Positions 1 to 64,000 of a DNA stretch of 64,000 nt are shown one piece after another (within the stretch, counting starts at the first letter, position 1; each line of letters starts with the position of its first letter). Origin of the DNA: Blastocatellia bacterium (GTDB taxonomy: Bacteria > Acidobacteriota > Blastocatellia > UBA7656 > JADIYM01). The translations under genes were made by a program, and so were the position numbers. The DNA is taken from assembly GCA_016705245.1 (NCBI GenBank), contig JADIYM010000003.1, positions 420,148 through 484,147 on the forward strand, given 5' to 3'. Below the pieces are notes generated by a model, which had not been told where the DNA came from, made no database searches, and saw nothing but the letters and a program-made list of their open reading frames with translations.

Positions 1-817
1 CCGGCGTGCGAGTCAGGCGTTCGTCGGGCTGAACTGCGCAGCCATCCCCGAGACGCTTCTCGAAGACGAGCTCTTCGGGCACGTGAAGGGAGCGTTCACC
101 GGCGCGCAGTCGGCGCGCGTCGGCCGATTCGAGCAGGCCCAGCACGGGACTCTGTTTCTCGACGAGATCGGCTGCATCAACCTGCAGGTCCAGGCTAAGT
201 TGCTGCGGGTGCTGCAGGAGCGAGAGATCGAACGGCTCGGCGACTCGAAGACGATCAAGTGCGACGTGCGCATCATCGCAGCGACCAGCGCCGACCTCGA
301 GAGCATGATCGAAGAGAATTCGTTCCGGCGGGACCTGTATTACCGGCTCAACGTCATTCCGATCAAGATGCCGCCGCTTCGCAGCCGCCCTGAGGACATC
401 CCCCCGCTGGTAGACCATTTCGTCGCGAAGTATTCGAACGAGCTGGGTTTCGAAGATCAGGTCGTCACTCATCTCGCCATCAAGCGGCTGATGAGCTACG
501 ACTGGCCCGGCAACGTCCGGGAGCTCGAGAACGCCATCGAGCGCGCGGTGGTGCTCAGCCGTGGGCGTGGCGAGATCCTGCCGACGGATCTGCCGGCGGA
601 GGTCGTCGGAGAGCGGATTCCGGACCTTATCAGCCAGATCCGGGTTCCCGAGGGCGGCATTAACCTCGAGGACGTTCTCGCAAGCGTGGAGCGGGAGCTG
701 CTCAGGCAGAGCCTGCAGATGGCGTCCGGGAATCAGAGCCAGGCCGCGGAGCTTCTCGGGCTCAAGCGGACGACGTTCCTCGACAAGATGAAGAGGTTGA
801 AGCTCGAGGAGGAGTGA
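1..817 (+). CDS. sigma-54-dependent transcriptional activator (NtrC family), 5'-truncated at window edge; AAA+ sigma54-interaction domain plus C-terminal Fis-type HTH
   Basis: Frame is open from nt 2 upstream of the ORF-table Met. Motifs: [25 protein letters not shown] (GAFTGA), [38 protein letters not shown]. Stop TGA at 815-817. Confidence 0.85.
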
Positions 818-843
818 GCGGGACCGCAGACAAGATCGCGCTA

Positions 844-917
844 AGGCGCAAAGGCGCAAAGTCCAGAAAAGACCTTCAGGGCAGTGAATGCCGTATCTTC
901 CTTTGCGCCTTTGCGCC
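844..917. repeat. Family-A palindromic repeat (inverted GCGCAAAGGCGCAAAG arms, ~40-nt loop), copy A1
   Basis: AGGCGCAAAGGCGCAAAG ... CTTTGCGCCTTTGCGCG; same arms recur at 13679, 17253, 34078, 44822. Confidence 0.8.
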
Positions 918-1089
918 TTTGCGCGAGGCTTGTCCCACTCTTCCGTTCCCCTACCCCTAACCCCCTCCGAACGCTCCAATTGACGCCTGTTTGCGCCCCC
1001 TGTTACTTTACTCGTGCAGGATTGTTAGATTCTTACGGCCGACCCGTTTCAATGGTCGTGTCGAAACGCGAAGGAGCGAGCCCGCTGTA

Positions 1090-1293
1090 ATGTCCGAACC
1101 CTACAACAACAACGCCAACAAGATTTTCTGGTCCGTCTTTGCGACGATCGTCACCATCGGCATCGTGTATGCCGCTTCTATCGGCAATCTCAAGACGTCC
1201 GAGACCTTCGTCGTCAGCCTCCTGTGCGCCATTTCGATCGGCGGACTAGCGTACCTCGACATCAACCCCGCGTTTAACCATCAGCCAGAATAG
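1090..1293 (+). CDS. small membrane protein, 67 aa, two predicted TM helices (hypothetical)
   Basis: ATG at 1090 with GAAGGAG ~14 nt upstream; hydrophobic segments IFWSVFATIVTIGIVYAASI and FVVSLLCAISIGGLAYL; GC3-rich codon use. Confidence 0.45.
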   Translation: MSEPYNNNANKIFWSVFATIVTIGIVYAASIGNLKTSETFVVSLLCAISIGGLAYLDINPAFNHQPE

Positions 1294-1435
1294 CGGGAAC
1301 CGAAAACGCCGCGCCGCGTCTTTTGAGGCGGCGCCGTCAAACCAGTGGGGCGCGGGCAAACGAGACAAGGTCCAATCGACTCTACTGCGTGGAGGCGAAT
1401 CGCCGGTTTTTCCGAATCTGGAGATGTGACGAAAT

Positions 1436-2599
1436 ATGATGTCGGACAAGATGATGTTTGGCGAAGCATTCGACCCGAAGGACAACTTCTTCGCCCGAAT
1501 GCTCAGCAATTTCAAGGCGGCGTGGGCGGCGAGCACCGGCGAAGGTGACGTTCCGGGGGATGCCCCGGTCCACTTCACGATGATTCGTGAGGAGATCGTC
1601 TTCAAACGGCTCGCCGAGCAGCTCGGATTCGCCTTTGGTGAACTGCAGCGCGACCCGGCCGGCTTCGTCAAAGTGCTCGTTTCGCCCGACGAGAGCAATC
1701 CCGACCAGCTCAAGACCCGGCAGGCGGCGTGGGCGCTGACGGTCATCGTGCCGCTCGGCTTGATTGGGGCTTTCCTCTTCGGCATCCTGATCTACTTCAT
1801 GATCTATGGGCGTCCGCTCACGAACGTAGAGGCGTCGACCGACACGCCGCTCTACGACGTCACGATGCTCGACAAGCCGTATGAGAAGCCGACTCCGACC
1901 GACAAGCAGGGCAAGGCCGGCAAGCCGGGTGATGCGGGCGGCGGCGGCGGCGGCAAGAACGAGCCTCAGCCGGTTGCGAAGGGCGTTCCTCCTCAGACCT
2001 CGATGAAGATGGATCAGCCGATCGCCGATCTGACGACGAAGACGCTGCCTCCGCCTCCGCCGAAGCCCCTCAATCTGCCGAACTCGGTGCTTGCGGAAGC
2101 GGTACCGAATCGGACCGACGATCTCTCGCGGCTCGGGGATCCGAATGGCAAGGTGGGACCCGAGTCCGATGGCTCCGGCAAGGGCGGCAACTATGGTTCC
2201 GGCGCCGGCAGCGGCGTTGGTGGCGGTGATGGTCGCGGCGAAGGCGCCGGCCAGGGCTTCGGCCGCGGCGGCGGGCCTGGCGGCAACGGCGGCGGTGGCG
2301 ACGGTGGCGGCGCCTCATCGCGGGTGGCGGTGTCGAAGGCGCGCGTGCTCAACAGCCCGCGTCCGGCGTACACGGAGCAGGCTCGGCAGAACAAGACCCA
2401 GGGCAGCGTGACGCTGCGAGTGACCTTCGGCGCGAACGGACGCGTCAAGTCGGCGTCGGTCGTGCGCGGGCTTCCGGATGGGCTCAACGAAAAAGCCATC
2501 GAAGCTGCCTACAAGCTCAGCTTCGAGCCGGCGCGAAACGGCGCCGGCATACCCGTTGATTCAACGCAGACGGTGAGTGTGAACTTCACTATCAGGTGA
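1436..2599 (+). CDS. TonB family energy transducer (N-terminal cytoplasmic region, TM anchor, Pro/Gly-rich spacer, TonB C-terminal domain)
   Basis: TM LTVIVPLGLIGAFLFGILIYFMIY; PPPPKP and Gly-rich spacer; C-terminal ARVLNSPRPAYTEQARQNKTQGSVTLRVTFGANGRV...FEPARNG typical TonB_C. Confidence 0.75.
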   Translation: MMSDKMMFGEAFDPKDNFFARMLSNFKAAWAASTGEGDVPGDAPVHFTMIREEIVFKRLAEQLGFAFGELQRDPAGFVKVLVSPDESNPDQLKTRQAAWALTVIVPLGLIGAFLFGILIYFMIYGRPLTNVEASTDTPLYDVTMLDKPYEKPTPTDKQGKAGKPGDAGGGGGGKNEPQPVAKGVPPQTSMKMDQPIADLTTKTLPPPPPKPLNLPNSVLAEAVPNRTDDLSRLGDPNGKVGPESDGSGKGGNYGSGAGSGVGGGDGRGEGAGQGFGRGGGPGGNGGGGDGGGASSRVAVSKARVLNSPRPAYTEQARQNKTQGSVTLRVTFGANGRVKSASVVRGLPDGLNEKAIEAAYKLSFEPARNGAGIPVDSTQTVSVNFTIR

Positions 2600-3717
2600 C
2601 CACGAGTACGCAACGCGATGTGACCGACAGGGGGGCTGCTGAAGTTGGCCCCCCTGTCGCCATTGCGGCGAAGGAGCGGATGGTTACGACGGATGTGTTG
2701 CGAATAGGGCCGCTGCCCGAGCCGGGCCTCTTCGACCGGCTCCGAGCGAGTTGGAGCCTCGACGCGCTGATTCCGTCGTTCGAGCCGGATCCGACGATGC
2801 CGCCCCGCAAGGGATTTCGCATCGCGGGCGCGCTTGCACTTGTCGTTCACGCAGGCGTCCTGGTTGCGATCGTGTTGTTCGGTCGATACGCGATCATGAC
2901 GTTCGTCGAGAAGCCGAAAGAGGAATACGTCTGGGTCGCGCCCAACGAATTCCGGCCGGCGGATAATCCGGATACGCCAGGTTCCGAGCCGGCGACCCCT
3001 GACGGCGGACCCGGCGGCTCACCGGCCGACGGCGGCGGCAGCAATACCGACACGAAACCGGCGACGGGAGGCGAGTTGCCACCGACATCGCCCGTGCCAT
3101 CGCCGGTACCGTTGAACCTGCCGCCTCCGCCGACTCCCGTCAGCCTGCCGATGACGGCAACGATTCAGGGTCCGGACCTGGCGGTGCCGCCGCCCGCTGG
3201 TGAGATTGGCCTGCCCGGAGCGCCTGACAAGCCGGGCGAGCCGTCGACCGGTGCTGACGGCGGCCGTGGTGTCGGCGACGGTCGCGGCGATGGAGGAGGA
3301 CCCGGAACTGGCCCCGGATCGGGAAGCGGACCGGGTGGTCCGGGCGGCCGCGGGCCGGGTCCCGGCGGATCGACCGATGGCCGAACTGGTGGTGTCGGCG
3401 GCCCGGGAGGCAACGGCCCCGGAGGCGGGGTACAGGACCGCAATGTGCGGATGGTGCGAAAGTCACCCCCCAAGATTCCGAAGAAGATGGCAGAGAAGGG
3501 CTCTTTCGGAACGGTGAAGCTGAGAGTGACGATCGGTCCGGACGGCTCTATCCTGAGCGTCATACCGGTCAACACGCTCGCCGATGGCGGAACGCAGGCG
3601 GCGATCGACTCGATCTATCGATGTAGGTTCGAGCCTGCCATACGCAACGGCGTGGCGGTAACTGACACCATCATCGTTACGCAGAACATTTCGCCGTTGA
3701 CGGGCTACAGAGAATAG
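2596..3717 (+). CDS. TonB family protein, paralog in tandem (GTG start overlapping upstream stop; alternative Met start near 2797)
   Basis: TM FRIAGALALVVHAGVLVAIVLFG; Pro-rich then Gly-rich spacer; C-terminal KSPPKIPKKMAEKGSFGTVKLRVTIGPDGSILSV...FEPAIRNG TonB_C; ends TAG 3715-3717. Confidence 0.7.
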   Translation: MTTSTQRDVTDRGAAEVGPPVAIAAKERMVTTDVLRIGPLPEPGLFDRLRASWSLDALIPSFEPDPTMPPRKGFRIAGALALVVHAGVLVAIVLFGRYAIMTFVEKPKEEYVWVAPNEFRPADNPDTPGSEPATPDGGPGGSPADGGGSNTDTKPATGGELPPTSPVPSPVPLNLPPPPTPVSLPMTATIQGPDLAVPPPAGEIGLPGAPDKPGEPSTGADGGRGVGDGRGDGGGPGTGPGSGSGPGGPGGRGPGPGGSTDGRTGGVGGPGGNGPGGGVQDRNVRMVRKSPPKIPKKMAEKGSFGTVKLRVTIGPDGSILSVIPVNTLADGGTQAAIDSIYRCRFEPAIRNGVAVTDTIIVTQNISPLTGYRE

Positions 3718-3739
3718 CCACCCCATCGCGCGTCGATTG

Positions 3740-3832
3740 GCCCAGAACCCCGGAGCGTAGCGAGGGGCCGACGTACGACCCAAGTCGCGTGGAGATCACA
3801 GTCGGCCCCTCGCTACGCTCGGGGTTCTGGGT
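3740..3832. terminator. Bidirectional terminator-like hairpin between convergent TonB paralog and hisS (31-32-bp perfect arms, 28-nt loop)
   Basis: GCCCAGAACCCCGGAGCGTAGCGAGGGGCCGAC ... GTCGGCCCCTCGCTACGCTCGGGGTTCTGGG. Confidence 0.6.
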
Positions 3833-3966
3833 CAACCGCTGGCTGTTTTACGACACTTCCTCGCGACCCATTGCGACCCGTGCGTTACCGCGACGGTACT
3901 GATGCGTTGACCGCGCGTCGTTGAGACACGTTCATTACAAACCTATGACTGTCTCCTCATCTGTGT

Positions 3967-5317
3967 TCACCTGTGGACGAGTTCTTTCCCGACCTCAGAT
4001 CGCTCGACCTGCCTCTGTTCGCCGGTTGCCAGGGTCTTGAGCGTGACCTTGCCTGCGGCGCGTTCATCCGGGCCGACAATGGCGACAACCGGATAACCTC
4101 GACCGTCCGCGTATTTCATCTGCTTGCCAACCTTGTCGAGGTCCGGGAAGAGATCCACGCACAATCCGGCTGCCCGAAGCTCCCCCGCCAACGCAATTGA
4201 ATCCCCGATCGACGCCTCGTCCCAGACCGCGACCATCACGTCCGCGACGGTCTCGGCGTCACCGAACATCCCCCGTTCTTCCATCACCACGATGATCCGC
4301 TCGAGTCCAAGTGAAAACCCGCACGCCGGGATCTGCCGCCCGAGGAACATGCCCACGAGGTTGTCGTACCGGCCGCCGCCGCCGAGTGATCCAGCCAGGT
4401 CCGCAACCGCGACCTCGAAAATAGGTCCGGTGTAGTAGCTCAGCCCGCGCGCAAGAAATGGATCGATCCGGAAGTACCTTCCGGCTGCCGTGCCTGCCGC
4501 ATAGCCCACCAGCGTTCGCAGCTCATCGACGCCGGTTTTTCCCGCCTCGTTCTCGCCAACAGCTTCCGCAAGCCGGTCCAGCATCTCGTCCTGCGGCGAC
4601 TCCGCCAGCGCGAGCATTCCAACCAGGTGGTCGATTGCCACGCCCTCGACGCCGCGCTCGGTGAGCTCCTTACGGACGCCGTCAACGCCGATCTTGTCGA
4701 GTTTATCGATGGCGACGAGTGCCGTGCCCTCGAGCGCGGCCGGAATCCCGGCCGACTCGATCAGACCAAAAGTAGCTTCCGGTGATTCAACCGGATCGAG
4801 AAGTCCGTGAACCCGAGCTGCTCGAGCACGGTCGCCACCGCCGACGCCACCTCAACCTCGACCGTCAGCGACGACGAGCCCACGACGTCGACGTCGCACT
4901 GGTAAAACTCGCGAAATCGGCCCTTCTGCGGCCGATCCGCGCGCCACACAGGCTGTATCTGATAGCGCTTGAAGTACTTCGGAAGCTCGTTCTGGTATTC
5001 GGCAACGACACGCGCCAGCGGGACAGTCAGGTCGTACCGCAGCGCCATGTCCGCGACGTCGTTCTCGACCGCCGTTCCGGACGCGAGCGCGCGCTCGATT
5101 TTTCCCCGCGGTGCATGATCTTGAAGACGAGCTGATCGCCTTCCTCGCCATATTTGCCGAGCAGCACCTCGAGTCGCTCACACGCCGGCGTCTCGAGCGG
5201 CTCGAACCCGAACGACCGATATACCGACTTAACCGTGTCGATCACGCGCTCGCGCCTGAGCATCTGGCGCGGCAACAGGTCGCGCATTCCCTTCGCCGGT
5301 TTCGTGCTTGTGGCCAC
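3967..5317 (-). CDS. hisS: histidine--tRNA ligase, split into three ORFs by two apparent single-base deletions
   Basis: N-terminal part (5317..~5100) KGMRDLLP...[11 protein letters not shown]. Middle part [13 protein letters not shown]...[17 protein letters not shown] (motif 2). C-terminal part GGGRYDNL (motif 3) plus anticodon-binding domain. Frame changes at plus-strand T5 run 5099-5103 and A4 run 4768-4771; restoring one base in each rejoins the conserved sequence. Confidence 0.85.
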
Positions 5318-5393
5318 GGAAAACTCCCGGTCGCCGATTCACATGGATTGAAGGGAGCACGAACGCGCTCCCTTCGATCGGCGGCCGGGCATT

Positions 5394-5657
5394 CTACTCG
5401 ATATCGGCCTGGAAACAGGCACGCGACCCACAGCACGCGTGTGGATGTGCGAGGCTGTCGTCGGGACCGGCGCTCGCCATCGTCCCTAGACACCAGTAGA
5501 CCGCCGTCGTCGACACGCCCGTCTGCCACGGCGCCGGATCCGACCGGTCGCCGACGAGCGTCCCGAACGCGGTTTTCGTTCTCAGGAGCCGGCACACGAC
5601 CGGCGGCGTCGCCTCGGCTCGACCGTTTTCGGTCCGTTCCGTCGTCGGGCCCGTCAT
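5394..5657 (-). CDS. hypothetical Cys-containing small protein (87 aa), translationally coupled (ATGA overlap) to the molybdenum hydroxylase operon
   Basis: Start overlaps stop of upstream FAD-subunit gene; GC3-rich; residues C22, C56, C75, C76, C81; no recognisable family. Confidence 0.35.
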   Translation of the reverse strand: MTGPTTERTENGRAEATPPVVCRLLRTKTAFGTLVGDRSDPAPWQTGVSTTAVYWCLGTMASAGPDDSLAHPHACCGSRACFQADIE

Positions 5658-6631
5658 TTCGCGCCTCCAGCCTCGAGCAGGGTTCGCCGGATGACCGTCT
5701 CGAACAGCGTCGTCTTGTAACCGTTTCCCGAGAGAGGAGTTGCGCCCTCGAGCGCGGCCTTCGCCGCAGTTCGCGCGCTCGCGTCATCGAGCGGCTTCCC
5801 GACCAGCACCTTCTCCGCCGCCACGGCGCGATACGGAACCGGCGCCGCCGCGCCGAGCACGATTGACGCCCGCGACACGTTCACGCCGCTCCGTTCGACG
5901 ACCACCGCCACCTCGGCGATCGGCCAGTCGAACGACTCCTTCTCTCCTAGCTTCGTGTATGCGGATCGCGAGCCAGACACCAGCGGCGGAACGACGATAA
6001 GCGTGACAATCTCGTCGGCCCCGAGGCTGTTCTCGCGGTCGACGGCCACGGCCGGAAGCGTGAAGAACTCTTCGGCCCGAACGACTCGCTTGCCTCGAGG
6101 TCCCGTCAGCTCCAGCGAGCCACCGAGCGCCACCAATGCCGTCCCGAGCGCCGACGGATGCACGATCGCGCACACGTCGTTCCTGAAGATCGCGTGGTAC
6201 TGGTTTTCGCCCTTCTGGGCAAAACAGGTCTCACCGCCCTTTTTCAGGCAGTGAAAATCGCGGGACCTGAAATACCAGCACCGCGGTCGCTGCAGTAGGT
6301 TGCCCCCGGCCGTCGCCATGTTCCGGATCTGCGGCGTCGCCGCGTGCCCGGCCGCGTCGGCCAGTGCCGTAAACGACTGACGGACAACGGGATGCACGTC
6401 GAGCTGCGCCAGTGTCACGAGCGGGCCGATGCGCAGTCCCGTCGCGGTATCGCCTTCGATCCGGTCGAGCCCCTTGATGTTGCGGATGTTGACGAGCCGC
6501 TTCGGAGCGTCGAGCCCTTCCTTCAGACGATCGAGCACGTCGACGCCGCCCGCCTTCAGAAGGGATGTCGACCCCATCTGCCCGAGCGCCTCGTCGACCG
6601 TCGTTGCGTTCACCCATTCGAAGGCATTCAT
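5654..6631 (-). CDS. molybdopterin dehydrogenase FAD-binding subunit (CoxM/PaoB/XdhB-like medium subunit)
   Basis: FAD-binding subunit hallmarks: Gly-rich AGG segment (MATAGGNL) and YTKLGEKESFD segment; ATGA overlaps both neighbours. Confidence 0.85.
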   Translation of the reverse strand: MNAFEWVNATTVDEALGQMGSTSLLKAGGVDVLDRLKEGLDAPKRLVNIRNIKGLDRIEGDTATGLRIGPLVTLAQLDVHPVVRQSFTALADAAGHAATPQIRNMATAGGNLLQRPRCWYFRSRDFHCLKKGGETCFAQKGENQYHAIFRNDVCAIVHPSALGTALVALGGSLELTGPRGKRVVRAEEFFTLPAVAVDRENSLGADEIVTLIVVPPLVSGSRSAYTKLGEKESFDWPIAEVAVVVERSGVNVSRASIVLGAAAPVPYRAVAAEKVLVGKPLDDASARTAAKAALEGATPLSGNGYKTTLFETVIRRTLLEAGGAK

Positions 6632-9003
6632 GTTCGGGCTCCCTCCTTCCGGGCAGCGGCCAGCGCCGCAAGCACACGCGCCGGAGTCATCGGTATCTCG
6701 CGCATCCGGACGCCCGTGGCGTTGTAGACCGCATTCGCGATCGCCGCAGCCGTCGGAACGGTTGCCGGTTCGCCTATCCCGCCGGCGTCGGTGCTGCTTC
6801 GGCCCCGGTACTCCTCGATGATAATGGTCTCGATTACGGGCGTTTCCTTCGACCCGAGGATCTTGTACTGCTCCAGATTCGGATTGACCATCAGTCCCGT
6901 GTTGCGATCCAGCTGCCGGTTCTCGTACAGGGCGTAGGAAATGCCCTGCAGCACGCCGCCGTTGACCTGGCTCTCGACGCCGAGCGGATTGATCGGACGC
7001 CCGCAGTCGTGAACCGCGACGACCCGGTCGACGTGGATGACGCCGGTTTCCGTGTCGACGCTGACCTCCACGAACTGCACCCCGCCGTATTTGTCGAACA
7101 CGCGCTTACCGTCCGAGTAGTTTGGCGATCGGGTCGCGAGACTCGAGATCTGCTCTGTTTTCAGGTGTTTCGCCGCCTGTCGGAACGTCATCGACTTGCC
7201 GCCGGTCTTCGCCTCGACCTTTCCGGCGCGCATCAGCACGTCCGCTGCGGGCACTCCGAGATCGGTGGCAACGAGCGCGGCGAGTTGCATCTTCACCAAG
7301 TACGCCGCGTTTCGGGCCGCCGGAGTGATCGAGTTCGTCGTCACGCTGCCGCCCGACGCGGGCCCGTTCGGGAACGCAGTGTCGCCGATCCGGATCGTGA
7401 TGTCGGACGCCTTCAGCCCGAGTTCCTCGGCCACCACCTGCGCAAGGGCGGTGCGAATTCCGCCGCCGATGTCCTGCACTCCCGAGAGCAGCTCCACAGA
7501 ACCGTCGCGGGTGATTCGCACCTCACACGACGAGTCCATGTCAGTGAATCGATACCAGACGGACTGGGCGACGCCGAGACCGCGCTTGACGGGTCCGGCG
7601 TCGCTGCCGGGAGCCTTGCGCTTCGACCAGCCGACGCGCTCCGCTCCGAGTCGACGTTCGGTCCGCCGGGCCTCGTTCGAATCGATCTTGTCGCGCAGGG
7701 CCAGCGGATCGATGTTCAGTTTCTCGGCTACCTCGTCGATCACCTGCTCGAGCGCGAAACAGCCCTGTGGATGCCCCGGAGCCCGGAATGCGGCCGCGGG
7801 ACCGGCATTCACGAACACGTCCGCCTCCTCGGTCATCACCGCCGGGCAGTCGTACATGTTCTGCGCCGGGCCGCCGGCTCCCGCGCCCGTGCCAACGCCC
7901 GCGGTGCCGTAGTTGAGCAGGTGAATCGCCGTCAGTGAGCCGTCCTTTTTCGCGCCGACGCGCAGGATCTGGTGCGAGCTCGGGCGGTTACCGGCCGACA
8001 GGTGCTCGGTACGCCGGTCGAGCATGAGTTTCACCGGAGCGCCGGCTTTTTTCGAGAGGTGCGTCGCGAGGACGCCCTCGTTGCCCGCGCCGAACTTCGC
8101 TCCGAAGCCGCCGCCCATGAACTCGGTGATGACGCGGACCTGGGTCTTCGGCAGGCCGAAGACTTCGGCCAGCTCGTCGCGAACGCTCGATGTTCCCTGT
8201 GTCGAGGCGTAGACCGTCAGTCCATCCGCCTTCCAGTCGGCAACGACGCCATGCGTCTCGAGCGGACAGTGCGTCTGAACCTGCGTTCGGAACTCGCCTT
8301 CGACGACGACGTCGGCTTCCGTAAATCCCTTCCCGACGTCGCCGCGGGGCGGTCCGAACATCCCGCCCTTCACCGGGCCGCGGACGTTGCCGGTCTGCGG
8401 CACGCCGGCCGGCCCGCCGCCGCCTCCCGCAGTCCCCGCCATGTCGGCCGGGGCCGGAAAAACGAGTGGGGCGCCCGGCTTCCGGGCGTCGTCGGCATCG
8501 ACGACGAACGGCAGAACTTCGTAGTCGATCTTCACGAGCTTTGCGGCGTCCTCGGCGGCCTGCGGTGTCGTCGCGGCGACCGCGGCGATAGGCTGGCCCG
8601 CGTACCGGACGATCGGATAATTCGACGAGAGCTCCTTGGTCTTGTCGCTGACTACCGCGCTGCCCATCAGCCGTTCGTGCACGTAGACAGCACGAACGCC
8701 CGGCGCCTTTTCGGCTGCCGAAACGTCGATGGACCTGATGCGAGCGTGCGGAACCGTGGCCCCGACGACCCTCCCGTGAAGCATACCCGGCAGCTTGACG
8801 TCGGCCGTGTAACGGGCGGCGCCGGTTACCTTCAACCGGCCGTCGAGCCTGGGAGTCCGCTTTCCGATCACGGACAGCTCGGCGTTCGGTGGCAGCACAG
8901 GCGGCTCGCTCGCCGGAATCTCGTATTCGACCTCGGTCATCGAACCGCCGGCGATTCCGACCTTGAACTTCTCTTTTCGTGTGGGTTTCGTAGCGTCTTG
9001 CAT
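6628..9003 (-). CDS. xanthine dehydrogenase family molybdopterin-binding large subunit (CoxL/PaoC-like)
   Basis: 791 aa; N-terminal LKVTGAARYTADV..., GGGFG(A)KF, HLLNYGTAG and other motifs of Mo-hydroxylase large subunits. Confidence 0.85.
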   Translation of the reverse strand: MQDATKPTRKEKFKVGIAGGSMTEVEYEIPASEPPVLPPNAELSVIGKRTPRLDGRLKVTGAARYTADVKLPGMLHGRVVGATVPHARIRSIDVSAAEKAPGVRAVYVHERLMGSAVVSDKTKELSSNYPIVRYAGQPIAAVAATTPQAAEDAAKLVKIDYEVLPFVVDADDARKPGAPLVFPAPADMAGTAGGGGGPAGVPQTGNVRGPVKGGMFGPPRGDVGKGFTEADVVVEGEFRTQVQTHCPLETHGVVADWKADGLTVYASTQGTSSVRDELAEVFGLPKTQVRVITEFMGGGFGAKFGAGNEGVLATHLSKKAGAPVKLMLDRRTEHLSAGNRPSSHQILRVGAKKDGSLTAIHLLNYGTAGVGTGAGAGGPAQNMYDCPAVMTEEADVFVNAGPAAAFRAPGHPQGCFALEQVIDEVAEKLNIDPLALRDKIDSNEARRTERRLGAERVGWSKRKAPGSDAGPVKRGLGVAQSVWYRFTDMDSSCEVRITRDGSVELLSGVQDIGGGIRTALAQVVAEELGLKASDITIRIGDTAFPNGPASGGSVTTNSITPAARNAAYLVKMQLAALVATDLGVPAADVLMRAGKVEAKTGGKSMTFRQAAKHLKTEQISSLATRSPNYSDGKRVFDKYGGVQFVEVSVDTETGVIHVDRVVAVHDCGRPINPLGVESQVNGGVLQGISYALYENRQLDRNTGLMVNPNLEQYKILGSKETPVIETIIIEEYRGRSSTDAGGIGEPATVPTAAAIANAVYNATGVRMREIPMTPARVLAALAAARKEGART

Positions 9004-9021
9004 CGGTTCGTCTCCCCGCGC

Positions 9022-9666
9022 CTAGCGGCGCGACACCCTGGCCGCCGCGAGCGTCGCGTCAAAGACCTTCGGGTAGGTTCCGCAACGGCACAGGTTGCCG
9101 CTGACCGCGTCGCGCACGTCATCAAGCGACGGCGACGGGTTTCTGTCGAGCAGCGCCGCGCAACTCATCACCATTCCGGGAGTGCAATATCCACACTGCA
9201 TCGCGTCGTGCTCGATGAACGCTTCCTGGACCGGATGCAGTACGTCGCCCTTCGCGAGCCCTTCGATCGTCGTGACGGCACGGTCACCGACGTCGATTGC
9301 CAGCGTCATGCACGACACGACGAGAGTCTTGTCGAGCAAAACCGTGCACGCCGAGCACGAACCGCGATCGCAAACCACTTTGGTTCCGGTCAGTCCCAGG
9401 TCGTCGCGCAATGCCTCGGCCAGCGTAGTCCGCGGCTCGATGTCGAGCTTGCGGGCGGAGCCGTTCACGTTCAGCGTCACGGCGACACGTCCCGGGCCCA
9501 CCGCGGCAGGACCGGCGAGCGCCGTTGACGCTTCCGTCACCGCGTTCAGGCCAGTCTCGAGGATTGCGGCTCCAGCGGCTCCAAGTCCGGCGCCCTTGAG
9601 AAACCCGCGCCGCGAGACATTTCCACTCGTGACAGGCGAATCGGTCGGTACTGGATCTTCAGCCAT
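9022..9666 (-). CDS. (2Fe-2S)-binding small subunit of molybdenum hydroxylase with twin-arginine (Tat) signal peptide (PaoA-like)
   Basis: Real start at MAEDPV with SD GAAGGAGG upstream; Tat motif SRRGFLKGAGLGAAGAA; two [2Fe-2S] Cys clusters CDRGSCSACTV and CGYCTPG...CRCGTY. The ORF-table start 9825 lies inside an upstream palindrome. Confidence 0.85.
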   Translation of the reverse strand: MAEDPVPTDSPVTSGNVSRRGFLKGAGLGAAGAAILETGLNAVTEASTALAGPAAVGPGRVAVTLNVNGSARKLDIEPRTTLAEALRDDLGLTGTKVVCDRGSCSACTVLLDKTLVVSCMTLAIDVGDRAVTTIEGLAKGDVLHPVQEAFIEHDAMQCGYCTPGMVMSCAALLDRNPSPSLDDVRDAVSGNLCRCGTYPKVFDATLAAARVSRR

Positions 9667-9720
9667 CGTGCCTCCTTCGGGGATGTCGAGAGTACGGACG
9701 AGGGGCGAAATCGTTTCAGC

Positions 9721-9852
9721 CCGTGCAATGCGCGAAGCGCTTTGGAGTGCGGCGTGAATCGCCGCTTTGGATTGTAATTTCGGGTTCCCGGAGAGTGGAA
9801 TCCAAAGCGGCGATTCACGCCGCACTCCAAGGCGCTCCGCGCAGTGCCGACG
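9721..9852. promoter_or_regulatory. Large hairpin (37-bp perfect arms, 25-nt loop, imperfect outer extension) between the PP2C gene end and the Mo-hydroxylase operon start
   Basis: GCGCTTTGGAGTGCGGCGTGAATCGCCGCTTTGGATT ... AATCCAAAGCGGCGATTCACGCCGCACTCCAAGGCGC; sits ~70 nt upstream of the small-subunit start. Confidence 0.5.
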
Positions 9853-9855
9853 AGC

Positions 9856-11357
9856 CTAGTCGCCCTTCGCGAAGACGAAGAACCACACGGCGAACCCCGC
9901 CACCGTCAGCAACGCGAGCAGGATGAAGATCACTCCGAGCCCGATGAGGACCTTGCTTCCGGCCGACTTTCCGGCCTTTTTCGGAGGCTCCATGTCGAGC
10001 GCAGCTGTCGGCGGAATCGGCATCGTCGGGGCTGGCGCGGGCACCGCAACTGGAGGTGGCGAAGCCGGCGCTGCCGCCTGCGGCGCCGGCTGCGGCGGCA
10101 AGGGAGGCGCCGCAACTTGCGGGGCCTGCACTGGTGCTGGCGGCGGCGCGACGGGCATCGACGAAAGCGGGACGGTCGCCTGGTGAGAAGCAGGATCCCC
10201 CGAGGCAAGCGGCGCCGTCGGCATGCCAGCGGCGATATCGTGCATGGCCGGCGGGACGACCACATCGGGCGCGTTTGACGGCGCCGACGGTGCGGGCTGC
10301 TGCAGCCGCGGGATCGCGACGTGGGTCACGGGAATGTCCGAATGCGCCGGTCCCGTCCCGGGTTGGGTTGCGATGAGCTGCATTCCGAGGTTGTCGAGAA
10401 CCCCGTTGACGCTCGGCGGTCCCTGCGCGGCATTCGCCGCCGTGTCCTGGTAATAGTCGAGCTGCTGTCCACCGATGCGCAGCAGGTCGTTCGACGTCAG
10501 CGCGTGCATGCTGCCCGTGATCGAGAACTGTTCGGCCGAGCTCTGGAGTGAAGACCCGTCAAACTGCGCTATGAGCGCCGTGATGTTGTCTTCTCCGCCC
10601 CGGGCGTTCGCAAGCTCGATGAGCCGCCGGCACGCGGCCGCCAGATCCGGCACGTTCTGGACGATCGCGTCGCGCATTTCGTCCGCCGATACCTTGTTCG
10701 ACAATCCGTCCGAGCAAAGCAGCATCGCATCGCCGGCGCACAGGTCTACCGAGGTGACCGCGACGACGACGTCAGGCCGCGTGCCGAGCGCCTGCAGGAT
10801 AACGTTGTTCGGAACCTGATTCGCCTGATCCGGCTGAATCGCCTTTGCGTCGACGAGGAGCTGGACGAGCGACTGGTCCTTGGTGAGTTGCTTGATTCGA
10901 CCGGCGCGCACGAGGTAGGCGCGCGAGTCGCCAACCTGCCCGACGTAGGCCTTGCTGCCGTGGCACAACACCGCCGTCAGCGTGGCGCCCATTCCGGCGA
11001 GGTGCGGATTGTCCTGAGCGTATTGCCAGACCGTGCGATTCGTCCGTTCGACCGCGATCTGCAATCGCTGCGAGACGTCGAGCGGCGTCGAGCCAGGCTT
11101 GAGCATCTCGTCGCGCACGCCGTTGACCGCCAGGTCGCTGGCGATCTCGCCGGCGACCGCGCCGCCCATGCCGTCCGACACGACCATCAGGCTTCCCATC
11201 GAGCCAAGACGGTGGTGGCTCACTTCCGGTGTCAGCCCGGTGTTGCCGGTCGTCAGATCCGCCACGAGAAACAGTCTTCGTTTCCTCGCCGGATCATGCC
11301 GACATCGGTCCGCGCAGAGACGCGGACCTGGACGTCGCCGTTTTGCGACGCGCTCAC
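9856..11357 (-). CDS. PP2C-family Ser/Thr protein phosphatase with Pro-rich linker and C-terminal TM anchor; apparent frameshift near 11270
   Basis: Conserved N-terminus RTDVGMIRRGNEDCF lies in a different frame (11268-11357, GTG start at 11355-11357) from the body (DGMGGAVAGEIAS...). The frame change falls at a plus-strand AAA run at 11269-11271. C-terminal PPPAP repeats plus VLIGLGVIFILLALLTVAGFAVWFFVF. Confidence 0.8.
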
Positions 11358-11396
11358 GCGAGGGGCTCCATGCTGCCGATGGCCACGTTCGTCGTC

Positions 11397-12704
11397 CTAC
11401 TCATCGGCCTCGAATCGGAACAGTTGTTTTCCAATGAGCACGACATCCCCACCATGAAGCTCGACTTCCTGATGGATCTTCACGAAAGTTCCGTTTCGAG
11501 AGTTGTTGTCGATGAGAAAGAACCTCCCGTTTCGTTGGAGGATCCGGGCATGACGGCTCGACATGTAACCGTCGTGCGGAAACTTGATATCACCGTCGAC
11601 GCGACCGATCCCAGTTTCGGTCGGCCTGAGCTGGAAGGTCTCGCCGACGTCTCCGCCCTCCATGATGAGGAGCAGACGGCCCGACTTTGGCGGTGACGCC
11701 ACGGGTGTCGACGACATGACGATCGTGTGCTGGTCGGGCGGCGGCGCCGCACCGGTCGGAGGCGCGGCCTGACCGATGCCGGCCGTAGGCGTCGCCGTCG
11801 GTGTCGGCGTGGTGACGTAGGAAGGCTCGGGAGCCACCACCGGGACGCCTGCCGTCGGAACATCGTCAGTTGCAAAGCCGGTCGTTCCGCCGGCGCCCGG
11901 TGGAGCCTGATCCGGGTCGACGATCGTGTCCAGGTAGGCGGACGGTTCCGGCTGCGGCGGATTGAGGACAGTCGGCAGATATTCGGCAGCTGGCGGCGGC
12001 GCCGGTGGCGCCGGTGCTGCTGGCGGAGGAGGTGTCACCACAGTCGCGGCGCCCCACGCGGGCTGGGGTGGCGGCGGTGGAACCATCTGGCTGAAATCGG
12101 GACTTGGAGTCACGACCGTCTCCGCTCCCCACGTGGGAGCAGGCGGTGGCGGGGGAGGTGCTGCAGGCTGGGGCGGCGCGAACTGGCTGAGGTCAGGAGC
12201 CGGCGTGATAACCGTCGGCGCACCCCACGCCGGCGCTGCCGGCGGAGGAGGAGCCGGAGGAGCCTGTGGCTGTCCGAAACTGGGGTTGGGACTGATCACG
12301 GTCGGGGCGCCCCAAGGCGCCTGTTCCGGAACATGCGGTGGCGGGGCAGTCGGCGGAAGCGGCGGAGGCGGCGTCACGACGGTCGGCGCGCTCCATTGCT
12401 GCGCCGGCGCAGCCGGGGCCTGTACCGCGAGTCGCGAGCCGCACTGCTGGCAGAACGCCCAGTCCGCGTCATTCGTCGCGCCACACGCCGGACAGATGGA
12501 CTTGCCCGCGGGCACGCGTCCACCCGGAGCCTCCATCGCCGGATTTCCCGGAGACGGAATCAGCACCGTCATCGGCATGTCCGCCGCAGCAGGTGCAGCA
12601 GGCCGACCGGGAGCCGCCGCTGCCGCATCGAGCGGCGTCGCGCACATGCGGCAGACGGGCGCGTCGTCCTTGTTTTCCGCTCCACATCGAGGACAGGTGA
12701 TCAT
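11397..12704 (-). CDS. FHA domain protein with N-terminal double zinc ribbon and five Pro-rich W(G/S)APTV(V/I)TP repeats
   Basis: CPRCGAEN...CRMC and CPACGATN...CQQCGSRL; repeats WSAPTVVTPPPP / WGAPTVISPNPS / WGAPTVITPAPD / WGAETVVTPSPD / WGAATVVTPPPP; C-terminal FHA (GRVDGDIKFPHDGYMSSRHARI...NNSRNGTFV). Confidence 0.85.
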   Translation of the reverse strand: MITCPRCGAENKDDAPVCRMCATPLDAAAAAPGRPAAPAAADMPMTVLIPSPGNPAMEAPGGRVPAGKSICPACGATNDADWAFCQQCGSRLAVQAPAAPAQQWSAPTVVTPPPPLPPTAPPPHVPEQAPWGAPTVISPNPSFGQPQAPPAPPPPAAPAWGAPTVITPAPDLSQFAPPQPAAPPPPPPAPTWGAETVVTPSPDFSQMVPPPPPQPAWGAATVVTPPPPAAPAPPAPPPAAEYLPTVLNPPQPEPSAYLDTIVDPDQAPPGAGGTTGFATDDVPTAGVPVVAPEPSYVTTPTPTATPTAGIGQAAPPTGAAPPPDQHTIVMSSTPVASPPKSGRLLLIMEGGDVGETFQLRPTETGIGRVDGDIKFPHDGYMSSRHARILQRNGRFFLIDNNSRNGTFVKIHQEVELHGGDVVLIGKQLFRFEADE

Positions 12705-12897
12705 CGCAGGCTACTCCTCAGATTGGCCCTCCCGACGGTCGACAGCAACGTGCGGACAATCGGCACCACGAGTGTTTCGGTCGGTCGAATCTTACAGGAT
12801 GAGTACGAGCTGAAAGGCTCTTGCGCGAGGATACAACGAAGGCCGAGAAAAACGCAAAAGTGACTTCCGTGCCACGCTCGAGTCGTCGTCGAATGCG

Positions 12898-13624
12898 TCA
12901 TCGGTCCGACTCCGCGACAGCCGCCGCGAGACGCGTCGTGACCGGTCCCGGTGCGGCAAAGCGGTGGATATCGAGTTCCGCGACGGGCTGAACGCCTCGC
13001 GTCGAGTTCGTCAGAAAGACCTCGTGGGCTTCGTGAAGGACGTGAAGCGTGGCGGCGCCTTCGACGGCTCGTATTCGCAATCTCGTTGCGGCCTCGAGGA
13101 CGAGCGCCCTCGTGATCCCCGCAAGGCAGCCGGTTCCGAGCGACGGCGTCCAGAGCTCGCCATCGCGAACCCAGAAGAGGTTCGCCGAAGACGTCTCGAC
13201 CACCTCGCCGCGTTCGTTGAGCACGATGGCATCGTCGAAATCCCGTCGCCGCGCCTCGTCGACTCTCGTCGAGCGCGGCTGCAAGAATCCAGAGATCGGA
13301 GGAACGCGCGCTCTCGTCTCGCCAGGGGCCCGCGGACCCGCGGACCGCTGTAGCCCGCGCACGACCCGTCGAGATCCGGCCAAGCGCCACGAGCTCGGCG
13401 AGTCCAGCTTCGAAGTCGGCGAGCGAATGCTCGAGCGGAACCCCGAGCCGGGCAGCGTGCGACGTGAGCCTAGCCCAGTGACGCGCCGAGTGCCGGACGC
13501 GGCCATCGGAAATACCGAGAGTCGTGAAGACGCCCCATCCGTAGAGAAGGCCCGCCGAGAGCGGCGACACGCGCGCGTCGCCAATCGGAAGGACTGCGCC
13601 GTTTAGCCAGACGAAGGGAACCAC
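12898..13624 (-). CDS. pabC: aminodeoxychorismate lyase / class IV aminotransferase family (PabC-like), disrupted: N-terminal and C-terminal halves in different frames with ~25-30 residues apparently missing
   Basis: N-terminus FVWLNGAVLPIGDARVSPLSAGLLYGWGVFTTLGISDGRV...RGSAGPWR matches PabC/IlvE fold. C-terminus DFDDAIVLNERGEVVETSSANLFWVRDGELWTP...TRGVQPV in another frame. Junction near 13255-13300; no frame supplies the expected Schiff-base Lys segment. Confidence 0.6.
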
Positions 13625-13678
13625 GTCGTGATCATGCGCCGGAGAGCCTTGGCTGCATAGCTCCCATTGCAGCCCTGC

Positions 13679-13772
13679 GACTCTGCGTCTTCACTTTGCG
13701 TCTCTGCGAGAACCTCTTCTCCCGTGCGTGAGGGGGGGTTCTCGCAGAGACGCAAAGTGAAGACGCAGAGTC
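13679..13772. repeat. Family-A palindromic repeat, extended form (~36-bp perfect arms), copy A2
   Basis: GACTCTGCGTCTTCACTTTGCGTCTCTGCGAGAAC ... GTTCTCGCAGAGACGCAAAGTGAAGACGCAGAGTC. Confidence 0.8.
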
Positions 13773-13831
13773 GCATGAAAACTGGGGGTGGAATGGCTAC
13801 TTGATACCTCTCGCCATACGCTCGCACCTTT

Positions 13832-15181
13832 TCACCCCCGCAGCGCCTCGAGCAGCGCCCTCGCCTTCCACATCGACTCGTCGTATTCGCCCTCCGGATC
13901 CGAATCCGCCACGACGCCTCCGCCGACGTTGAACCGCGCCACGTCACCATCGACGTCCATCGTCCGGATGGCGACGCTCCAGTCCATCCGTCCGTCGAAA
14001 GCGCAGTACCCGATGGCGCCCATCGATATCCCGCGGCGGACGCCTTCGAGCTCCTCGATGATCTCCATCGCGCGGATCTTCGGAGCGCCCGTGATGGATC
14101 CGCACGGAAAGGCCGCGCGAAGGAGGTCACACCCTCTCGCCCCGTCTCGAAGTCGCGCCGACACGCGCGAGACGAGGTGGTGAACCGTTGGCAGCCGACG
14201 GTGACCGAAAAGCTCATCGACGGCCACGCTGCCGAACTCGGCGACTCGGCCAAGGTCGTTTCGCACCAGGTCGACGATCATGAGGTTTTCGGCACGATCC
14301 TTCACGCTCTCGACCAGCTCTTGAGCGAGTTTCTCGTCTTCTTCACGCGTCGCCCCGCGAGGCCGGGTTCCCTTTATCGGCCACATCTCGGCGTCTCGGC
14401 CTCGCACGCGAAGGAACCGTTCCGGCGAGGCGCTGACGATCGATCGCCCGGACTCGGCGAGCAGCGCCGCAAACGCCGCCGGGTTACGCTCGCGCAGCCG
14501 AAGAAAGACCTCGGCACTCGTCAACTCACCCATCGGCGCGGCGAATCGCTGCGTCAGGTTCACCTGATAGACGTCGCCCGCGGCGATGTGCGCCTGAGCG
14601 TGCCGGACCGAAGCCGCGTACGTCTGTCGATCGAAGTTCGACTCCGGCTCGAGCGCCGAGACGCCCGGCTGTCGCTCGACCTCCGGCCCGTGTGCGAGCA
14701 GGTCCAGAGCTTCTCGAGCGCGGTCCGTCGCGCGCGCGGCGCGGGCGGAAGCTGCGGCGGGTATTCCCGTCGAGACGACCCAGCTCTCCGAGGTCAGGTA
14801 GTCGTGAAGGACGAGCCGATCGTACAGTCCGATCGACACCTCGGCGCACGGTGCGTCTGTGGCCGCCGTCGCCCGAATTCGTTCGAAGCGCCTGCCGAGG
14901 TCGTACGAGAGAACGCCGATGGCCGCGCCCGGCGGGAATCCGGTGTCGTGCGGGGCCGACTCGAATGCAGCCAACGCAGCGTCGAGGTCAGCGATCGGGT
15001 CACGCTCCGAATCGCCGATCGTGTCGAAGGGGTCCCAGGCGGCAAGCAGCCATCTCGCGGCGACGTCGTCGGCACCCGAACTGTCGAGAATGACCGGTCG
15101 AAGCTCTGGCGAAATTGCCGCGACGACGCGGACGATGCGATCCGCCGTCGCCGCGACCGGTTCGACGATCAGCGTGAAGTA
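13832..15181 (-). CDS. pabB: aminodeoxychorismate synthase component I (PabB; chorismate-binding enzyme family); start uncertain
   Basis: GVLSYDLGRRFE, PIKGTRPRG, DRAENLMIVDLVRNDL, GSITGAPKIRAMEIIEELE match PabB. Protein-like sequence (YFTLIVEPVAATADRIVRVVAAISPELRPVILDSSG) continues upstream of the TTG at 14974 to ~15181 without a canonical start codon, overlapping the S8 protease stop. Confidence 0.75.
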   Translation of the reverse strand, partial: YFTLIVEPVAATADRIVRVVAAISPELRPVILDSSGADDVAARWLLAAWDPFDTIGDSERDPIADLDAALAAFESAPHDTGFPPGAAIGVLSYDLGRRFERIRATAATDAPCAEVSIGLYDRLVLHDYLTSESWVVSTGIPAAASARAARATDRAREALDLLAHGPEVERQPGVSALEPESNFDRQTYAASVRHAQAHIAAGDVYQVNLTQRFAAPMGELTSAEVFLRLRERNPAAFAALLAESGRSIVSASPERFLRVRGRDAEMWPIKGTRPRGATREEDEKLAQELVESVKDRAENLMIVDLVRNDLGRVAEFGSVAVDELFGHRRLPTVHHLVSRVSARLRDGARGCDLLRAAFPCGSITGAPKIRAMEIIEELEGVRRGISMGAIGYCAFDGRMDWSVAIRTMDVDGDVARFNVGGGVVADSDPEGEYDESMWKARALLEALRG

Positions 15182-16623
15182 CCCGCGGCGAATGCTCCGC
15201 CTCCGCTGAGACGGCCGCCCGTCATCAAACGAGAGTCAAAGCCCGGCACAGCCTGCCGGCCGTCAAGCACGCGCGCGCGGATCAACTCCAGCGGCATCTT
15301 CGGGTTCGAGCTCGCGACGAGCGCGGCCATTCCGGCCACGAACGGCGAAGCCATCGAGGTCCCGGACGCGAATCCGTACGCTCCGTCCGGCAGCGTGCTC
15401 AGGATGTCGACGCCAGGCGCGGCGATGTCGACCGACAGCTCGCCGAAGTTCGAGAACGGCGCGATTGTTTCGTTCGGCGAAAGCGCGGCAACCGAGAGGA
15501 TGCCCATGTTCGGGTACGCCGACGGGTAGTGCGGCGTCGCATCGGAATCGATTCCGTCGTTGCCTGCCGCGCAGACGAAGAGGACTCCGCTCCGGATGGC
15601 GCGGTTGATGGCCTCCTCGAGCGCCGCGGAGCGCTCGGTACTTCCCCAGCTGCAATTGACCACACGCACGTTCGCACCGCGCTCGTTCATCTTCAGGATG
15701 TAGTCGATGCAGGCGATCGCATCGCTCGTCTGCCCGCCGCCGGTCGCACCAAGGAATCGGAGCGCCATCACCCGCGTCGTCCAGTTGACGCCAGAGACAC
15801 CGCGATCGTTGTCGCCCACCGCGCCGATGATTCCGGCGACGTGTGTGCCGTGACCGAGGTCGTCGTCGGGATCGCCCGAGTTCGCGATCGCGTCGTATCC
15901 GTGCACGTCGTCAACTACGCCGTTGCCGTCGTCGTCGATGCCATTGCCCGGCGTTTCGCCCTCGTTCACCCAAAGATTCTCGACGAGGTCTTCGTGCTTC
16001 AGGTCGATGCCGCTATCGATGACCGCGACCACGAGGTCCGAGCTGCCCATCCCGTGTTGCCAGGCGCCGACCGCATCTACGTCGACTCCATCCTTCCCTC
16101 CCGGATGACCGTTCACCGGCTGACCGGTGTTTCTGAGTCCCCACTGCTCTCGGAACCGTGCATCGTTCGGCTGCGGGCCAGCCTGATCGACGTGCCAGGT
16201 CGCGTCGAGCTCAGCGTACGCGACGGACTTGTCTCGCCGGAACGCGACGAGCGCCTTCTCGGCGGAGCCCATGTCCGAGAAACCGAGCACAGCCAGCCCG
16301 GGCATCGACGCGAATCGCTCGAGACCGACGCCTTCGCCCGGGCGCTCGGCCTGTGCGATGGTCGCGCCCGAGAGGATCTCCTTGACGATTCGTTCCGGCA
16401 GAGATTCGGTGCGGTACTTGACGAGCACGCGGACCGGACCGCCACTGGTCGGCGTCATCTGCCACGTCGGGCCGACGGGCGCCGTCGAAGGATAGAGAAC
16501 GCAGGGCTCCCGGTCGGACTTCGCTCGACGAGACAGCGTGAAATCGGAGATCCGGCCGGCGACGCCTGCGAGAAGGATGACGAGCGCGCCGACGATGATG
16601 TGCGGCAAGGGATTTCGGGTCAT
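15169..16623 (-). CDS. S8 family subtilisin-like serine peptidase with N-terminal signal/TM segment
   Basis: Catalytic triad contexts VAVIDSGID (Asp), HGTHVAGIIGA (His), GTSMASPFVAG (Ser); N-terminal IIVGALVILLAGVAG. Confidence 0.85.
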   Translation of the reverse strand: MTRNPLPHIIVGALVILLAGVAGRISDFTLSRRAKSDREPCVLYPSTAPVGPTWQMTPTSGGPVRVLVKYRTESLPERIVKEILSGATIAQAERPGEGVGLERFASMPGLAVLGFSDMGSAEKALVAFRRDKSVAYAELDATWHVDQAGPQPNDARFREQWGLRNTGQPVNGHPGGKDGVDVDAVGAWQHGMGSSDLVVAVIDSGIDLKHEDLVENLWVNEGETPGNGIDDDGNGVVDDVHGYDAIANSGDPDDDLGHGTHVAGIIGAVGDNDRGVSGVNWTTRVMALRFLGATGGGQTSDAIACIDYILKMNERGANVRVVNCSWGSTERSAALEEAINRAIRSGVLFVCAAGNDGIDSDATPHYPSAYPNMGILSVAALSPNETIAPFSNFGELSVDIAAPGVDILSTLPDGAYGFASGTSMASPFVAGMAALVASSNPKMPLELIRARVLDGRQAVPGFDSRLMTGGRLSGGGAFAAGTSR

Positions 16624-16672
16624 GTGGACCTCCGCGGCGCGGACCGGGCGGCTGCAGGCCGCCGAGCGAGCG

Positions 16673-16954
16673 TCAGTGTGGATAAATCAGCAGCACGGCG
16701 CCATCGTCTGCCACGTGGCGAATCTGTCGGGCGCCTGCCCGGTAAACGTACGAGCGGCCCCCGGCGTTCGCGATGATTCGCCAACCGGGCGTCATCACGT
16801 CCGCACTCATTTCGCCCGGACGCGACGCGCCAAGCGATGAGTTCGTAAACGTCTCGGCATCGACCGACGTCAGCACGGCTGGAACACCGGCGCGCGTTTC
16901 GGCGTCGGCCAGTGAGATTCGGATGGCGTCGTCTCGGGTAAGCGAAGCAGCCAT
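16673..16954 (-). CDS. hypothetical protein (~93 aa)
   Basis: Open frame with GC3 bias starting MAASLTRDDAIRISL; upstream part of the ORF-table entry (to 17341) translates family-A repeat A3 and is rejected. Confidence 0.3.
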   Translation of the reverse strand: MAASLTRDDAIRISLADAETRAGVPAVLTSVDAETFTNSSLGASRPGEMSADVMTPGWRIIANAGGRSYVYRAGARQIRHVADDGAVLLIYPH

Positions 16955-17252
16955 GCGCGTCAGTCTACCACCGCGTGCGAGGACTGTCGGCCCACCGCTC
17001 GAACTTCGTGCTTGACGCAACGGAGGACACGTCGTATTCTCCGACTTGGACAATTGTCCAAGTCGCTTAGTCGCGCCGGGCGTGGGCCGCGAGAATCCAC
17101 TGTCGGCCTCTCGGAGACTCGCCGCCCGCTCCCGACCGCGACCGATCTCACAGCCCGCTTCGGCGGGTGGCACTGCGCCGGCGATGAGGCAAACTGGCCC
17201 GGCGGCACCGCCTCCCGCTGAGGTTGGCTCGCTAAGAGTCAACAGATAAACA

Positions 17253-17350
17253 CTTTGCGTCTTTGCGTCTTCCTTTGCGCCTTTGCGAGAACCTCTTCTA
17301 GCCGTCAAGAAGTTCTCGCAAAGGCGCAAAGGAAGTCGCAAAGACGCAAG
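17253..17350. repeat. Family-A palindromic repeat, long nested form, copy A3
   Basis: CTTTGCGTCTTTGCGTCTTCCTTTGCGCCTTTGCGAGAAC...GTTCTCGCAAAGGCGCAAAGGAAGTCGCAAAGACGCAAG. Confidence 0.8.
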
Positions 17351-17368
17351 ACAAGCAGTGAAGTTGAC

Positions 17369-19537
17369 TTACTTGCCGACGGCCATTGCGGCCGAGATTC
17401 GGGAGCGCCAGGCCGACTCGATATCAGAGACGGGAACATCGATCGCCGTCGCGCCCCGCACGTCGATCCTGAGGCGGTCACCGCCAACGATACCGATCTG
17501 ACGGCACACGACGCCGAGGCGCGAGCAGATCTCGGCGATCTTCGCGACGGCCCCAACCGGCGCCGACGCAACGACACGCGAGGGTGCCTCGCCGAACAGC
17601 AAAGTCATCGCGTCGAGGTCGACATCGACGTCGACGGTGGCGCCGACCGCCGCTCGCCGGTAACTCGAGAAACAGCACTCGGCCAGCGTTACGGCCAGGC
17701 CGCCGTCCGAGCAATCGTGCGCCGACACGATCCACTCTTCCGTGATGGCCGTTCGCACGGCTTCCTGGACTGCCTTCTCGCGATCGAGATTCAGTTCCGG
17801 CAAAGGACCCGTCAGCACACCGCGCACCGTTGCGAGGTATTCGCTGCCGCCGAGCACGGGCGTCTCGTCGCCGATGAGCAGGACCGCGTGGCCCTCCCGG
17901 GCGAACCACTGCGTCGTCACGTGCTTCGGATTGTCGATCAGTCCGACCATTCCGATGACCGGCGTCGGATATATCCCCCGTCCGTCCGTCTCGTTGTAGA
18001 AGCTGACGTTGCCTCCGGTCACCGGAGTTCCGAAGGCGACGCACGCCTCCGACATTCCGTCGATCGTCTCGCTGAACTGCCACATCACCTCCGGTCGCTC
18101 CGGCGAGGCGAAGTTCAAGCAGTTCGTCACCGCCAGCGGCCGGGCTCCCGTGACCGAAAGGTTTCGCGCCGCTTCAGCGACCGCATGCATGGCGCCGAGC
18201 CGCGGGTCGATCTCGCAGTATCGCGCGTTGCTGTCGAGCGTCATCGCAATCGCCTTGCGCGTCTCCTTGACCCGGAGCACCGCCGCGTCCGATCCCGGGA
18301 GTACGACAGTGTTCGTCCGCACCATGTGGTCGTACTGGTCGTAGACCCACTCCTTCGACGCAATGTTCGGCGACGCGAGCAGCGCCTTGAGCGCGCCCTC
18401 CGCATCGACGTCGACTGCGTTGTGCAGCACCTCGAGGACGACCTGACCCTCGGGTCTCGCCAGCGGTCGATGGTAGACCGGCGCTTCGTCTGTCAGAAAT
18501 ACGTTCGAGATCTCGGCGACGACCTCGCCGTGCTCGAGCACGCGCATCTTCCCGTCGTTGGTTACCTTGCCGACCACGACGGCGTCGAGTTCCCACTTGT
18601 GGAAGATCTCGATGACTTCCCTGGCGCGCCCGTGCGATGCAACGAGCAGCATCCGCTCCTGCGACTCGCTCAGCATGATCTCGTACGGCGTCATGCCGGT
18701 CTCGCGCTGAGGTACGAGGTCGAGCTCGATCTCGACGCCCGTGCCGCCCCGGAATCCCATCTCGCATGTCGAGCACGTGAGGCCGGCCGCGCCCATGTCC
18801 TGAATGCCGACGACCGCGCCGGACCGCATGGCCTCGAGGCACGCCTCGAGAAGCAGCTTCTCCAGAAACGGATCGCCGACCTGAACGGTCGGCCGCTTCT
18901 CGAACGCCTCGTCGTCGAACTCGGCCGACGCCATGGTCGCGCCGTGGATCCCGTCGCGTCCGGTCTTTGCGCCGACGTAGATCACCGGATTGCCGACGCC
19001 TTCGGCCTTGCCGAGAAAGATCTGGTCGCGCTTCATGATCCCGAGCGCGAACGCGTTCACGAGGGGGTTCTTGTCGTAGCGGTCCGCGAAGTGCACTTCG
19101 CCGCCGATCGTGGGGACGCCAAAGCAGTTTCCGTAGTGACCGATGCCTCGCACGACGCCCTCATGCCGCGATCGGCGCGCGCCCATCGTGAAGATGTCGC
19201 GCAGAATGCCGCCGACGCCGGTCGCCGCGCCCTGGAAGGGCTCGATGAAACTCGGGTGGTTGTGCGACTCGATCTTGAACGCGACCGTGTAGCCTTCGCC
19301 GATGTCGACGATGCCGGCGTTCTCACCCGGTCCCTGGACGACGCACTCACCCGTGGTCGGAAGCCGCTTCAGGTGCACGCGGGACGACTTGTAGGAGCAG
19401 TGCTCGCTCCACATGACCGAGAAGATCCCGAGCTCGACAATCGTCGGGGGCCGCTCTAGCAGCTCGACGATCCGGTTGTACTCCTCGGGCGTCAGCCCGT
19501 GTTCGGCAATGACCTCTGGCGTAAACGGCTGCGACAT
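17369..19537 (-). CDS. purL: phosphoribosylformylglycinamidine synthase subunit II
   Basis: Real start MSQPFTPEV at 19537 with SD AGGAGA. The 45 codons upstream in the ORF table translate repeat B1. Conserved PurL motifs ([25 protein letters not shown]...). Confidence 0.9.
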
Positions 19538-19630
19538 GGCGTCTCCTGTGGCGAAACTCGGCGTGAGTCGAACCGGGAACGTTAGCAGAGGATGCGCCCG
19601 GGTGGGAAAGTGGCCGGATTGGGGTGTCAA

Positions 19631-19757
19631 GAAGGCGTAGCCGTACAGAGAGCACAGAGTCACGGAGTGCACGGGCAGACAAACGGATCGTCTCTGTGTG
19701 CTTCGTGACTCTGTGCCCTCTGTCCGGCTACGCCTTCTTCCGGTCCCTGGCTACCGG
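19631..19757. repeat. Family-B palindromic repeat copy B1 (~31-bp arms CACAGAGTCACGGAG-type) plus a ~65-bp flank shared with copy B2
   Basis: GGCGTAGCCGTACAGAGAGCACAGAGTCACG ... CGTGACTCTGTGCCCTCTGTCCGGCTACGCC; flank CTTCTTCCGGTCCCTGGCTACCGG ~85% identical to 28518-28585. Confidence 0.8.
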
Positions 19758-19918
19758 ATCGGGCAGGTCAGGTCCAATTTTCGTGTGAGGGGATCTGGTC
19801 GAAGAATCCGGTAGCTCTCATTGAAGGGCAGAACGTGCCGGTGCTGCACTGCCTCCGAGGCCAGCTCGCAGCGGTCGCAACGTGCTCACCTGGAACCCAC
19901 GTCAATAAGGAGCAACCG

Positions 19919-20371
19919 ATGAATCGCAAGAGCATCCTCACCGTAATCGCAGCAGTCGTGATCCTCTCCGCCGGCTTTGCCGTCGGAGCCCAGGTTTCGC
20001 GCCCGTACCACAACGGCAGTGTCTGGGGGATCGGCCAGATTCGCGTCAAGCCGGGCATGGGCGAAGCCTACAAGACCTATCTCGCCACCGAGTGGAAGAC
20101 CAACCAGGAGGCCATGAAGAAGGAAGGCATCATCCTCTCGTACAAGGTCATTTCGACCGAGGCGCACGGCACGCAGGATTTCAACATGCTCCTGATGACC
20201 GAGTACAAGGACCTCGCGACATACGAGGCGAATCAGGACAAGGCCGACGCCCTCGCGCAACGGATCGTCGGCGACGACAAGAAGCAGGAGCAGGGGTACC
20301 GGGATCGATCCGAGATGCGCGAAGTGCTTGGAAATCGGCTGGGTCGCGAGATCGTCCTGGCGCCGAAGTAG
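19919..20371 (+). CDS. secreted hypothetical protein (150 aa) with signal peptide
   Basis: ATG 19919 with AAGGAG upstream; signal peptide MNRKSILTVIAAVVILSAGFAVGAQ. Confidence 0.55.
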   Translation: MNRKSILTVIAAVVILSAGFAVGAQVSRPYHNGSVWGIGQIRVKPGMGEAYKTYLATEWKTNQEAMKKEGIILSYKVISTEAHGTQDFNMLLMTEYKDLATYEANQDKADALAQRIVGDDKKQEQGYRDRSEMREVLGNRLGREIVLAPK

Positions 20372-20765
20372 GCAACGAACGGAGACCAGTGCGCGGACGG
20401 CCGCCGGGAGTCGAACCCGGAGCGCAAGCAACGGGCCAACTTCCCCGTCCGCGCATGTCCGTAAGACCAGACGCCGGACGATCAATCACGTCACGCGCTC
20501 GGAATCGCACCGTTTCCCGGCCGCAATGGCTATCCCCGGCCATTCCCACCGTCCCGTCCTTCCCGAACATCCCGACCATCGGCACATCCTCGCTCCACGA
20601 CCCCCCGGCAGGTGCCGGGGCCAGCCCTTCAGCGCGTCCAGATTCAGCCGTGTCGTCCGTGGTGTTTCGTCCGCCGCCGCAATCAACTCTTGATGTCTAC
20701 TCCCTGCCCCGTCAAACTGGAGACTCGCGAGGTCAAACGGTATAGCGATAGAGACTCTGGTCGGC

Positions 20766-21341
20766 ATGCCCAGGACAGGTGCACCTTCACAACACGATGT
20801 CACGATACTGCTCGCTCGCTGGAGCGGCGGCGACAAAGCTGCGCTCGACGAGCTCGTGCCGCTGGTGTACTCCGAGCTTCGACGTCTAGCGGCCTCGTAT
20901 CTGCGGCGCCGGTCGGGCCAGCGCCCGCTCGAGGCGACTTCGCTCGTGCACGAGGCGTACGTGCAACTCGCCGATCAGACCTCGATAACCTTCGAGAACC
21001 GGGCGCAGTTCTTCGGCCTCGCGGCAAAGCTGATGCGCGACATCCTCGTCGATCACGCGCGGCGGCGGCACGCGGCGAAACGTGGCGGCAACCAGTTGAT
21101 GTTGTCGCTAGGAGAGGCCGACCGCGTCGGAACGAAGCCTGACGTCGATCTGCTCCTCCTCGATCTTGCGCTGCAGCGACTCGCCGAGAGGGAGGCCGAC
21201 TACAGTCGCGTCATCGAGCTGCGCTTCTTCGGCGGCCTCACCATCGAAGAGACCGCGGTAGCGATGAAGCTCCCGCACGCAACCGTCGAGCGGTACTGGA
21301 ACTTTGCCAGGGCCTGGCTTCGCCGCGAGCTCGAGGCATAG
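20766..21341 (+). CDS. ECF-type RNA polymerase sigma factor, TIGR02999-like (kinase-associated subgroup)
   Basis: DVTILLARWSGGDKAALDELVPLVYSELRRLAASYL...TSLVHEAYVQL and C-terminal region-4 HTH LTIEETAVAMKLPHATVERYW; ends TAG. Confidence 0.8.
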   Translation: MPRTGAPSQHDVTILLARWSGGDKAALDELVPLVYSELRRLAASYLRRRSGQRPLEATSLVHEAYVQLADQTSITFENRAQFFGLAAKLMRDILVDHARRRHAAKRGGNQLMLSLGEADRVGTKPDVDLLLLDLALQRLAEREADYSRVIELRFFGGLTIEETAVAMKLPHATVERYWNFARAWLRRELEA

Positions 21342-21347
21342 AAACGC

Positions 21348-23181
21348 ATGATGTCTCCCTCCGACATGCGTCGTCTCGAGGAGCTGTTTCATCAAGCCGC
21401 CCAGCTCGACGGCGAAGAGAGGGCGGCGTTCGTCTCGCATGTAAAGACATCGGAACCCGAGCTCGGTCTGGAGCTGCAGGCGCTGCTCGAAGCGGACGGC
21501 CGCGAAGGAACGTTCCTGGGTGTGCCGGCCATCGAAGCGGCTCTCGAGGTAATCGAGGAAGCCGCGTCGGAGGTTCACTTTGGGTCGCACGCTCGGCCGT
21601 TACACGGTCGTCTCGCCGATCGGAAAGGGAGGCATGGGCGAGGTCTTTCTCGCCGAGGACTCGCAGTTGGGTCGCAAGGTTGCGCTCAAGCTGCTGCCGG
21701 GTCGTTTCACGGACAGCGAGGATCGTCTGCGCAGGTTCATGCAGGAGGCCAAGGCGGCCTCGGCGCTCAACCATCCGAACATCATCACGATTCACGAGAT
21801 TGGCGACGCTGACGGCACGCACTTCATTGCGACCGAGTTCATCGAGGGCCACACGCTGCGCAGCCATCTCGCCCACAGGAAACTCGCCCTCGCCGAAGCG
21901 GTCGATATCGCGATTCAGGTGACGAGCGCGATCGAGGCGGCGCACAAGGCCGGTATCGCTCACCGGGACATCAAGCCCGAGAACATCATGATAAGGCGCG
22001 ACGGCTACGCGAAGGTCCTGGATTTCGGTCTCGCGAAACTCACCGAGGCGCAACCACCCGGCGAGGCGAACGTGGATACGCACCACAGCACCGCGATCAT
22101 GAGCGGCACGAAGCCCGGGATGATCTTCGGAACGCCGAAGTACATGTCGCCCGAGCAGGCGCGCGGCCTGGTAACCGATGCTAGGACCGACATCTTCAGT
22201 CTCGGCGTCGTGATCTATGAGATGGTCACGGGTAACGCTCCGTTCTCGGGCGAAACGAGCCTGGACGTGGCGGCTGCGATCATCTCGAGCGAACCCGCTC
22301 CGCTGTCCGAGGCAGTGCCCGGAACGCCTGCGGAGCTCGAGCGCATCGTCGCCAAGGCGCTGCGCAAGGACCGCCGCGATCGCTACCAGTCGACGCACGG
22401 CCTGCTCGTGGATCTGAAGAAACTCAAGGAGGAGCTCGCCTTCGGCGAGCGGCTCGAAAGGGACGCGTCGATCCGGATTCCGGCCGGACAACCCCAAGGC
22501 AGCGAAAGGAAGAACCGTACAGGATTACTGTTGGCGCTAGTCGGCCTCCTCATCGCGCTGCCGATCGCCGTCGCCGTAGTGTGGCCATACCTGCGACCAC
22601 CGGCGCCTCCGGCCACGGAGAGCGTTGCGGCGCCAGAGCGCTTCATCAGCTACTGGATCGAGGTTCAGAAGTACCGGGACGGCAAGCCATATCTGGAGCC
22701 GATCCGTCTGCGCGACGACATCAACTTCGAAAAGGACTATCGGCTGCGGCTGAACATTGGCAGCACGCAGAGCGGCTACCTGTACCTGCTGAACGAGGGC
22801 CCGGTGCTCGACGGAGGCGTGCCCTCGTACGTCGTGATGTATCCGACGACCGCCAGCCAGCCTGCGCTGCTCGCCGCCAACCAGCAGGTTCACATACCTG
22901 AGCCGGGCTGGTTTCAGTTCGACGGACAGGAGGGCGTCGAGAAGATCTGGCTGGTCTGGGCCGATCGCGCGGTCGACGAGATCGAAGCCGTGAAGCAGTT
23001 CTCCAACGCACGAGACAAGGGACTCGTCGGCGACGCAGGTCTGCGCGCTGGAGTTGACGCCTTTCTGAAGTCCCACTCCCCTGCCGCGACTTCGGTCGAG
23101 CGGAGCGAGGCCACTGCCGAAGCAACCCTTCGCGGCCGCGGTGATATCCTCGTCCACGTCATCAGGCTCTCGCACCACTGA
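21348..23181 (+). CDS. Ser/Thr protein kinase with sigma-associated N-terminal extension, TM segment and extracellular DUF4384-like domain; apparent frameshift near 21585
   Basis: N-terminal MMSPSDMRRLEELFHQAAQLDGEERAAFVSHV... is typical of kinases paired with TIGR02999 sigma. Kinase motifs IGKGGMGEVFLAED, VALK, HRDIKPEN, DFGLAK, GTPKYMSPE lie in the +1 frame starting ~21580; the frame change falls at TTT 21581-21583. TM LLLALVGLLIALPIAVAVVWPYL; GYLYLLNEGP (DUF4384-like). Confidence 0.8.
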
Positions 23182-23250
23182 CCCTACGTCCGCCCGGACA
23201 CTCCGTGAGGGGGCTCACATCGAATCTGCGGTTCTTTCGTTGGAGTTTGT

Positions 23251-26200
23251 ATGGCAAGCAACACACGCACACTGCTTTCCCTCGTGCTCGTTCTGTGCTG
23301 CGCCCCAGACGTAATCGGCCAGTCGAGCCCGGATGCCCAATCGTTCGGTCCCGAGAAACCCGTCGAGCGCGCTATATCCGGAGCCGAATCGCATACGTAC
23401 CGAGTCGCGCTGACGGCTGGCCAGTTCGTTCTGTTCCGTCTCGACCAGAGGTCCCTCGACTGTGGCCTCGTCCTGTCGGCGCCGGACGGCAAGCAACTCG
23501 CCGAGATGGACTTCACCGGCACCGGCGAACAGGAATCGCTCGCAATCGAGGCAGTCACCACCGGCGATCATCGGCTGACTGTGCAGAGCAATCCGGCGGC
23601 ATCGTGGCTCGGCTCATACCGGCTCGAAGCGACGATCCATACGCCGGCATCGGCATCGGATCGCAAGCAGCTGGTTGCGCAAGCCTGATGTTCGAGAGCG
23701 TGGCGCTCCGAAAGTCCGGCCCGGATGCGGCGACGCAGTCGATCGGGAAGCTCGAACAGGCGCTGGCGATCTGGCGCGAGTTGCAGGAGCCGTCGTGGAT
23801 CGCAGTCACGTTGGGCGCCATCGGAGACGTACTCTACGGCACCGGTCCGGACAAGGCGCTCGAGTACTACGAGCAGGCATTGGCATCTGCACGCGAGTCC
23901 AGATTGCGGGCACGCGAAGCCGCCGCGCTGAGTGCGCTGAGTGGGTTCTGCTACGGCACGCGCGAGTATGAAAAGTCGATCGAATACAGCGAACAGGCCC
24001 TGGTAATCCAGCGCGAACTGAATGATCGGGCTGGCGAGGGCATCACGCTCAACGACCTGGGCATAACGTACAACACGATGCGTCGCGCCGACCGGGCCAT
24101 CCCTTATTACGAGCAGGCGCTGGCGATCAAGCGAGAGCTGAAGGACCGATCCGGAGAAGGAGGCACGCTCGCCGATGTCGGTTGGTCATACCTTGGCGCG
24201 AGCCGGTCGCAGGAGGCGATCGCGAGTTTCGAACAGGCGCTTGCGATCTTCCGCGAACTGAATGACCGGAGCCGCCAGGAAAGCGCCTTGAGCGGCCTTG
24301 GTGTCACAAGTCAGTCGCTGAGCCGGTTCGAGAAGGCCATTGAGTACTTCGAGCAGGCCCTAGTGGTCCATCGCGAACTGAAATCTCGGAGCAAAGAGGC
24401 CGTCACGCTCGCCAGTATTGCGAATGCGTATTCCGCGCTGCGCCGCTACGACAAGTATTTCGAATATGCCGAGCAGGCGCTCGCCATCGCTCGCGAGACC
24501 AAGACCCGTTACGCGGAAGGTCGAACGCTCAGCGACATGGGCGGGGTCTATCTCACGATTGGCCGCTTCGACAAGGCAACCGAGCACCTTGAGCAGGCAC
24601 TGGTCATCAATCGCGAACAGAAGGACGTGATGGTGGAAGGCTTCACGCTCCGCTCGCTCGGAACGGTCTTCAACAAACAAGGCCAGCCGGCGAAGGCCCT
24701 CGAGCAATACGAGCAGGCCCTGGCCATCTTCCGTGCCGCGAAATCCCGGCCGCACGAGGGCGGCACGCTGAACATGCTGGCGCAGGTCAACCGGTCGCAA
24801 CGCCAGTTCGAGAAGGCGATCGAGAACTCGGAACAGTCGCTGGCAATTGCCCGTGAGGTGAAGAATCCAGAGTACGAGTTGAATGCCCTCACGACTCTGG
24901 CCTGGACCGAGAATGACCGTGGGAATCTTGCGGCGGCGCGCTCGCGCATCGAGGAAGGGTTGAACGTCGCCGAGTCGCTTCGGTCCGATCTCGTGAGCCC
25001 GGCTTCGCGCACGTCGCTACTGGCTTCCGTGCAGACTTCCTACCAGCTCTACACGGACATCCTGATGCGCCAGCACAAGGCGGATCCGTCGAAGCGACTC
25101 GACGAACTGGCGGTCGACGTCAGTGAGCGGCAGCGCGCCCGCAGCCTCCTCGATCTTCTCGTGGAGGCCGGCGCCGATTTCCGCAAGGGAGTGGATCCGG
25201 TGCTGCTCGAACGCGAGCAGAGCCTGGCCAGACAACTCAGCGAGAAGGCGCGTACGCCAACTGACACGCCCGAGAAAGCTGCCAGAGTGAAGCTCGAAAT
25301 CGGCCAGCTCGAGACCGAGCTCGAACGGGCACAGGTCGCGATCCGCAAGAACAACCCGCACTATGCGTCGCTCGTTCAGCCACAGCCGCTCAAACTGAGG
25401 GAAATCCAGGCGCTGCTCGATCCGGACACGCTGCTGCTCGAGTACGCGCTTGGGACGGACCGCAGCTACCTTTGGGCGATCACCAGGGATTCTCTCAAGA
25501 GCTACGAGTTGCCAAAGGGAGCGGATATCGAGAAGAGTGCGCTCGCCGTCTACGGATTGCTGAAGACGCGCAATGCCGATATCTCGACAGCTGCCAGCGC
25601 GCTCGCCCAGATGGTGCTCGCGCCGGTCGCGGCTGACCTCGGGACCAGGCGCGTGGTCGTGGTGGCCGACGGCGCGCTGCAATACATTCCGTTTGCGGTA
25701 TTGCCGGCTCCGGCCGTTGCGGATGGGCGTCCGCTCATCGTGGATCACGAGGTCGTGAGCCTTCCGTCGGCATCGGCGCTGGCAGTCCAGCGTGCGGAGC
25801 TTGCGGGCCGGCAGCCGGCTCCGAAGCTTCTGGCGGTCATCGCCGATCCTGTGTTCGATGCCACGGATACACGGGTGAAGGCGGTTGCGCGAAAGCCTGC
25901 GGAGAAGGACGACGTGCAGGTGATCGCGGCGAACGACGCGCGAACGATCGAGCACCTCGCCGAGAACTCGAAGGCCGGCGCCGTGACGAAGCGTGTCGTG
26001 ATCCCGCGGCTTCCCTTCACCCGGCAGGAAGCCACGCGGCTGATCGCGCTTGCGCCGCCGAATTCGAGTCTCGGTGCGGTCGATTTCAATGCGAGTCGCG
26101 AGGCGGTGCTCGGCGGTGATCTTTCCCAGTATCGGTACGTGCACTTTGCGACGCACGGACTGCTGGACAGCGAGCGACCGGGTCTGTCGTCGCTCGTGCT

Positions 26201-26579
26201 GTCCATGGTGGATGCGGATGGCAACCCCAAGGACGGGTTCCTTCGCGCGAACGACATCTACAGCCTGAAGCTGCCTGCGGACCTCGTGGTGCTGAGTGCG
26301 TGCCAGACGGGGCTCGGCAAGGACGTGAAGGGTGAGGGGCTCATCGGATTGACGCGCGGCTTCATGTATGCGGGCGCGGCCCGGGTTGTCGTCAGCCTAT
26401 GGAACGTGAACGACAGAGCGACGGCCGAATTGATGACGAGGTTCTACGAAAGGATGCTGAAGCGGGGCGAGCGGCCAGCGGCTGCGTTACGCGCGGCGCA
26501 GGTGGAGATGTGGAAGCAGAAGCAGTGGCGATCGCCCTATTACTGGGGCGCGTTCGTGCTGCAAGGAGAATGGCGTTAG
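23251..26579 (+). CDS. secreted TPR-repeat CHAT-domain (caspase-like) protein with N-terminal signal peptide and PPC-like domain; apparent frameshift near 23670-23688
   Basis: Signal peptide MASNTRTLLSLVLVLCCAP. More than 10 TPR units of the EQALAI(F/W)RELxDRxGE type. C-terminal CHAT dyad HFATHG and LVVLSACQTG. N-terminal domain is in the +1 frame, ending in TGA at 23686-23688. Confidence 0.8.
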
Positions 26580-26654
26580 CGTGAGTGGATCCGGCGGCGG
26601 GTTGCGGTTTCCTTTATGAAAGAGAAGGCCATCTCGGAAAGGGAGGATGGTGTC

Positions 26655-27572
26655 GTGAGGAAATGGATCTGTCTGTTTGCCGTCGGTCTCTTCATCCACC
26701 TGTCGGTGGCTCAGGCTGTCGCGCAGGATCCCGCGGGGCCAGATGATGGAACGCGGCACCTGTGGAACACTGCGTACATCGCCCCCGCACCCGGCACGAC
26801 CGCGAGAAGGCGCCCCGCGAGGCGAATCTACCGGATTGCTACGCCGAAGGTGCCAGTGGCTGGCGTGACTGCGGACACGGTGGTCGGCGTGACGCTATGG
26901 AGGCTGCGACCGGCGCGCCGGTCCGACGCCGGCGAGCGGATCATCACGCACGAAGGCCCGGATGCTGTCGATTGGGTGCCGGAGCGCGTGTCGTCGACGA
27001 CGCGGCTTGCGCAAGGCGATCGCCTGCGGATCAGCATCGAGGCGGCCCGGACCGGCTACCTCTACGTTGTCAATCGCGAGGAATATGCCAACGGCACACG
27101 CGGCGAGCCGATCCTGATCTTTCCGACGACGCGCACACGCGGAGGCGACAACCAGGTCCGCGTGGGCCGCGTGATCGAGATTCCTGCGCAGGAAGACTCG
27201 CCTCCGTTCTTCACATTGCAAAAGAGCCAGCCCGAGCACGTGGCGGAGAGTGTGACGATCATTGTGTCACCGACGCCGATCGAGGGGTTGAACATTACGG
27301 ACAAGCAGCTGCGGTTGACGGAGGAGCAGGTCGCGGCGTGGGACAAGCAGTGGGGCGGTCAGGCTGGCCGTCTGGAGATGCAGGGTGGTGCCGGCAAGCC
27401 CTGGACGAGCGCGGAGAAGGACGCTGGCTCGGACGGTACGCGATCGCTGACGAAGGCTGATCCGGTCCCGCAGACGGTGTTATACCGCCCCGGCGTCGCG
27501 AGCGACCGCGGCGCGTTGTACCAAGTGAAACTGAACTACGCCCGCCGTTCGCCACGGAACAGGGCGCGGTAG
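26655..27572 (+). CDS. secreted DUF4384-like protein
   Basis: GTG start with GGGAGGA upstream; signal peptide RKWICLFAVGLFIHLSVAQAVAQ; RTGYLYVVNREEY motif resembling the kinase ectodomain GYLYLLNEGP; ends TAG. Confidence 0.65.
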   Translation: MRKWICLFAVGLFIHLSVAQAVAQDPAGPDDGTRHLWNTAYIAPAPGTTARRRPARRIYRIATPKVPVAGVTADTVVGVTLWRLRPARRSDAGERIITHEGPDAVDWVPERVSSTTRLAQGDRLRISIEAARTGYLYVVNREEYANGTRGEPILIFPTTRTRGGDNQVRVGRVIEIPAQEDSPPFFTLQKSQPEHVAESVTIIVSPTPIEGLNITDKQLRLTEEQVAAWDKQWGGQAGRLEMQGGAGKPWTSAEKDAGSDGTRSLTKADPVPQTVLYRPGVASDRGALYQVKLNYARRSPRNRAR

Positions 27573-27610
27573 CGCCCGGCCGCGCACACACGCGACTGTA
27601 GAGCGGCAGA

Positions 27611-27985
27611 TTCCGCGACCGCGGACCGGTCAGTTCCGCGACCGCGGACCGGTCAATTCCGCGACCGCGGACCGGTCAACTCCGCGACCGCGGACCGGTC
27701 AACTCCGCGACCGCGGACCGGTCAACTCCGCGACCGCGGACCGGTCAACTCCGCGACCGCGGACCGGTCAACTCCGCGACCGCGGACCGGTCAACTCCGC
27801 GACCGCGGACCGGTCGATTCCGCGACCGCGGACCGGTCGATTCCGCGACTGCGGACCGGTCAACCTGGGCGACCGCGGAGCGGTCGATGAAGAAGCCTGG
27901 GTCGCGCGCGGGCGAGTGCAGCGAGCCCTCGCGTGACCCGCGGAACCGCCGGCCGCCACGCACCGACCGCGGAGCGGTCGCATCT
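27611..27985 (+). repeat. Tandem array of a 23-bp REP-like unit (about 12 good copies, then degenerate copies)
   Basis: Period 23 (starts at 27611, 27634, 27657, ...); unit contains the palindromes CCGCGG and GACCGGTC; no unique spacers, so not CRISPR. Confidence 0.85.
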
Positions 27986-28262
27986 TCAGTCCCAAAGATA
28001 ACGTGCGTCGCAGGCGACACCGTGCTCGTCGAGTAGTGAGACGAACTCCTCGTCGTAGGACACGCGCCGGTGGTGCTCCTTCTGTGCCGCGATGTAACGG
28101 CGCACGGCGGGCAATTCCGATCTTCCCACGGAGAACCCTCCGTATCCGTCCTGCCAGCTGAAGTCCCTCGAGACCGCCTCGTGGCGTTTCAGCCACGTCG
28201 TTCGCTCGATGCTTCGTCGGGAACACGATGTGCAGGTAGACCTCGATCAGTGTCCGTGCCAT
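27986..28262 (-). pseudogene. REP-associated tyrosine transposase (RAYT, IS200/IS605 TnpA-like) remnant, internally deleted and frameshifted
   Basis: N-terminus MARTLIEVYLHIVFPTKHR in one frame. C-terminus RDFSWQDGYGGFSVGRSELPAVRRYIAAQKEHHRRVSYDEEFVSLLDEHGVACDARYLWD in another. Only ~91 codons total versus ~150-170 for intact RAYTs. Confidence 0.7.
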
Positions 28263-28299
28263 GGGCCTTGCTCTCTTGGCCCATGATCGAAATCCGCAC

Positions 28300-28510
28300 G
28301 GCCTGAGTTGCTTCCCACTCGCAACAAGGCGACCGCCCGGCGGTCGCGCGTGGCTGGCGGCATGCGGGTCGCGCGCAGGCTCGCTGCACTCGCCCCCGCG
28401 CGACCCACGGCTATTTCATCGACCGCTCCGCGGTCGCGGAATTAACGCTCCACGATCGTGGAATTAACGCTCCGCGGTCGCGAATTACCGCTCCGCGGTC
28501 GCGGAATTCA
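28300..28510 (-). repeat. Right inverted terminal segment of the RAYT element plus 3-4 inverted copies of the 23-bp REP unit
   Basis: Reverse complement of 28300-28425 aligns with 27870-27985 (GGTCGATGAA...GGGTCGCGCG...GCGAGTGCAGCGAGCC...). Units GACCGCTCCGCGGTCGCGGAATT at 28421, 28466 and 28487. Confidence 0.7.
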
Positions 28511-28517
28511 CGCTCCG

Positions 28518-28580
28518 CTGTGTGCTTTGTGACTCCGTGCTCTCTGTGCGGCTACGCCTTCGTGCGGTCCCTAGCTACCG
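28518..28580. repeat. Family-B repeat copy B2 (half-palindrome plus shared flank, direct-repeat partner of B1 flank)
   Basis: TGTGTGCTTTGTGACTCCGTGCTCTCTGTGCGGCTACGCCTTCGTGCGGTCCCTAGCTACCGG vs 19690-19757. Confidence 0.7.
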
Positions 28581-28582
28581 GG

Positions 28583-29365
28583 TCAGCCGCACGCAGCCAT
28601 TCTCACGTCGATCAGGAATCGGTCGATCTCGGCGATATTGGGCGCCGCGTCCGGCAACGACGATCGCTCGTATGCACGCAGCATCTCGGCTTCCAGCATC
28701 GAGATCTTCTGGGCGTGTCGCTCGACTTCGTCACGCCCCATGGTCGTGCCATCGCCGGATCGCTTTCGCTCAATGAGGTCGGCAATCCCATCGACGTTGC
28801 GATCCGCGGCGAGCCGGGTCACGTTGCACTCCACCTCTCCAGTCGACATCAAGTGGATTCCCGTCAGAAGCACGCGATAGACATAGAGCAGCGTCTTTAC
28901 CCGCTTCGGCTCCTCGGACGTGAACGCCTTCCATCGTCCGCGGACGAAGCCACGATAGTGATGATAAAGCGTCCGGTTCACGAATCCGTGAGCGAGCGAG
29001 CGGAGTTGCTCGAACTCGGGCCGGGCGACGACGACGTGCGGTGACGTGATCTGTTCGAGGACGTAGCCGTTTTTTGCCACGAGCAACCGCAGGTACTTGC
29101 CGATGTCGTGCGAAAGCAGGTCGATCCGCATGCCGTCGACCGTATCGTCACGGTCGTGCGACTCGCGCGGCGGACGAAGCGAGATTACGGACTCGAGAGG
29201 AAGAACGTGGGCCCCCCGAATGTCCACGTCGCTCTCCGACGACGGAAATCCATAGAGGTGCGCGCCGCTGACTACGGCAAACAATGGAAGTGCTGGGCCG
29301 AGATCCGAGACGAGAGACGCCAGCCACGGAGCGTCTAGTGCGGCCGCATTCCTGCTCATTGACAA
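28583..29365 (-). CDS. nucleotidyltransferase-fold protein (GS...DxD NTase motif; DUF4037/KNTase-like)
   Basis: VVSGAHLYGFPSSESDVDIRGAHV matches the pol-beta-type NTase signature hG[GS]x9-13DxD; 260 aa; flanked on both sides by family-B repeats. Confidence 0.55.
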   Translation of the reverse strand: MSMSRNAAALDAPWLASLVSDLGPALPLFAVVSGAHLYGFPSSESDVDIRGAHVLPLESVISLRPPRESHDRDDTVDGMRIDLLSHDIGKYLRLLVAKNGYVLEQITSPHVVVARPEFEQLRSLAHGFVNRTLYHHYRGFVRGRWKAFTSEEPKRVKTLLYVYRVLLTGIHLMSTGEVECNVTRLAADRNVDGIADLIERKRSGDGTTMGRDEVERHAQKISMLEAEMLRAYERSSLPDAAPNIAEIDRFLIDVRMAACG

Positions 29366-29505
29366 CTCCAGCCCATGGCGTCGACCACGCCGTTCGGCGC
29401 CAGGGCACGGAAAATTCGGTTTACGTTCTGGAGAGCGGCATGAGCATACGCCTGGGGGAGTGGCCGCTCAAGCTCGCAGGATTGCGAGACGACTCGCCTC
29501 CGCGG

Positions 29506-29585
29506 CTCCGTGACTCCGTGTCTCTGTGTGCGCAGCTCTTCAGAGCGCTTCGCACACAGAGACACGGAGTCACGGAGTCACGGAG
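29506..29585. repeat. Family-B palindromic repeat copy B3
   Basis: CTCCGTGACTCCGTGTCTCTGTGTGCG ... CGCACACAGAGACACGGAGTCACGGAGTCACGGAG. Confidence 0.8.
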
Positions 29586-29593
29586 AGGACCCC

Positions 29594-30301
29594 TTATGAC
29601 GCCTTCGCCAGCTCCGCCAGGGCCGCCGCAAGCGACGTGAAGATACCTCGACCGTCCGCGGAGCCCAGTGCATCCTCGCTCGCTCTCTCGGGGTGCGGCA
29701 TCATGCCGAGCACGTTGCCGCGGTCGTTGATGATTCCGGCGATGTTGTTACGCGAGCCGTTCGGGTTTGAGTCCGGCGTTGGCTCGCCCTTCGCATCGAC
29801 GTACCGGAACAGCACCTGTCCCTCGCCCTCGAGCCTCTCGAGCGTCTCGTCGTCGCAAAAGTAGTTCCCGTCGCCGTGCGCGATCGGAATCGACAGCACC
29901 TGGCCCTTCTCGTAGTCGCGCGTGAACATCGTGTCGGACCGTTCGACACGCAGGTTCACATGCCGGCATGCAAATGCGAGGCTTGCATTGCGCAGCAGCG
30001 CGCCCGGCAGCAAACCCGACTCGCAGAGGATCTGAAATCCGTTGCAGATCCCGAGCACGATTCCGCCGTGATCCGCGAACTTCACGACCGAGCGCATTAT
30101 CGGTGAAAGACTCGCGATAGCCCCCGTGCGCAGGTAGTCGCCGTACGAGAACCCGCCCGGCAGGACGATGCAGTCGTACCCGTCGAGATCCGAATCGCGG
30201 TGCCAGATGAAGTCGACCGGCTGGCCAATCACCTTGCTGATGACGTGGTAGGCATCGTGGTCGCAGTTCGACCCCGGAAAGACGACGACTCCGAACTTCA
30301 T
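29594..30301 (-). CDS. purQ: phosphoribosylformylglycinamidine synthase subunit I (glutaminase)
   Basis: [14 protein letters not shown]...GICNGFQIL...HPER motifs of PurQ/class-I GATase. Confidence 0.9.
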
Positions 30302-30543
30302 TCGTGAATCTCCACTCGATAGTCTTCGATGACGGGATTCGACAGGATCTCGCGCGCTATGCGATCGAGCTCGGCGAGCGCCGCCGCCGGCGCGAGTGAC
30401 TCGGCCACTTCGATCTCGAAGTACTTGCCCTGCCGCACCGCGGCGATCGCGTTCGAACCGTTCGTCTCGATCGCGTGATGGATGGCCTTGCCCTGCGGGT
30501 CCAGCACCCCGCGCTTCAACGTCACATAGACTTCGGCTTTCAT
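30298..30543 (-). CDS. purS: phosphoribosylformylglycinamidine synthase subunit PurS
   Basis: 81 aa, [21 protein letters not shown]...; ATGA overlap with purQ. Confidence 0.85.
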
Positions 30544-30558
30544 AGACCTCTCGTTGGC

Positions 30559-31881
30559 TCAGGCCGTCGCCGGACCAAGCACTCGCTCAAAGATTCGATC
30601 CACGTTTCGGAGTTGCGTCCCCAGGTCGAAGACGCGTTCGAGTTCCCCGACCGACATGTGTGCCCCGATTGCCGGGTCCTCGAGCACAAGCTCTCGGAAC
30701 TCACGGTCCTCGTCCCACACTCGCATCGCCTGCGGCTGCACCAGGGCGTAGGCATCCTCGCGGCTCACACCCTTTCGCGTGAGCTCGAGCAGAACCTGTC
30801 CGCTGAAGATCACGCCCCGAAGCGCGTTCAGGTTCTCGCGCATGCGCTCCGGGAACACCACGAGTCCATCGACGAGCCACGTCGTCTTTGCCAGCAGATA
30901 GTCGGTCAGGATGCACGAGTCCGGCAGGATGACGCGCTCCACCGACGAATGCGAAATGTCGCGCTCGTGCCAGAGCGCGTTGTTCTCGATCGCCGGCACG
31001 ACGTTGCCGCGGACGACGCGGGCGAGTCCGCAGATCTGTTCGCAGACGACCGGGTTGCGCTTGTGCGGCATTGCAGACGAGCCCTTCTGTCCCTTGCCAA
31101 ACGGCTCCTGCGCCTCGCGCACCTCGGTCCGCTGCAGGTGCCGCACCTCGAGCGCGATCTTCTCGAGCGTCGAACAGAGCACGGCGAGCGCGGAAACGAA
31201 CTCGGCATACCGATCGCGCTGCACGACCTGCGTCGAAATCGGCGCGAAGCCCAGGCCGAGCCGCTGGCAGACACGCTCCTCCACCTCGGGGTCGAGATGG
31301 GCGAAAGTGCCGACCGCGCCGCTGATCTTCCCGACGCTGACAGCCGCAACCGCGCGGCCGAGGCGCTCGATAGCCCGCTCGACCTCCGCGTAATAGAGAA
31401 GCAGCACGAGGCCGAACGTCGTCGGCTCGGCGTGCACGCCGTGCGTGCGCCCGATCATTGCGGTGTCCTTGTGTTCCACCGCCCGGCGCCGCAGCGCATC
31501 GGCAAGTTCCCGGCACCGTGCGAGCAGGCGCTCGCCCGATGCCTTGAGCAGGAGTCCGTTTGCCGTGTCGACGACGTCCGACGAAGTCAGGCCGTAGTGC
31601 ACGAACCGCGCCGACTCGCCGACGCGCTCGGCGACGGCCGTCGTGAAGGCGATGACGTCGTGTCGCGTCACGCGCTCGATCTCGTTCACGCGAGCGACGA
31701 AGGCCTCGTCGACCGGTGACGCGGACGTCCGTTCGCGAATCGTAGCCGCGTCGGACGCCGGGATCGTCCCCATTTCGGCGTGCACGTCGCAGACCGCGAC
31801 TTCGACGTCGAGCCACGCCTGAAAGCGCGCGACGTCGGACCAGATGGCGCCCATTTCGGGCAGTGTGTAGCGTTCGATCAT
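30559..31881 (-). CDS. purB: adenylosuccinate lyase
   Basis: 440 aa; fumarate-lyase signature [10 protein letters not shown]; N-terminal [16 protein letters not shown] typical PurB. Confidence 0.9.
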
Positions 31882-31912
31882 CTCGTTACGGTTCGGCGCG
31901 ACTCGGCGCCCG

Positions 31913-32707
31913 TTACAGGTTCATCCACGGACTCAGTCCGTCCGGATCGGCGATGCCCACGCGCCGCTCGGCGTCGAACGAAAAGAGTGGCCCGCGCTGG
32001 TCGAGCGCCTGCAGCGCCGCGAGCCTTGCGACCTCAGGGTGGTTCGTGTTCTTCGACAGGTGGGCGAGCACGACGTGCCGGGCCCGGCCGTCGAATTCTT
32101 CCGCGAGAAACGTGGCCACGTGGTCGTTCGAGAGGTGGCCGTGCTTCGAGAGTACGCGCTGCTTGAGCGACCAAGGGTAATGCGGACAGATCTTCAGCAT
32201 CTCGACGTCGTGGTTCGACTCGAGAATGAGCACGTCGGCGCCCCGCACACGGTCGCACACTAGCTGCGTGATGTATCCGAGATCCGTCACGAGCGCGACC
32301 TTCGTTCCGTTCGCCTCAATCGTGATGGCGAAGGAATCGACCGCATCGTGCGGCACCGTGAACGGATGGAAGTCGATCGCGCCGATCTGGAACGACTCGC
32401 TCGATCGGACTTCGGCAAACCGCATCTTCGACTCGAATCGGCCGAACTGGCATGCTTCGCGCGTTGCCGCGGTCGTGTATACCGGCACATCATGGCTGCG
32501 GGCAAAAACGGACACCCCGCGTGCGTGATCGCCGTGCTCGTGGGTCACGATGATGCCGTCGATCGACGACGGGTCGATTCCCGCTTCGGTCAGCCTCCGG
32601 GCCGTCTCGCGCGCCGACAGTCCCACATCCACCAGCACGCGAGTGTCTCCGGACTCGATGTAGAGCACGTTGCCCGAACTCCCCGACCCGATGATCCGGA
32701 CGCGCAT
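31913..32707 (-). CDS. MBL-fold metallo-hydrolase (YycJ-like)
   Basis: HEHGDH metal-binding motif, MRVRIIGSGSSGN N-terminus. Confidence 0.8.
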   Translation of the reverse strand: MRVRIIGSGSSGNVLYIESGDTRVLVDVGLSARETARRLTEAGIDPSSIDGIIVTHEHGDHARGVSVFARSHDVPVYTTAATREACQFGRFESKMRFAEVRSSESFQIGAIDFHPFTVPHDAVDSFAITIEANGTKVALVTDLGYITQLVCDRVRGADVLILESNHDVEMLKICPHYPWSLKQRVLSKHGHLSNDHVATFLAEEFDGRARHVVLAHLSKNTNHPEVARLAALQALDQRGPLFSFDAERRVGIADPDGLSPWMNL

Positions 32708-32715
32708 CTCGCTCC

Positions 32716-33975
32716 TCAGCAGGCGAGCATCTGGCGGTCGAGGTCGATGCCCTCGATGTCGCCCAATGCGGCCAACGCAAAGGCGTCGGCGTGGAAGATG
32801 TCGTTAGCCACGCGCGTGACGTCGTCGCACGTGACCGCATCGATGGCCTTCAGGACCTCGTCGACTGGAATCTGCCGGCCAAAGACCATCTCGTGACGCG
32901 CCAGCCGCGACATTCGATTGAACGTCGACTCGAGCGACAGAACCGTCGCAACCTTGTATTGCTCCTTTGCGAACCGGAGCTCATCCTCGGTGGGGCCGTC
33001 GCGCTTGATGGCGCCGACCTCCTCCATGATTAGCTCAACTACCTCCGGCAGGTTCTCGGGAGAAGCTCCAGCGCCGATGGCGTGAACGCCAGTATCCAGA
33101 AACGCATCGACCGACGAGTAGATTCCGTACACGAGCCCGCGCTCCTCGCGAATGCGCTGGAAGAGCCGCGAGCTCATGCCATCGCCGAGAATCGCGCTCA
33201 TCAGATTCGCCGCGTAGCGGTCCGGCGAGGTCACGACCGGACACGGCGTGCCGAGGACGAGGTGCGCCTGCTCGAGCTCAGGCTTCGAGCGAAGGACGAA
33301 AGCCGGCGCCGTCCGCGGCGCGGTCAGGTCGGCCGCGACCTGATGCTGCGCGAGCCGTCCGAGTGCCGGGGCGAACGCAGCCACCACCGCCTCGTGATCG
33401 AGGTTGCCGGCAGCTGCGACGATCATTCCGTCCGCGCGGTAGCGGCCGGCGTGATAGTCGACGAGGTCGTCGCGCCGCAGGCTCGCGACCGTGTCGAGTG
33501 TGCCCGCGACGGGCCGTCCGAAAGCGTGGTCCGGCCAGAAGTGCTCGGCGAAGATGTCGTGCATGAGCTCGTCCGGCGTGTCCTCGACCATCTTGATCTC
33601 TTCGAGGATGACCTGACGCTCACGCTCGATCTCGTCGACGAGAAACGCGGGGTCGGTCAGCATGTCGGCGATGAGGTCGATTGCCTGTCCGAGTTGCTCA
33701 TCGAGCACGCGCGTATAGACGCACGTCGTTTCCTGACCGGTCGAGGCGTTGAGGTTGCCGCCCTGGCGATCGCCTTCGATTGCGATCTCCTTGGCCGTCC
33801 GGCGCGATGTCCCTTTGAAGATCGCGTGTTCGATGAAGTGCGAGATGCCGTTCAGAGCCGCGGGCTCGTGGCGCGAACCGGTCTCGATCCACACGCCGAC
33901 ACTCGCGGACCGGACGTGCGGCATTCGTTCGGTGACGATGCGGACTCCGTTGTCGAGGCGAGTTGCTTGGATCAT
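32716..33975 (-). CDS. M16 family zinc peptidase (insulinase/pitrilysin-like)
   Basis: Inverted zinc motif HFIEHAIFKGT (HxxEH) plus downstream E; 419 aa. Confidence 0.85.
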   Translation of the reverse strand: MIQATRLDNGVRIVTERMPHVRSASVGVWIETGSRHEPAALNGISHFIEHAIFKGTSRRTAKEIAIEGDRQGGNLNASTGQETTCVYTRVLDEQLGQAIDLIADMLTDPAFLVDEIERERQVILEEIKMVEDTPDELMHDIFAEHFWPDHAFGRPVAGTLDTVASLRRDDLVDYHAGRYRADGMIVAAAGNLDHEAVVAAFAPALGRLAQHQVAADLTAPRTAPAFVLRSKPELEQAHLVLGTPCPVVTSPDRYAANLMSAILGDGMSSRLFQRIREERGLVYGIYSSVDAFLDTGVHAIGAGASPENLPEVVELIMEEVGAIKRDGPTEDELRFAKEQYKVATVLSLESTFNRMSRLARHEMVFGRQIPVDEVLKAIDAVTCDDVTRVANDIFHADAFALAALGDIEGIDLDRQMLAC

Positions 33976-34077
33976 GTTACGAACAACTCAGCGCACCGTT
34001 CGGCGCCGAACTGGTGACCGTAGCACGCGCCGTCAGCGCCCGACAAGCCTTCTGGGCTCCCGGTAGTGGGTCAGTCT

Positions 34078-34172
34078 GACTTCGTCTCGCGTCGACTCGG
34101 TCCTTTGCGAGAAACTCTTCGAGCCGTCGAAGAAGTTCTCGCAAAGGCGCAGAGGAAGACGCAAAGACGCAA
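34078..34172. repeat. Family-A palindromic repeat, degraded copy A4
   Basis: TTTGCGAGAAACTCTTCGA...TCGAAGAAGTTCTCGCAAAGGCGCAGAGGAAGACGCAAAGACGCAAG; outer left arm diverged. Confidence 0.7.
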
Positions 34173-34245
34173 GGTAAGCAGTGAGCCTGCACCATGTTCA
34201 GGATGCGAGTTGGACCGTCTTGACTCGGGCCGGTATTCTCCGACG

Positions 34246-35097
34246 ATGGGAAGCGAGGAAGAGGATCGGATTGCGAACGCGTGGGGCTCCTCGGCCCCGT
34301 ACTGGGAGAAATACCGCGATCGGTTGCGCCAGATGTACGCGCCGCTCACCGATGCGCTTCTCGAGGCGGCATCGATCGCGCCGGGCCAGAGAGTGCTCGA
34401 CGTCGCTGGCGGGGCTGGCGAGCCATCACTCGCCATTGCGGATCGCGTCGGCTCGGATGGGTGCGTCGTCACCACCGACGTTGCCGGAGCGATGGTCGCC
34501 GCCACGGGTCGTGAAGCACAGCGTGCCGGGATCGCGAATCTTCGGTGCGCGGTGTGTTCGGCGCTCGCGCTGCCGTTTCGTGACGGCTCGTTCGACCGGA
34601 GCGTCTGTCGACTTGGAGCGATGTTTTTTCGTGACATCCTGTCGGCCGCTGGCGAAATGTCGCGCGTCACGCGACCGGGTGGTCGTGTGGCTTATGTCGT
34701 CTGGAGCGGGCCGGATCGCACCCCGTTCATCAGCGTCGCGACGGAGGTCCTCGCGCGATTCGTCGCTCCCGATCCCGAACCGCCGGATGCGCTCAATGCC
34801 TGGCGATTCGCGGAGCGCGGCGTCCTCGCGGGCCACCTGCGTGATGCCGGACTCGTCGACGTCTCCGAGACGCCGCTGGCATTCGACATCGCGCTCCCCA
34901 TCGACTTCGACGCATTCTGGAAAATGCGCATCGAGCTGTCCGATACACTTCGCGAGAAGGTGGGTCGACTCGACGAAGCCGTCGCCGCGTCGCTCGACGA
35001 TGCCGTCCGGGAGGCGACGCGATCGTTTTTCCGTTCGGGTACCATGCGCTTTCCCTCCGAGGCGCTCGTCGTCGCGGGATCAACGGCCTCGCACTGA
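34246..35097 (+). CDS. class I SAM-dependent methyltransferase
   Basis: Motif I VLDVAGGAGEPSLAIA; the ORF-table start 34066 lies inside repeat A4, so the internal ATG at 34246 (MGSEEEDRI) is preferred. Confidence 0.7.
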   Translation: MGSEEEDRIANAWGSSAPYWEKYRDRLRQMYAPLTDALLEAASIAPGQRVLDVAGGAGEPSLAIADRVGSDGCVVTTDVAGAMVAATGREAQRAGIANLRCAVCSALALPFRDGSFDRSVCRLGAMFFRDILSAAGEMSRVTRPGGRVAYVVWSGPDRTPFISVATEVLARFVAPDPEPPDALNAWRFAERGVLAGHLRDAGLVDVSETPLAFDIALPIDFDAFWKMRIELSDTLREKVGRLDEAVAASLDDAVREATRSFFRSGTMRFPSEALVVAGSTASH

Positions 35098-35126
35098 CTT
35101 CAACAACAACTCAGGAGACTTCTCGA

Positions 35127-36047
35127 ATGGCAGAGCTGCTCGATGGAAAGCGCATCGCGGACGAGATCCTCAGCGAAGTCCGGAACGACGTTATCGGCAC
35201 GGATGACGCGGGGAGGCGGCCGCCTGGACTTGCCGTCGTACTCGTCGGCGGCGACCCGGCGTCGATTGTCTACGTCGGACTCAAGGTGAAGAAGTGCGCC
35301 GAGCTCGGATTCCACTCGGAGCGGCACAACCTGCCCGAATCCACGACGACGGCCGAGCTCCTCGCGCTCATAGCGAAACTCAACGCCGATCACGCCATCG
35401 ACGGCATCCTCGTCCAGCTCCCGCTCCCGAAGCACATCGCCGAGCAGGAAGTCCTAGACGCGATCGAACCGCATAAGGACGTAGACGGCTTTCATCCGAT
35501 CAATGTCGGTCTGCTCTACCTCGGCCAGGAGAAGCGGGCGTTGACGCCGTGCACACCCAGCGGAGTGATCGAATTGCTCGAGCGTTCGAACATCCCGATT
35601 TCGGGCACGCGCACCGTCGTGATCGGCCGCTCGACGATCGTCGGCAAGCCGATGGCGGCGCTGCTGATCAATCGCAGTGCCACCGTCACCGTCTGCCACT
35701 CGCGCACGGTGGACCTTCCGGCGGTATGTCGAGAGGCCGACCTCCTGATCGCGGCGATCGGGAAGCCCGGCTACGTCACCGATGAATTCATCAAGCCAGG
35801 AGCGACGGTCATCGACGTCGGCATCAATCCCGTCACGGATCCCGCGATGGCGCGCGAGTTCTTCGGCGACGACGAAAAGCGCTTCGCGGCCATCGCGAAT
35901 CGCGGACAGACGCTCGTTGGCGACGTTCACCCGCGGCTCGCCGCGACCGTTGCCGGACGGATCACACCCGTCCCCGGCGGCGTTGGTCCGCTCACGATCG
36001 CGATGTTGCTCAAGAACACCCTGAAGGCCTATCGGCTCGCGATGTGA
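35127..36047 (+). CDS. folD: bifunctional methylenetetrahydrofolate dehydrogenase / methenyltetrahydrofolate cyclohydrolase
   Basis: LDGKRIADEI...VVLVGGDPASIVYV...DGFHPINVG...PGGVGP typical FolD. Confidence 0.9.
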   Translation: MAELLDGKRIADEILSEVRNDVIGTDDAGRRPPGLAVVLVGGDPASIVYVGLKVKKCAELGFHSERHNLPESTTTAELLALIAKLNADHAIDGILVQLPLPKHIAEQEVLDAIEPHKDVDGFHPINVGLLYLGQEKRALTPCTPSGVIELLERSNIPISGTRTVVIGRSTIVGKPMAALLINRSATVTVCHSRTVDLPAVCREADLLIAAIGKPGYVTDEFIKPGATVIDVGINPVTDPAMAREFFGDDEKRFAAIANRGQTLVGDVHPRLAATVAGRITPVPGGVGPLTIAMLLKNTLKAYRLAM

Positions 36048-36072
36048 CAATGCCATCCCGGAACCTGACGAA

Positions 36073-36687
36073 ATGCTGACGGTTGGACTGACAGGCGGCA
36101 TAGCAGTGGGAAAGAGCACGGTGATGCAGACGTTCGCCGAACTCGGCGCGGTGTGCTTCGACGCCGATGCGATTGCAAGGTCGGTTGTCGAACCAGGTCG
36201 GCCCGCGCTCGCGGCCGTCGTCGAGGCGTTCGGGAGTCGCGTCCTTTCGCCGGACGGCTCGCTTGATCGAGCCTCGCTCGGCGAGATCGTCTTCGGCAGT
36301 CCCGAGCGTCGGCGCGAGCTCGAGGCGATTCTGCATCCACCAATCATCGCCGAGCAGGACCGGTTGATTGCGGAGGTTCGAGCGACAAGGCCGGATGCCA
36401 TCGTCATCGTCGACGCCGCGCTCATGATCGAGTCCGGGGGCTACAGGCGTTTCGACGTCCTGGTCGTCGTGCACTGCGCGCCGGAAGTTCAGCGCCAGCG
36501 CCTGATGGCGCGCAATGGCATAACCTCTGAAGAAGCGGATCGACGGATAGCTGTGCAGATGCCTCAAGAGGAGAAGCTCAAATACGCCTCGGTCTCTATC
36601 GACACAACCGGGACCCTCGACGACACCCGACGCCGCACCGAGGCCGCTTGGGAAGAGCTCTGCCTCCTGTCGCGCGAGCGCCAGTAA
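36073..36687 (+). CDS. coaE: dephospho-CoA kinase
   Basis: P-loop LTGGIAVGKST; 204 aa; CoaE-like throughout. Confidence 0.85.
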   Translation: MLTVGLTGGIAVGKSTVMQTFAELGAVCFDADAIARSVVEPGRPALAAVVEAFGSRVLSPDGSLDRASLGEIVFGSPERRRELEAILHPPIIAEQDRLIAEVRATRPDAIVIVDAALMIESGGYRRFDVLVVVHCAPEVQRQRLMARNGITSEEADRRIAVQMPQEEKLKYASVSIDTTGTLDDTRRRTEAAWEELCLLSRERQ

Positions 36688-36756
36688 GCGGTACAGACGC
36701 GACCTGCGCGCTGAACTAAACCGCTGCACGGTAGGTAGCGGGCGGCGGGGAACGGT

Positions 36757-37060
36757 CCGATCACTTCAGTGCGGCCAACGACGAGTCCGCGGTTTCAGCC
36801 ACCGTCCGTGGGACGCTCGCTACCGCTCGCGGCTCGACAAACGGGGACGGGAACGGCGGGCGGCCCCCGTTTTTTGAGCCGCGAGCGGTAGCGAGCGTCC
36901 CACGGACGGTCGACCGGTTCCGATCACTTCTGTCCTTCCGCAACGACGAGTCTGCGAGTTCACGCACCGTCCGTGGGACGCTCGCTACCGCTCGCGGCTC
37001 GAGAAACGGGGACGGGGGCGGGGACGGGGGCGGACGGAGCGTCCTGCCCCCCGCCAGTGG
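36757..37060. repeat. Complex repeat cluster (family D): two direct ~100-bp copies and an inverted partial copy forming a ~35-bp-stem hairpin with a nested GC hairpin
   Basis: ACCGTCCGTGGGACGCTCGCTACCGCTCGCGGCTCGA(C/G)AAACGGGGACGGG at 36800 and 36966; reverse complement at 36867-36912; CCGATCACTTC...CAACGACGAGTC also duplicated (36757/36917). Confidence 0.75.
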
Positions 37061-37177
37061 CAGCCGGCATGAACTGAATGCAACCCGCTCGACATAGCCA
37101 CGGCGCAATCCCGCTGCATCCTGCTCGTGAAACCGCTATGGTAGACCTACGTAACAATCTCTGACCTTCGGCCCCTC

Positions 37178-38170
37178 ATGAGCACGCAACCGATCAACGA
37201 CAGCAGGGACGTTCTCCTCTCGGTCCGTGGCCTCGAGACCCACTTTTTCACGGAAGAGGGCGTCGTCAAGGCGGTCAACGACGTGAGTTTCGACGTGCGA
37301 CGCGGCGAGACGCTCGGCATCGTGGGCGAATCCGGGTCCGGCAAGTCAGTCACGAACCTCTCGATCATGCGGCTCATTCCGGATCCGCCCGGCCGGATCG
37401 TCGGCGGCCAGATACTCTTCGACGGCCGCGACCTGCGCACGATCACGGACGAACAGATGCGCCACGTTCGCGGCAAGCGCATTGCGATGATTTTCCAGGA
37501 TCCGATGACGAGCCTGAACCCGTTCATGCGGATCGGAGCGCAGCTCGAGGAACTGACTAAACTCCACCTAGGCCTCCGATCGGCGGCTGCACGCGCGCAC
37601 GCGATCTCGATGCTCGAGGTGGTCGGCATTCCCGACCCGGCCGCGCGAATCGACGACTACCCCCACCAGTTCTCGGGTGGCATGCGCCAGCGGGTCATGA
37701 TCGCGATGGCGCTATCCTGCAAACCCGAGCTTCTCATCGCCGACGAACCGACGACCGCGCTCGACGTGACGATCCAGGCGCAGATTCTCGAGCTCATCCG
37801 CGAGCTCAAGGACGAGACCGGGACGTCGGTCATTCTCATCACGCACGACCTCGGCGTCGTCGCCGGAATGACGGACAAGATCATCGTGATGTACGGCGGC
37901 TCGATCATGGAGGCGGCGACGACCGAGGATCTCTTCGAGACTCCGAGCAACCCGTACACGCGCGCACTGCTCAAGTCCGTGCCGGATCCGCTTCACGAGC
38001 AGCATCGGCTATTTCAGATACCGGGCATGCCTCCGGATATGTCGCAACTCTCGCCGACGCAATGCCCGTTCGCCGAAAGGTGTCCCGAGGCGGTCGACGC
38101 GTGCCGCGAGGGGTTTCCACCGGTTCACGAAGTTGGACCGGACCACATCTCGCGCTGCTGGATTCGCTGA
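37178..38170 (+). CDS. oligopeptide/dipeptide ABC transporter ATP-binding protein (DppD/OppD-like)
   Basis: Walker A GESGSGKS, signature FSGGMRQR, Walker [10 protein letters not shown]-terminal oligopeptide-transporter domain NPYTRALL...CPFAERCP. Confidence 0.85.
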
Positions 38171-38176
38171 GCACCA

Positions 38177-39267
38177 ATGACCGAGCCGCTCATCACGATC
38201 GACGACCTAAAGGTCCACTTCGACCTCTCGCACCGCGGCCTGATTGCCCGGGCGACAGGACGGGCAAAGGAGAAAATCGTGAAGGCCGTCGACGGCATCT
38301 CGCTCGAGATCCGCCGCGGCGAAACGCTCGGACTCGTCGGCGAGTCCGGCTGCGGCAAGTCGACCACTGGCCGCGCCATCCTCCAGCTGGTCCGCCCGAC
38401 GTCGGGACGGGTCATGTTCGCCGGCAGGAACCTTTCGGAAGTGAAGGACGGCGACATGAAGCCGTACCGGCGGCGCCTCCAGATGATCTTCCAGAATCCG
38501 TACGCATCGCTGAATCCGCGTATGACGGTCGGATCGATCATTGCCGAGCCCATCCGCAACTTCCGGATCAACCTCGGGGAGTCACAATCGGCGGCGCGCA
38601 CACAGGAGCTGATGCGCGTCGTCGGGCTCAACCCGCGATACGTCAAGCGTTATCCGCACGAGTTCTCAGGCGGACAGCGCCAGCGCATCGGCATCGCGCG
38701 CGCGCTCGCGGCCGACCCCGAGTTCATCGTCGCCGACGAGCCGATCTCGGCGCTCGACGTCTCTATTCAGGCGCAGATCATGAACCTGATGGAGGATCTG
38801 CAGGAGCAGTTCGGGCTGACGTACCTGTTCATTTCGCACGACCTGCGGGCCGTTCGACACGTCAGCGACCGCGTCGCCGTGATGTACCTCGGCAAGATCG
38901 CGGAGCTCGCGATCTCGAAGGACATTTACATCCGCCAGATTCACCCGTACACCGGGCGCTCATATCGGCGGTTCCGTCCCCGATCCGAAGGTAGAAGCAG
39001 CGGAAACGCATCGTGCTCCAGGGTGACGTGCCGTCGCCGATCAACCCGCCTCCGGGATGCCACTTCCACACGAGGTGTCCGTACGCGATCGCTGCGTGCG
39101 CGAGGATCGTTCCCGCGCTTCGCGAGATCCAGCCGGAGCACTTCGCGTCGTGCATCCGCGTATCGCCCGAATATCCCGACATCGATGCCGTCGCGAAGAT
39201 GCCGGGTGAGCGGCACTTTGGTGTCGAAGGAGTGGGAGCTTCGCACACAGAGACACGGGGACACTGA
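38177..39267 (+). CDS. oligopeptide/dipeptide ABC transporter ATP-binding protein (DppF/OppF-like), disrupted: frame change near 38953 and in-frame TAG at 38992-38994
   Basis: Intact through Walker [31 protein letters not shown]. Conserved continuation ALISAVPSP...[31 protein letters not shown] lies in the +1 frame, interrupted by a TAG. The last ~15 codons translate repeat B4. Confidence 0.7.
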
Positions 39268-39326
39268 GACACTGAGTCTGCTCATCTCAGTGACTCCGTG
39301 TCACCGAGCCTCTGTGTGCGAAGCTC
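39236..39326. repeat. Family-B palindromic repeat copy B4
   Basis: GAGCTTCGCACACAGAGACACGGGGACACTGAGACACTGAG...CTCAGTGACTCCGTGTCACCGAGCCTCTGTGTGCGAAGCTC. Confidence 0.8.
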
Positions 39327-39336
39327 TGCCTTCCCT

Positions 39337-40700
39337 CTACAACCGCACGACCTTGGCGGCCAGCTCGGGCGTCAGCATGCCCGACGTGATGTTGCGGGTG
39401 TCGACGACGAGTTTCGCCAGTCGCAGGACTTGCGCGTAGTCGACGCCCTCGTGATCGGTCACCACGACGACGCAGTCCGACTGACCGATCGCTTCATCCG
39501 TCAGATCGATGCTCGACATCGTCGAATCCGCCCGGGTCGATCCAGGCGACGGTCCGTGGTCGTCATCGAGCCGCAATGTCGGCACGTGCGGATCGTGGTA
39601 CGACACCGAGGCACCCAGATCCATCAGCTTGTCTATGATCGACAACGCAGGCGATTCGCGCACGTCGTCGATGTCGCGCTTGTACGCCACTCCGAGCACG
39701 AGCACGCGCGAGCCATTCACCGCCTTTCGATGCCGGTTCAACCCTTCGGTGATCAGGTTGATCACGTGCTGGGGCATCCGCGAGTTCACTTCCTCCGCAA
39801 GGCCGATGAACTTTGCCTCGAAGCCGTGCACACGCGCCTTCCACGACAGGTAGTGCGGATCGAGCGGGATGCAGTGGCCGCCGATGCCAGGGTCCCGGAT
39901 AGAAGGCCATGAACCCGAACGGCTTCGTCTTCGCAGCGCCGATGACCTCCCCACGTGTCGATGCCGAGCTGGTAGCACATCTGGGCGATCTCGTTGACGA
40001 GGCCGATGTTCACCGCGCGAAATGTGTTCTCGAGCAGCTTTGCCGCCTCGGCGACCCGCGCTGAAGACACACGGTGGACGGTCTCGACGACCGTGCCGTA
40101 GAGCGCTGCCGCAACCAGCGACGATGGTTCCGAAACGCCGCCGACGACCTTCGTGATGTTGCGCGTCTGAAAAGTCGGGTTCCCTGGATCGACGCGTTCG
40201 GGCGAGAACGCCAGGAAGAAGTCGACGTCGAGCTCGAGTCCCGAGGCCGCGAGGATCGGCAACAGCACTTCGTCCGTCGTGCCGGGGTACGTCGTCGACT
40301 CGAGGACGATGAGCTGTCCGGGTCGCATCGCCGCGCGGATCCGCTCCGCGGCGGAGAGGATATACGAGATATCGGGCTCCTTCGTCTTGTTGAGCGGCGT
40401 CGGTACGCACACGATGATCGCGTCGATCTCCGTGAGTCGCTCGAAGTCGACGGTCGCGCGCAGCCGGCCCAGGTCGACCAGCCTTCGCACTTCGTCGGTC
40501 GGAACGTCCTGAATGTAGCTCGAGCCCGCGTTGATCTCGGCGGCCTTCTCTTCGCTGATCTCGAAGCCCGTCACGTCAAACCCATTCGATGCGAACTCGA
40601 CCGCCAGCGGGAGACCGACATAACCTAGGCCGACGACCCCGACGCGCACCGTCCGCGCCTGGATGCGCTCGACAAACTCCGTGCTTCGCTCCGTACCCAT
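39337..40700 (-). CDS. UDP-glucose/GDP-mannose dehydrogenase family (nucleotide-sugar dehydrogenase), two apparent single-base insertions
   Basis: N-terminus [14 protein letters not shown] (NAD Rossmann). Conserved middle [28 protein letters not shown] is recovered only by removing one G from GGGG (~39916) and one C from CCC (~39889). C-terminal part matches the family. Confidence 0.8.
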
Positions 40701-41709
40701 TCAGTCCCTCGTATGGGCGGCATCGGCCGCCGCGATCAACTCGTCCACCGACAGCGTCGCCGTTCCAACTTTGCCGACCACGACGCCGGCCGCGATGTTC
40801 GAAAGCACAGCCGCTTCGCGCATCGTCGCTCCCGCCGCAAGCGCGAGCGCCAGCGTCGCGATGACCGTGTCGCCCGCGCCCGTCACGTCGTAGACCTCTC
40901 GCGCCATTGTAGGCACGTGAACGGCCGAACCGTCGTCATCCACCAGAGTCATACCCGACTCGCCGCGCGTGATCAGCACTGCCGGGCCGCCGAGCATCTG
41001 CTGCAACCGTTGGCCGCACGCCTCGATCTCGTCGTCAGTGCCCGCCGGAAGTCCGGAGGCGGATTCGGCTTCGTGGTGATTGGGTGTGATGACCGATACC
41101 GGCGTGTATTCGTGGAAGCGGCGAACCTTGGGATCAAGGCAGACCACAACGCCGCGTTGGCGCGCCATTGCGAGCGCTCGCGCGCGCGTCGCCACCAAGC
41201 AGGCCCCTGTCATAATCCGAAACGACGACGGCCGATGCGTCGTCCAATGCGACCGCAAAGGCCTCGAGGAGTGCGTCGGCGATGTCGGCGGAAACCGGAT
41301 GACGCCGTTCGCGGTCGGCGCGAACGACCTGCTGGCTGTGTGCGATGATTCGCGTCTTCGTCGTCGTCGGACGTGTCGCATCGCGGACGACCGTGGTCGT
41401 GTCGACACCGGCCAGGCGGAACTCGGCATCGAGAAGGTCGGCGTTCGCATCGTCGCCAGTCACACCAACGGGCCGCGCGTGGGCGCCGAGCGCGACGACG
41501 TTTGCGACGACATTGCCGGCGCCTCCGAGGTGCTGTGACTCTCGGTCCACTTCGACGACCGGGACTGGCGCTTCGGGCGAGATGCGGCGAACGGCTCCCC
41601 AGATGAACCGGTCGAGCATCAGATCGCCGAGGACGACGATTCGCTGCGCCCCAAATCCATTCGAGATGTCGAGGATCCGGGCCGGATCCAGGTGAAGCGC
41701 TCGCGTCAC
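40701..41709 (-). CDS. D-glycero-beta-D-manno-heptose-7-phosphate kinase (RfaE/HldE domain I, PfkB family), apparent frameshift near 41230
   Basis: N-terminus IVVLGDLMLDRFIWGAVRRISPEAPVPVVEV...HLGGAGNVVANV. C-terminus DVTGAGDTVIATLALALAAG in another frame. GTG start 41709 with GGAGGT upstream; GTGA overlap with GT9 stop. Confidence 0.75.
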
Positions 41710-42725
41710 GCGGGTACCTCCAGGAGGACAGATTCGATGGCTTCGTCGACGGAGGCGGCCTGAACCTGCCCGGCCGACCGGGCCCTCACGGTTCGCCACG
41801 GTCCGGACGACCAGGGCCGCCAGAGATCGATATTCGAGGGTCCGAAAATCACGACCAGAGGACGGGCAAAGGCCGCCGCGATATGGGCGGGACCGCTGTC
41901 ATTGCCGACGAAGAGCGCTGCGCGCTCGATGAGCCCCATGGTTTCGGCGAGCGATAGATCGGGCATCGGCACCCCATCGCGACCTGACGCCTCGCGAACG
42001 AGCTCGGCGTCCCGCCCAACGACGATCGCGTGCATTCCGCGATTCTCGAGCAGCCGCGTTGCAAGAGACGCGAACTGCGCTGCCGGCCAGCGCTTCGATT
42101 CGAGCGACGCCTCGACGTGGAAAACGGCGAAAGTCCTTCCCGACAACCCGGCCTCGTCGAGCCGCCTCTCGATCTCGGGGACCGCCGCCGCCGGAGTTCG
42201 AAGACTCGTCGGCCCGCCGGATTCGACCGGAATGCCGATGCCGGCGAGCAGGGCCAGCTGATGTTCGACCGTGTGCACGTGTGATCGCCTCCATACGTCC
42301 AACGAGGACGTGACCCGGCAGTTCGACAGGCCGGCGAATTGGTACCCCGCGAAACCGACTCGAATCGGGGCCCCGCTCGCCAGTCCAAGCAGCGATGCAG
42401 TCGATCCGCCGTTCAGGTTAACGGCCAGGTCGTAGCGCTCGCGCCGGATTTCGGGGACGGCACGAAGCCGCGCGGTCGTGGACCGCCCGACTGTCACGAC
42501 GCGCCGGACGTCCGGATGCGATTCGAGCACGGGCGCGCAGAACGGCTCGAGTGCGACATCTACGTCGACATCGGGCCGCCAGCGCTTGAGCGCCGAGATG
42601 CAGGGCGTCATCAACACGGTATCGCCGATCGAGCGGAGACGGACGAGAAGCACCCGCTCGATGCGATCGAGCACTGGTGGCCGGCCGACGAACGACGCGA
42701 CGGGGATGTCAGGCCGCGTCGCCAT
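41706..42725 (-). CDS. glycosyltransferase family 9 (ADP-heptose:LPS heptosyltransferase-like)
   Basis: 339 aa; [24 protein letters not shown]-terminus and [13 protein letters not shown]-terminal motif typical GT9. Confidence 0.8.
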
Positions 42726-42894
42726 CCTCCTCGATCCTGGCCTCGTCGATCAGCATGACGGGAATATCGTCGCGGATCGGATACACCCGATGGCATTCGG
42801 GACAGACGAGCCCGCTGCCGTCCGCCTTCAACTCGACCTTCGCCTTGCACGCGGGGCAGACGAGGATCTCGAGCAGATCGCTGTGAATGGCCAA
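42709..42894 (-). CDS. Trm112/YcaR-like small zinc-finger protein (DUF343)
   Basis: TTG start with AGGAGG 7 nt upstream; [16 protein letters not shown]...[25 protein letters not shown]; hidden at the 3' end of a long spurious ORF (42709..43878). Confidence 0.65.
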
Positions 42895-43059
42895 ACGAAT
42901 CGCCTCCTGAACGAATCGGCAGTGCTGCGGAACCCCGAACTCTACCCGCCGCCCGGGGTGTTGGCAAGCACGGCCGACGGACCCGGAATCGTCGCCGAAT
43001 GTGCGAGAATGCGCGGCGGATCGCACGTCGCGTACCCATTCCACCAACTCGAGCACACA

Positions 43060-44799
<1,740 letters not shown>

Positions 44800-44821
44800 G
44801 GTCGACGGGCCAGGTTGTTTC

Positions 44822-44896
44822 GCGCAAAGGCGCAAAGTACACCGGATTCACCGGCTATTTCACACCTGCAATTTTTGCCCTTTGCGCCTTTGCGCG
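44822..44896. repeat. Family-A palindromic repeat copy A5
   Basis: GCGCAAAGGCGCAAAG ... CTTTGCGCCTTTGCGCG, same arms as A1 with a different loop. Confidence 0.8.
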
Positions 44897-44939
44897 AAAT
44901 TTCGGCTATCCGTTGCCCCGTCAGGTCGCCCGGACGTAA

Positions 44940-45457
<518 letters not shown>

Positions 45458-45461
<4 letters not shown>

Positions 45462-46648
45462 CCTCCCCGCCGCGCGTCCCACTTGCCGATCGACTCGCCA
45501 GGATGACCTCGTCGTCCACGCTGCGAGTGCTGCAGATGACCGAGAAACTCCGCGCCGAAGGCATCGACGTGATCAGCCTCGGGGCCGGCGAGCCGGATTT
45601 TCCGACACCCGAGAACATCCGCGAGGCTGCGATCACCGCGATCGAAGCCGGTTTCACGAAGTACACGTCCGCGGGCGGTATTGCCGACCTGCGTCGCGCG
45701 ATCATCGAGCGCATGCGGCGGGACTTTGGCGGCGAGTACGGAATGGAGGAGGTCATTGCCACGGTCGGCGGCAAACAGGCGATCTTCGAGGCCATCGCCG
45801 CGATCGTGAATCCTGGCGACGAGGTGCTCATTCCGGCGCCGTTCTGGGTAACGTTTCCCGAGGTCGTGCACTTCTGCGGCGGCACACCGGTCTTGATCGA
45901 CACAGAGCCAACGCAGTTCCAGCTGACCGCGGATGCCGTGCGCGAGCGGATTACGCCAAAGACGAAGCTGCTCGTCGTGAACTCGCCGAACAACCCGACC
46001 GGCCGCGTCGTGCCGGCAGAAGAAATGCGCCGGATCGTCGAGGTCGCGGCCGAGCACAACATCTGGGTGCTCATCGACGACTGCTATCTCTACTTCGTTT
46101 ATCCGCCGGTCGCGCCGTTCTCCGCTATCGGCCTGCCTTCGGAGTTGCGCGATCGTTGCCTCGTCACCGGGTCGTTCTCCAAGACATATGCGATGACCGG
46201 ATGGCGTATCGGCTACGCCCTCGGTCCGTCGGAGTGGATCAAGGCCATGCTGATGATCCAGAGTCACTCGACGTCGAATCCGACATCGATCAGCCAGTAT
46301 GCCGCGATCGAGGCTTTTGCCGGGCGACAGGACTCGGTCCGCGAGATGCTCGACGAGTACCGGAGGCGCCGTGACTGGCTCATTCCGGCACTCAACGACA
46401 TACCGGGAATCACGTGTGTGATGCCCGAGGGCGCGTTCTACGCTTTGCCGAACGTTCGGGGAGTGCTTGCAGATGACCTGCCTACGTCCCGTGCTCTTGC
46501 CGATGCCCTCCTCGAACACGCTGGCGTCGCGGTGACATCCGGCTCGGCGTTCGGTGCTGAGGGGTACATTCGACTGTCGTACGCTACGGCACTTGATGAC
46601 CTGCAGCGCGCTGTCGAGCGGATTCGGGATTTTCTCGATCGAAGGTAG
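45458..46648 (+). CDS. pyridoxal-phosphate-dependent aminotransferase, class I (aspartate aminotransferase-like)
   Basis: SFSKTYAMTGWRIGY (PLP-Lys context), NSPNNPTG; 396 aa; ATGA overlap with coaD stop. Confidence 0.8.
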
Positions 46649-46942
46649 CCGGGCCGATGCGGAGCGAGGGCTGGAGGTTCATCTCGAGATGCGAGAGGCT
46701 CAGGTCGGCCCGTCGCTTCGCTCCGGGTTCTGGGCCAATCGGTGTGCGTGGCGGTCGGGCCGGATCGGCATGTGGTGGGACCGCCGGTGCGCGTGTCGGA
46801 CGGCCCGGAGCGGCACCTGGTGGGCCGACGGTGCCTTCGTCAGGCGCGTGGACGATCAGCGCCGAGAGGGCAGGCAAACGACTGAGGTGGGCCCCCCGGC
46901 GTTTCTGGCCGGGGAGCGCGAAGACGATGTTCTGACTCCCGC

Positions 46943-47158
46943 TCAGAACTTCGTGATGCTGATGTCCTGGTCGGCGTCCGAGTGGAACTTCTTGTAGAAG
47001 ATCACGAAGGCACACACACAGAAGACCGCGATTCCGACAATGGCGAGAATCATGTGCGTGAAGCCAGCTGACTCCGTATTGTGCTTCGCGTACTCGTTGA
47101 ACTCGTAGATCGCAAAGGCCGCAGCCGCCAATCCCACTACCCAGAGCAGAGCTTGCAT
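46943..47158 (-). CDS. small membrane protein (71 aa, two TM helices), hypothetical
   Basis: ATG 47158 with GAGGAG upstream; LLWVVGLAAAAFAIY and ILAIVGIAVFCVCAFVIFY. Confidence 0.45.
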   Translation of the reverse strand: MQALLWVVGLAAAAFAIYEFNEYAKHNTESAGFTHMILAIVGIAVFCVCAFVIFYKKFHSDADQDISITKF

Positions 47159-47245
47159 ACCTCGTCTCCTCAACGGTCCTCGGACTCGGAACTCGTCGTA
47201 TCAATGTTGTCGAAATGGTTTGGGAGAAACCCGGATGGCCGCATT

Positions 47246-48304
47246 ATGGCTTTCGACTTCATGCGTGTCAACGGGATGCGTTTTCGGTCACGACCCTGCT
47301 GCAACCTCAAGCGGCAGAGTGGCGTATCACGATTCGTGCCGCGCAATCTCATTGCAGTGCTGGTTCTGGCCGGACTGATGTGGACGGCGCCGGGCGAACC
47401 ACGCGCGGCGGCGCGATTACCGCTGCAGGACGACGAGATCGTTCGGCTCGAATCCGACCTCGTCACGGTCGACGTTGCGGCCACCAATGCCAGGGGTGAG
47501 CCGGTCACGGATCTCAAACTCCACGAAATACGCCTATTCGAGGACGGCGCCGCCCGGTCGATCGACTTCTTCGCTTCGGCAGCCCTACCGGACGTGTCAC
47601 GCCCCCTGGCCGTCGTCATAGCTCTCGATACGTCCGGGAGCATAACGCGCGACGAACTCGAGATTCAGCGGCGCGCGGCCCTGCAGTTCGCGGACCTCGT
47701 TCGGCCAGAGTCACTGTTCGCGGTCGTGGCCTACAACCACGAGGTTAAGGTCCTCCAGAAATTCACCGCCGAGAAGCGCGATATCAGCAAGGCGTTCGAC
47801 AAGATCAAGGATGTCGGCGGCGCGACGCGAATCTTCGACGCGCTCGACCAGTCGGTGTCGATGCTCGCAAAAACACCGTCGACTCGCAGTGGACGCAAGA
47901 TGCGTCGCATAGTCGTCACCATCACGGATGGAATCGACAGTTCGAGCACGATCAACTCGATTGAGCTCATCCGTCGGGCGGTAGCCGCAAATGCGACGAT
48001 CTACTCGATTACCCTGCCGTCCTACATCCAGGCGCTCGACGGAACCCGGCGACGGGCTCTCACGATCCTGGATGCTCACGGCATCGTCCCGGCAACGGGC
48101 GGCGTGGATTTCTCGGCGGACGGCGATGACTACGCCCCATTCTTCAAGGCCATTGCCGGCGACGCCGCCGGTGGCTACCAGGTCGCTTTCTACCCGTCGG
48201 ACGCGGCTAAACGCGACGGGAAGCCGCACGCGGTTCGGATCGAGGTCACGCGCCCCGGGGTTCAGCTTCGCTCGAGTCGACAGAGCTACGAGATATTGCG
48301 CTGA
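47246..48304 (+). CDS. von Willebrand factor type A (VWA) domain protein with signal peptide
   Basis: MIDAS DTSGS; LIAVLVLAGLMWTAPGEP signal-like segment; start ambiguous among ATGs at 47246, 47261 and 47276. Confidence 0.7.
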   Translation: MAFDFMRVNGMRFRSRPCCNLKRQSGVSRFVPRNLIAVLVLAGLMWTAPGEPRAAARLPLQDDEIVRLESDLVTVDVAATNARGEPVTDLKLHEIRLFEDGAARSIDFFASAALPDVSRPLAVVIALDTSGSITRDELEIQRRAALQFADLVRPESLFAVVAYNHEVKVLQKFTAEKRDISKAFDKIKDVGGATRIFDALDQSVSMLAKTPSTRSGRKMRRIVVTITDGIDSSSTINSIELIRRAVAANATIYSITLPSYIQALDGTRRRALTILDAHGIVPATGGVDFSADGDDYAPFFKAIAGDAAGGYQVAFYPSDAAKRDGKPHAVRIEVTRPGVQLRSSRQSYEILR

Positions 48305-48355
48305 TCGGCACGTCGCCGCGTGCATTCCGGTGTGCACCTGTGCTCGAATTGCCGA

Positions 48356-49606
48356 ATGCGAGCAACACCCGGCACGATGGCCATTCTCGTTGGCGGGGGA
48401 CCCGCCCCAGGCATCAACTCTGTCATTGCGGCCACCGCAATCGAGGCAATCAACGCGGGGTTTACGGTACTCGGCGTTCAGGACGGCTTCAAGTGGCTCG
48501 TCAGGCGTGATCCGTCGCAAATGCGGAAGCTGGGCATTCCGGACGTCTCGAGAATTCACCTCGCGGGCGGCTCGGTCCTCGGGACCTCGCGCGAAAATCC
48601 GACGAAGTCGCCGGAGCGACTCGATGCGGCTGTCGAGACTCTTCTCGGCGCGGGCGTCACACACCTCGTCACGATAGGCGGTGACGACACGGCGCTCTCA
48701 TCGAGCTCAGTGGCCGCGCACTCGGGCGGTCGCATTCGCGCGGCGCACGTCCCGAAGACGATCGACAACGATCTGCCGCTCCCACCTCACATTCCCACGT
48801 TCGGCTTCCAGACGGCCCGGCACGTCGGCGTCGAGCTCGTGCAGAACCTGATGGAGGATGCCCGGTCCACGGGACGGTGGTACGTCGTTGTTGCGATGGG
48901 TCGAAAGGCGGGACACCTCGCGCTCGGCATCGGAAAAGCCGCTGGCGCGACGCTGACGATCATCGGAGAGGAATTCGGGCGCGACGTCGTCCCCTTCGCT
49001 GAGTTCTGCGACATCGTCGAGGGCTCGATCATCAAGAGGCGCGCTGCTGGCCGGAACCACGGTGTCGCCGTGCTCGCCGAAGGGCTGATCGAAAAACTCG
49101 ATCCGGCCGAACTCGAAGGCCTGCAGGATGTCGAGCGCGACGACCACGGCCACGTGCGTTTCGCCGAGGTCGATCTGGCGCGGCGCGTCAAGGTAGAGGT
49201 ACAGGGCCGTTTCCTCGACCGCGGAGTCAGGGTGAACATCTCGGCAAAGACCATCGGGTACGAGCTCAGGTGCGCGCCGCCGATTCCGTTCGACGCCGAA
49301 TACTGCCGCGATCTCGGATTCGCGGCAGTGAGATACCTTCTGTCCGGAGAGAGCAATGCCATGGTCAGCATTCAGGGCGGCAAGCTCGTTCCGCTGCCCT
49401 TTTCGGCGATCCGCGATCCCGAGACCGGAAAGACGCGCGTTCGACTCGTCGACACGTCGAGCTCGGGCTACCGCGTCGCTCGCGAATACATGATCCGACT
49501 CGACGAAAGCGACTTTGAGCGAACAGATCGGATTGCACGGCTCGCGGCGGCGGCTCGAATGGAGCCCGACGCATTCGTTGCCCGATTCGGATACCTGGGA
49601 CGGTGA
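48356..49606 (+). CDS. 6-phosphofructokinase family, pyrophosphate-dependent type by motif (GGDD, PKTIDND)
   Basis: GGGPAPGIN, GGDDT (Asp replaces the Gly of ATP-PFK GGDGS), PKTIDNDL (Lys replaces Gly), MGR. Confidence 0.8.
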   Translation: MRATPGTMAILVGGGPAPGINSVIAATAIEAINAGFTVLGVQDGFKWLVRRDPSQMRKLGIPDVSRIHLAGGSVLGTSRENPTKSPERLDAAVETLLGAGVTHLVTIGGDDTALSSSSVAAHSGGRIRAAHVPKTIDNDLPLPPHIPTFGFQTARHVGVELVQNLMEDARSTGRWYVVVAMGRKAGHLALGIGKAAGATLTIIGEEFGRDVVPFAEFCDIVEGSIIKRRAAGRNHGVAVLAEGLIEKLDPAELEGLQDVERDDHGHVRFAEVDLARRVKVEVQGRFLDRGVRVNISAKTIGYELRCAPPIPFDAEYCRDLGFAAVRYLLSGESNAMVSIQGGKLVPLPFSAIRDPETGKTRVRLVDTSSSGYRVAREYMIRLDESDFERTDRIARLAAAARMEPDAFVARFGYLGR

Positions 49607-49611
49607 TATCA

Positions 49612-50850
49612 ATGCGACTCGAACGAATCGGGGTCCTCGTTGGAGGAGGACCGGCGCCTGGCACGAACGGAGTGATTGCAGCGGTTGCCATCGAGGGAAT
49701 AAACCGCGGCTGCTCGGTTCTCGGCCTCCACAACGGGTTCGAATGGCTGGCCCAGCATTTCACGGACGAACAACACGAGCTTTCGATCGCAGAAGTCTCG
49801 CGAATCCACTTGCGGGGCGGAACGATCCTCGGCACGTCGCGCATCGATGCGGCGCAGGACGAGCGGTCCCTCGAGAACACGGTGCTCGCGCTGCAGAAGC
49901 TTCGCGTCGAGGCGCTTGTTGCCATTGGCGGCGACGACGTTCTGCGAAGCGCCGCGGCCCTCGAGCGGGCGTCGAACGGCGCCATCCGCGTCGCGTTCGT
50001 TCCGAAGACGATCGATAACGACGTCTGGCTGCCGCTCCCGATTCCGACACTCGGCTATGAAACCGCGCGGCACGTCGGGGTCCGGATGATCCAGAACCTC
50101 ATGGAGGATGCCAAGACGACGGGCCGATGGTACATCGCCGTCACCATGGGCCGGCCGACGGGTCATCTGACGTTAGGGATTGGCAAGGCCGCAGGCGCGA
50201 CGGTGACGATCATCCCGGAGGAGTTTGGCACCCGCGACGTGTCGCTCGATGACATCGCCGACATTCTCGAGGGATCCGTGATCAAGCGACGCGCGAGCGG
50301 GCGCGACTTTGGCGTTGCCGTCCTCTCTGAGTCGCTCGCCGAGCGAATGCGCAGCGACGAGGTCGCGGAGCTCGCCGATGTCGATCGGGACGCCCAGGGC
50401 AATATCCGGGTCACTGAGATCGACCTCGGGCGGAAGGTGAAGAACGCCGTCCAGTCGCGGCTCGAGCGCCGGGGAATTTCGACCACGATCGTCGACAAGA
50501 CCATCGGCTACGAGTTGCGCTGCGCTGCACCTATACCGTTCGACGCCGAATACGCGAGGGATCTTGGTTACGCGGCGGTCACGCACCTGCTCGACGGGGG
50601 TACGGGAGCCATTGTGATCCTGCAGGGAGGTGAGTTCCATCCGGTGCCCTTCGCCGACGCGCTCGATCCGGTGACCGGCCGCGGACGGATGCGGTACGTC
50701 GACATCGACACGGAGGGCTACAGGGTAGCTCGCGAGTACATGGTGCGAGTTGAACCCGAAGACTTCGAGGATCCGGAGCAGGTGTCGAAACTCGCGTCGG
50801 CCGGGGCGATGACGGTGGAGGAGTTCACCGCGCGGTTCTCGGCTCAGTGA
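49612..50850 (+). CDS. 6-phosphofructokinase family paralog in tandem, also PPi-type by motif
   Basis: MRLERIGVLVGGGPAPGTNGVI, GGDDV, PKTIDNDV, TMGR. Confidence 0.8.
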   Translation: MRLERIGVLVGGGPAPGTNGVIAAVAIEGINRGCSVLGLHNGFEWLAQHFTDEQHELSIAEVSRIHLRGGTILGTSRIDAAQDERSLENTVLALQKLRVEALVAIGGDDVLRSAAALERASNGAIRVAFVPKTIDNDVWLPLPIPTLGYETARHVGVRMIQNLMEDAKTTGRWYIAVTMGRPTGHLTLGIGKAAGATVTIIPEEFGTRDVSLDDIADILEGSVIKRRASGRDFGVAVLSESLAERMRSDEVAELADVDRDAQGNIRVTEIDLGRKVKNAVQSRLERRGISTTIVDKTIGYELRCAAPIPFDAEYARDLGYAAVTHLLDGGTGAIVILQGGEFHPVPFADALDPVTGRGRMRYVDIDTEGYRVAREYMVRVEPEDFEDPEQVSKLASAGAMTVEEFTARFSAQ

Positions 50851-50996
50851 CTTCGTGCGGTGCAGGAGAGTGGACAGAATTCACGGGATTTGAAGAGGAT
50901 TGTCGGGACGGCTTGATTGAGGTTGTGGCGCGCTCGGATTCTCAACAAGCATTCCCTCGAATCCTCGGAAAATCCTGTCAATCCTGTCCACTCTCT

Positions 50997-51045
50997 CGCT
51001 TCGCACGCAGAGACACGTAGGCACAGAGTGGTGACGCAGCGAGGC
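50997..51045. repeat. Family-B repeat, partial/degenerate copy B5
   Basis: CGCTTCGCACGCAGAGACACGTAGGCACAGAGTGGTGACGCAG. Confidence 0.5.
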
Positions 51046-51094
51046 CGCGCGAACCTCTCGGCTCGCACGGCCTCGCCAGTCGTTGAGGCGACGT

Positions 51095-51586
51095 CTAGCC
51101 CTGCGGAGGCTTCGGCGCGGGAGGCGCGGGAGGCTTCGGCTGTCCACCGCCACCGTCCGCCTTCGGGGCTGCGGGCGCAGTTCCCTGAACGGGACTCGTA
51201 CCTGGAGTCTTCTTCGGCTCTTCGCCGACCTCGAGCACGCAGTCGCCGAACGTCACCCGAAGCGCCGCTGCTTCGGCCACGGGCTTCACCTCGAGCGTCT
51301 TCGTCCGAATGATCGTGTTGTTGCTTACCCGACCGGAGAGCAGAACGCTTTCGGCTTCGACTTCCCCGGCGATTTCGCCCTCCGAGGTGATCTGCCCGAC
51401 GCGCATCTTGCCGAACACCGCGCCGCCGGTCGCGACGGTCAACGACGGAGCGTGGACCTCGCCCTCGACGCGGCCGCTCACGGCCACGGGGCATTTCGAA
51501 ACGATCGAGCCCTTGAACTCAGTCCCTTCTTCGACAAGGGTCTTCTTGACGCTCGCTGCTGCTTCAGCTTTCTTCGGATCCGCCAT
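51095..51586 (-). CDS. bactofilin family cytoskeletal protein with C-terminal Pro-rich tail
   Basis: Repetitive beta-helical core GSIVSKCPVAVSGRVEGEVHAPSLTVATGGAVFGKMRVGQITSEGEIAGEVEAESVLLSGRVSN; tail PKPPAPPAPKPPQG. Confidence 0.8.
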   Translation of the reverse strand: MADPKKAEAAASVKKTLVEEGTEFKGSIVSKCPVAVSGRVEGEVHAPSLTVATGGAVFGKMRVGQITSEGEIAGEVEAESVLLSGRVSNNTIIRTKTLEVKPVAEAAALRVTFGDCVLEVGEEPKKTPGTSPVQGTAPAAPKADGGGGQPKPPAPPAPKPPQG

Positions 51587-51613
51587 GCCGGCTCCCTCCT
51601 CTTTCGGTGTGCG

Positions 51614-52880
51614 TTACCGGTGATTGTTGGCGTGCAGGATTCGCATCCGCAGCTTGCAGCCGGGCTCGAACGCGAAATGCGTCGACTGATCCGGCTGCTG
51701 CACAACTCCAACGACCGATCCGTGCGAACTGACGACCAGCCGCTTCGGTCCGACGATGCCCGGGCTCGCACCTTCGAAAAACTGTCCGTGGATCGTGATG
51801 TTCCCACCACCGGTGATCTGGCAGTCGACGAGGACGCCATCCTGCCCGACGACGAGTTCCGCGCCTTCACCAAGAGCGATCGAACACTGCTCGAAGCGGC
51901 TTTCGATCTCGACGTACGCCGACTGACCGAACTCGAGGTTCGCGTTTCGAAGCACGTCACCCTTTCCGAAGTAGCGCTTGATCCGGTCATCACCGCCACT
52001 GGCGGTCGCCGCGGCGACCGCTGCAGCCGCTGCCGCCTTGCCCGACAGCACCGCCGCAATCTGATCACCCGTAACCCGGACCGATCCGTCGCCGTCAGCG
52101 CTGTTGTCGACCCACTCGGCAATAACGCCTTCGACATCGCCGCCACCTGCCTCGATGCCGAACACCTTCGCGCCGGTCAGGATCGCGCCTGCGAGGCGTG
52201 TCCCGGAAATGGACGCCCGTCGAAGGTCGGCGCCCGTCAGGTCGGCTCGCGTGAGATCCGCCTTCGAGAGATCCGTCTTCGAAAGGTCAGCACCGGCGAG
52301 CTTGGCGCCGCGGCCGACGACGCCCGAGAGATTCGCGTCGGCAAGGATGGCCCCCGTCAGGTCCGCCTCCTCGATGTTCGCGCGCTCCACGTTCGAGCTC
52401 GTCAGGTTGATCTTCGACATCTTCGCGCCGCTCAGGTCGCACTCGACGAGGTCGGCATACGAAGCATCGGCGTCGCTCAGATCGGCTCCACCAAGCTTGG
52501 CTTCATCGATCTGGGCATACATGAGGTGCGCTCCGGAGAGGTTCGCACCTTCGAGATTGGCGCCCTCGAGGTTGGCGCGATTGAGTTTCGCGCCGGCCAG
52601 GATGGCCATCTCGAGGTTGGCTTCCTCGAGGTCGGCCTTCTCGAGGTTGGCTCCCGTCAGGTCCGCGCCAAGCATCTTAGGCCTCCCCCATGCTCGCGTT
52701 CGCCAGATTCGCCCCCTTGAGTTTCGCCTCCTCGAAGTTAACGCCTTCGAGATCCGTGCGACGGAGGTTCGCGCCTTCGAGGTTTGCCTTCGAAAGGTCG
52801 ACGCCCGAAAGGTCGGCACGTTCGAGGCTTTCGCCCTTCTGGACTTTCTCCAGAACTTCTTCTCTAGTGAAATCTGCCAT
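51614..52880 (-). CDS. pentapeptide-repeat protein (~420 aa), apparent frameshift near 52686
   Basis: More than 30 A(D/N)L(S/T)GA pentapeptide units. N-terminal 67 aa (from 52880, SD GGGGAGG upstream) are in a different frame from the body; the junction is at a C5/G5 run at 52686-52690. Confidence 0.75.
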
Positions 52881-52930
52881 TGGAGTCGCTTACCTCCCCA
52901 GAAACTTTGGTCGCTACGTCTGGCGAATGC

Positions 52931-54348
52931 TTACAGCGGGATGTTCTCGGCGCCGCCTTCAACGAGGAAGGATGCGAGCCGGTCGATTCGGCGTTCAAAC
53001 GGGAGCTTCTCGATCTCGTGGATCAGGTCGACCTCGCCAAGTTGCGCAAGGACGACATTGATCTGCAGCAGCGTATCCTGCCGCGCCTGCCGAAGCCGCT
53101 TCTTTTCTTCCGCGGCTTCTTCCGTCCAACCGTTCGACGCACGCTCGTAGCCCTCTTGCTGGGCCTTGAGGTCGCCGATGAGCGTCGCAAGCTTCGCCCG
53201 TTCGGCCGTGCGGTTCGCATCGGGCGCCACCGACTGGATCTCGGCGCGATAGCCCTGGAACTTCTCAACAATCTTCGCACCCAGCCAGTCGGGGATTCCC
53301 GCCGTTGCGGCGAGGTCCTCGGCCTTTGCCAGGAAGAACACTTCAAGCGTCGTGAGGCCGGCGGCATACAGCTTGTCGACCGTGACCTTTCGAACGTCGG
53401 ATACCTGCATGAGCAGCGAGTGGATGATGATCGACTCGCGCTGGTCGCGCTCGGCGTCGAGCGTGAAGGCCTGCGGCATCAGCTCGATGAGCGTGTCGTA
53501 GGTCGAAATCAATTCTTCGCGAATCTCGCCCGTGATCATGCGTCCTTCGCTGTTCGACGCGAGCTCGAGAATGGCGTCGAAATCCTCGACGGCGCGATAA
53601 ACGTCCTGCAGCTCCATCTTCTCGGCGGCGCGCTTGATCGACAGCACGGCCGGCTGGCAGATGTCGATCCACTCCTTGACCGTATCGCCCCGGTTGATCT
53701 CGATCATGAAGTTGCGGACGGCACGAACGTAATTCGCGGCGATGTCGGCAAACAGATCGCGGATCGGCGCCTGGTCCACAACGACTCCGTGTGAGGAGGC
53801 GTCACCGACGGGAGCGGACTGGCCGCCGCCGGTCGCACCGGCAATCGCGGCGTCGAAGTTCGAGTCGAAATCTCCGAGCAAGTCATCGAGGTCGTCGAGG
53901 AAGCCCTCCCCGAGGTCGCCGCCACCGAGCGGAGCCGTTGCAGGTGCGGGCGTGGGCAAAGGAGCTGAAGCCATTCCCTGAGGAGCCGACGGAGGAGACG
54001 GCGTGAAGGGACTCTGCAGCGGAACCGTCATCTGGTTGATGTTCGGATCGAAAGGCTGCGTCGTAGTGGCCGAGGGCGGAGCCGCCTTGGCTGTTGTTTC
54101 AGCAGAGGAACCAAGCGGAGCGGTAGCGGTTCCCGGTTTGGCGGCCGAGAGGTCCGCGGGAACCGATGTCTTGATGGTCGCGAAGTCCGGAGCGGGCTTT
54201 GGCGGCGACTGAACTGGAGGCGGAGGTGGCGCCGGTTTCGGAGCTGGCGGCGCGGGTTTTGGGGTTTCGCGCTGAACAGGCTGCGCGGGTCGAGGCGGCT
54301 CAGGTTCTTCTTTCTTTTACGTCCGAAGAGTCGCGAGAGAAAGCTCAT
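52931..54348 (-). CDS. hypothetical protein: N-terminal MSFLSRLFGRKRKK, long Pro/Ala-rich linker, C-terminal domain with helix-hairpin-helix-like segment; apparent frameshift near 54306
   Basis: The start ORF (54348) and the Pro-rich frame join if one A is added to the A4 run at 54306-54309. C-terminus LYAAGLTTLEVFFLAKAEDLAATAGIPDWLGAKIVEKFQGY; operonic with pentapeptide and bactofilin genes. Confidence 0.6.
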
Positions 54349-54706
54349 GGATTGTCCTCAAAAAGGCCATGGCCCGACGCCTGCAGCGGCCCCGTCCACT
54401 TGATCGGCAACCACTCACAACGATTACGGCCCGATACCACGATTCTTGCTGGAGGCACAGTAACCTCCCTCTCACTTGTCGACAGAACGGTCAATAACGT
54501 TAGAGCGGGTTGGTCCCGTACCTCAGGAGATGAGACTGGCCTGCCGAATTGTCAGTCGAAATCGGAGCTGTGAAACGCTGTAGTGGAGCGGATGGCAGAG
54601 TATACAGAAAGAGTTGGGGTGTCAATAGGTTGCGCGGATTGCACGGCATCCGGCACGGATGCGAATCGCGCCGCCCTCCAGAGGATCGCATCACCCCTGT
54701 TCCCAG

Positions 54707-55597
54707 TCACTTCGGGGCAGGCCTGGGACCGATCGCCGCCTCTGCCGCAAAGGCCTTGATGGCGTCTCGCCAGGGCCGCATCGGGGCCAGTCCGAGGGCC
54801 TCCGACCGCACGCATCGCATGGCCGAGAAGGCTGGACGCGGAGCCGGAAGCCCCAATTCGGCAACGGTCACCGGAATCAGCTCGACGTCCGATCGTCCGG
54901 CGTCGTCGAGGGCGGCGCGGGCGACGTCAAACCACGTGGCCGGCTCGCCGCTGTTGCAGCAATGAAAGGTCCCCGACGTGTCGAGATTGATGAGCTCGAG
55001 AATCCGAGCGGCCAGGTCCGGGGCGTATGTCGGCAGGCTTCGCATGTCGACGATTCCCTTCAACCGGTTTGTCGCGGAAGCGTACTCGAAGATCCGGCTC
55101 GCGAAGTTCTTGCCTCCGACGCCGAAGAGCCACGAAGTGCGAACAATGAGGGCACCGGGCTGCGCGGCGAGGACCGTAAGTTCGCCTTCGAGTTTGCTGC
55201 GGCCGTAGACGCTGATCGGTTTCGGTGTGTCGTCGGTCGTGTAGGGCTCGCGCTTCGTTCCATCGAAGACGAAGTCGGTACTGACGTGGACGAGCCGGGT
55301 GGCCGATCTCGTGCACGCTTCGGCGAGCAATCCGGGCCCTGCGGCGTTCGCGAGCATCGCGGCCTCCGGATCGCGTTCGCAACCGTCGACATCCGTCATC
55401 GCGGCAGCATTGACGACCGCCGTCGGTCGGTGTCGGCCGAGCGCGCGGGCAATCGACTCGGCGTCGGTCACGTCCAGCTCGGAGCGGCCAACCGCGACGA
55501 TCGGGCGATCTGGCGTCGAGAGCGAAGCGAGCGTGCGTCCGAGCAGGCCGCCGCCACCGGTTACGAGGATCGGGTGGTTCGACATTGGGTGAGACAT
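54707..55597 (-). CDS. rmlD: dTDP-4-dehydrorhamnose reductase
   Basis: ILVTGGGGLLG Rossmann motif, YGRSK catalytic context; start at MSHPMSN preferred over the 5'-extended ORF. Confidence 0.8.
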   Translation of the reverse strand: MSHPMSNHPILVTGGGGLLGRTLASLSTPDRPIVAVGRSELDVTDAESIARALGRHRPTAVVNAAAMTDVDGCERDPEAAMLANAAGPGLLAEACTRSATRLVHVSTDFVFDGTKREPYTTDDTPKPISVYGRSKLEGELTVLAAQPGALIVRTSWLFGVGGKNFASRIFEYASATNRLKGIVDMRSLPTYAPDLAARILELINLDTSGTFHCCNSGEPATWFDVARAALDDAGRSDVELIPVTVAELGLPAPRPAFSAMRCVRSEALGLAPMRPWRDAIKAFAAEAAIGPRPAPK

Positions 55598-55851
55598 ATC
55601 ACGACCGGCTCGGCCAAAAAAAACCTGAACCCCTCCGAGGCCCGTGTCGTAGTGTGCGCTGTTCACGTTCTTTCTGAATTTGCACTGGAGCCGAAATCCC
55701 GCTTGGGCGGGGTGCGGGGGAACCAACTTTTGGGGTGAATTCCGCGGAGGGCCGCGGATAGAGCATCTTCCAGCTCGAACCCGTCAGCTAACCTCGTAGG
55801 CTGGTGGAAGAGCCGTCTGTCAATGGGCGACTCCTGGACTTGCTGTGTCCC

Positions 55852-55905
55852 GGGGCCGCCGCATGAGAGTCTCCGGCTCTCGCGCGGCGGCCCTTTTGAT
55901 TTTAC
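55852..55905 (+). terminator. Rho-independent-terminator-like hairpin (9-bp GC stem plus TTTTGATTTT) in the 400-bp intergenic region upstream of 56003
   Basis: GGCCGCCGC ATGAGAGTCTCCGGCTCTCGC GCGGCGGCC CTTTTGATTTT; no plus-strand CDS precedes it. Confidence 0.4.
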
Positions 55906-56002
55906 GGCCGCCTCGTGAACCTGCGCCGCGCCATGCTTTCTCCTCCTGGGCGCGGCGCCTTTGTCTGCCTACTCCCGCTCCCCGCCTGTTGGAGTGACCG
56001 TC

Positions 56003-56434
56003 ATGTCCACACAGGCATTGGTCCATGTGACCGTCCTCGACGCTTCCGTCGAGACGGCAAACGGCACGCGAACCGGCGTTTGCCGCCTTCGCGTGCGAGC
56101 CGCTCGAAACCTGCCACGCGCCGTCCACCGGGGCACGGTCCGCCTCGCCGGCCTCGAGCAGACCTTGCGAGGCACTTTCCCGTGCCGGCTGCTTCGCCAC
56201 TACGCGGTTGAACGCATCGGTGACGAGCCGGACGGCGCGGTCTATGCCGTGACGATTGACCTGAGCGACGAAGGACACGCCCCCGTGGCGCGCTACGCGC
56301 CGCCGGGAGCCTGCCTCAGGTCTCCGAGCGAACCGATCGAGGTCGTCTGCAAGCGAATTGCCGGCGTCTTCGGCCGCGTGTGCGAGGAGTTTCGTCCATC
56401 ATCGGTCGTCGTCGATCTCGACGCGACTGCGTAA
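56003..56434 (+). CDS. hypothetical protein (143 aa) with weak PilZ-like motifs
   Basis: RLRVR (RxxxR) and DLSDEG (DxSxxG), but ~55 residues apart, longer than the canonical spacing, hence low confidence. Confidence 0.35.
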   Translation: MSTQALVHVTVLDASVETANGTRTGVCRLRVRAARNLPRAVHRGTVRLAGLEQTLRGTFPCRLLRHYAVERIGDEPDGAVYAVTIDLSDEGHAPVARYAPPGACLRSPSEPIEVVCKRIAGVFGRVCEEFRPSSVVVDLDATA

Positions 56435-56488
56435 TTCGCGCGCCACCGCGCGCTGCCAGGAAAGCCAGTCGGCTTTCGGAGGAAGTCA

Positions 56489-58414
56489 ATGAACGTCGTT
56501 GTTCAGTCGACCCTGTTCGGTTTCGCGATCCTCGTGTTCTCAGTCGTGGTCGGATGGATCGTGCCGTCGCTCTACCTGATTCGCGAATCCGAAGTCGGTC
56601 TCGTCGAAAAAAAGGTCCTCGGCGGATCCCTTCCCGCGGGCCGCGTCGTCGCGGCCGACGGTGAGCAGGGACTGCAGGCCCGCACCCTCGCGCCCGGACT
56701 GCACTTCATGCCGAAACCGTTCTTCAAGGTGTGGCGGATTCCGCTCACGCGTGTGCCCCAGGGATTCATCGCCCTCATCACGGCGATCGACGGCGCACCG
56801 CTGCACATCGGCCAGCTGCTGGCGCGAACCGTCGATGGGCACCATAACTTCCAGGACGGCGTGGCCTTCCTGAGCCGCGGCGGTCAGAAAGGCGCCCAGG
56901 TCGGAATCCTGACGCCTGGCCAGTACCGGATAAACACGCGGCTCTTCGAGGTCGACATCGCCGCGGCGATCGAGGTCCCGGAGGGACGCATCGCCACGGT
57001 CACGGCGATCGACGGTGCGCCGCTTCCGATGGGTCAGCTTCTCGGTCGGGCGACGGCCGGCCACAGCAGTTTTCAGGATGCGGAAGCGTTTCTCGCCGGC
57101 GGAGGCCAGAAGGGACCTCAGGTAGAGATCCTGACGCCCGGCATGTATTACATCAACCCGCGGATGTTTGGCGTGAAGCTGGGCAATGCCGTCAAGGTCC
57201 GTACTGGCGAGATCGGCATCGTTGAAGCATTCGACGGCACCGAACTGCGCACCGAGCAGATTCTCGGCGACTCGCTCCGCGGGCACGACGACTTTCAGTC
57301 CGCCCAGGCATTTCTCGACGCGGGCGGCCAGCGCGGTCCGCAACTCGACATCCTCAAGCCGGGGATGTACATCAATCCCCTGCTTTTCGACGTGACGGTC
57401 CAGGACGCCACGGTGATCAACATCGGCGAGGTCGGCGTCATCCGCTCGAACGTCGGGATCCTGCCTCCGGTCGGTGAGGACGGCCGCACTCCGGATCTCG
57501 TCGACGAGGGGTACCGCGGCGTGCTCAAGACCGTGCTCGAGCCGAACACGTATTACCTGAATCCGATCGCGTACGTCGTGTTCCCTATCTCGACGCTCAA
57601 CATCACGATCGACTGGAGCACCGAGAATCGCGACACGCCGCGTGACTCGGTCACGGTGAAGAGCCGCGACGGATTCTCGTTCCCGGTCGACGTCAAGGTG
57701 GTCATTCGGGTCCTCAAGGAGCACGCGCCCCTCGTGGTCTCGAAGATCGGCTCGATCCAGAACGCCGTCGACCGCGTGATTCACCCGGCGATCGGCGCAA
57801 CGTTCCGCAACAATGCCGAGCGTTGTGACGCGCTCGACTTCCTGAACAACCGCTCGGTGCAGCAGGCGAACGCGAAGGACGTCACGACGGTCATGCTTCG
57901 CGAATACGGCATCGAGACCGTCGACGTGCTCGTCGGCAACGTCGGGATTCCCGAAGAACTGCTCAAGACGCAGACCGACCGCTTCCTCGCAAAGGAGCGC
58001 GAGAAGACCTATCGCGAGCAGAAGACGGCGGAGGACACGCGCCGCGAGCTCGAGAGCGCGACGGCACTCGCCAACCAGCAGAAGAACATCGTTGCGGCGC
58101 ACGCTTCGGTCGAGATCTCGAAGTCGTCCGCGGCTGCGATGGTCGCGGCCGCCGAAGGCGAGGCGCGGCAGATCGAGCTTCGCGCCGACGCGAACAGCGC
58201 GGCGTACCAGAAACTCATTGCCGAGATCGGGCGCGAGGGACTCATCGGCATCGAGATGCTCAAGCTCGTGCGCGATGGCCAGATCAAGATCACGCCCGAG
58301 GTGTATGTCTCAGGCGACAGTGCGGGGCCGATGTCAGCCCTGGCGGCAACGATGCTAGGCGGTCGACGCCAGGAGACCTCGATCCGAACGAGCGATGCGC
58401 CACAAGCCGCGTAA
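56489..58414 (+). CDS. SPFH/band-7 family flotillin-like membrane protein with three N-terminal ~60-aa tandem repeats
   Basis: N-terminal TM; repeats ...AIDGAPL..GQLL(A/G)R...FQD..AFL..GGQ(K/R)GPQ..IL(T/K)PG.Y.IN.; SPFH core; C-terminal Ala/Glu-rich coiled-coil AAAMVAAAEGEARQIELRADANSAAYQ. Confidence 0.7.
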   Translation: MNVVVQSTLFGFAILVFSVVVGWIVPSLYLIRESEVGLVEKKVLGGSLPAGRVVAADGEQGLQARTLAPGLHFMPKPFFKVWRIPLTRVPQGFIALITAIDGAPLHIGQLLARTVDGHHNFQDGVAFLSRGGQKGAQVGILTPGQYRINTRLFEVDIAAAIEVPEGRIATVTAIDGAPLPMGQLLGRATAGHSSFQDAEAFLAGGGQKGPQVEILTPGMYYINPRMFGVKLGNAVKVRTGEIGIVEAFDGTELRTEQILGDSLRGHDDFQSAQAFLDAGGQRGPQLDILKPGMYINPLLFDVTVQDATVINIGEVGVIRSNVGILPPVGEDGRTPDLVDEGYRGVLKTVLEPNTYYLNPIAYVVFPISTLNITIDWSTENRDTPRDSVTVKSRDGFSFPVDVKVVIRVLKEHAPLVVSKIGSIQNAVDRVIHPAIGATFRNNAERCDALDFLNNRSVQQANAKDVTTVMLREYGIETVDVLVGNVGIPEELLKTQTDRFLAKEREKTYREQKTAEDTRRELESATALANQQKNIVAAHASVEISKSSAAAMVAAAEGEARQIELRADANSAAYQKLIAEIGREGLIGIEMLKLVRDGQIKITPEVYVSGDSAGPMSALAATMLGGRRQETSIRTSDAPQAA

Positions 58415-58512
58415 GAGAGCTTCGCACACAGGGACGCGGAGACATGGAGGCACGGAGAATCCTGGACTCCGTGCCTCCGTGTCTCAGTGTCTCTGTGTGC
58501 GAAGCTCTCCCT
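58415..58512. repeat. Family-B palindromic repeat copy B6
   Basis: GAGCTTCGCACACAGGGACGCGGAGACATGGAGGCACGGAG...CTCCGTGCCTCCGTGTCTCAGTGTCTCTGTGTGCGAAGCTC. Confidence 0.8.
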
Positions 58513-60055
58513 ACTGCGTCGCGCCGCAGAATCGGCAGAATCGCAACTGACCCTGCAGCGGGCGCCCGCAGTTCCGGCACTTCATGTGCGCGGGAAGGTC
58601 CGCACCCTGAGTCTGGGCGTATGAGCCGGCCGACGACGGAGGCTTCGAGACCACGGGTGGCTTCGGCGGCGGCGCCTTGACCTTCGAGTCCGACCGGAAC
58701 CCGAACTTCGCGAGCAGTCCTCCGCCCGCACTCTTGCGGATGTCTTCGGTGAGGCGTCTGATCTCGGCATTGATCGGCTCGATGCGCCTCGCCTCGTCGA
58801 GCAGATCTTCGGCCTCCTCATTCTTCCCCGCCTTGTGGTAGAGGCGCGCCAACTCGACGAGCGGCTTGATGCTTCTCGGATTCCGGTCGCTCGCCTGGCG
58901 CAGCACCTTGTCGGCCGATGCCATTCCGCCGGGCCGCTTAGCCAGCACGCGCGCGTACGCGACGAGCGTGTCGATGTCGTTCGGTTTCTGGGACAGCGCC
59001 GACTCGAAGCACTGAACCGCCGCGGCAAAGTTCCCCGCAGCCGCTTCGGATTCCCCCATCTGGATGTACGCGGAAGCCAGCAGCTTCAACCGGCCCGTAT
59101 CGCCCCTCGGCCTGGGGGCGGGATACTGCAACGGCGCCGAGTGGCCTCGCTGTACCGGCGCCGGCGGAACGTATGGCGCCGTCCCGTCGAATTCGCCCAT
59201 CGTGATCGGAGCGCCGGCGTGATCTTCGTCGGACTGCATGCTGGCCGCCATATGGATGGCCGCAGCCGCGGTTTCGGAATCCACGACGAAGCCGCTTTCC
59301 ACGGCTTCCTGCCGCTGCCGGAGCAACCGGTCAGTGTCCGAGACCCGCCGATCGTGGAATGGTTCGATGACCCCGGTCAGCCGCAATGCAACGAGCGCCT
59401 TCAGGACCTCGGCTTCGGGAATGCCGGTGACGATCAGCAGATCCTCGAGCTTTGCCTCGGCCGTGATCTGCGAGGCGACCAGACCGTCGAAGAAGCTCAA
59501 AGGAAGGGTCGTGAGCCGGCCGGTGAAGCCCTCGGCCGGAGCCGTGCACTGCGCAAGCGAGCCGACGAAGCTGCGTATGAGCCCCTCGTTCTCCATCCTG
59601 TGCACCGCCTCGAGGATGAGGTGGCTGACGTCGATGCGAATCGGAAGCGGATGTTCCGCCTGAATTCCACCCGTGAATTTCGCCGTCGCGTCAGACGTGT
59701 CGTATGCGCGGCCGAACACGTCGAAGGCATAGTCGGCCAGCCAGACGCGAACCGTCTCGGCATCGCGGAGGTTCTGTTCGAGCACGAGCGAGACGAGCGA
59801 CTTCTTGCGGGTGACCTCCTTCTCGAGCTGGAAAAGCACGAGCCGCTCGGCGGCGCTCTCGAAGCGGCCGGCGCGCGTGAAGTAGGCGGCGAGGCTCTCT
59901 TCCGGGGCGTCCGACACGACGTACACGAGCTCCCCTTCTTCGAAGAACGCCATGCGGAATCGGCCGTTCACGCTCAGCCGGAGCACGCCGGTTTTTCGAT
60001 GATCCGCGATGTCGTGCAGGGACTCAGAGAGTCCAACGACCGATGATTCGCTCAT
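58511..60055 (-). CDS. DUF4388-like N-terminal domain protein with TPR repeats, Pro-rich segment and C-terminal zinc ribbon
   Basis: Real start MSESSVVGL at 60055; the ORF table over-extends to 60655 through Arg-rich junk. N-terminus GLSESLHDIADHRKTGVLRLSVNGRFRMAFFEEGELVYVVSD; TPRs (AGNFAAAVQCFESALSQKPND...); CRNCGRPL...CRFCGA. Confidence 0.65.
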   Translation of the reverse strand: MSESSVVGLSESLHDIADHRKTGVLRLSVNGRFRMAFFEEGELVYVVSDAPEESLAAYFTRAGRFESAAERLVLFQLEKEVTRKKSLVSLVLEQNLRDAETVRVWLADYAFDVFGRAYDTSDATAKFTGGIQAEHPLPIRIDVSHLILEAVHRMENEGLIRSFVGSLAQCTAPAEGFTGRLTTLPLSFFDGLVASQITAEAKLEDLLIVTGIPEAEVLKALVALRLTGVIEPFHDRRVSDTDRLLRQRQEAVESGFVVDSETAAAAIHMAASMQSDEDHAGAPITMGEFDGTAPYVPPAPVQRGHSAPLQYPAPRPRGDTGRLKLLASAYIQMGESEAAAGNFAAAVQCFESALSQKPNDIDTLVAYARVLAKRPGGMASADKVLRQASDRNPRSIKPLVELARLYHKAGKNEEAEDLLDEARRIEPINAEIRRLTEDIRKSAGGGLLAKFGFRSDSKVKAPPPKPPVVSKPPSSAGSYAQTQGADLPAHMKCRNCGRPLQGQLRFCRFCGATQ

Positions 60056-60222
60056 GCCGTGCTCCAGGAGGGGTGCAGCCGAGTGTACTGCACGTGGCAG
60101 GCAACGTCTACGCCGCGGCCCTCGAGCGGATGGCAGCACCGGGGCTTCGGTGCGCTCAAAGAAAAAGAGCGCCCCGGCGAACCGGAGCGCTCTCGAATGA
60201 GCGAGAAACGTGGCGCTCGAAA

Positions 60223-63166
60223 CTAGTTGTCCTGCACGTAGGTACGGCGGAACCCGGTCAGATTGATGTATTGGAAGAACGGCGTCCCAGGCGGCAGGCG
60301 TCGCGGATCGAGGAAGTTCTCGTCGAACACCCAGTTTCTGGTGGGCGGTTGGTACACCTGGTCGCAGCACTTGAACGGGCCGTTGTTGTTGATGCTGTTG
60401 AAGAGATTGATGAGCGAGCCGCAGTAGTTCACGGTGCGACCGCTCCAGTTCTCGCGGAACCGCTTGAAGTTGTGGACGCCACCCGCGAGGTGCGGGTCGC
60501 CGCCCCCCTGATTCGGTCCGTCGGTGGCGTTGAAGCTGATCGTGTCGCCCATCAGCAGGGCGGTGCGAACGGTGGTATCGGTGGTCGGGAACCGCCCGTC
60601 GAGCGTCGTCGTGCCGAAGTCGAACGCCCAGCGGAAGCTCTTGCCGTCGTTCCACTGGTTGCTGAGGATCGACACGGCATCGGCCACGACCGAGGCCGGG
60701 ACCATGTCGCCGCCCGCATTGCGGTAGTCGCTGAACGGCGTCGGCGTGCCGATGGCTACGACACCCGTGGCGTTGTAGTTGCCCTGGATGTAGACGCCCT
60801 GTTCGCTCGCGTACGAGAAGCCCCTGAACTGGTTGCCCGGGAGCAGCGACCCGTTGATGAGACGCGAAGCGCGCCGATTCCAGCGCGTATCGGTGACCGC
60901 CGCGATCGGCGCGTCGAGCCCGGTTGCATACGTCGCCGATTCGCCGTTGCCGAGACCCGCGTTGTCGTAGGAGTGGTTCAGGCCGCCGCTGCGATTGACG
61001 TCTTCGCCGATGGCAAAGCCCGTCGTGTCGGTCGCGTTCGCGACGTACACGTTTTCGCCGTCGTATTCGCCATCATTGTCGAGGTCGTTGCGCCGGTCCG
61101 ACATGTAGACGATCCAGCCGATCCCGCCATTGTCGGGAAGCGACGCGCCGGTGAGACCGTTCGGCATCGTTCCGTCGAAGTCCCCGTTGATGAGCCGCCT
61201 GAAGTTCGCCACGTCGAAATCGATCAAGCCCATGACGCCGTTGACCGGCACCCGCTGGCTGTTCGCATTCGGCATGTAGAGGCTCGTCCAGCTCGTGCCG
61301 CCAGTGTCGGGCAGCGACTCGTTGTAGAGCCCTTCCCGCGTGTCGAACATCATGATCGGGAACGGGACGAGGTGGACGTTCCGGATCGACGACGTCGCCG
61401 CGCCCGGATCGGGCACGGTGAGCCGGATCGGCAAACTCGTTCCGTAGGTGCCGACTCCGTTAAGCGGGCATTCGAAGATGGACTCGCGCGAGTCGAGATA
61501 GGCGTTGACCTCACAAACGACGTTTGCTCCGCGGTTTGCATCTCCGAGCGATGGAACGAAGGTATTGCTCGGGATGAACGAATACACCGACCGGTTCAGG
61601 GCCAGGCGCGCCACGGAAGTCGACTGATTCCCCGCGATACCGAGGAAGTTGTCGGGAACCTGCGGGGCATGGTTCGGGGTGTTGTTCTCGGTCGCCGACA
61701 CCAGGTAGTTGGCGTTGTTCACCTTGAGGGGCGGGCCGGCGATTGCGAAACGCTGGATCTTGAGAATCGCGTCCTGGTCGCCGAAACGCTGGGGTCCCGT
61801 CGACCCACCGCCAGCGGCCAGACCGAGCGGCACCGGCGTCCGATCGGTCATGCCAAGGCTGAGGATGTCGACGGTGATGTCGGTGGCCTCCGGCACCAGC
61901 GTTGCCGGGTTCGTGGCAACCGCCTCGACCTTGATCCACACCGGGCGATCCGCGATCGTCGTCAGACGTTCGCCGTTGATCTTGTGTGCGCGGGGCTGAC
62001 CGCCCCCCCGCGCCGTCGGCCAATAACCCTTCGCCCCGTTGCCGACAGTGTTCGCCGCATTCGGCTGGATAACGGCATTCAGCTGTACGCCGCCCGCTCC
62101 GCCAGGGAGTTGGGCCTGACTGTTGCTCAGCGTCACCCGTATGCAGGGCTTGTTGTAGTAGCGCGAATCGCGAAGAATCGCGTCATCGGCCGGCAGGCCC
62201 CGACGAATGATCGCAACCGGCGGCTGTCCGCCGAGCTGCAGCGGAAGCTGCAGTCGCGGCGTGCGGGCCACGAGGTTCCCGCGGGTGTGCGGAGAACGTC
62301 GGCCAGCCGGCGTTGACCGTGCCGTTCGGCTCGTCCGGATCCGAGTTGGTGATGTCGGGACCGCCGACGACGCTCCCGGACGAGACGATTCGATAGGTTC
62401 CGGTACCGTCGTTCACTCGGACTCGCTGGCCCCAGTTCGTGTAGGGCGACCCGTTGCGGGCCACGTCGACGACAACCTCACCGGCCGCGGTTACACGATC
62501 GCGGAACCGCGTGCTCGTATTGCCGGCCATCAGGTAGATGTCACCGTTTGTGTGCACCCGGCCGCCGAAGTTGAACGGCGGGCCGGGGTGATGCTCCTGC
62601 GGATCGTCGTAGAAGATGCCGAACTGGAAGATCGGAATAGTGTAATTGTTGAGCGTTCGGGTAAGCCGGACCTCGGCATTCGTCGGTCCGAGTGCCGTCG
62701 CGTCCATGCGCCATCCTTCACGAAGCGCAACAAGGCCGGCGAACGGCGAGCTCACGTCGACGGTCGTCTGCTCGGGCGGCTGACCGGGGTTCTCGCGCTG
62801 AAGATCCTGGTCGATGAAGAAATTCGGGAAGCCCGCAGGAACGTCGGCCTCGATGTTCGCGATGTCGACGGCCGTCGGCGTGATCCGGACGTCGAACACG
62901 TCGCTGAAGTTGCGCGACATGTGGTCGAGACTGGCCTGCGCCGCGAAATACGCGTCCGTGTTGGCCTGGTCGTTCGACATCATCAACGTCTCGTTCGTTA
63001 CGCGCGAGATCGTCGCCGCGACGAAGATCGCAAGCAGCGCCATGATCATCACGGCGATGATGATCGCAGTGCCGCGCTGGGACGTTCGGCCGCTTCGCGA
63101 ACGGGACTTTCGGGTGGCTTTCGTGTTCGTCTTCATTTTACTTTCTCCACTTCGAGGGCGGCGCAT
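60223..63166 (-). CDS. large type IV pilus-associated protein with PilX_N-like N-terminus (~980 aa), apparent frameshift near 62280
   Basis: N-terminus QRGTAIIIAVMIMALLAIFVAATISRVTN (prepilin-like hydrophobic segment). N-terminal and C-terminal ORFs overlap at 62183-62271 in different frames; junction at a CCC/GGG run at 62278-62286. Confidence 0.65.
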
Positions 63167-64000
63167 TAAGCCCCGTCACCGGACGGTCGTTCCTCGACGA
63201 CAAGGTTTGGCGTGTAAAACGATCCGTTGACTGTCACGCGAACCGGCTCTCCGGTCTTCGGATCGATCTGGCTGCCACGCAAGGCCACGGTGACGCGCAC
63301 GAGTCGGACGTTCGCACGGTTGGCGTTCCTGGGAACCGGGTTGCCCTCGCCGTCGACGGTCGGGCCGATGTCGTCGACAGTCGTTCCGTCGATGAGCACG
63401 TATTGCACCTGGAAGTCCTCGATGCCGTAAGCAAGTGGCATTTCAACGAAACCGGCGCCACTTCCGCTTCCCCCGGTCGGAACGATACCGCCGAGACCCC
63501 CGTTTTCGACTCCAGCGCCGACGAGCGTCGCCGTCTGGCCGTACAAGCGTCGAATGAGGACGTTCTGATCGTTCACGAAGTAGGTCACCCAAGTGATCCG
63601 CTTGCAGGCCGCAGCCTGGCGCAGCGGTAAGAAGGTACTTCCGCCTCCGGGATTGTTGAGTCCGAGCGGATCTCCCGAAGCGAACCGTAGCTGGTTGCCG
63701 CCGTCGATGTTGGTAAGCGACCCGATCGCCGGCTGCACACCGTCGTCGATGATGTAGACGTAGAGATCGCCCCCAACGGCAGCGGCGTTGTCGGGAAAGA
63801 CGTTGATCGTGTTCGTCGAATGAGCCACCGCATTCACGGCGACGGCCCGGCCGTTATTGAACTGATTATCCTGGTAAACGAACGTGACCGCATCGGTCGC
63901 AACGGTGACACCGTCCACCACGATGGGCTTCACCCCGTCGCCAGGGACGACCGGAGTCAGCCAGTCTACGTCTCCGTCGGTCTCGCCCGGCAGGAACATA
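63166..64000 (-). CDS. type IV pilus assembly/minor pilin protein (PilW-like), C-terminal part; 5' end beyond window
   Basis: Gly/Asn/Thr-rich, beta-strand-rich; stop overlaps the downstream PilX_N gene start (TGATG); frame open to the window end. Confidence 0.5.
   Translation of the reverse strand, partial: MFLPGETDGDVDWLTPVVPGDGVKPIVVDGVTVATDAVTFVYQDNQFNNGRAVAVNAVAHSTNTINVFPDNAAAVGGDLYVYIIDDGVQPAIGSLTNIDGGNQLRFASGDPLGLNNPGGGSTFLPLRQAAACKRITWVTYFVNDQNVLIRRLYGQTATLVGAGVENGGLGGIVPTGGSGSGAGFVEMPLAYGIEDFQVQYVLIDGTTVDDIGPTVDGEGNPVPRNANRANVRLVRVTVALRGSQIDPKTGEPVRVTVNGSFYTPNLVVEERPSGDGA

What the first reader, a model, noticed from the sequence alone, without database searches (positions are those of the whole stretch)
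844..58512. Two dispersed families of nested palindromic intergenic repeats (5 and 6 copies in 64 kb)
Family A (arms GCGCAAAGGCGCAAAG, sometimes extended with GAGAAC...GTTCTC and GACGCAAAGACGCAAG) occurs at 844, 13679, 17253, 34078 and 44822. Family B (GAGCTTCGCACACAGAGACACGGAGTCACGGAG and its reverse complement) occurs at 19631, 28518, 29506, 39236, 50997 and 58415. All copies are intergenic, usually at gene 3' ends or between convergent or divergent genes. Several are swallowed by over-extended ORF predictions: the purL start, 28520 ORF, 34066 ORF, the oppF C-terminus. A third structured family (D) sits at 36757-37060. This density of REP/MITE-like palindromes is unusually high and will confound gene calling and short-read assembly. 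They are candidate substrates of the RAYT-type transposase seen at 27986.
Basis: seen in the sequence. Interest (0 to 1): 0.6.

Follow-up and report, generated by a model that had tools for sequence, protein, structure and literature searches.

The report
Octamer-built hairpin repeats in an acidobacterium
This stretch of a Blastocatellia (Acidobacteriota) genome is studded with real, dispersed hairpin repeats whose arms are short arrays of 8-base units. They resemble the REP/BIME repeats of E. coli, but they are not tied to the broken transposase gene next to them, and the same 8-base arrays turn up widely in uncultivated phage contigs.

Summary
All listed copies exist and are far above chance. 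There are at least seven palindromic families, not two or three. Each A or B arm is a non-palindromic module: a short head followed by about three 8-nt repeats (CGCAAAGn, or nCACrGAG). Two modules in inverted order make a 40-50 bp hairpin, either head-to-head or tail-to-tail. They usually sit 0-30 nt behind stop codons and show no target-site duplications.

The genome is a Blastocatellia bacterium. Two conspecific assemblies carry the same copies. Sister species carry other families, or nothing, at the same sites.

The "RAYT" at 27986 is a frameshifted, internally deleted pseudogene of TnpA-Y1 subclass 1.2.

Unexpectedly, both octamer triples occur in at least 120 IMG/VR contigs each (GC 0.31-0.70), against 9 for a permuted control, and often without a partner arm.

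Best reading: REP/BIME-like non-autonomous modules recognised through iteron-like octamers by an unidentified trans-acting protein, possibly an HUH/Y1 enzyme. This is a new variant of a known kind, of moderate interest.

The parts
838..924 (.). Family A copy 1, tail-to-tail: three CGCAAAGn octamers, a 39-nt loop, then three inverted octamers. It lies 21 nt after the stop of a sigma-54 activator gene.
   Evidence: DNA fold -36 kcal/mol, z -9.0
3734..3838 (.). Additional long hairpin (G) between convergent ORFs. It shares CTCGCTAC with family D.
9725..9847 (.). Family E: hairpin with 60-nt arms, each holding a nested GCGGCG..CGCCGC hairpin. It lies 9 nt after the stop of a PP2C gene. The same family fills the purQ|RlaP spacer in sister species L127.
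13676..13775 (.). Family A copy 2, head-to-head (GAGAAC/GTTCTC heads at the centre, octamers outward). It lies between the chorismate-binding gene and the aminotransferase-IV gene. The element is absent from the 56-nt spacer in L128 and the 55-nt spacer in L129.
17252..17349 (.). Family A copy 3, head-to-head, 20 nt after the purL stop. L127/L128 have an unrelated small hairpin at this site. L130 has an A-type tail-to-tail hairpin there.
19629..19760 (.). Family B2 hairpin (head AAGAAGGCGTAGCCG plus CACrGAG octamers, tail-to-tail) with a small extra hairpin (19740-19760), upstream of purL. Positions 19694-19760 form a 67-nt direct repeat with 28518-28584.
   Evidence: (D15, I11)
27545..27865 (.). 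Family C: tandem array of about 13 units of 23 nt (TCCGCGACCGCGGACCGGTCAAC), forming the left flank of the transposase remnant.
   Evidence: (D1)
27869..27985 (.). Left long inverted repeat of the transposase locus. GACCGCGGAGCGGTC hairpins bracket a 44-nt palindrome arm. It pairs with 28364-28437.
   Evidence: (I10, I22)
27986..28262 (-). TnpA-Y1 (IS200-like, subclass 1.2, 'RayT' in JGI naming) pseudogene. The N-terminal 20 aa and the C-terminal 76 aa lie in different frames, and the HUH region is deleted.
   Evidence: (Pfam Y1_Tnp 25.7 bits)
28364..28516 (.). Right long inverted repeat (28364-28437) plus an inverted family-C array of about 4 units (28422-28516).
   Evidence: (I10, I22, D16)
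28518..28584 (.). Family B2 single arm plus small hairpin. It directly abuts the RlaP stop codon on one side and the family-C array on the other. It is the direct-repeat partner of 19694-19760, and the pair brackets an 8.9-kb block.
   Evidence: (D15)
29498..29585 (.). Family B, head-to-head (GAGCTTCGCACACAG heads at the centre, 4-nt spacer), 8 nt after the purQ stop.
34078..34175 (.). Family A copy 4, head-to-head with a decayed left arm, in the divergent M16-peptidase|methyltransferase spacer.
   Evidence: (D17, I5)
36776..37021 (.). Family D cluster: three 46-nt units in alternating orientation (36801-36846, 36865-36910, 36966-37011), between coaE and an ABC ATPase gene. The homologous spacer is only 76-124 nt in L129 and L127.
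   Evidence: (D11, I6, I7)
39236..39326 (.). Family B, tail-to-tail with a 9-nt loop. Its left arm supplies the last ~11 codons and the stop of the oppF-like gene. The loop is 16 nt longer in the conspecific contig L380.
44822..44895 (.). Family A copy 5, tail-to-tail (two octamers per arm, 42-nt loop), 22 nt after the stop of the gamma-glutamyltranspeptidase gene.
50851..51029 (.). Family F hairpin (arms 50851-50915 and 50946-51010, with AATCCTGTC sub-repeats). It runs into a single degenerate family-B unit (50997-51029). It lies between the convergent PFK and bactofilin genes.
   Evidence: (I3, D8)
58415..58509 (.). Family B, tail-to-tail. It exactly fills the spacer between the stop codons of the convergent Band-7 and TPR/DUF4388 genes.

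Best explanation
Families A, B and B2 are populations of a REP/BIME-like, non-autonomous repeat. The basic unit is a non-palindromic module of 30-45 nt, made of a short head followed by about three 8-nt repeats (CGCAAAGn, or nCACrGAG). Two modules in inverted order, in either polarity, form a 40-50 bp hairpin.

Shown: the modules are multi-copy and have sharp ends. They sit immediately behind stop codons. They are gained, lost and replaced at the same sites between closely related species. They have no target-site duplications.

Inferred: the octamers act as iteron-like recognition sites for a sequence-specific, multimerising protein acting in trans. The most plausible candidate is an HUH/Y1-type enzyme encoded elsewhere in the genome, which would copy modules as single-stranded hairpins into new sites. 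The mechanistic precedent is AAV Rep, an HUH enzyme that binds (GAGC)n repeats in the stem of the hairpin ITR. Once inserted, the long hairpins probably serve as transcript 3'-end structures.

The Y1 pseudogene in the window is not that enzyme. It belongs to a separate element with its own repeat, family C.
For: Real and non-random.

Modular anatomy: of 100 family-B units, 34 pairs are head-to-head (a TCTTCAGAC-type linker recurs by inspection), 9 pairs are tail-to-tail and 14 units are single.

Sequence-specific constraint: CAC and GAG are kept at 77-99% (most columns 92-99%), while the n position of each octamer is as variable as flanking DNA. The unit ends sharply at column 43. Within-pair identity at n columns is only 0.53-0.58, so complementarity comes from the conserved motif, not from compensatory change.

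No duplications or conserved target at 33 head-to-head elements, as expected for IS200/REP-type ssDNA mobility.

Position: mostly a few to about 35 nt after stop codons once a 13-nt coordinate offset is allowed for (window copies).

Turnover:
- The purQ|RlaP spacer holds B in the window, E in sister species L127, and nothing in L129/L130.
- A2 is absent from L128 and L129.
- The purL 3' end holds A head-to-head in the window, A tail-to-tail in L130, and another hairpin in L127.
- There are 0 A/B modules in 66 kb of sister species.

Same architecture around Y1 genes of this protein family: inverted arrays of 22-23-mers (window, L044) and of CCGTGAR 7-mers (L045).

Literature: Acidobacterial Y1 genes with long TIRs and dispersed TIR families (PMC3733652). 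Class-3 TnpA-Y1 of Acidobacteria with about 600 atypical hairpins carrying a CnGA foot (PMC6006769); CACrGAG contains C-r-G-A.

Wide spread of the modules: at least 120 IMG/VR loci each, against 9 for a permuted control.
Against: No transposase of any kind has been linked to A or B. No Y1 homologue was found in 310 kb of B-bearing MAG loci or in 2.2 Mb of module-bearing viral loci. The only Y1 gene nearby is dead and flanked by a different repeat.

No insertion event with an unambiguous empty site was recovered. Conspecific assemblies have all copies in the same places, so mobility is inferred from between-species differences only.

Many modules in viral contigs lack a partner arm: 48% of B-type and 82% of A-type. 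A hairpin is therefore not obligatory, which fits a duplex-binding protein as well as it fits an ssDNA mechanism.

The AAV-Rep analogy and the CnGA link are recalled or read from the literature, not tested here.
Confidence: 0.42

Rival explanations
1. Host-selected transcript-end elements. The hairpins would be factor-independent or RNase-III-type 3'-end structures (terminators, mRNA stabilisers, operon insulators). They would be kept by selection at gene ends and spread or replaced by recombination rather than by transposition.
For: Placement is within a few to about 35 nt of stop codons, in the window and in MAG loci, and between co-directional phage genes. The stems are very stable. Several copies exactly fill the spacer between convergent genes. 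REPs are known to stabilise mRNA and to terminate transcription (PMC6006769 background).
Against: No T-runs follow the stems (read directly). G.T wobbles show no strand bias relative to transcription (30 against 30). A structure-only function does not explain 92-99% conservation of CAC/GAG with free n positions, nor identical octamers in contigs of GC 0.31-0.70. Many modules have no partner arm. Some copies lie in divergent promoter spacers (A4, B2; one search gives 6 of 36).
Confidence: 0.25
2. Binding arrays on duplex DNA for a sequence-specific multimerising DNA-binding protein (ribbon-helix-helix-like or nucleoid-associated). Examples are the 8-bp MetJ boxes and the ParG or omega operator/centromere arrays. 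On this view the hairpin potential is a by-product of symmetric site arrangement.
For: The 8-bp periodicity with conserved triplets and free spacer positions. Both polarities and solo arrays occur. Different octamer or heptamer arrays lie side by side in direct order in L145.
Against: No candidate protein is known. Operators and centromeres are normally element-specific, not shared across phages of very different GC. The strong preference for positions just behind stop codons is not expected. The analogy rests on recalled knowledge.
Confidence: 0.13
3. One reading: A and B are REPINs mobilised by the RAYT-type gene at 27986.
For: A B2 arm directly abuts the right family-C array, and a B-like octamer run abuts a family-C array in L030. 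Family B co-occurs with this transposase lineage in L044.
Against: The gene is a pseudogene in both conspecific assemblies. Its cognate flanks are family C, in the window, in L044, and as solo copies in L128. It is TnpA-Y1 subclass 1.2, which is described as lacking IS or REP properties. The orientation of the abutting B-like runs is not consistent between the window and L030.
Confidence: 0.07
4. Conventional MITEs: deletion derivatives of a DDE-type IS, with terminal inverted repeats and target-site duplications.
For: Size of about 90-100 nt, inverted arms, multi-copy, intergenic.
Against: No TSDs at 33 elements. The same module occurs head-to-head, tail-to-tail and solo, so there are no fixed termini. 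No parent IS was found. No hits in plasmid records.
Confidence: 0.05

Closest known systems
REP/BIME of enterobacteria and REPINs of Pseudomonas (with RAYT/TnpA-REP)
   Same: Multi-copy and extragenic, mostly 3' of genes. Units occur singly, as inverted dimers in both polarities, or in clusters. The long hairpins are about 90-100 nt. No TSDs. Lineage-specific families with turnover between species.
   Different: The unit itself is not a palindrome and carries no GTAG or CGTC tag. It is built from about three 8-nt direct repeats. No class-2 RAYT flanked by the same repeat was found.
TIRtrons/TIRYT and their dispersed TIR families (Di Nocera et al. 2013, PMC3733652); TnpA-Y1 subclass 1.2 and class 3 (Quentin et al. 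2018, PMC6006769)
   Same: The Y1 remnant at 27986 with its long inverted repeats and dispersed solo copies (family C) fits this description. Acidobacteria are named in both papers. Class-3 genes are associated with hundreds of atypical hairpins.
   Different: Families A and B are not the inverted repeats of the Y1 gene seen here. The link to class 3 (CnGA foot) is untested.
STRR short tandemly repeated heptamers of heterocystous cyanobacteria (recalled knowledge)
   Same: Several 'flavours' of 7-8-nt tandem repeats in intergenic DNA, often downstream of ORFs. Function unknown.
   Different: Here the period is 8 nt and the copy number is fixed at about 3 per module. Each module has a defined head and is commonly paired in inverted order. 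The modules are also found in phage contigs.
AAV inverted terminal repeat with its Rep-binding element (recalled knowledge)
   Same: A hairpin whose stem carries short tandem repeats, (GAGC)n, read by an HUH endonuclease. This is a mechanistic precedent for octamer arrays in hairpin stems being read by a Y1/HUH protein.
   Different: It is a eukaryotic virus replication origin, and the resemblance is analogy only. No Rep-like gene is associated here.

Membership tests
Classical REP (GTAG/CGTC-tagged) | The unit is a 20-40 nt imperfect palindrome | tested here: not met
   The family B unit consensus is purine-rich and not self-complementary. A hairpin needs two units. The same holds for A.
Classical REP (GTAG/CGTC-tagged) | Conserved GTAG or CGTC tetranucleotide at one end | tested here: not met
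   The consensus aAGAGCTTCGCACACAGAG(ACACrGAGn)3 and tTCTCGCAAAGrCGCAAAGnnCGCAAAG contain neither tag.
Classical REP (GTAG/CGTC-tagged) | High-copy, extragenic, mostly downstream of genes | tested here: met
   and the window copies.
REPIN-RAYT system | Two inverted repeats forming a hairpin of about 100 nt that is the replicating unit | tested here: inconclusive
   Hairpin dimers predominate (43 pairs against 14 single units). A TCTTCAGAC-type linker recurs in head-to-head pairs, which suggests descent as a unit. However, both polarities and solo modules exist.
REPIN-RAYT system | A single-copy class-2 RAYT (Y---NP motif) flanked by the same repeats | tested here: not met
   The only Y1 gene is subclass 1.2 (YIAAQKEHH), it is a pseudogene, and it is flanked by family C. 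None was found in other A/B-bearing loci. The whole genome was not available.
MITE (DDE-type) | Target-site duplications and fixed terminal inverted repeats derived from a parent IS | tested here: not met
   No TSDs, variable polarity, no parent IS seen.
BIME-like mosaic | Units in alternating orientation joined by a small set of linker motifs | tested here: met
   Head-to-head pairs have 4-17-nt spacers, with a recurrent TCTTCAGAC-type linker. Tail-to-tail pairs have variable loops. The family D trimer alternates in orientation.
TIRtron / TnpA-Y1 subclass 1.2 (applies to 27545-28516 only) | Y1_Tnp fold with Y---Q--HH motif; gene flanked by long inverted repeats that also occur dispersed | tested here: met
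   Pfam Y1_Tnp. Motif present in the remnant and in P0005. Inverted repeats of 114 nt in L044, with 44- and 29-nt arms in the window. Solo copies in L128. The HUH motif is lost in the window copy.
Intrinsic terminator | GC-rich stem followed by a T-run | tested here: not met
   No T-runs follow any A or B stem on either strand (sequences). Not scanned with the terminator tool.
Any Rfam family | Match at gathering score | tested here: not met
   The window gives only a c-di-AMP riboswitch. Seven viral loci with A modules give none.

The most novel reading that the evidence does not exclude
The triple-octamer module (tTCAC-(CACrGAGn)3 or tCTC-(CGCAAAGn)3) is the recognition element of a widespread, so far undescribed system. 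That system would be shared by Acidobacteria-like bacteria and many uncultivated phages of very different base composition. It would be either a new kind of trans-mobilised mini-element read through iterons, or a conserved protein-binding signal placed behind stop codons. The Blastocatellia hairpin families would be only its local, amplified form.
Probability: 0.2. Interest if true: 0.75.

Novelty: new variant of a known kind. Interest (0 to 1): 0.5.

Why it matters
Practical impact. These repeats make up about 3-4% of the window (my tally of the parts listed). They extend ORF calls, supply the stop codon of at least one gene, and bracket an 8.9-kb gene block. They therefore affect annotation, assembly and genome rearrangement in a lineage known almost only from MAGs.

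Conceptual impact. The repeats show a REP-like population built on a different grammar: a non-palindromic module made of 8-nt iterons, with strong position-specific conservation. The same grammar recurs in many predicted phage contigs.

Tried and rejected
- Exact protein look-ups for window genes failed. The source genome itself is not in the collections.
- The genome-contig scan with the B head found the repeat only in two MAGs labelled 'Clostridia' (GC 0.62-0.66) plus one probably chance Isosphaeraceae hit. It did not find the source genome.
- The metagenome scan with a Y1 profile returned only distant homologues (41-52% identity), with no A, B or C repeats in their flanks. It did not help to link A or B to a transposase.
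- tblastn and hmmsearch for Y1 genes, including a class-3 signature regex, were negative in the MAG and viral loci.
- The TSD and target-motif search was negative.
- The test for RNA-level selection by G.U wobble strand bias showed none (30 against 30).
- Compensatory variation at n positions is only weak.
- Plasmid and isolated-phage BLAST gave no matches or chance-level matches.
- Rfam gave nothing relevant.
- Literature string searches for the octamer sequences returned 0 papers. A keyword search on octamer repeats was uninformative. The supplements of PMC6006769 hold no class-3 hairpin sequences.
- Ideas considered and dropped for lack of fit: Shine-Dalgarno or CsrA-site arrays (the commoner CACAGAG variant lacks GGA/GGAG), sigma-70 or sigma-54 promoters, DGR-type mutagenesis, CRISPR-like arrays.


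Full report
**1. Observation**

Both cores are far above chance. Family A gives 10 matches against 0.07 expected, and family B gives 4 against 0.00. Reading every listed position and a repeat scan confirm:
- five A copies: 838-924, 13676-13775, 17252-17349, 34078-34175, 44822-44895;
- three complete B hairpins: 29498-29585, 39236-39326, 58415-58509;
- one degenerate B unit: 50997-51029;
- two copies of a related sub-family B2: 19629-19760, and a single arm at 28518-28584;
- family D: 36776-37021.

As single-stranded DNA the elements fold at -28 to -66 kcal/mol, with z-scores of -5 to -15 against shuffles.

**2. Organism and relatives**

The window (GC about 0.64) is syntenic with, and 97-98.6% identical to, a 1.16-Mb contig of a Blastocatellia MAG (GCA_016704725.1; L043). 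It is 99.1% identical to a wastewater contig (L380). purL homologues are all Blastocatellia or Acidobacteriota. In these conspecific assemblies every repeat is in the same place. Differences are small indels in loops and in array copy number.

**3. Anatomy**

An nhmmer census found 100 family-B units in the window, in 42 loci from two other MAGs, and in L043/L044. The unit consensus is aAGAGCTTCGCACACAGAG-ACAC-rGAG-nCAC-rGAG-nCAC-rGAG.

The CAC and GAG triplets are 77-99% conserved (most columns 92-99%). The r position is G or A. The n position is as free as flanking DNA. Conservation stops abruptly after the third GAG.

The unit is not self-complementary. Units pair head-to-head (34 pairs, spacers of 4-17 nt, with a recurrent TCTTCAGAC-type linker seen) or tail-to-tail (9 pairs), or stand alone (14).

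Family A has the same grammar: a head tTCTC, then CGCAAAG octamers. B2 uses another head with the same CACrGAG octamers.

Within a pair, the n columns agree in 53-58% of cases against 30-32% for shuffled pairs. Arms are therefore related, but the stem is held together mainly by the invariant triplets, not by compensatory change.

No target-site duplication or conserved flank is seen at 33 head-to-head elements.

**4. Position**

In the window, and by crude gene calls in the MAG loci, the elements lie mostly a few to about 35 nt behind stop codons (after allowing for a 13-nt coordinate offset). Contexts for 36 pairs with a callable context are 13 and 9 co-directional, 8 convergent and 6 divergent.

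B 58415 exactly fills the gap between two convergent stop codons. B 39236 supplies the last codons and the stop of the oppF-like gene.

purL is 740 aa, not 767. The ORF at 28520 is antisense to a Pfam-supported RlaP gene.

No T-runs follow the stems. G.T wobbles show no bias toward the transcribed strand (30 against 30).

**5. Turnover**

Loci around purL were compared in a sister species (L127/L128, purL 90% identical) and in more distant relatives (L129/L130, 76-77%).
- The purQ|RlaP spacer holds family B in the window, family E in L127, and only 10-17 nt in L129/L130.
- A2 is missing from the 55-56-nt spacer of L128 and L129.
- The purL 3' end holds a head-to-head A in the window, an unrelated small hairpin in L127/L128, and a tail-to-tail A in L130.
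- Otherwise no A or B module occurs in 66 kb of those relatives.

The families are therefore gained, lost and replaced on a between-species time scale, repeatedly at the same gene-end sites. No clean empty site allowing junction mapping was recovered.

**6. The transposase**

The gene at 27986-28262 (minus strand) is a decayed Y1 gene. Its N-terminal 20 aa and C-terminal 76 aa lie in different frames, and the HUH region is deleted. Pfam Y1_Tnp scores 25.7 bits. The conspecific MAG has the same remnant (P0007).

Intact homologues are 150 aa and carry HVH and YIAAQKEHH. The Y---Q--HH motif is the signature of TnpA-Y1 subclass 1.2, which Quentin et al. describe as low-copy and without IS200-type ends. 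Class-2 RAYTs have Y---NP (PMC6006769).

The remnant is flanked by its own inverted repeats and by inverted tandem arrays of 22-23-nt units containing GACCGCGGAGCGGTC (family C). The intact gene in L044 has the same flanks. Solo copies of the 114-nt inverted repeat occur in L128 without a gene. This matches the 'TIRtron/TIRYT' picture that Di Nocera et al. drew, including for Acidobacteria (PMC3733652).

A more distant homologue (L045) is flanked by inverted arrays of CCGTGAR heptamers. Inverted arrays of short tandem repeats are therefore a recurring feature of the flanks of this protein family.

No Y1 gene flanked by A or B was found in any locus.

**7. Spread beyond the lineage**

All window families have BLAST hits in the two MAGs, while almost no coding DNA does.

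Scans of IMG/VR gave these results:
- 0 hits for the B head;
- 7 loci for the A head;
- 9 loci for a permuted control.

These contigs span GC 0.31-0.70. The consensus there is a..tt.AC-(CACrGAGn)3-aaaa for B-type and tCTC-(CGCAAAGn)3 for A-type.

About half of the B-type triples have an inverted partner within 150 nt, mostly tail-to-tail. Only 18% of A-type triples do. Sense-oriented modules sit about 11-30 nt after the upstream stop. Different arrays can lie side by side (L145).

There are no hits in plasmids or isolated phages, none in Rfam, and none in a full-text search for the strings.

**8. Interpretation**

The data fit a REP/BIME-like population of non-autonomous modules. Three features argue for recognition by a sequence-specific, multimerising protein rather than for a structure-only role: position-specific conservation with free spacer bases, use in both polarities, and frequent solo copies.

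Three further features make a trans-acting HUH/Y1 enzyme the most economical candidate: the absence of TSDs, the hairpin potential, and the repeat-array flanks of Y1 genes in this clade. AAV Rep reading (GAGC)n in a hairpin stem is a mechanistic precedent, though this is recalled knowledge and analogy only. This step is inferred, not shown.

A role as transcript-end hairpins is compatible and may coexist.

**9. Novelty**

Dispersed palindromes and Y1-associated repeats in Acidobacteria are known in outline. I could not find in the literature the head-plus-three-octamer module, its two polarities, or its wide occurrence in predicted phage contigs. I rate it a new variant of a known kind, with moderate interest.

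Noticed in passing
window 19761-28517: An 8.9-kb block sits between RlaP and purL. It holds an ECF sigma factor, a Ser/Thr kinase with DUF4384, a TPR-CHAT protein, a DUF4384 protein and the Y1 remnant. RlaP and purL are adjacent (157 nt or less) in four related genomes. The block is bracketed by 67-nt direct repeats of a B2 arm plus small hairpin (19694-19760 and 28518-28584, 88% identical). This suggests insertion or recombination at a dispersed repeat.
   Followed up: partly
IMG/VR loci L131-L370 (e.g. L145 7700-7830, L254 3700-7720, L263 5767-6094): The A-type and B-type octamer triples occur in at least 120 predicted viral contigs each (GC 0.31-0.70), against 9 for a permuted control. Some contigs carry several kinds of 7-8-nt arrays and other hairpin families in nearly every intergenic spacer.
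   Followed up: partly
window 38944-38993, 39890, 39949, 41184: One- and two-base indels relative to a 99.1%-identical short-read contig (L380) break the oppF-like, UDP-glucose dehydrogenase and probably other ORFs. The window likely comes from a long-read assembly with residual indel errors, or carries real pseudogenes.
   Followed up: partly
window 55679-55817 (+): A c-di-AMP riboswitch (Rfam RF00379, 91 bits) lies upstream of a small ORF and the Band-7/SPFH gene.
   Followed up: no
L128 8161-8274 and 11831-11950; L021 1-200; L009 1-100; L030 1-290: Solo copies and arrays of the family-C inverted repeat, the cognate flank of the subclass-1.2 Y1 gene, occur in a sister species and in the two MAGs. 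In L030 the array is followed by a B-like octamer run.
   Followed up: partly
window 22523-22778: A 256-nt segment inside the kinase/DUF4384 ORF is absent from the conspecific contig L043.
   Followed up: no
L130 4855-4915: An A-type tail-to-tail hairpin (CGCAAAGACGCGAAG ... CTTCGCGTCTTTGCG) lies directly after the purL stop in a species with only 77% PurL identity. This is the same site as A3 in the window, but with a different arrangement.
   Followed up: partly
window 51614-52819 (-), 23737-24890 (+), 2175-3329 (+): Coding tandem repeats also dominate the direct-repeat list: pentapeptide repeats with a 15-nt period, TPR_12 units with a 120-nt period, and Gly-rich repeats in a TonB-like protein. 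They are unrelated to the finding.
   Followed up: no

What the first reader, a model, noticed from the sequence alone, without database searches (positions are those of the whole stretch)
3967..63166. At least 12 genes carry single-base frameshifts, mostly at homopolymer runs: indel-prone assembly or real pseudogenes
Each of the following is split between reading frames: hisS (twice), the PP2C phosphatase, pabC, the Ser/Thr kinase, the TPR-CHAT gene, the oppF-like ATPase, the NDP-sugar dehydrogenase (twice), rfaE, the pentapeptide gene, the Pro-rich gene and the PilX_N gene. Conserved protein sequence continues uninterrupted once one base is added to or removed from a short homopolymer: T5 at 5099-5103, A4 at 4768-4771, AAA at 11269-11271, TTT at 21581-21583, GGGG near 39916, CCC near 39889, C5 at 52686-52690, A4 at 54306-54309. 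Several of these genes are essential (hisS) or carry no other damage. Sequencing or consensus error (long-read or pyrosequencing style) is therefore more parsimonious than a dozen independent pseudogenes. The alternative, a genome accumulating slippage mutations, would be biologically notable.
Basis: seen in the sequence. Interest (0 to 1): 0.5.

Follow-up and report, generated by a model that had tools for sequence, protein, structure and literature searches.

The report
Assembly-error frameshifts in a Nanopore MAG
The broken genes are really in this sequence, but they are almost certainly leftover consensus errors from a low-coverage Nanopore metagenome assembly, not real pseudogenes, so the finding is ordinary apart from a data-quality warning.

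Summary
The window comes from a GenBank MAG ("Blastocatellia bacterium", locus tags IPF53_*, 484-kb contig). I infer it is JADIYM / AalE_18-Q3-R2-46_BATAC.155 of Singleton et al. 2021. That MAG was assembled with CANU from Nanopore R9.4.1 reads at 9.9x and polished with 6.4x Illumina.

I aligned the window to 19 other assemblies of the same species (about 99.3% identical).

There are 15 frame-breaking events:
- 11 are single-base; 7 of these sit in runs of 3 or more bases and 3 in runs of 2.
- 3 are 2-bp deletions (oppF, rfaE, PilX_N gene).
- 1 is a 104-bp deletion (pabC).

A twelfth gene, coaD, carries a private nonsense change.

No other assembly carries any of these alleles. Seventeen short-read assemblies and a 4.06-Mb contig have no private coding indels. 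The sister MAG from the same pipeline has its own breaks at different sites.

Private substitutions in the broken genes are 11 synonymous to 3 non-synonymous in the restored frame, like the intact genes (60:18). The indels are clustered and biased towards deletion.

Low interest.

The parts
3967..5287 (-). hisS (440 aa in relatives), split into three frames by two 1-base deletions: A5->A4 at 4768-4771 and T6->T5 at 5099-5103.
   Evidence: The intact allele is present in 6 and 4 other assemblies. A more distant metagenome contig also has a 6-nt stretch at the second site.
9856..11357 (-). PP2C phosphatase (500 aa); 1 base lost at 11268 (GG->G), codon 30.
   Evidence: The intact allele is in 10 assemblies.
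12898..13624 (-). pabC (Aminotran_4, 276 aa in relatives); 104 bp missing at the 13262/13263 junction, next to short CTCGTCGA repeats, with an adjacent substitution.
   Evidence: The reference junction is in 10 assemblies and the window junction in none.
17369..19537 (-). purL (740 aa in relatives); in-frame loss of 54 nt at 19163-19176. Not a frameshift, but private to the window.
   Evidence: The other allele is in 6 assemblies.
21348..23181 (+). Ser/Thr kinase (610 aa); 1 base gained, TT->TTT at 21579-21581, codon 78.
23251..26579 (+). TPR-CHAT gene (1109 aa); 1 base lost, CCC->CC at 23684-23685, codon 145.
   Evidence: The N-terminal piece is in GenBank as MBK6313927.1.
38177..39267 (+). 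oppF-like ABC ATPase (364 aa); three deletions within 42 nt: 38952 (C3->C2), 38974 (C3->C2) and 38993 (-2). Net -4.
39337..40700 (-). UDP-glucose/GDP-mannose dehydrogenase (453 aa); two 1-base insertions 59 nt apart: G2->G3 at 39890-39892 and C3->C4 at 39949-39952.
   Evidence: The intact allele is in 6 assemblies.
40701..41709 (-). rfaE-like PfkB kinase (336 aa); 2-bp deletion at 41184 with a substitution 2 nt away.
   Evidence: The intact allele is in 6 assemblies.
44952..45461 (+). coaD (169 aa); private nonsense change TCG->TAG at 45082, codon 44.
   Evidence: All 10 other loci covering the site (about 9 independent assemblies) have TCG.
51614..52880 (-). Pentapeptide-repeat gene (421 aa); compound change at 52676-52677. 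TAC becomes TAAG on the coding strand, which gives a frameshift and an immediate stop.
52931..54348 (-). Pro-rich gene (472 aa when started at MSFLSRLFGRKKK); T5->T4 at 54315-54318, codon 12.
   Evidence: The N-terminal extension is conserved in a species with 83% nucleotide identity.
60223..63136 (-). 971-aa gene with a PilX N-terminal domain; 2-bp deletion at 62286 with an adjacent substitution.
   Evidence: The two halves are in GenBank as MBK6313961.1 and MBK6313960.1.
56489..58414 (+). Band_7/SPFH gene; private in-frame loss of one TAC from TACTAC at 57368. This removes a Tyr from a GMYYINP motif that is conserved across species.
3748..55904 (.). Private non-coding indels of the same kind: 3748 (C3->C4), 19545 (C3->C2), 19607 (A2->A3), 20621 (-3), 27869 (-22), 27898, 28324, 28348, 28361, 44874 (+5), 55904 (+1).

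Best explanation
The frameshifts are residual consensus errors of a low-coverage Nanopore R9.4.1 metagenome assembly, not mutations of the organism.

Shown: the window is part of the 484,147-bp contig of GenBank MAG 'Blastocatellia bacterium' (locus tags IPF53_*).

Inferred: this MAG is JADIYM000000000 = AalE_18-Q3-R2-46_BATAC.155 of Singleton et al. 2021. That study assembled with CANU and polished with Racon, two rounds of Medaka (r941_flip213) and one Racon round with Illumina reads. Coverage for this MAG was only 9.9x Nanopore and 6.4x Illumina.

Inferred mechanism: at such depth the consensus miscounts short homopolymers and, in locally thin or strain-mixed stretches, drops a few to about 100 bases. 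The shallow Illumina round did not repair all of these. The result is about one indel per 2.3 kb. Gene callers turn these into split ORFs, and GenBank now holds the pieces as separate, sometimes misnamed, proteins.
For: 1. Source. Exact protein look-ups give MBK63139xx, IPF53_* and a 484,147-bp contig. The sister MAG JADIZP carries IPF82_*. IPF53 to IPF82 and JADIYM to JADIZP are both 29 steps apart, and both MAGs sit in dRep cluster 468_1. Their coverage is 6.4x Illumina with 9.9x Nanopore, and 6.4x with 9.4x.

2. Private alleles. All 15 frame-breaking alleles are private to the window. The intact allele is found in 2-10 independent assemblies at each site.

3. Comparison by technology.
- 17 short-read assemblies (summed over assemblies, about 250 kb aligned to the window): 0 private coding indels, 4 non-coding.
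- The 4.06-Mb contig of GCA_963852865.1: 2 private indels, both non-coding, and all 50 genes intact.
- The sister R9.4.1 MAG: 55 private indel events that break at least 5 other genes at different sites (xanthine dehydrogenase Mo subunit, ECF sigma, kinase, TPR-CHAT, PatA_N-TPR).
- Frame-breaking indels against private SNPs: 15/131 in the window, 0/199 in the others (Fisher p=1.6e-6).

4. Selection. Window-private substitutions are 60 synonymous to 18 non-synonymous in intact genes, and 11:3 in the broken genes read in the restored frame. After repair the genes are 99-100% identical in protein sequence to the relatives, and the only internal stop among them lies at the compound indel site in the pentapeptide gene (52676); the separate nonsense codon in coaD (45082) is a substitution, not an indel product.

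5. Essential genes are hit: hisS twice and coaD by a nonsense codon.

6. Error-like pattern.
- Strong clustering: 7 neighbouring pairs within 100 nt, p about 5e-5.
- 21 deletions against 8 insertions.
- Several indels have an adjacent substitution.
- 15 of 17 coding indels are not multiples of 3.
- Transitions to transversions are about 1:1, as for ordinary SNPs, so there is no mismatch-repair-deficient signature.

7. Literature. R9.4.1 consensus indels in homopolymers are a recognised cause of fragmented gene calls, and bins below 40x need Illumina polishing (PMC9262707).
Against: - No reads were inspected, and no short-read assembly of exactly this strain is available. The closest assemblies are about 99.3-99.7% identical, and the window has 2.4 private SNPs per kb, mostly synonymous and so mostly real. 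Strain-specific indels therefore cannot be excluded site by site.
- Four frame-breaking events (three of 2 bp, one of 104 bp) and the 54-nt purL loss are not classic homopolymer errors.
- The link between the window and JADIYM rests on accession and locus-tag arithmetic plus cluster membership, not on a direct record look-up. The genome-contig scan found nothing.
- Natural slippage also favours homopolymers, so that enrichment alone does not discriminate.
Confidence: 0.93

Rival explanations
1. Mixed case. The single-base and 2-bp events are errors, but some of the larger or in-frame private differences are real structural variants of this strain: the pabC 104-bp deletion next to short direct repeats, the purL 54-nt in-frame deletion, the Band_7 TAC loss, and copy-number changes in intergenic repeats.
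For: - The window is a distinct strain with many real private SNPs (77% synonymous).
- Real indel polymorphism exists in this species: the 47288-47413 block is shared by several assemblies, and the 6-nt and 8-nt repeat copy numbers vary.
- The pabC deletion lies between CTCGTCGA-like repeats.
Against: - The pabC deletion destroys the frame of a folate-pathway gene.
- The purL and Band_7 losses remove residues that relatives conserve; for Band_7 this includes the 83%-identical species.
- These losses occur at the same density, and are just as private, as the obvious errors.
Confidence: 0.2
2. Real recent gene decay. This strain, for example a mutator or a lineage under relaxed selection, truly carries a dozen fresh pseudogenes produced by slippage mutations.
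For: - The events are enriched in short homopolymers.
- They are private to a strain that no other assembly represents.
Against: - hisS (hit twice) and coaD are indispensable in known bacteria (established knowledge). A second copy could not be looked for.
- The synonymous to non-synonymous ratio in the broken genes equals that of intact genes.
- There is no transition bias.
- Three hits within 42 nt and two within 59 nt of single genes are not expected from independent mutations.
- The sister MAG made by the same method shows the same phenomenon at other sites, while no short-read assembly shows it at all.
Confidence: 0.04
3. Functional recoding: programmed ribosomal frameshifting, transcriptional slippage or phase variation at the homopolymers.
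For: Only that several sites lie in short runs of A or T (4768, 5099, 54315).
Against: - The sites share no motif and the runs are only 1-6 nt long.
- Both +1 and -1 shifts, 2-bp deletions and a 104-bp deletion occur.
- Some genes have two or three shifts.
- Every other assembly of the species, and of an 83%-identical species, encodes the proteins in a single frame.
Confidence: 0.01

Closest known systems
Residual indel errors in Oxford Nanopore R9.4.1 consensus assemblies, which cause fragmented gene calls (the problem measured by the IDEEL test; Sereika et al. 2022, PMC9262707)
   Same: - R9.4.1 data, Medaka and Racon polishing, and coverage far below 40x.
- Indels enriched in homopolymers and biased towards deletion.
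- Genes split into adjacent ORFs.
- The sister MAG from the same pipeline is affected at different sites.
   Different: About a quarter of the frame-breaking events are 2-bp or about 100-bp losses, not homopolymer miscounts. One gene-breaking change is a substitution (the coaD nonsense codon). These fit low-depth or strain-mixed consensus failure better than the textbook homopolymer error.
Pseudogene-rich genomes undergoing reductive evolution (e.g. Mycobacterium leprae, Sodalis; from my own knowledge)
   Same: Many genes are interrupted by frameshifts within a short stretch of genome.
   Different: - Here essential genes are hit.
- Substitutions still show purifying selection in the restored frames.
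- There are no IS insertions, and the only internal stops are one substitution-type nonsense codon (coaD 45082) and the stop created at the compound indel at 52676.
- Close relatives at 99.3% identity are fully intact.
Phase-variable contingency loci (slipped-strand mispairing at long homopolymers; from my own knowledge)
   Same: A change in homopolymer length switches the reading frame.
   Different: The runs here are 2-6 nt, not 8 or more. The genes are housekeeping genes. No other assembly shows length polymorphism at these sites.

Membership tests
Long-read (Nanopore R9.4.1) consensus or assembly error | The sequence was produced by an error-prone long-read assembly at low coverage. | tested here: met
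   CANU, Racon, two rounds of Medaka r941_flip213 and Illumina Racon; npcov 9.9x, ilmcov 6.4x. The link from the window to JADIYM is inferred from the accession and locus-tag offset and from cluster 468_1.
Long-read (Nanopore R9.4.1) consensus or assembly error | The indel alleles are absent from independent, accurate assemblies of the same species. | tested here: met
   0 of 19 other assemblies carry any window allele, and the intact allele is found in 2-10 assemblies per site.
Long-read (Nanopore R9.4.1) consensus or assembly error | Other assemblies made by the same method show comparable private indels at unrelated sites, while short-read assemblies do not. | tested here: met
   the sister MAG has 55 private events. 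The 17 short-read assemblies have 0 coding and 4 non-coding events over about 250 kb summed across assemblies.
Long-read (Nanopore R9.4.1) consensus or assembly error | Homopolymer enrichment and deletion bias. | tested here: met
   9 of 18 one-base events lie in runs of 3 or more (p=2e-5), and there are 21 deletions against 8 insertions. Four of the 15 frame-breaking events are not homopolymer-type.
Long-read (Nanopore R9.4.1) consensus or assembly error | Raw accurate reads disagree with the consensus at these sites. | not testable with these tools
   The reads of PRJNA629478 could not be mapped here.
True pseudogenes (gene decay) | Relaxed selection: substitutions are no longer biased towards synonymous in the original frame. 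| tested here: not met
   11 synonymous to 3 non-synonymous private SNPs in the broken genes, against 60:18 in intact genes (Fisher p=1.0).
True pseudogenes (gene decay) | The affected genes are dispensable or have intact paralogues. | tested here: inconclusive
   hisS and coaD are normally essential (established knowledge). The rest of the MAG could not be searched for second copies; the genome-contig scan returned nothing.
Programmed frameshift or phase variation | The shift site is conserved in relatives, or is a long hypermutable tract that is polymorphic in length. | tested here: not met
   all relatives encode a single frame, the runs are 6 nt or shorter, and no length polymorphism is seen among the other assemblies.

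The most novel reading that the evidence does not exclude
The dominant Aalborg East population of this uncultured Blastocatellia species (midas_s_502) really carries some of these lesions. One version is a very recent burst of slippage and deletion mutations that inactivated hisS, coaD, pabC and cell-envelope genes, which would imply dependence on community members for these functions. A weaker version is that only the 104-bp pabC and 54-nt purL deletions are real strain variants.
Probability: 0.04. Interest if true: 0.45.

Novelty: not a real feature. Interest (0 to 1): 0.07.

Why it matters
Biologically it does not matter: the organism most likely has intact genes.

It matters as a data-quality warning:
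- About 20% of the genes in this 64-kb stretch of a MAG labelled 'high-quality', and used as a species representative, are broken by consensus errors.
- GenBank nr now holds the pieces as separate proteins, some with misleading names. The middle third of hisS is called 'ATP phosphoribosyltransferase regulatory subunit', and the N-terminal piece of the TPR-CHAT gene is called 'PPC domain-containing protein'.
- Metabolic reconstructions or pseudogene counts based on this MAG would be wrong for hisS, coaD, pabC, rfaE, the sugar dehydrogenase and others.

Tried and rejected
- A home-made codon-usage Viterbi and ORF scoring to call frame switches was too noisy at 65% GC. I replaced it with alignment to intact relatives.
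- The scan of genome contigs for the hisS site, allowing either run length, found nothing. The source record title could therefore not be confirmed directly, and a second hisS copy could not be sought.
- The scan of metagenome contigs for the oppF double site found nothing. The hisS pattern found one more distant contig, with a 6-nt TTTTCT stretch.
- I hoped that contigs encoding 641-aa Band_7 variants would be the window's own strain assembled from short reads. They turned out to be a different species at about 83% identity. They were still useful for validating the start of the Pro-rich gene and the conserved YY motif.
- A test for private SNPs lying next to private indels was only marginal: 3 of 28 within 6 nt, p about 0.03. 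The alignments do show adjacent substitutions at 13263, 41184, 52676 and 62286.
- A mismatch-repair mutator signature was looked for and not found; transitions to transversions are about 1:1.
Full report
**Observation**

Reading the minus strand of 3900-5400 shows hisS in three frames. The N-terminal part ends after '...KIMHRGEK'. The middle part runs from '...[14 protein letters not shown]' to 'NHRKLLLV*'. The C-terminal part resumes in a third frame. The window has 65% G+C, so ORF lists and my own codon-usage segmentation were too noisy to map frame switches. I therefore looked for intact relatives.

**Source**

Exact look-up of ten intact window proteins identified them as GenBank MBK63139xx, 'MAG: Blastocatellia bacterium', locus tags IPF53_*, on a 484,147-bp contig. 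The same clusters contain proteins of a sister MAG (MBK64247xx, IPF82_*, 1.16-Mb contig), a 4,064,729-bp contig, and many short contigs from ENA, JGI and Logan.

The sister MAG is JADIZP000000000 = AalW_18-Q3-R10-53_BAT3C.204 in Supplementary Data 3 of Singleton et al. 2021 (PMC8012365). In what is held of that table, the only other member of its dRep cluster 468_1 is JADIYM000000000 = AalE_18-Q3-R2-46_BATAC.155. IPF53 to IPF82 and JADIYM to JADIZP are both 29 steps apart, so I infer that the window is JADIYM.

Both MAGs have very low coverage:
- JADIYM: 6.4x Illumina, 9.9x Nanopore
- JADIZP: 6.4x Illumina, 9.4x Nanopore

The study assembled with CANU 1.8 and polished with Racon, two rounds of Medaka (r941_flip213) and one Racon round using Illumina reads.

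**Comparison with other assemblies**

Using intact neighbouring proteins as handles, I fetched 53 loci from 19 other assemblies of the same species. They are:
- the 4.06-Mb contig of GCA_963852865.1 ('refA');
- the sister MAG ('refB');
- 17 assemblies with short-read assembler names (MEGAHIT k127_/k141_, SPAdes NODE_, Logan).

All are 98-99.7% identical to the window. I stitched refA over the whole window and aligned it with MAFFT. This gave 357 SNPs and 35 indel events. I then projected the 50 refA genes, all of them intact ORFs, onto the window.

**What is broken**

| Gene | Position | Change |
|---|---|---|
| hisS | 4768 | A5->A4 |
| hisS | 5099 | T6->T5 |
| PP2C phosphatase | 11268 | GG->G |
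| pabC | 13263 | 104 bp missing |
| Ser/Thr kinase | 21579 | TT->TTT |
| TPR-CHAT | 23684 | CCC->CC |
| oppF | 38952 | CCC->CC |
| oppF | 38974 | CCC->CC |
| oppF | 38993 | -2 |
| UDP-sugar dehydrogenase | 39890 | GG->GGG |
| UDP-sugar dehydrogenase | 39949 | CCC->CCCC |
| rfaE | 41184 | -2 |
| pentapeptide gene | 52676 | +1 with a substitution, creating TAA |
| 971-aa PilX_N gene | 62286 | -2 |

The event at 54315 (T5->T4) lies upstream of the start that gene callers give the 347-aa 'Pro-rich' gene. However, the ORF is open for 128 more codons. Its N-terminus, MSFLSRLFGRKKKEEPEPPRPAQPVQRETPKPAPPAP, is 100% conserved in a species that is only about 83% identical in DNA. The real gene therefore starts at 54348, and it is frameshifted at codon 12.

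I also found:
- a private nonsense change in coaD (TCG->TAG at 45082);
- a private in-frame 54-nt loss in purL;
- loss of one TAC from TACTAC in the Band_7 gene, which removes a Tyr from a GMYYINP motif conserved across species.

The C5 at 52686 is not the site, 'GGGG near 39916' is really at 39949, and the A4 at 54306 is really at 54315.

**Error or real?**

1. None of the window alleles occurs in any other assembly. The intact allele occurs in 2-10 assemblies per site. A further metagenome contig also has a 6-nt stretch at the hisS T-run.

2. Private indels differ sharply by technology.

| Assembly | Private indels |
|---|---|
| 17 short-read assemblies (about 250 kb summed across assemblies) | 0 coding, 4 non-coding |
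| refA | 2, both non-coding |
| refB (same R9.4.1 pipeline, same depth) | 55 events |
| window | about 28-30 |

The refB events break the xanthine dehydrogenase Mo subunit, ECF sigma factor, kinase, TPR-CHAT and PatA_N-TPR genes, all at sites different from the window's. Relative to private SNPs, frame-breaking indels are 15/131 in the window and 0/199 in the accurate assemblies (p=1.6e-6).

3. The window is a real, distinct strain. It has 2.4 private SNPs per kb, and 77% of those in genes are synonymous. Private SNPs in the broken genes are 11 synonymous to 3 non-synonymous when read in the restored frame, the same as the 60:18 in intact genes. After repair the genes are 99-100% identical in protein sequence to refA, and the only internal stop among them lies at the compound indel site in the pentapeptide gene; the coaD nonsense codon is a separate substitution. 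The frames were therefore under selection for essentially the whole history of this lineage.

4. hisS (hit twice) and coaD are essential functions.

5. The indels have an error-like pattern.
   - They are strongly clustered: three in 42 nt of oppF, two in 59 nt of the dehydrogenase, and four in 37 nt of an intergenic repeat. There are 7 neighbouring pairs within 100 nt (p about 5e-5).
   - They are biased towards deletion, 21 to 8.
   - Several are compound with an adjacent substitution.
   - They show no avoidance of non-3n lengths in coding sequence: 15 of 17.

6. Private SNPs have transitions to transversions of about 1:1, like the other SNPs, so there is no mismatch-repair mutator signature.

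7. The literature from the same laboratory states that R9.4.1 consensus indels in homopolymers cause fragmented gene calls, and that bins below about 40x need Illumina polishing (PMC9262707). Here only about 6x Illumina was available.

**Caveats**

- No reads were examined, and no accurate assembly of exactly this strain exists in the collections.
- The 2-bp, 54-nt and 104-bp losses are not classic homopolymer errors. Some could be true strain variants. The pabC loss lies beside short CTCGTCGA repeats.
- The identification with JADIYM is inferential. A genome-contig scan for the hisS site returned nothing.

**Consequences**

GenBank holds the pieces as independent proteins:
- The middle third of hisS is MBK6313911.1, 'ATP phosphoribosyltransferase regulatory subunit'.
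- The N-terminal piece of the TPR-CHAT gene is MBK6313927.1, 'PPC domain-containing protein'.
- The PilX_N gene is split into MBK6313961.1 and MBK6313960.1.

Two of the fragment proteins (MBK6313911.1 and MBK6313927.1) have no other full-length cluster member among 15 billion proteins.

**Verdict**

This is an artefact, not a biological feature, and it is of low interest except as an annotation warning.

Noticed in passing
window 27607-28518: Twelve tandem copies of a 23-nt unit (TCCGCGACCGCGGACCGGTCAAC) lie at 27607-27885. About 4.4 copies of the same unit, in inverted orientation, lie at 28424-28518. Between them, 44-nt inverted-repeat arms (27898-27941 and 28364-28407, 91% complementary) flank a core of about 420 nt. 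The region is intergenic and the copy number differs between strains. It looks like a small non-autonomous element with arrays of binding sites at both ends.
   Followed up: partly
window 45082 (coaD, 44952-45461, +): A private nonsense substitution, TCG->TAG at codon 44 of phosphopantetheine adenylyltransferase. All 10 other loci covering the site have TCG.
   Followed up: yes
window 19163-19176 (purL, 17369-19537, -): A private in-frame loss of 54 nt (18 codons), about 125 codons into FGAM synthase. Six other assemblies have the full length.
   Followed up: partly
window 51095-54348 (-): A conserved three-gene cluster: bactofilin, a 421-aa pentapeptide-repeat protein, and a Pro-rich protein. 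The true N-terminus of the Pro-rich protein (MSFLSRLFGRKKKEEP...) is missed by gene callers in every assembly, but it is 100% conserved in an 83%-identical species.
   Followed up: partly
window 838-924, about 17272, 44830-44885: Short tandem arrays of the 8-nt unit CCTTTGCG or its complement GCGCAAAG lie in several intergenic regions. Copy number varies between strains.
   Followed up: no
window 47288-47426: A block upstream of, and running into the start of, the VWA gene. It is replaced or rearranged between strains. The window version is shared with the sister MAG and two short-read assemblies, so this is a real polymorphism and not an error.
   Followed up: partly
GenBank proteins MBK6313911.1, MBK6313927.1, MBK6313960.1, MBK6313961.1 (window 4764-5048, 23251-23685, 60223-63136): Fragments created by the frameshifts are deposited as separate proteins with misleading names. 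The middle piece of hisS is named as the HisZ regulatory subunit, and the N-terminal piece of TPR-CHAT is named 'PPC domain-containing protein'.
   Followed up: yes
L001/L009/L030/L036/L046 (sister MAG JADIZP, GCA_016704725.1): The sister R9.4.1 MAG has its own private indels in the same region. They break the xanthine dehydrogenase Mo subunit, ECF sigma factor, Ser/Thr kinase, TPR-CHAT and PatA_N-TPR genes.
   Followed up: yes

Follow-up and report, generated by a model that had tools for sequence, protein, structure and literature searches.

Probable relocation of a resident signalling cassette, linked to a REP/RAYT element, into the purine operon of a Blastocatellia bacterium

Introduction

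REPtrons are described as tnpA-REP/RAYT genes flanked by REP/BIME sequences (Ton-Hoang et al. 2012, PMC3333891; Corneloup et al. 2021, PMC8266576). RAYTs are regarded as domesticated, single-copy and non-mobile. For phospho-activated sigma factors of the ECF43 type a DAED-motif rule has been described (PMC8999054). Sequences resembling both systems lie within a 64,000-nucleotide stretch of DNA, here called the window. The source organism is a soil/wastewater acidobacterium of the Blastocatellia (Acidobacteriota).

A sequence-only reading of the window had proposed that its purine operon was recently split by an island of about 10 kb, bounded by palindromic repeats. The window was compared with loci fetched from related genomes (L numbers), in which gene order, boundaries, divergence values and the distribution of repeats could be observed directly. 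The account that we consider probable as a whole is that of a resident cassette relocated long ago into the purine operon, with secondary palindromes and a reshaped REPtron.

Results and Discussion

The coordinates confirmed that purB-purS-purQ (31881-29594, minus strand) is separated from purL (19537-17369) by a gap of about 10 kb and that purL is cut off from the rest of the operon (Table 1). The genes that had been listed for the gap, i.e. an NTase gene, the REPtron, a DUF4384 protein, a TPR-CHAT protein, a Ser/Thr kinase, an ECF sigma factor and a secreted protein, were all present. The proposed extent of about 10 kb, which included the NTase gene, had to be reduced. In all relatives examined this gene, rlaP, is placed between purQ and purL, whether they have the insert or not, and the insert therefore measures about 8-9 kb, from the purL leader to the rlaP stop codon. 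As judged from the gene order of relatives, rlaP is a native member of the operon and not a part of the insert. The order was purQ-rlaP-purL in L091 and L095 and purQ-rlaP-rlaP-purL in L094. A direct purQ-purL junction, about which the sequence-only reading had asked, is found in many other phyla, but in the window's family rlaP intervenes. The stable embedding of RlaP, an RNA-repair-type nucleotidyltransferase, in the purine operon across this Blastocatellia family may be of specialist interest.

Table 1. Positions of the features of the purine locus in the window
Feature	Position	Strand	Remarks
purL (FGAM synthase II)	17369-19537	minus	Pfam AIRS/AIRS_C/FGAR-AT_linker; ORF 17369-19672, real start 19537
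Native purL leader	19538-19612	minus	kept from ancestral rlaP-purL spacer
B1 palindrome and 21-nt tail	19629-19760		purL-side direct-repeat copy; arms 19629-19672 / 19696-19739, 23-nt loop
Five-gene cassette (insert core)	19776-27575	plus	antisense to pur operon
150-aa secreted protein (sec150)	19919-20371	plus	N-terminal hydrophobic signal-like segment
ECF sigma factor (PF07638 / TIGR02999)	20766-21341	plus	Pfam
Ser/Thr kinase	21348-23181	plus	Pfam Pkinase; one transmembrane segment; C-terminal DUF4384
TPR-CHAT (caspase-like) protein	23251-26579 (ORF 23205-26579)	plus	Pfam; signal peptide
DUF4384 protein	26616-27572	plus	Pfam; hydrophobic segment at N-terminus
REPtron	27607-28521		REPs, inverted repeat and decayed RAYT; present/absent between strains
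REP array, tandem 23-nt copies	27607-27885 (12 copies); 27612-27979 (12-13 matches)	plus	
44-nt inverted repeat	27898-27941 / 28364-28407		
RAYT remnant	27988-28262	minus	frameshifted, internally deleted, between the 44-nt repeat arms
Inverted REPs	28424-28518 (about 4 copies); 28421-28505 (3 matches)	minus	
B2, half palindrome and tail	28518-28584		rlaP-side direct-repeat copy; abuts rlaP stop codon
rlaP (PF10127, Pol-beta-type NTase)	28583-29365	minus	Pfam; native operon gene, outside insert
B3 palindrome in purQ-rlaP spacer	29498-29585		arms 29498-29539 / 29544-29585; no island boundary
purQ	29594-30301	minus	Pfam GATase_5
purS	30298-30543	minus	identified via annotated identical loci
purB	30559-31881	minus	identified via annotated identical loci

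That the operon was split by a genuine insertion was borne out, since the same site is empty, with purL directly after rlaP, in L091 (PurQ 92% identical to that of the window), L095 (84%) and L094 (83%). The rlaP-purL spacer measures 157 nt, 30 nt and 3 nt in these loci. The purL leader of the window (19538-19612) could be aligned both to the spacer at the empty site of L091 and to L120; it gave no Rfam family at gathering score and no sigma-70 consensus. PurL was 90% identical in amino acid sequence to PurL of L091, where purL comes straight after rlaP. In the window, purL would now be transcribed from the divergent spacer between sec150 and purL.

The cassette occupies the rlaP-purL position in the same-species strains L001-L003, L008 and L009 (PurQ 100%), in L109 (99%), in L097/L098 (96%) and in L120/L121 (sec150 93%). 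These identity values suggest that the carriers form one derived clade. A second site was found in L110/L111/L113/L115 and L114, where the cassette lies antisense between two GT4 glycosyltransferase genes, just past a stop codon. The assembly of L114 (GCA_021463145.1) is also the source of L092 (PurQ 92%). The cassette at the GT locus (L114) and the pur site without it (L091) come from two different assemblies with identical PurQ and not from one contig. In the window's species the GT locus (L116), on the same 4.06-Mb contig as the pur locus and about 290 kb away, has its two GT4 genes 62 nt apart and without the cassette, and the GT4 pair of L117/L118 is likewise uninterrupted. Among the sec150 clusters, the longest contig listed is the 4.06-Mb one only for the 100%-identical cluster (P0121). 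This suggests that the cassette is single-copy in the window's species. Both insertions are antisense to the host operon and within a few nt of the stop codon of the upstream gene. The presence of the same block in different operon-internal spacers of sister lineages points to relocation.

Cassette proteins of the window were 77-90% identical to those of the relative with 92% PurQ identity, compared to 78-94% for core proteins of the same two lineages (PurB 91, PurQ 92, PurL 90, RlaP 79, GT4 78/91, CoaBC 83 and CarD 94%). At the DNA level, the window and the GT-locus lineage shared 78-80% in the cassette and 74-81% in the flanks. Homology to the cassette of L110/L111/L113/L115 had its limits at about 19776/19780-27575, and homology between the window and L120 picked up again at 19776. 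The insert is common to lineages in which the genes on either side have no more than 85-89% DNA identity (PurQ 96-97%). Compared to L097/L098 the island was more conserved than the flanks (90% vs 85% of nucleotides), whereas compared to L109 it was less conserved (92.7% vs 97%). The vertical history has thus been blurred by recombination between lineages.

The expected discontinuity in composition was seen only in part. GC3 of the island genes was 0.75-0.82, within the core range of 0.70-0.86, and the GC content of the insert was about 2% below that of the flanks. The pooled codon usage (RSCU) distance of 0.53 and the tetranucleotide distance of 0.16 were above any comparable core block (0.27-0.44 and 0.11-0.14, respectively), so that the island may differ somewhat from the core in origin or in expression class. 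Conservation of the island across the family and a core-like composition, which had been named in advance as arguments against recent insertion, are largely what was found. The claim of a recent insertion was not upheld, as the insert is shared by lineages with such diverged flanks, its GC3 is core-like and the sister-lineage cassette shows core-like divergence. As far as sequences can tell, the insert is an old relocation within the family, neither recent nor foreign. A horizontally acquired island with an outside donor was considered as well; the orthologous cassette of the sister lineage and its core-like divergence rule against it.

The ancestral operon would thus have been purB-purS-purQ-rlaP-purL. 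A block of about 8 kb, carrying the kinase/ECF-sigma module, the secreted TPR-CHAT protease, the DUF4384 protein and the 150-aa secreted protein, would have entered the short rlaP-purL spacer in antisense orientation, directly past the rlaP stop codon, at a time when at least three species-level lineages had not yet diverged. The neighbouring REP/RAYT element probably came along with the block. An orthologous, equally diverged and apparently single-copy cassette lies in the sister lineage between GT genes that are adjacent in the window's species, and two independent landings of the block are probable; the direction and number of the moves are what we infer from these loci. The REPtron region would later have been remodelled by strain-level deletions and expansions. 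L097/L098/L109 have the cassette without any REP, and a clean secondary loss would be needed there if the REPtron travelled with the cassette.

No mobility genes (integrase, transposase, conjugation) were found by Pfam among the five cassette genes, and the decayed RAYT remnant in the strain-variable REPtron was the only mobility-gene candidate at the insert. The sec150 protein had no Pfam or NCBIfam match; its family is widespread in Blastocatellia, with a stand-alone gene in the distant relative L119. Compared to L001 and L002, the kinase gene has a 1-nt insertion at 21579 (an intact 610-aa form is present in L002) and the TPR-CHAT gene a 1-nt deletion at 23684. The kinase ORF begins 7 nt downstream of the ECF sigma gene, and there is no anti-sigma factor. 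The sigma factor appears to have EATS in place of the usual acidic DAED motif, the stretch LEATSLVHEAY having been set at the motif position by eye. By analogy, the kinase is predicted to phosphorylate the apparently DAED-less sigma factor, which would then drive expression of the secreted proteins of the cassette.

The direct repeats reported around about 8.8 kb were recovered. The flanks of B1 and B2 aligned over 67 nt with 88% identity (19694-19760 vs 28518-28584, spacing 8824 nt, blastn E about 1e-15), which is far beyond chance. The 44-nt arms of B1 are 89% complementary (-89 kcal/mol, z -10.8), and B3 folds at -82.6 kcal/mol (z -11.5). B2 does not fold (z 0.56) and is cut at the loop, where the REPs of the REPtron start; its rlaP-side orthologue is a complete palindrome in L097/L098/L109/L003. 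As for the proposed bracketing by family-B palindromes, B3 and B1 do exist and B1 lies at the purL end, but B3 is no boundary. It has only a short motif in common with B1 and belongs to a different sub-family. The purQ-rlaP spacer in which it lies is only 8 nt long in L095, and in L091 this spacer contains a palindrome of another family. About ten long palindromes occur at intergenic sites in the window. Each carrier lineage has palindromes of one same family at both junctions and the empty site has none; with a spacer occupancy of about 25%, this association is above chance, and the palindromes may have a mechanistic role.

Such a role could be a Campbell-type, repeat-mediated integration, in which a circular intermediate bearing B recombined with a resident B downstream of rlaP, so that a B copy of about 130 nt, made up of tail, arm, loop and arm, came to stand in direct orientation on each side of the cassette, and B was later replaced in some lineages. 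B1 and the complete rlaP-side copies do share tail, arms and loop at 89-93%, B1 and its rlaP-side partner are the only two copies of their sub-family in the window, and in all carriers the two junctions between native and cassette DNA are each marked precisely by a palindrome. The sole other B-arm locus in metagenomes (L108) differs in loop and flanks. As a census the metagenome scan is poor, since few of the metagenomes contain the species. However, the empty site of L091 has no B copy and no hairpin, the purL junction of L120/L121 has a family-C palindrome (-80.5 kcal/mol) in the exact slot of B1 with no trace of B, and the GT-locus cassette in L110 has no flanking direct repeats. Another family-C palindrome follows the rlaP stop codon in L103. 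B1 was also closer to the rlaP-side copy of L097/L098 (93% over 124-127 nt) than to B2 of the window (88%), which suggests later copying or exchange. We regard this route as unlikely, and the claim of an insertion with repeat duplication fails on the same three loci. The secondary origin of the B repeats, which we infer from them, means that B1 and B2 are probably later colonisers, or local copies, of new non-coding junction DNA. Presence and absence among relatives would further imply that the long palindromes are mobile.

The REPtron contained 16 REP matches in all, compared to 0.38 expected by chance. No REP copies were found outside 27612-28505 within the window, and the remaining loci fetched from these genomes, L116 and L091 among them, contained no REP clusters. 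In the fetched DNA, REP clusters occur only beside the cassette, at 27612-28505 of the window, in the arrays of L003/L008/L009 (a REP array alone, without a full REPtron) and at 17942-19089 of L110. In L110, homologous inverted repeats lie by the cassette and the RAYT is almost fully deleted. The RAYT remnant of the window scored 22.8 bits with Y1_Tnp, against a cut-off of 23 bits, over profile positions 83-121 of 121, i.e. the C-terminal part only. An N-terminal motif of the HIVFPTKHR type was seen by eye.

This linkage could mean that cassette and REPtron form a cargo-carrying mobile block, moved by the RAYT and landing just 3' of stop codons inside operons. At two loci, in two lineages, the same REP family, inverted repeats and RAYT remnants adjoin the cassette on the side of its DUF4384 protein gene, and they were seen nowhere else in the window and the other fetched loci. 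Both insertions share their antisense orientation and closeness to a stop codon, and other lineages lack the cassette at each of the two target sites, which implies at least two landings. Against this, the sec150 end of the cassette has no REP hairpin, the RAYT has decayed in the two lineages alike, REPtron and cassette have opposite relative orientations at the pur and GT loci, and L097/L098/L109 lack REPs. RAYTs, moreover, are regarded as domesticated, single-copy and non-mobile (PMC3333891, PMC8266576). The co-location is accounted for just as well by simple physical linkage during a single recombinational relocation. Movement by the RAYT is accordingly improbable in our view. An integrase-free block of kinase/sigma/CHAT cassette and REPtron with at least two landings, moved by either the Y1 transposase or the junction palindromes, is doubtful to the same degree. 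If true, it would be the first instance in which cargo of about 8 kb travels with a RAYT/REP system; RAYTs are not known to carry cargo.

It is very improbable that the insert was ancestral at the pur locus group-wide, was deleted in L091, L094 and L095 and was separately copied to the glycosyltransferase locus. The junction is permissive, distant Blastocatellia often holding other genes between purQ and purL (DsbA/VKOR/AhpC-TSA genes in Pyrinomonadaceae relatives), and L091 has a longer spacer than L094 or L095. However, these gap genes are co-oriented thiol-redox genes unrelated to the cassette, and three clean deletions, to spacers of 3, 30 and 157 nt and without a palindrome scar, would be needed in addition to the transfer. 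Equally remote is the model of a recent horizontal acquisition, in which an island of about 10 kb that takes in the NTase gene would extend from B3 to B1, with the 67-nt repeats as target duplication: the gap, the repeats and the slight deviations in codon usage, tetranucleotides and GC are real, but the model is already largely refuted by the pur gene order of relatives, which keeps rlaP in place, and by the orthologous GT-locus cassette, and it is opposed by the B3 spacer being unrelated to the insert, by the diverged flanks of the carriers and by the lack of integrase or transposase genes beyond the decayed RAYT. We also know of no precedent for a target duplication of about 130 nt.

These results are mainly a corrective: what looks like an island in a housekeeping operon would be a signalling cassette of the lineage itself that moved there long ago, and the NTase gene is one of the operon's own. 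The locus is ordinary genome plasticity plus one odd linkage. If the REPtron-cargo linkage at two chromosomal sites is due to mobility, it bears on whether RAYT/REP systems still move DNA. The strain variants at the locus form a natural series in which the colonisation of new intergenic DNA by REP arrays and long palindromes can be studied.

Comparison with known systems

Like genomic islets, the insert shows presence and absence at a fixed site among related lineages, sharp homology breakpoints and junction repeats. It differs from them in that it lacks an integrase, a tRNA target and a clear signature in its composition, and from imported islets in that its cargo is orthologous to the chromosomal cassette of a sister lineage, which is consistent with intragroup relocation.

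The palindromes of the window resemble the long intergenic palindromic repeats of REP/BIME-, ERIC- and MITE-like type. They are imperfect, 90-135 nt long and fold at -80 to -89 kcal/mol, and they are found at intergenic sites only, often right after stop codons, in families that vary by lineage. Their arms (41-65 nt) are much longer than those of classical REPs. No transposase and no terminal-inverted-repeat/target-duplication signature was identified for them.

As in known REPtrons, inverted arrays of REP hairpins of about 22-23 nt and larger inverted repeats bracket a gene, here the remnant of a putative Y1-transposase-like gene. Unlike in known REPtrons, this RAYT is a pseudogene with an internal deletion. 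In the fetched DNA the REPs are confined to the REPtron and not dispersed, and the element is strain-polymorphic and has one and the same cassette as its neighbouring cargo at both loci.

In the ECF43 systems EcfP/PknT of Vibrio parahaemolyticus and EcfK/PknS of Xanthomonas citri, a Hanks-type Ser/Thr kinase activates the sigma factor (PMC8999054, PMC13147305). The pair in the window shares with these a sigma gene followed at once by a transmembrane Ser/Thr kinase, without an anti-sigma factor; with the motif position set by eye, it would also have Thr/Ser residues instead of the acidic DAED motif. The sigma factor differs in being of the PF07638/TIGR02999 type, and the kinase differs in having an extracytoplasmic DUF4384 domain. 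The presumed regulon would be the secreted TPR-CHAT protease and the DUF4384 protein, and not T6SS or polymyxin-resistance genes.

Position of the insert in the pur operon

The separation of purQ from purL, together with the intervening genes and repeats, was present in the window (GC ~65% in the region) as the sequence-only reading had described it. The boundaries of the island needed correction; it had been drawn as a recent ~10-kb insertion running from palindrome B3 to palindrome B1 and including the nucleotidyltransferase gene, rlaP. The order purB-purS-purQ-rlaP-purL was found in the related loci L091 (PurQ 92% identical), L095 (84%) and L094 (83%, with two rlaP paralogues), with rlaP-purL spacers of 157, 30 and 3 nt, respectively. 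rlaP is therefore native to the operon, and the insert, a cassette of five plus-strand genes, lies between rlaP and purL. This gene for a Pol-beta-type nucleotidyltransferase is kept between purQ and purL across the Blastocatellia family of the window. RlaP enzymes add one to two nucleotides onto damaged RNA 3' ends (PMC12776372).

purQ directly abuts purL in many other phyla. In Pyrinomonadaceae-type relatives the gap is filled by co-oriented thioredoxin-fold genes (DsbA-like, VKOR, AhpC/TSA). This set recurs as an alternative filling of the purQ-purL junction, which is generally permissive in the class Blastocatellia. A GTDB scan with PurQ gave relatives of at most 69% identity among the matches listed and served for background synteny only; closer relatives were reached via protein clusters.

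Features of the pur locus and of the compared loci (window coordinates unless a locus is named)
Feature	Position	Strand	Remarks
purL	17369-19537	minus	~9 kb beyond rlaP
B1, purL side of cassette	19629-19739		long palindrome, -89 kcal/mol
150-aa protein	19919-20371	plus	signal-like N-terminus
ECF sigma factor	20766-21341	plus	PF07638, TIGR02999
Ser/Thr kinase	21348-23181	plus	one transmembrane segment, DUF4384 tail
TPR-CHAT protein	23251-26579	plus	
DUF4384 protein	26616-27572	plus	
REP/RAYT element (REPtron)	27607-28521		twelve tandem 23-nt REPs, ~four REPs in opposite orientation; REP sequence of cassette-adjoining family GACCGCGGAnCGGTC
B2, rlaP side of cassette	28518-28584		half copy
rlaP	28583-29365	minus	RlaP nucleotidyltransferase, PF10127
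B3, purQ-rlaP spacer	29498-29585		long palindrome, -83 kcal/mol; third family
purQ	29594-30301	minus	
purS	30298-30543	minus	
purB	30559-31881	minus	
Further palindrome	9725-9847		family filling the L091 purQ-rlaP spacer
Further palindromes	13676-13775, 17255-17349, 34102-34183		another family
Further palindromes	39236-39326, 58415-58509		third family, with B3
Further palindromes	36801-37011, 50851-51010		
rlaP in relatives	L091 10998-11780; L094 10726-12416; L095 9258-10034		duplicated in L094
DsbA/VKOR/AhpC-TSA genes	L015 10746-14000; L016 10696-12663; L020 10683-12623		purQ-purL gap

Age of the insertion

A PurQ identical to that of the window was found in wastewater metagenomes and in two Blastocatellia MAGs, GCA_016704725.1 and GCA_963852865.1, with locus-wide identities of 99.3% and 98.5%. 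The insert occupied the same pur position in L097/L098 (PurQ 96%), L109 (PurQ 99%) and L120/L121 (150-aa protein gene 93%). DNA identity to the window was no more than 85-90% in the flanks of the carrier lineages, and the insertion is therefore older than the splits of these lineages. Divergence along the locus was mosaic. The island was 90% and the pur flank 85% identical between the window and L097/L098, the corresponding values for L109 were 92.7% and 97%, and in a further locus, L103, rlaP was nearer to L097 (93%), yet the pur genes were nearer to the window (89%). The identities suggest that these lineages have often recombined homologously at the locus.

The same cassette at a glycosyltransferase locus

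The relative at 92% identity carried the same five genes, with their order kept, antisense between two GT4 glycosyltransferase genes. Carriers at this GT locus were L110, L111, L113 and L115, with GT2, dnaJ, ahpC, carD, gltX, udg, coaBC and gmk as neighbours; L114 came from GCA_021463145.1, the assembly that also yielded L092 with a 92% PurQ. DNA homology between the window and the GT-locus cassette covered exactly 19780-27575, at 78-80% identity. In the window species the GT locus (L116) shares a 4.06-Mb contig with the pur locus, at a distance of ~290 kb, and its two GT4 genes are 62 nt apart and uninterrupted. The locus was uninterrupted in another lineage too (L117/L118).

Cassette proteins were 77-90% identical between the two lineages, in the range of the neighbouring core proteins (78-94%). 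The GC3 of the cassette equalled that of the core, and its pooled codon and tetranucleotide usage deviated only modestly. The simplest reading of these sequence comparisons would be a resident, vertically inherited, single-copy cassette located in different operon-internal spacers of sister lineages. With each target site unoccupied in other lineages, two separate landings are likely; the direction and number of moves depend on a species tree. The split of the operon is real but old, an instance of ordinary genome plasticity.

Origin of the flanking repeats

A direct repeat (19694-19760 and 28518-28584) was 88% identical over 67 nt. In L097/L098, L109 and the same-species strains L003, L008 and L009 the rlaP-side copy was a complete ~130-nt palindrome (tail, arm, loop, arm) beginning at the rlaP stop codon, and B1 of the window matched the L097 copy at 93%, loop included. 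This makes B1 and B2 true paralogues, the sole members of their sub-family in the 64 kb. Beyond the direct repeat, the final rlaP codons agreed, by eye, at ~5-6 of 10 positions, too few for a significant extension.

Five observations argue that the insertion did not create B1 and B2. The empty site had neither a B copy nor a hairpin. An unrelated family-C palindrome (-80.5 kcal/mol) occupied exactly the place of window 19592-19775 in L120/L121, and one stood directly after the rlaP stop in L103. No direct repeats flanked the GT-locus cassette, and B1 was nearer to the rlaP-side copy of another lineage than to its own partner B2. About ten long imperfect palindromes of several families (arms 41-65 nt) are found in the intergenic spacers of the window. 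The purQ-rlaP spacer is filled by B3 in the window and by another family in L091, and it carries none in L095. The favoured reading is that B palindromes colonised the new junction DNA later or were copied into it locally. Repeat-mediated integration of the cassette is kept as a minor rival, since every carrier has palindromes at both of its junctions, an association beyond what chance alone would produce.

Two further candidates were rejected. The empty spacer of L091 as a degenerate palindrome scar folded no better than shuffles (z -0.88), and a derivation of the B tail from DNA that follows the cassette in L110 was backed by a match of 13-14 nt only, in opposite orientation. A metagenome scan with the B arm returned two loci only, too sparse for a family census.

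The REPtron

Within the REPtron, the apparent remnant of a decayed Y1 transposase lies between the arms of a 44-nt inverted repeat. Its state at the pur site differed by strain: it was absent from L097/L098/L109, reduced to a REP array in L003, L008 and L009, and full, with B2 truncated at the loop, in the window, the strains L001 and L002, and the wastewater contig L005. In the DNA compared, clusters of its REP family were found solely next to the cassette: in the window, in its REP-bearing strains and at the GT locus of L110. At the latter, the REPtron lies inverted relative to the cassette; its inverted repeats are homologous, and little of the RAYT is left. This linkage at two loci suggests that the REPtron travelled with the cassette and is one point worth follow-up; as a cause of the move, the REPtron has a candidate role only.

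Downstream of its cassette, three tandem 133-nt repeats with one REP each, plus further palindromes (18795-19195 and 19302-19508), make up a repeat-only stretch of ~1.9 kb in L110 that has no called gene. In L005 (9190-9751; purQ and rlaP identical to the window) the REPtron runs into another B-family arm. An ORF ending in an extremely Cys-rich tail (CCCDCCDC...CNCD), with no Pfam match, comes next in place of the DUF4384 gene. L005 suggested an insertion of the REPtron inside B2 with both arms kept, but its distal arm had no B2 loop and led into unrelated DNA. This arm would be another B-family copy or an assembly chimera, and the order of L005 an alternative arrangement or the product of a chimeric assembly.

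Strain variation and inferred function of the cassette

Compared with L001 and L002, the kinase gene of the window is 1 nt longer at 21579 and its CHAT gene 1 nt shorter at 23684, both indels being private to the window assembly. Decay of the cassette into pseudogenes in the window strain was set aside, since core genes of the flanks have similar private indels (38952-38993, 39890, 39949); the window indels may be assembly errors. L001 had a 256-nt deletion in the kinase (window 22523-22778) and a frameshifted ECF gene. Together, the changes in the window and in L001 could mean that the cassette is decaying independently in different strains.

purL, formerly co-transcribed with rlaP, would now depend on the 382-nt divergent spacer, in which no promoter was identified. 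A scan of 19300-20900 for sigma-70 promoters and intrinsic terminators found none, such a scan being uninformative for Acidobacteria. Neither the purL leader nor the palindromes could be read as a riboswitch or other known RNA, Rfam giving sub-threshold miRNA-precursor matches on hairpins only.

The 150-aa protein belongs to a well conserved family (60-80% identity, 788 database proteins) that has no Pfam or NCBIfam model and is widespread in Blastocatellia, also occurring in Pyrinomonadaceae and Chloracidobacterium. In the distant relative L119 (10001-10513) its gene stands alone, unlinked to a kinase/sigma module.

The kinase gene directly follows the sigma gene, and no anti-sigma gene is present. 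The sigma factor has 'EATS' at the usual position of the acidic ECF motif DAED, as placed by eye. The DUF4384 domain of the kinase may act as an external sensor, and the secreted CHAT protease, the DUF4384 protein and the 150-aa protein would be the probable output of the pair. With DAED replaced and a kinase adjoining without an anti-sigma gene, the sigma/kinase pair of the cassette appears to match the kinase-activated systems of the ECF43 type.

What the first reader, a model, noticed from the sequence alone, without database searches (positions are those of the whole stretch)
19919..27572. ECF sigma (TIGR02999-like) / Ser-Thr kinase / secreted TPR-CHAT / DUF4384 module
Four consecutive plus-strand genes. 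(1) An ECF sigma of the kinase-associated subgroup. (2) A Ser/Thr kinase with the characteristic sigma-partner N-terminal extension, a TM helix and an extracellular DUF4384-like domain (GYLYLLNEGP). (3) A signal-peptide-bearing protein with a PPC-like N-domain, more than 10 TPRs and a C-terminal CHAT caspase-like domain (HFATHG...LSACQTG). (4) A secreted protein with another DUF4384-like motif (GYLYVVNREEY). The shared DUF4384-like element on the kinase ectodomain and on a stand-alone periplasmic protein, plus a periplasmic caspase-like protease, suggests a transmembrane signalling circuit. Proteolysis or ligand capture outside the membrane would control kinase activity and, through it, the ECF sigma. 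The functional link is inference from gene adjacency and domain sharing only.
Basis: inference. Interest (0 to 1): 0.6.

Follow-up and report, generated by a model that had tools for sequence, protein, structure and literature searches.

The report
Sigma-kinase cassette with secreted CHAT protease
This soil-type acidobacterial genome carries a gene cassette, conserved in hundreds of related species, that joins a phosphorylation-activated sigma factor and its membrane kinase to an exported caspase-like protease and an exported sensor-type protein; in this copy two of the genes are frameshifted.

Summary
The domain calls hold. There is a TIGR02999/ECF43-type sigma factor, a Hanks-type Ser/Thr kinase with one membrane helix and a DUF4384-like outer domain, a signal-peptide TPR-CHAT protein and a signal-peptide DUF4384 protein ("g4").

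Two corrections are needed:
- 19919 starts a fifth gene, a small exported 150-aa protein. The sigma gene starts at 20766.
- In this window the kinase carries a +1 T at 21579 and the CHAT gene a -1 C at 23684. A 99%-identical relative has both genes intact.

The four genes are strongly co-conserved in Blastocatellia. CHAT lies directly upstream of g4 in 66 of 70 loci, and the full set is present in 40 of 46. The whole g4-type domain also occurs elsewhere fused behind a membrane helix to kinase, CHAT, TIR or cyclase domains, so it is probably an outside-facing sensor.

Most likely this is an ECF43-type sigma/kinase switch whose input side is extended by a periplasmic TPR-CHAT protease and a DUF4384 sensor. 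The order of events is inferred, not shown.

The closest precedents are EcfP/PknT, the DdvA anti-sigma factor, and Csx29/Csx30/RpoE of type III-E CRISPR. I found no description of this cassette, so I rate it a new variant of a known kind.

The parts
19919..20371 (+). Small exported 150-aa protein ('small150') with an N-terminal hydrophobic signal and a dimeric alpha/beta-barrel (ABM/Dabb/EthD-like) fold. It is an occasional accessory or target gene of the cassette, and it is not the sigma factor.
20690..20718 (+). Conserved promoter-like element TTGATG-17 nt-CAAACT, about 50 bp upstream of the sigma start codon.
   Evidence: It is the only block conserved in the sigma upstream region across the window, L006, L008 and L007, and it occurs once in the window. 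The consensus promoter scan did not call it. Function was not tested.
20766..21341 (+). ECF sigma factor of 191 aa, ECF43-like. The sigma-2.2 motif is LEATSLVHEAY, with T58 as the putative phospho-acceptor.
   Evidence: TIGR02999 scores 194.8 bits (cut-off 126.15) and PF07638 gives 1e-50. Across 40 cassette sigmas the consensus is LQTTALINEAY, and T58 is conserved in 39 of 40. That matches the ECF43 QTTA/STTA motif described in PMC13147305 and PMC8999054.
21348..23181 (+). Ser/Thr kinase gene, frameshifted in this window by an extra T at 21579. It comprises a 77-aa N-terminal extension (21348-21578), the Hanks kinase domain (about 21601-22398), a membrane helix (22522-22584), and a DUF4384-like ectodomain (core about 22726-22956, GYLYLLNEGP at 22774) with a C-terminal tail.
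   Evidence: Frames were established, and the indel was mapped against L001. The intact 610-aa orthologue is P0001. Pkinase gives 5e-48 and DUF4384 20.8 bits. Motifs and the membrane helix are, and hhalign against g4 gives 93.4%.
23251..26579 (+). Exported TPR-CHAT protein gene, frameshifted in this window by a missing C at 23684. It comprises a signal peptide (about 23251-23322), a PPC-like domain (about 23389-23589), eleven 40-aa TPR-like repeats (about 23736-25124), and the CHAT domain (about 25590-26570) with the catalytic His in HFATHG (26142-26159) and Cys in LSACQTG (26292-26312).
   Evidence: Supported. The intact orthologue in L001 is 1109 aa. The His and Cys motifs are at least 95% conserved in 56 orthologues, and by my reading of their printed N-termini nearly all have a signal-like hydrophobic segment; the script flagged 17 of the 17 it could score.
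26616..27572 (+). g4: an exported 318-aa protein with a DUF4384 core (about 27009-27278, GYLYVVNREEY at 27054) embedded in a larger, highly conserved sensor-type domain.

Best explanation
This is a conserved five-gene envelope-signalling cassette of Blastocatellia (Acidobacteriota).

Its core is an ECF43-type pair. The sigma factor is intrinsically inactive because its sigma-2.2 region lacks the acidic patch that contacts RNA polymerase. A single-pass Hanks-type kinase switches it on by phosphorylating the conserved threonine, T58 here.

The input side is extended by two exported proteins encoded just downstream.
- One is a TPR-CHAT caspase-fold protease with an intact His/Cys dyad.
- The other, g4, has a DUF4384-containing domain that serves elsewhere as the outer sensor of one-pass receptors.

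The proposed sequence is as follows. g4, related to the kinase's own DUF4384-like ectodomain, binds an envelope or external cue. It then engages the TPR array of the protease, the kinase ectodomain, or both. CHAT cleavage of g4 or of the kinase ectodomain changes kinase activity, and the kinase phosphorylates sigma to turn on its regulon.

What is shown: the domain identities, the predicted topology, the conserved catalytic and phospho-acceptor residues, the co-conservation, and the fusions. What is inferred: who binds whom, the CHAT substrate, and the direction of signal flow.

In this particular window the kinase and CHAT genes each carry a one-base frameshift. This copy is therefore either inactive or mis-sequenced.
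For: -
- The sigma has the ECF43 motif, with Thr conserved in 39 of 40 cassette sigmas. The mechanism is known from EcfP/PknT and EcfK/PknS.
- The kinase has complete catalytic motifs, one membrane helix, and an N-terminal extension like the ~81-residue one of PknS.
- CHAT orthologues keep the His/Cys motifs at >=95% in 56 sequences. By my reading of the printed N-termini, nearly all have a signal-like hydrophobic segment followed by a PPC-like domain.
- The kinase ectodomain and g4 are homologous (hhalign 93.4%; tblastn E=6e-5).
- Co-conservation: 66 of 70 and 40 of 46 loci. Exceptions are mostly loci with 2-3 tandem CHAT genes. Four of four kinase-first samples have TPR-CHAT downstream. The flanking genes differ between lineages.
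- Fusions: the full g4-type domain follows a membrane helix after kinase domains (P0397, P0458; P0392 also combines Pkinase with a g4-type domain, but its sequence was not inspected), CHAT (P0501), TIR (P0421) and cyclase (P0434) domains. It is also fused to a secreted TPR protein, P0472.
- Precedents link TPR-CHAT, ECF sigma and DUF4384: DdvA and the Csx30 C-terminal domains.
- The genes are tightly spaced and no internal terminator is predicted.
Against: - There is no experimental or structural evidence for any contact or cleavage.
- The g4 model is poor (pLDDT 55), and its fold match is a generic beta-sandwich that suggests no ligand.
- The DUF4384 match on the kinase and the PPC match are below Pfam thresholds.
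- The signal peptides were judged from sequence only. No dedicated predictor was available.
- In the CHAT-g4 fusion P0501, the CHAT domain lies on the cytoplasmic side of the membrane helix. The two domains therefore do not always share a compartment.
- Co-transcription with sigma equally fits CHAT and g4 being outputs.
- The locus survey was seeded with g4 and kept the 80 best of 437 matches, and kinase-first sampling covered only four loci.
- In this window two genes are frameshifted, so the cassette may not work here at all.
Confidence: 0.5

Rival explanations
1. CHAT and g4 are outputs, not inputs. The sigma/kinase pair senses the cue through the kinase ectodomain alone. The exported protease and g4, co-transcribed with or induced by the sigma, are effectors that remodel the envelope, process surface proteins or attack competitors.
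For: The genes lie downstream in the same apparent operon. ECF sigmas usually drive adjacent genes; this is established knowledge summarised in PMC7826278. small150, another exported protein, sits in varying positions next to ECF-kinase pairs, as a target gene might. The PPC-like domain is typical of secreted proteases.
Against: g4 shares its core domain with the kinase's sensor side. The g4-type domain is used as the outer domain of receptors with kinase, cyclase and TIR outputs, which argues for sensing rather than an effector role. The conserved element upstream of sigma looks like a housekeeping-type promoter, TTGATG-17-CAAACT, not a typical ECF promoter. That reading is weak.
Confidence: 0.25
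2. In this genome the cassette is a decaying, non-functional remnant. The kinase and CHAT frameshifts are real mutations, and the locus no longer signals.
For: The window has one extra T at 21579 and one missing C at 23684 relative to L001, and close relatives have intact genes. Of the 14 indel events against L001, nine fall in intergenic DNA although most of the stretch is coding. That pattern fits real variation filtered by selection better than random sequencing error. The kinase shows 6 non-synonymous to 2 synonymous differences, against 12 to 57 in the other genes (Fisher p=0.0016). Three changes at conserved kinase positions arose on the window lineage: V204A next to HRD, L260F and P328A. 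A neighbouring aminotransferase gene also carries a 104-bp deletion. L088 shows a truncated kinase next to a transposase and no adjacent sigma gene, so decay does occur elsewhere.
Against: Both changes are one-base length changes in short homopolymers (TT to TTT, CCC to CC), which is the typical long-read error. Related long-read assemblies show fragmented CHAT genes (L089). The CHAT gene shows 9 synonymous to 3 non-synonymous differences, and sigma and g4 are intact. No read data are available.
Confidence: 0.4
3. It is an anti-phage or conflict system. The exported TPR-CHAT senses a phage or predator protein in the periplasm, as proposed for DdvA, and the sigma switches on defence genes elsewhere.
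For: DdvA/DdvS and Csx29/Csx30/RpoE both couple TPR-CHAT to ECF sigmas in defence. EcfK/PknS controls a type VI secretion system against amoebae. g4-type domains are also fused to TIR domains. Some loci carry 2-3 diversified CHAT paralogues.
Against: PADLOC gives only generic kinase and TPR matches and nothing for sigma, g4 or small150. The neighbours here are purine-biosynthesis and housekeeping genes, not defence genes. In one subclade the cassette sits at a fixed site next to a gene I judged ferritin-like by eye, which suggests vertical inheritance. g4 is unusually conserved (68% mean column identity), unlike fast-evolving defence sensors.
Confidence: 0.12

Closest known systems
ECF43 sigma/Hanks-kinase pairs (EcfP/PknT of Vibrio parahaemolyticus; EcfK/PknS of Xanthomonas citri)
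   Same: The sigma belongs to the PF07638/TIGR02999 type and has an adjacent one-pass Ser/Thr kinase. Its sigma-2.2 acidic motif is replaced by (S/Q)TTA with a conserved Thr. The kinase has an N-terminal extension of about 80 residues, and no anti-sigma gene is present.
   Different: Here the pair is followed by an exported TPR-CHAT protease and an exported DUF4384 protein, and the kinase ectodomain is DUF4384-like. The papers read do not mention such partners for EcfP/PknT or EcfK/PknS. The window sigma keeps one acidic residue (EATS).
[quoted passage not shown]
   Same: A TPR-CHAT module with a His/Cys dyad sits outside the cytoplasmic membrane and is genetically tied to an ECF sigma. In both cases it is proposed to sense a periplasmic protein signal and act by proteolysis.
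   Different: DdvA is one polypeptide, made of a zinc-binding anti-sigma domain, a membrane helix and TPR-CHAT, and it holds its sigma by sequestration. Here TPR-CHAT is a free exported protein with a PPC-like N-domain, and sigma control is by a kinase. phmmer against PDB sequences matched only TPR proteins, with no match to any CHAT-containing chain.
Type III-E CRISPR accessory set Csx29 (TPR-CHAT), Csx30 and RpoE (craspase)
   Same: It has the same three ingredients: a TPR-CHAT protease, an ECF sigma, and, in one group of Csx30 proteins, a DUF4384 C-terminal domain on the protease substrate.
   Different: Craspase is cytoplasmic, RNA-guided and bound to Cas7-11, and sigma is held by Csx30/Csx31. 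Here there are no cas genes nearby, the protease is exported, and a kinase controls sigma.
DUF4384 (PF14326) fused to caspase-like proteases (orthocaspases)
   Same: DUF4384 recurrently accompanies caspase-fold proteases, as it does here by gene adjacency.
   Different: Here DUF4384 lies on separate polypeptides, the kinase and g4. It is part of a larger conserved domain of about 280 residues that behaves as a receptor ectodomain.

Membership tests
ECF43-type (phosphorylation-activated) ECF sigma factors | ECF sigma with sigma-2 and sigma-4 regions only, of the PF07638/TIGR02999 type | tested here: met
   PF07638 gives 1e-50 over residues 10-190. TIGR02999 scores 194.8 bits against a cut-off of 126.15.
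ECF43-type (phosphorylation-activated) ECF sigma factors | Gene for a Hanks-type Ser/Thr kinase next to the sigma gene | tested here: met
   The kinase starts 6 bp after the sigma stop codon. This arrangement is conserved in 40 of 46 loci.
ECF43-type (phosphorylation-activated) ECF sigma factors | The acidic DAED motif of sigma-2.2 is replaced by (S/Q)TTA with a conserved phospho-acceptor Thr | tested here: met
   The window has L-E-A-T58-S and the cassette consensus is L-Q-T-T-A. Thr is present in 39 of 40 sequences. The motif is as described.
ECF43-type (phosphorylation-activated) ECF sigma factors | No co-encoded anti-sigma factor | tested here: met
   None of the five gene products matches an anti-sigma family in Pfam or NCBIfam. 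The kinase N-terminal extension has no family match, so a sigma-binding role for it is not excluded.
ECF43-type (phosphorylation-activated) ECF sigma factors | Assignment by the ECF classification group models; phosphorylation of the Thr by the partner kinase | not testable with these tools
   The ECF group HMMs are not available here, and phosphorylation needs an experiment.
Hanks-type receptor Ser/Thr kinase (PknS/PknT-like) | Complete catalytic motifs, one membrane helix and an extracytoplasmic C-terminal domain | tested here: met
   Pkinase gives 5e-48. KVALK, HRDIKPEN, DFG and GTPKYMSPE are present, with one hydrophobic helix at 22522-22584.
Hanks-type receptor Ser/Thr kinase (PknS/PknT-like) | Intact open reading frame in this window | tested here: not met
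   An extra T at 21579 separates the N-terminal extension from the kinase body. The orthologue P0001 is intact at 610 aa.
TPR-CHAT caspase-fold proteases | CHAT domain with the catalytic His and Cys, preceded by a TPR array | tested here: met
   PF12770 scores 244.9 bits. HFATHG and LSACQTG are at least 95% conserved in 56 orthologues. There are eleven 40-residue repeats.
TPR-CHAT caspase-fold proteases | Intact open reading frame in this window | tested here: not met
   A missing C at 23684 separates the signal peptide and PPC-like part from the TPR-CHAT part. The gene is intact at 1109 aa in L001.
DdvA-like anti-sigma factors | Cytoplasmic zinc-binding anti-sigma domain and a membrane helix fused to the periplasmic TPR-CHAT | tested here: not met
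   The N-terminus is a signal-like hydrophobic segment followed by a PPC-like domain, and no anti-sigma domain is found. No sequence match to a solved CHAT-containing chain was found.
Type III-E craspase accessory module (Csx29/Csx30/RpoE) | Association with Cas7-11 and a CRISPR array; cytoplasmic TPR-CHAT | tested here: not met
   The neighbours are purine-biosynthesis and housekeeping genes. PADLOC gives no cas-related match. The protease has a conserved signal-like N-terminus.
DUF4384 (PF14326) | Match to the family model above its gathering score | tested here: met
   g4 scores 33.1 bits against 27.
DUF4384 (PF14326) | Same match for the kinase ectodomain | tested here: inconclusive
   It scores 20.8 bits, below 27. 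However, hhalign to the g4 family gives 93.4% and E=2.4e-7. About a quarter of the listed kinase homologues carry a precomputed PF14326 hit.

The most novel reading that the evidence does not exclude
TPR-CHAT protease, a DUF4384-type domain and an ECF sigma factor form an old, reusable signalling triad. In Blastocatellia it works across the membrane together with a sigma-phosphorylating kinase. The same triad would have been co-opted in the cytoplasm by type III-E CRISPR systems (Csx29, Csx30 with a DUF4384 tail, RpoE) and in fused form by DdvA. If so, DUF4384 would be the docking or substrate domain for CHAT proteases. This cassette would then be the first case of a protease controlling a bacterial receptor kinase that activates a sigma factor by phosphorylation.
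Probability: 0.2. Interest if true: 0.75.

Novelty: new variant of a known kind. Interest (0 to 1): 0.55.

Why it matters
- The cue for ECF43 sigma/kinase pairs is unknown in the studied cases. Here the sensor side comes with two conserved, exported partner proteins that can be tested directly.
- Periplasmic CHAT proteases are almost unstudied. DdvA is the only characterised example linked to a sigma factor.
- DUF4384 has no assigned function, although it recurs next to caspase-fold proteases and on a craspase substrate.
- A cassette conserved across hundreds of Blastocatellia species, with fusion evidence tying its parts together, offers a defined system for three questions: what an exported CHAT protease cleaves, what DUF4384 binds, and how that reaches a sigma factor.

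Tried and rejected
- An exact-sequence look-up of the window's sigma protein found nothing, so the source assembly was not identified.
- The consensus promoter scan found no promoter in 19400-28600. The only three terminator-like sites were outside the genes or on the other strand.
- Direct BLASTP of the last 113 residues of the kinase against g4 found nothing, because I had cut off the DUF4384 part. This was redone as a profile comparison.
- PADLOC gave only generic kinase and TPR hits.
- PDB sequence searches found only TPR proteins for the CHAT protein, and nothing for the g4 profile.
- Pfam at E<=1 found nothing credible for small150, the kinase N-terminal extension, or the small acidic proteins of distant cassettes.
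- Rfam found nothing in or near the cassette.
- The supplementary files of the ECF re-classification paper are not held, so its neighbourhood tables could not be checked for CHAT or DUF4384.
- I considered that the sigma-kinase and CHAT-g4 pairs are independent neighbours. I rejected this on the 40 of 46 co-occurrence and the fusions.
- I considered programmed frameshifting. I rejected it because close relatives encode both proteins in a single frame.
Full report
**What is in the interval**

The region 19919-27572 holds five plus-strand genes, not four.
- 19919-20371 encodes a 150-aa protein with an N-terminal hydrophobic segment and no Pfam, NCBIfam or PADLOC match.
- The sigma factor is at 20766-21341, after a 394-bp gap. 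TIGR02999 scores 194.8 bits against a cut-off of 126.15, and PF07638 gives E=1e-50.
- The kinase follows 6 bp later, the TPR-CHAT gene 69 bp after that, and the DUF4384 gene (g4) 36 bp after that.
- No terminator-like site lies between the genes.

**Domain checks**

- The kinase has Pkinase at E=5e-48, with KVALK, HRDIKPEN, DFG and GTPKYMSPE present and one hydrophobic helix at 22522-22584.
- Its C-terminal ectodomain matches DUF4384 only below threshold (20.8 bits against 27).
- A profile of 115 kinase ectodomains aligns to a profile of g4 proteins with 93.4% probability and E=2.4e-7 over 99 columns, centred on the GYLY motif. tblastn also picks up this similarity.
- The third gene has CHAT at 244.9 bits, the HFATHG and LSACQTG motifs, and eleven TPR-like repeats spaced exactly 40 residues apart. 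Its PPC match is weak (21 bits against 25.9).
- g4 matches DUF4384 above threshold (33.1 bits against 27).

- The kinase N-terminal extension (21348-21578) and the kinase body (from 21580) are in different frames.
- The signal peptide and PPC-like part of the CHAT gene (23251-23688) and the TPR-CHAT part (to 26579) are also in different frames.
- Codon-position GC content supports all four pieces as coding.
- A genome 99.1-99.9% identical over 21.8 kb (L001, GCA_963852865.1, a 4.06-Mb contig) has the same genes intact at 610 and 1109 aa.
- Base by base, the window has one extra T at 21579 (TT to TTT) and lacks one C at 23684 (CCC to CC).

I cannot tell whether these are real mutations or sequencing errors.

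Evidence that they are real:
- Nine of the 14 indel events against L001 lie in intergenic DNA, although most of the stretch is coding.
- The kinase shows 6 non-synonymous to 2 synonymous differences, against 12 to 57 for the other genes (Fisher p=0.0016).
- Three changes at conserved kinase positions arose on the window lineage.

Evidence that they are errors:
- Both are homopolymer length changes.
- Related long-read assemblies show fragmented CHAT genes.

**Conservation**

- The kinase family (N-terminal extension, kinase, membrane helix, this ectodomain) and the g4 family are both large and nearly confined to Blastocatellia/Pyrinomonadaceae.
- A scan of one genome per species found 437 g4-encoding stretches. 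The 80 best are almost all labelled Blastocatellia, Pyrinomonadaceae or Acidobacteriota.
- I mapped the cassette proteins onto these loci with tblastn. A CHAT domain lies directly upstream of g4 in 66 of 70 loci with at least 1.5 kb of flank.
- Sigma, kinase, CHAT and g4 lie on one strand in 40 of 46 loci with at least 7.5 kb of flank.
- Most exceptions have two or three tandem TPR-CHAT genes, which push sigma and kinase beyond the flank. One locus has CHAT downstream of g4.
- Sampling from the kinase side instead, all four kinase homologues on long contigs have TPR-CHAT just downstream. Three of them show a DUF4384 gene after it.
- Flanking genes differ between lineages. In one subclade the cassette sits at a fixed site after a gene I judged ferritin-like by eye.
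- In the window, going by the Pfam calls on the 99%-identical L001, it lies between purL and purQ/purS/purB.

**Conserved functional residues and topology**

- Among 56 CHAT orthologues, the His and Cys motifs are at least 95% conserved.
- By my reading of the printed N-termini, nearly all have a signal-like hydrophobic segment, usually ending near an AQ, followed by the PPC-like domain. The script's motif filter could score only 17, and all 17 passed.
- g4 proteins have a signal-like N-terminus. The rest of the protein is unusually conserved, with 68% mean column identity over the 24-sequence alignment.
- Across 40 cassette sigmas, the sigma-2.2 segment reads LQTTALINEAY. The window has LEATSLVHEAY, and its T58 is conserved in 39 of 40.
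- This is the ECF43 signature. The acidic motif that normally contacts RNA polymerase is replaced by (S/Q)TTA, and the partner kinase phosphorylates the second Thr. This was shown for EcfP/PknT and EcfK/PknS.
- PknS also has an N-terminal helical extension of about 81 residues before its kinase domain, matching the 77-residue extension here.

**What the g4 domain is**

- A profile search of 1.84 billion representative proteins found 443 clusters at E<=1e-30, mostly stand-alone proteins of about 300 aa.
- Several hits carry the whole g4-type domain (profile positions about 30-305, not just the DUF4384 core) at the C-terminus of larger proteins.
  - It follows a membrane helix after Ser/Thr kinase (P0397, P0458; P0392 also combines Pkinase with a g4-type domain), CHAT (P0501), TIR (P0421; also P0374) and nucleotide cyclase (P0434) domains. 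The helix was seen by eye in the four sequences read (P0397, P0501, P0421, P0434) and assumed for the rest.
  - It also follows a calcineurin-like phosphoesterase domain (P0470).
  - It is fused directly to a secreted TPR protein (P0472).
- This is the pattern of an outward-facing sensor domain wired to varied cytoplasmic outputs. The kinase, CHAT and TPR fusions independently tie g4 to the other cassette members.
- The AlphaFold2 model of g4 was poor (pLDDT 55). Its better-defined core is a beta-sandwich with only generic structural neighbours.

**The fifth gene**

- Homologues occur in 10 of 85 loci. Seven lie directly upstream of g4, one lies further upstream among tandem CHAT genes (L024), and two lie upstream of sigma (L001, L006), as in the window.
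- It also lies divergently beside a different ECF-kinase pair in L090/L091, and it is unlinked in L092.
- It is best regarded as an occasional accessory or target gene.

**Most likely mechanism**

- The core is an ECF43-type switch, in which kinase phosphorylation of T58 lets sigma bind RNA polymerase. This step rests on strong family knowledge plus the conserved motif.
- The exported TPR-CHAT protease and g4 most plausibly act on the input side, in the same compartment as the kinase's DUF4384-like ectodomain. g4 would act as sensor, and CHAT would cleave g4 or the kinase ectodomain to change kinase activity.
- This part is inference from topology, shared domains, co-conservation, fusions and precedent.
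- The rival view is that CHAT and g4 are exported outputs of the sigma. It is not excluded.
- A defence role is possible but has no direct support.

**Comparison with known systems and novelty**

- The sigma/kinase pair meets the testable ECF43 criteria.
- The cassette is not a DdvA-type anti-sigma factor, because it has no anti-sigma domain and no fusion.
- It is not a craspase accessory set, because it has no cas context and the protease is exported.
- It does share with those systems the pairing of TPR-CHAT with an ECF sigma. With one group of Csx30 proteins it also shares a DUF4384 domain.
- Full-text searches found no paper describing an ECF-kinase-CHAT-DUF4384 cassette. The only paper combining TPR-CHAT, periplasm and sigma factor is the DdvA study.
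- I therefore rate it a new variant of a known kind and of moderate interest. Its state in this particular window is uncertain.

Noticed in passing
window 27591-27890 and 28417-28521: Right after the g4 stop codon there is a head-to-tail array of about 12 copies of a 23-bp unit (CGACCGCGGACCGGTCAAyTCCG), each containing a short palindrome. Three or four inverted copies lie about 600 bp further on, and a 44-nt inverted repeat (27898-27941 / 28364-28407) lies in between. The near-identical relative L001 has 22 bp more here, roughly one extra unit, so copy number appears to vary between strains.
   Followed up: partly
window 55679-55817 (+): A c-di-AMP riboswitch (RF00379) scores 91 bits against a gathering score of 38. 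It is the only Rfam match in the window.
   Followed up: no
window 17369-19672 (-) and 29594-31881 (-): The cassette, together with the repeat region and an RlaP-family gene, lies between purL and purQ/purS/purB on the opposite strand. These genes were named from the Pfam calls on the 99%-identical L001. It looks like an insertion splitting a purine-biosynthesis cluster.
   Followed up: partly
window 13263 and 19163-19176: Relative to L001, the window lacks 104 bp inside an Aminotran_4 gene, which shifts the frame. It also lacks 53+1 bp inside purL, which is in frame overall. The 26 differences in purL are all synonymous, and substitutions are dense in the two 1-kb bins next to that deletion, which suggests a recombined tract.
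   Followed up: partly
L028:6072-6485, L040:6369-6764, L043:710-1087 and 31 more: In the more distant cassettes, a 110-160-aa acidic protein is encoded between the kinase and TPR-CHAT genes. It has no signal peptide and no credible Pfam match at E<=1 in the three tested. It has conserved W-T-I, G-C-H-I and WSNN motifs and an alanine/serine-rich C-terminal end (…AASAYA, …ASASA). It is absent from the window, where that gap is only 69 bp.
   Followed up: partly
proteins P0374, P0421, P0434, P0470, P0432: The full g4-type domain also occurs fused to TIR domains, a nucleotide cyclase, a calcineurin-like phosphoesterase and a large WD40 protein. It therefore appears to be a general receptor ectodomain with many outputs.
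   Followed up: partly
L090:8225-9456 and L091:3261-4492: A small150 homologue lies divergently next to a different PF07638 sigma and a 977-aa kinase with a Tricorn/beta-propeller ectodomain. This hints that small150 is a common neighbour or target of this sigma type.
   Followed up: partly
L040:3171-3662, L044:3146-3628 and about 16 other loci: In one Pyrinomonadaceae subclade, a conserved gene of about 160 aa ends 20-40 bp before the cassette's sigma gene. I judged it ferritin-like by eye and did not test it against any family library.
   Followed up: no
L088:6674-9668 and L089: Other copies of the cassette also look damaged. L088 has a kinase truncated at its N-terminus beside a Y1 transposase gene and no adjacent sigma gene. 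L089 has CHAT genes broken into several pieces.
   Followed up: no
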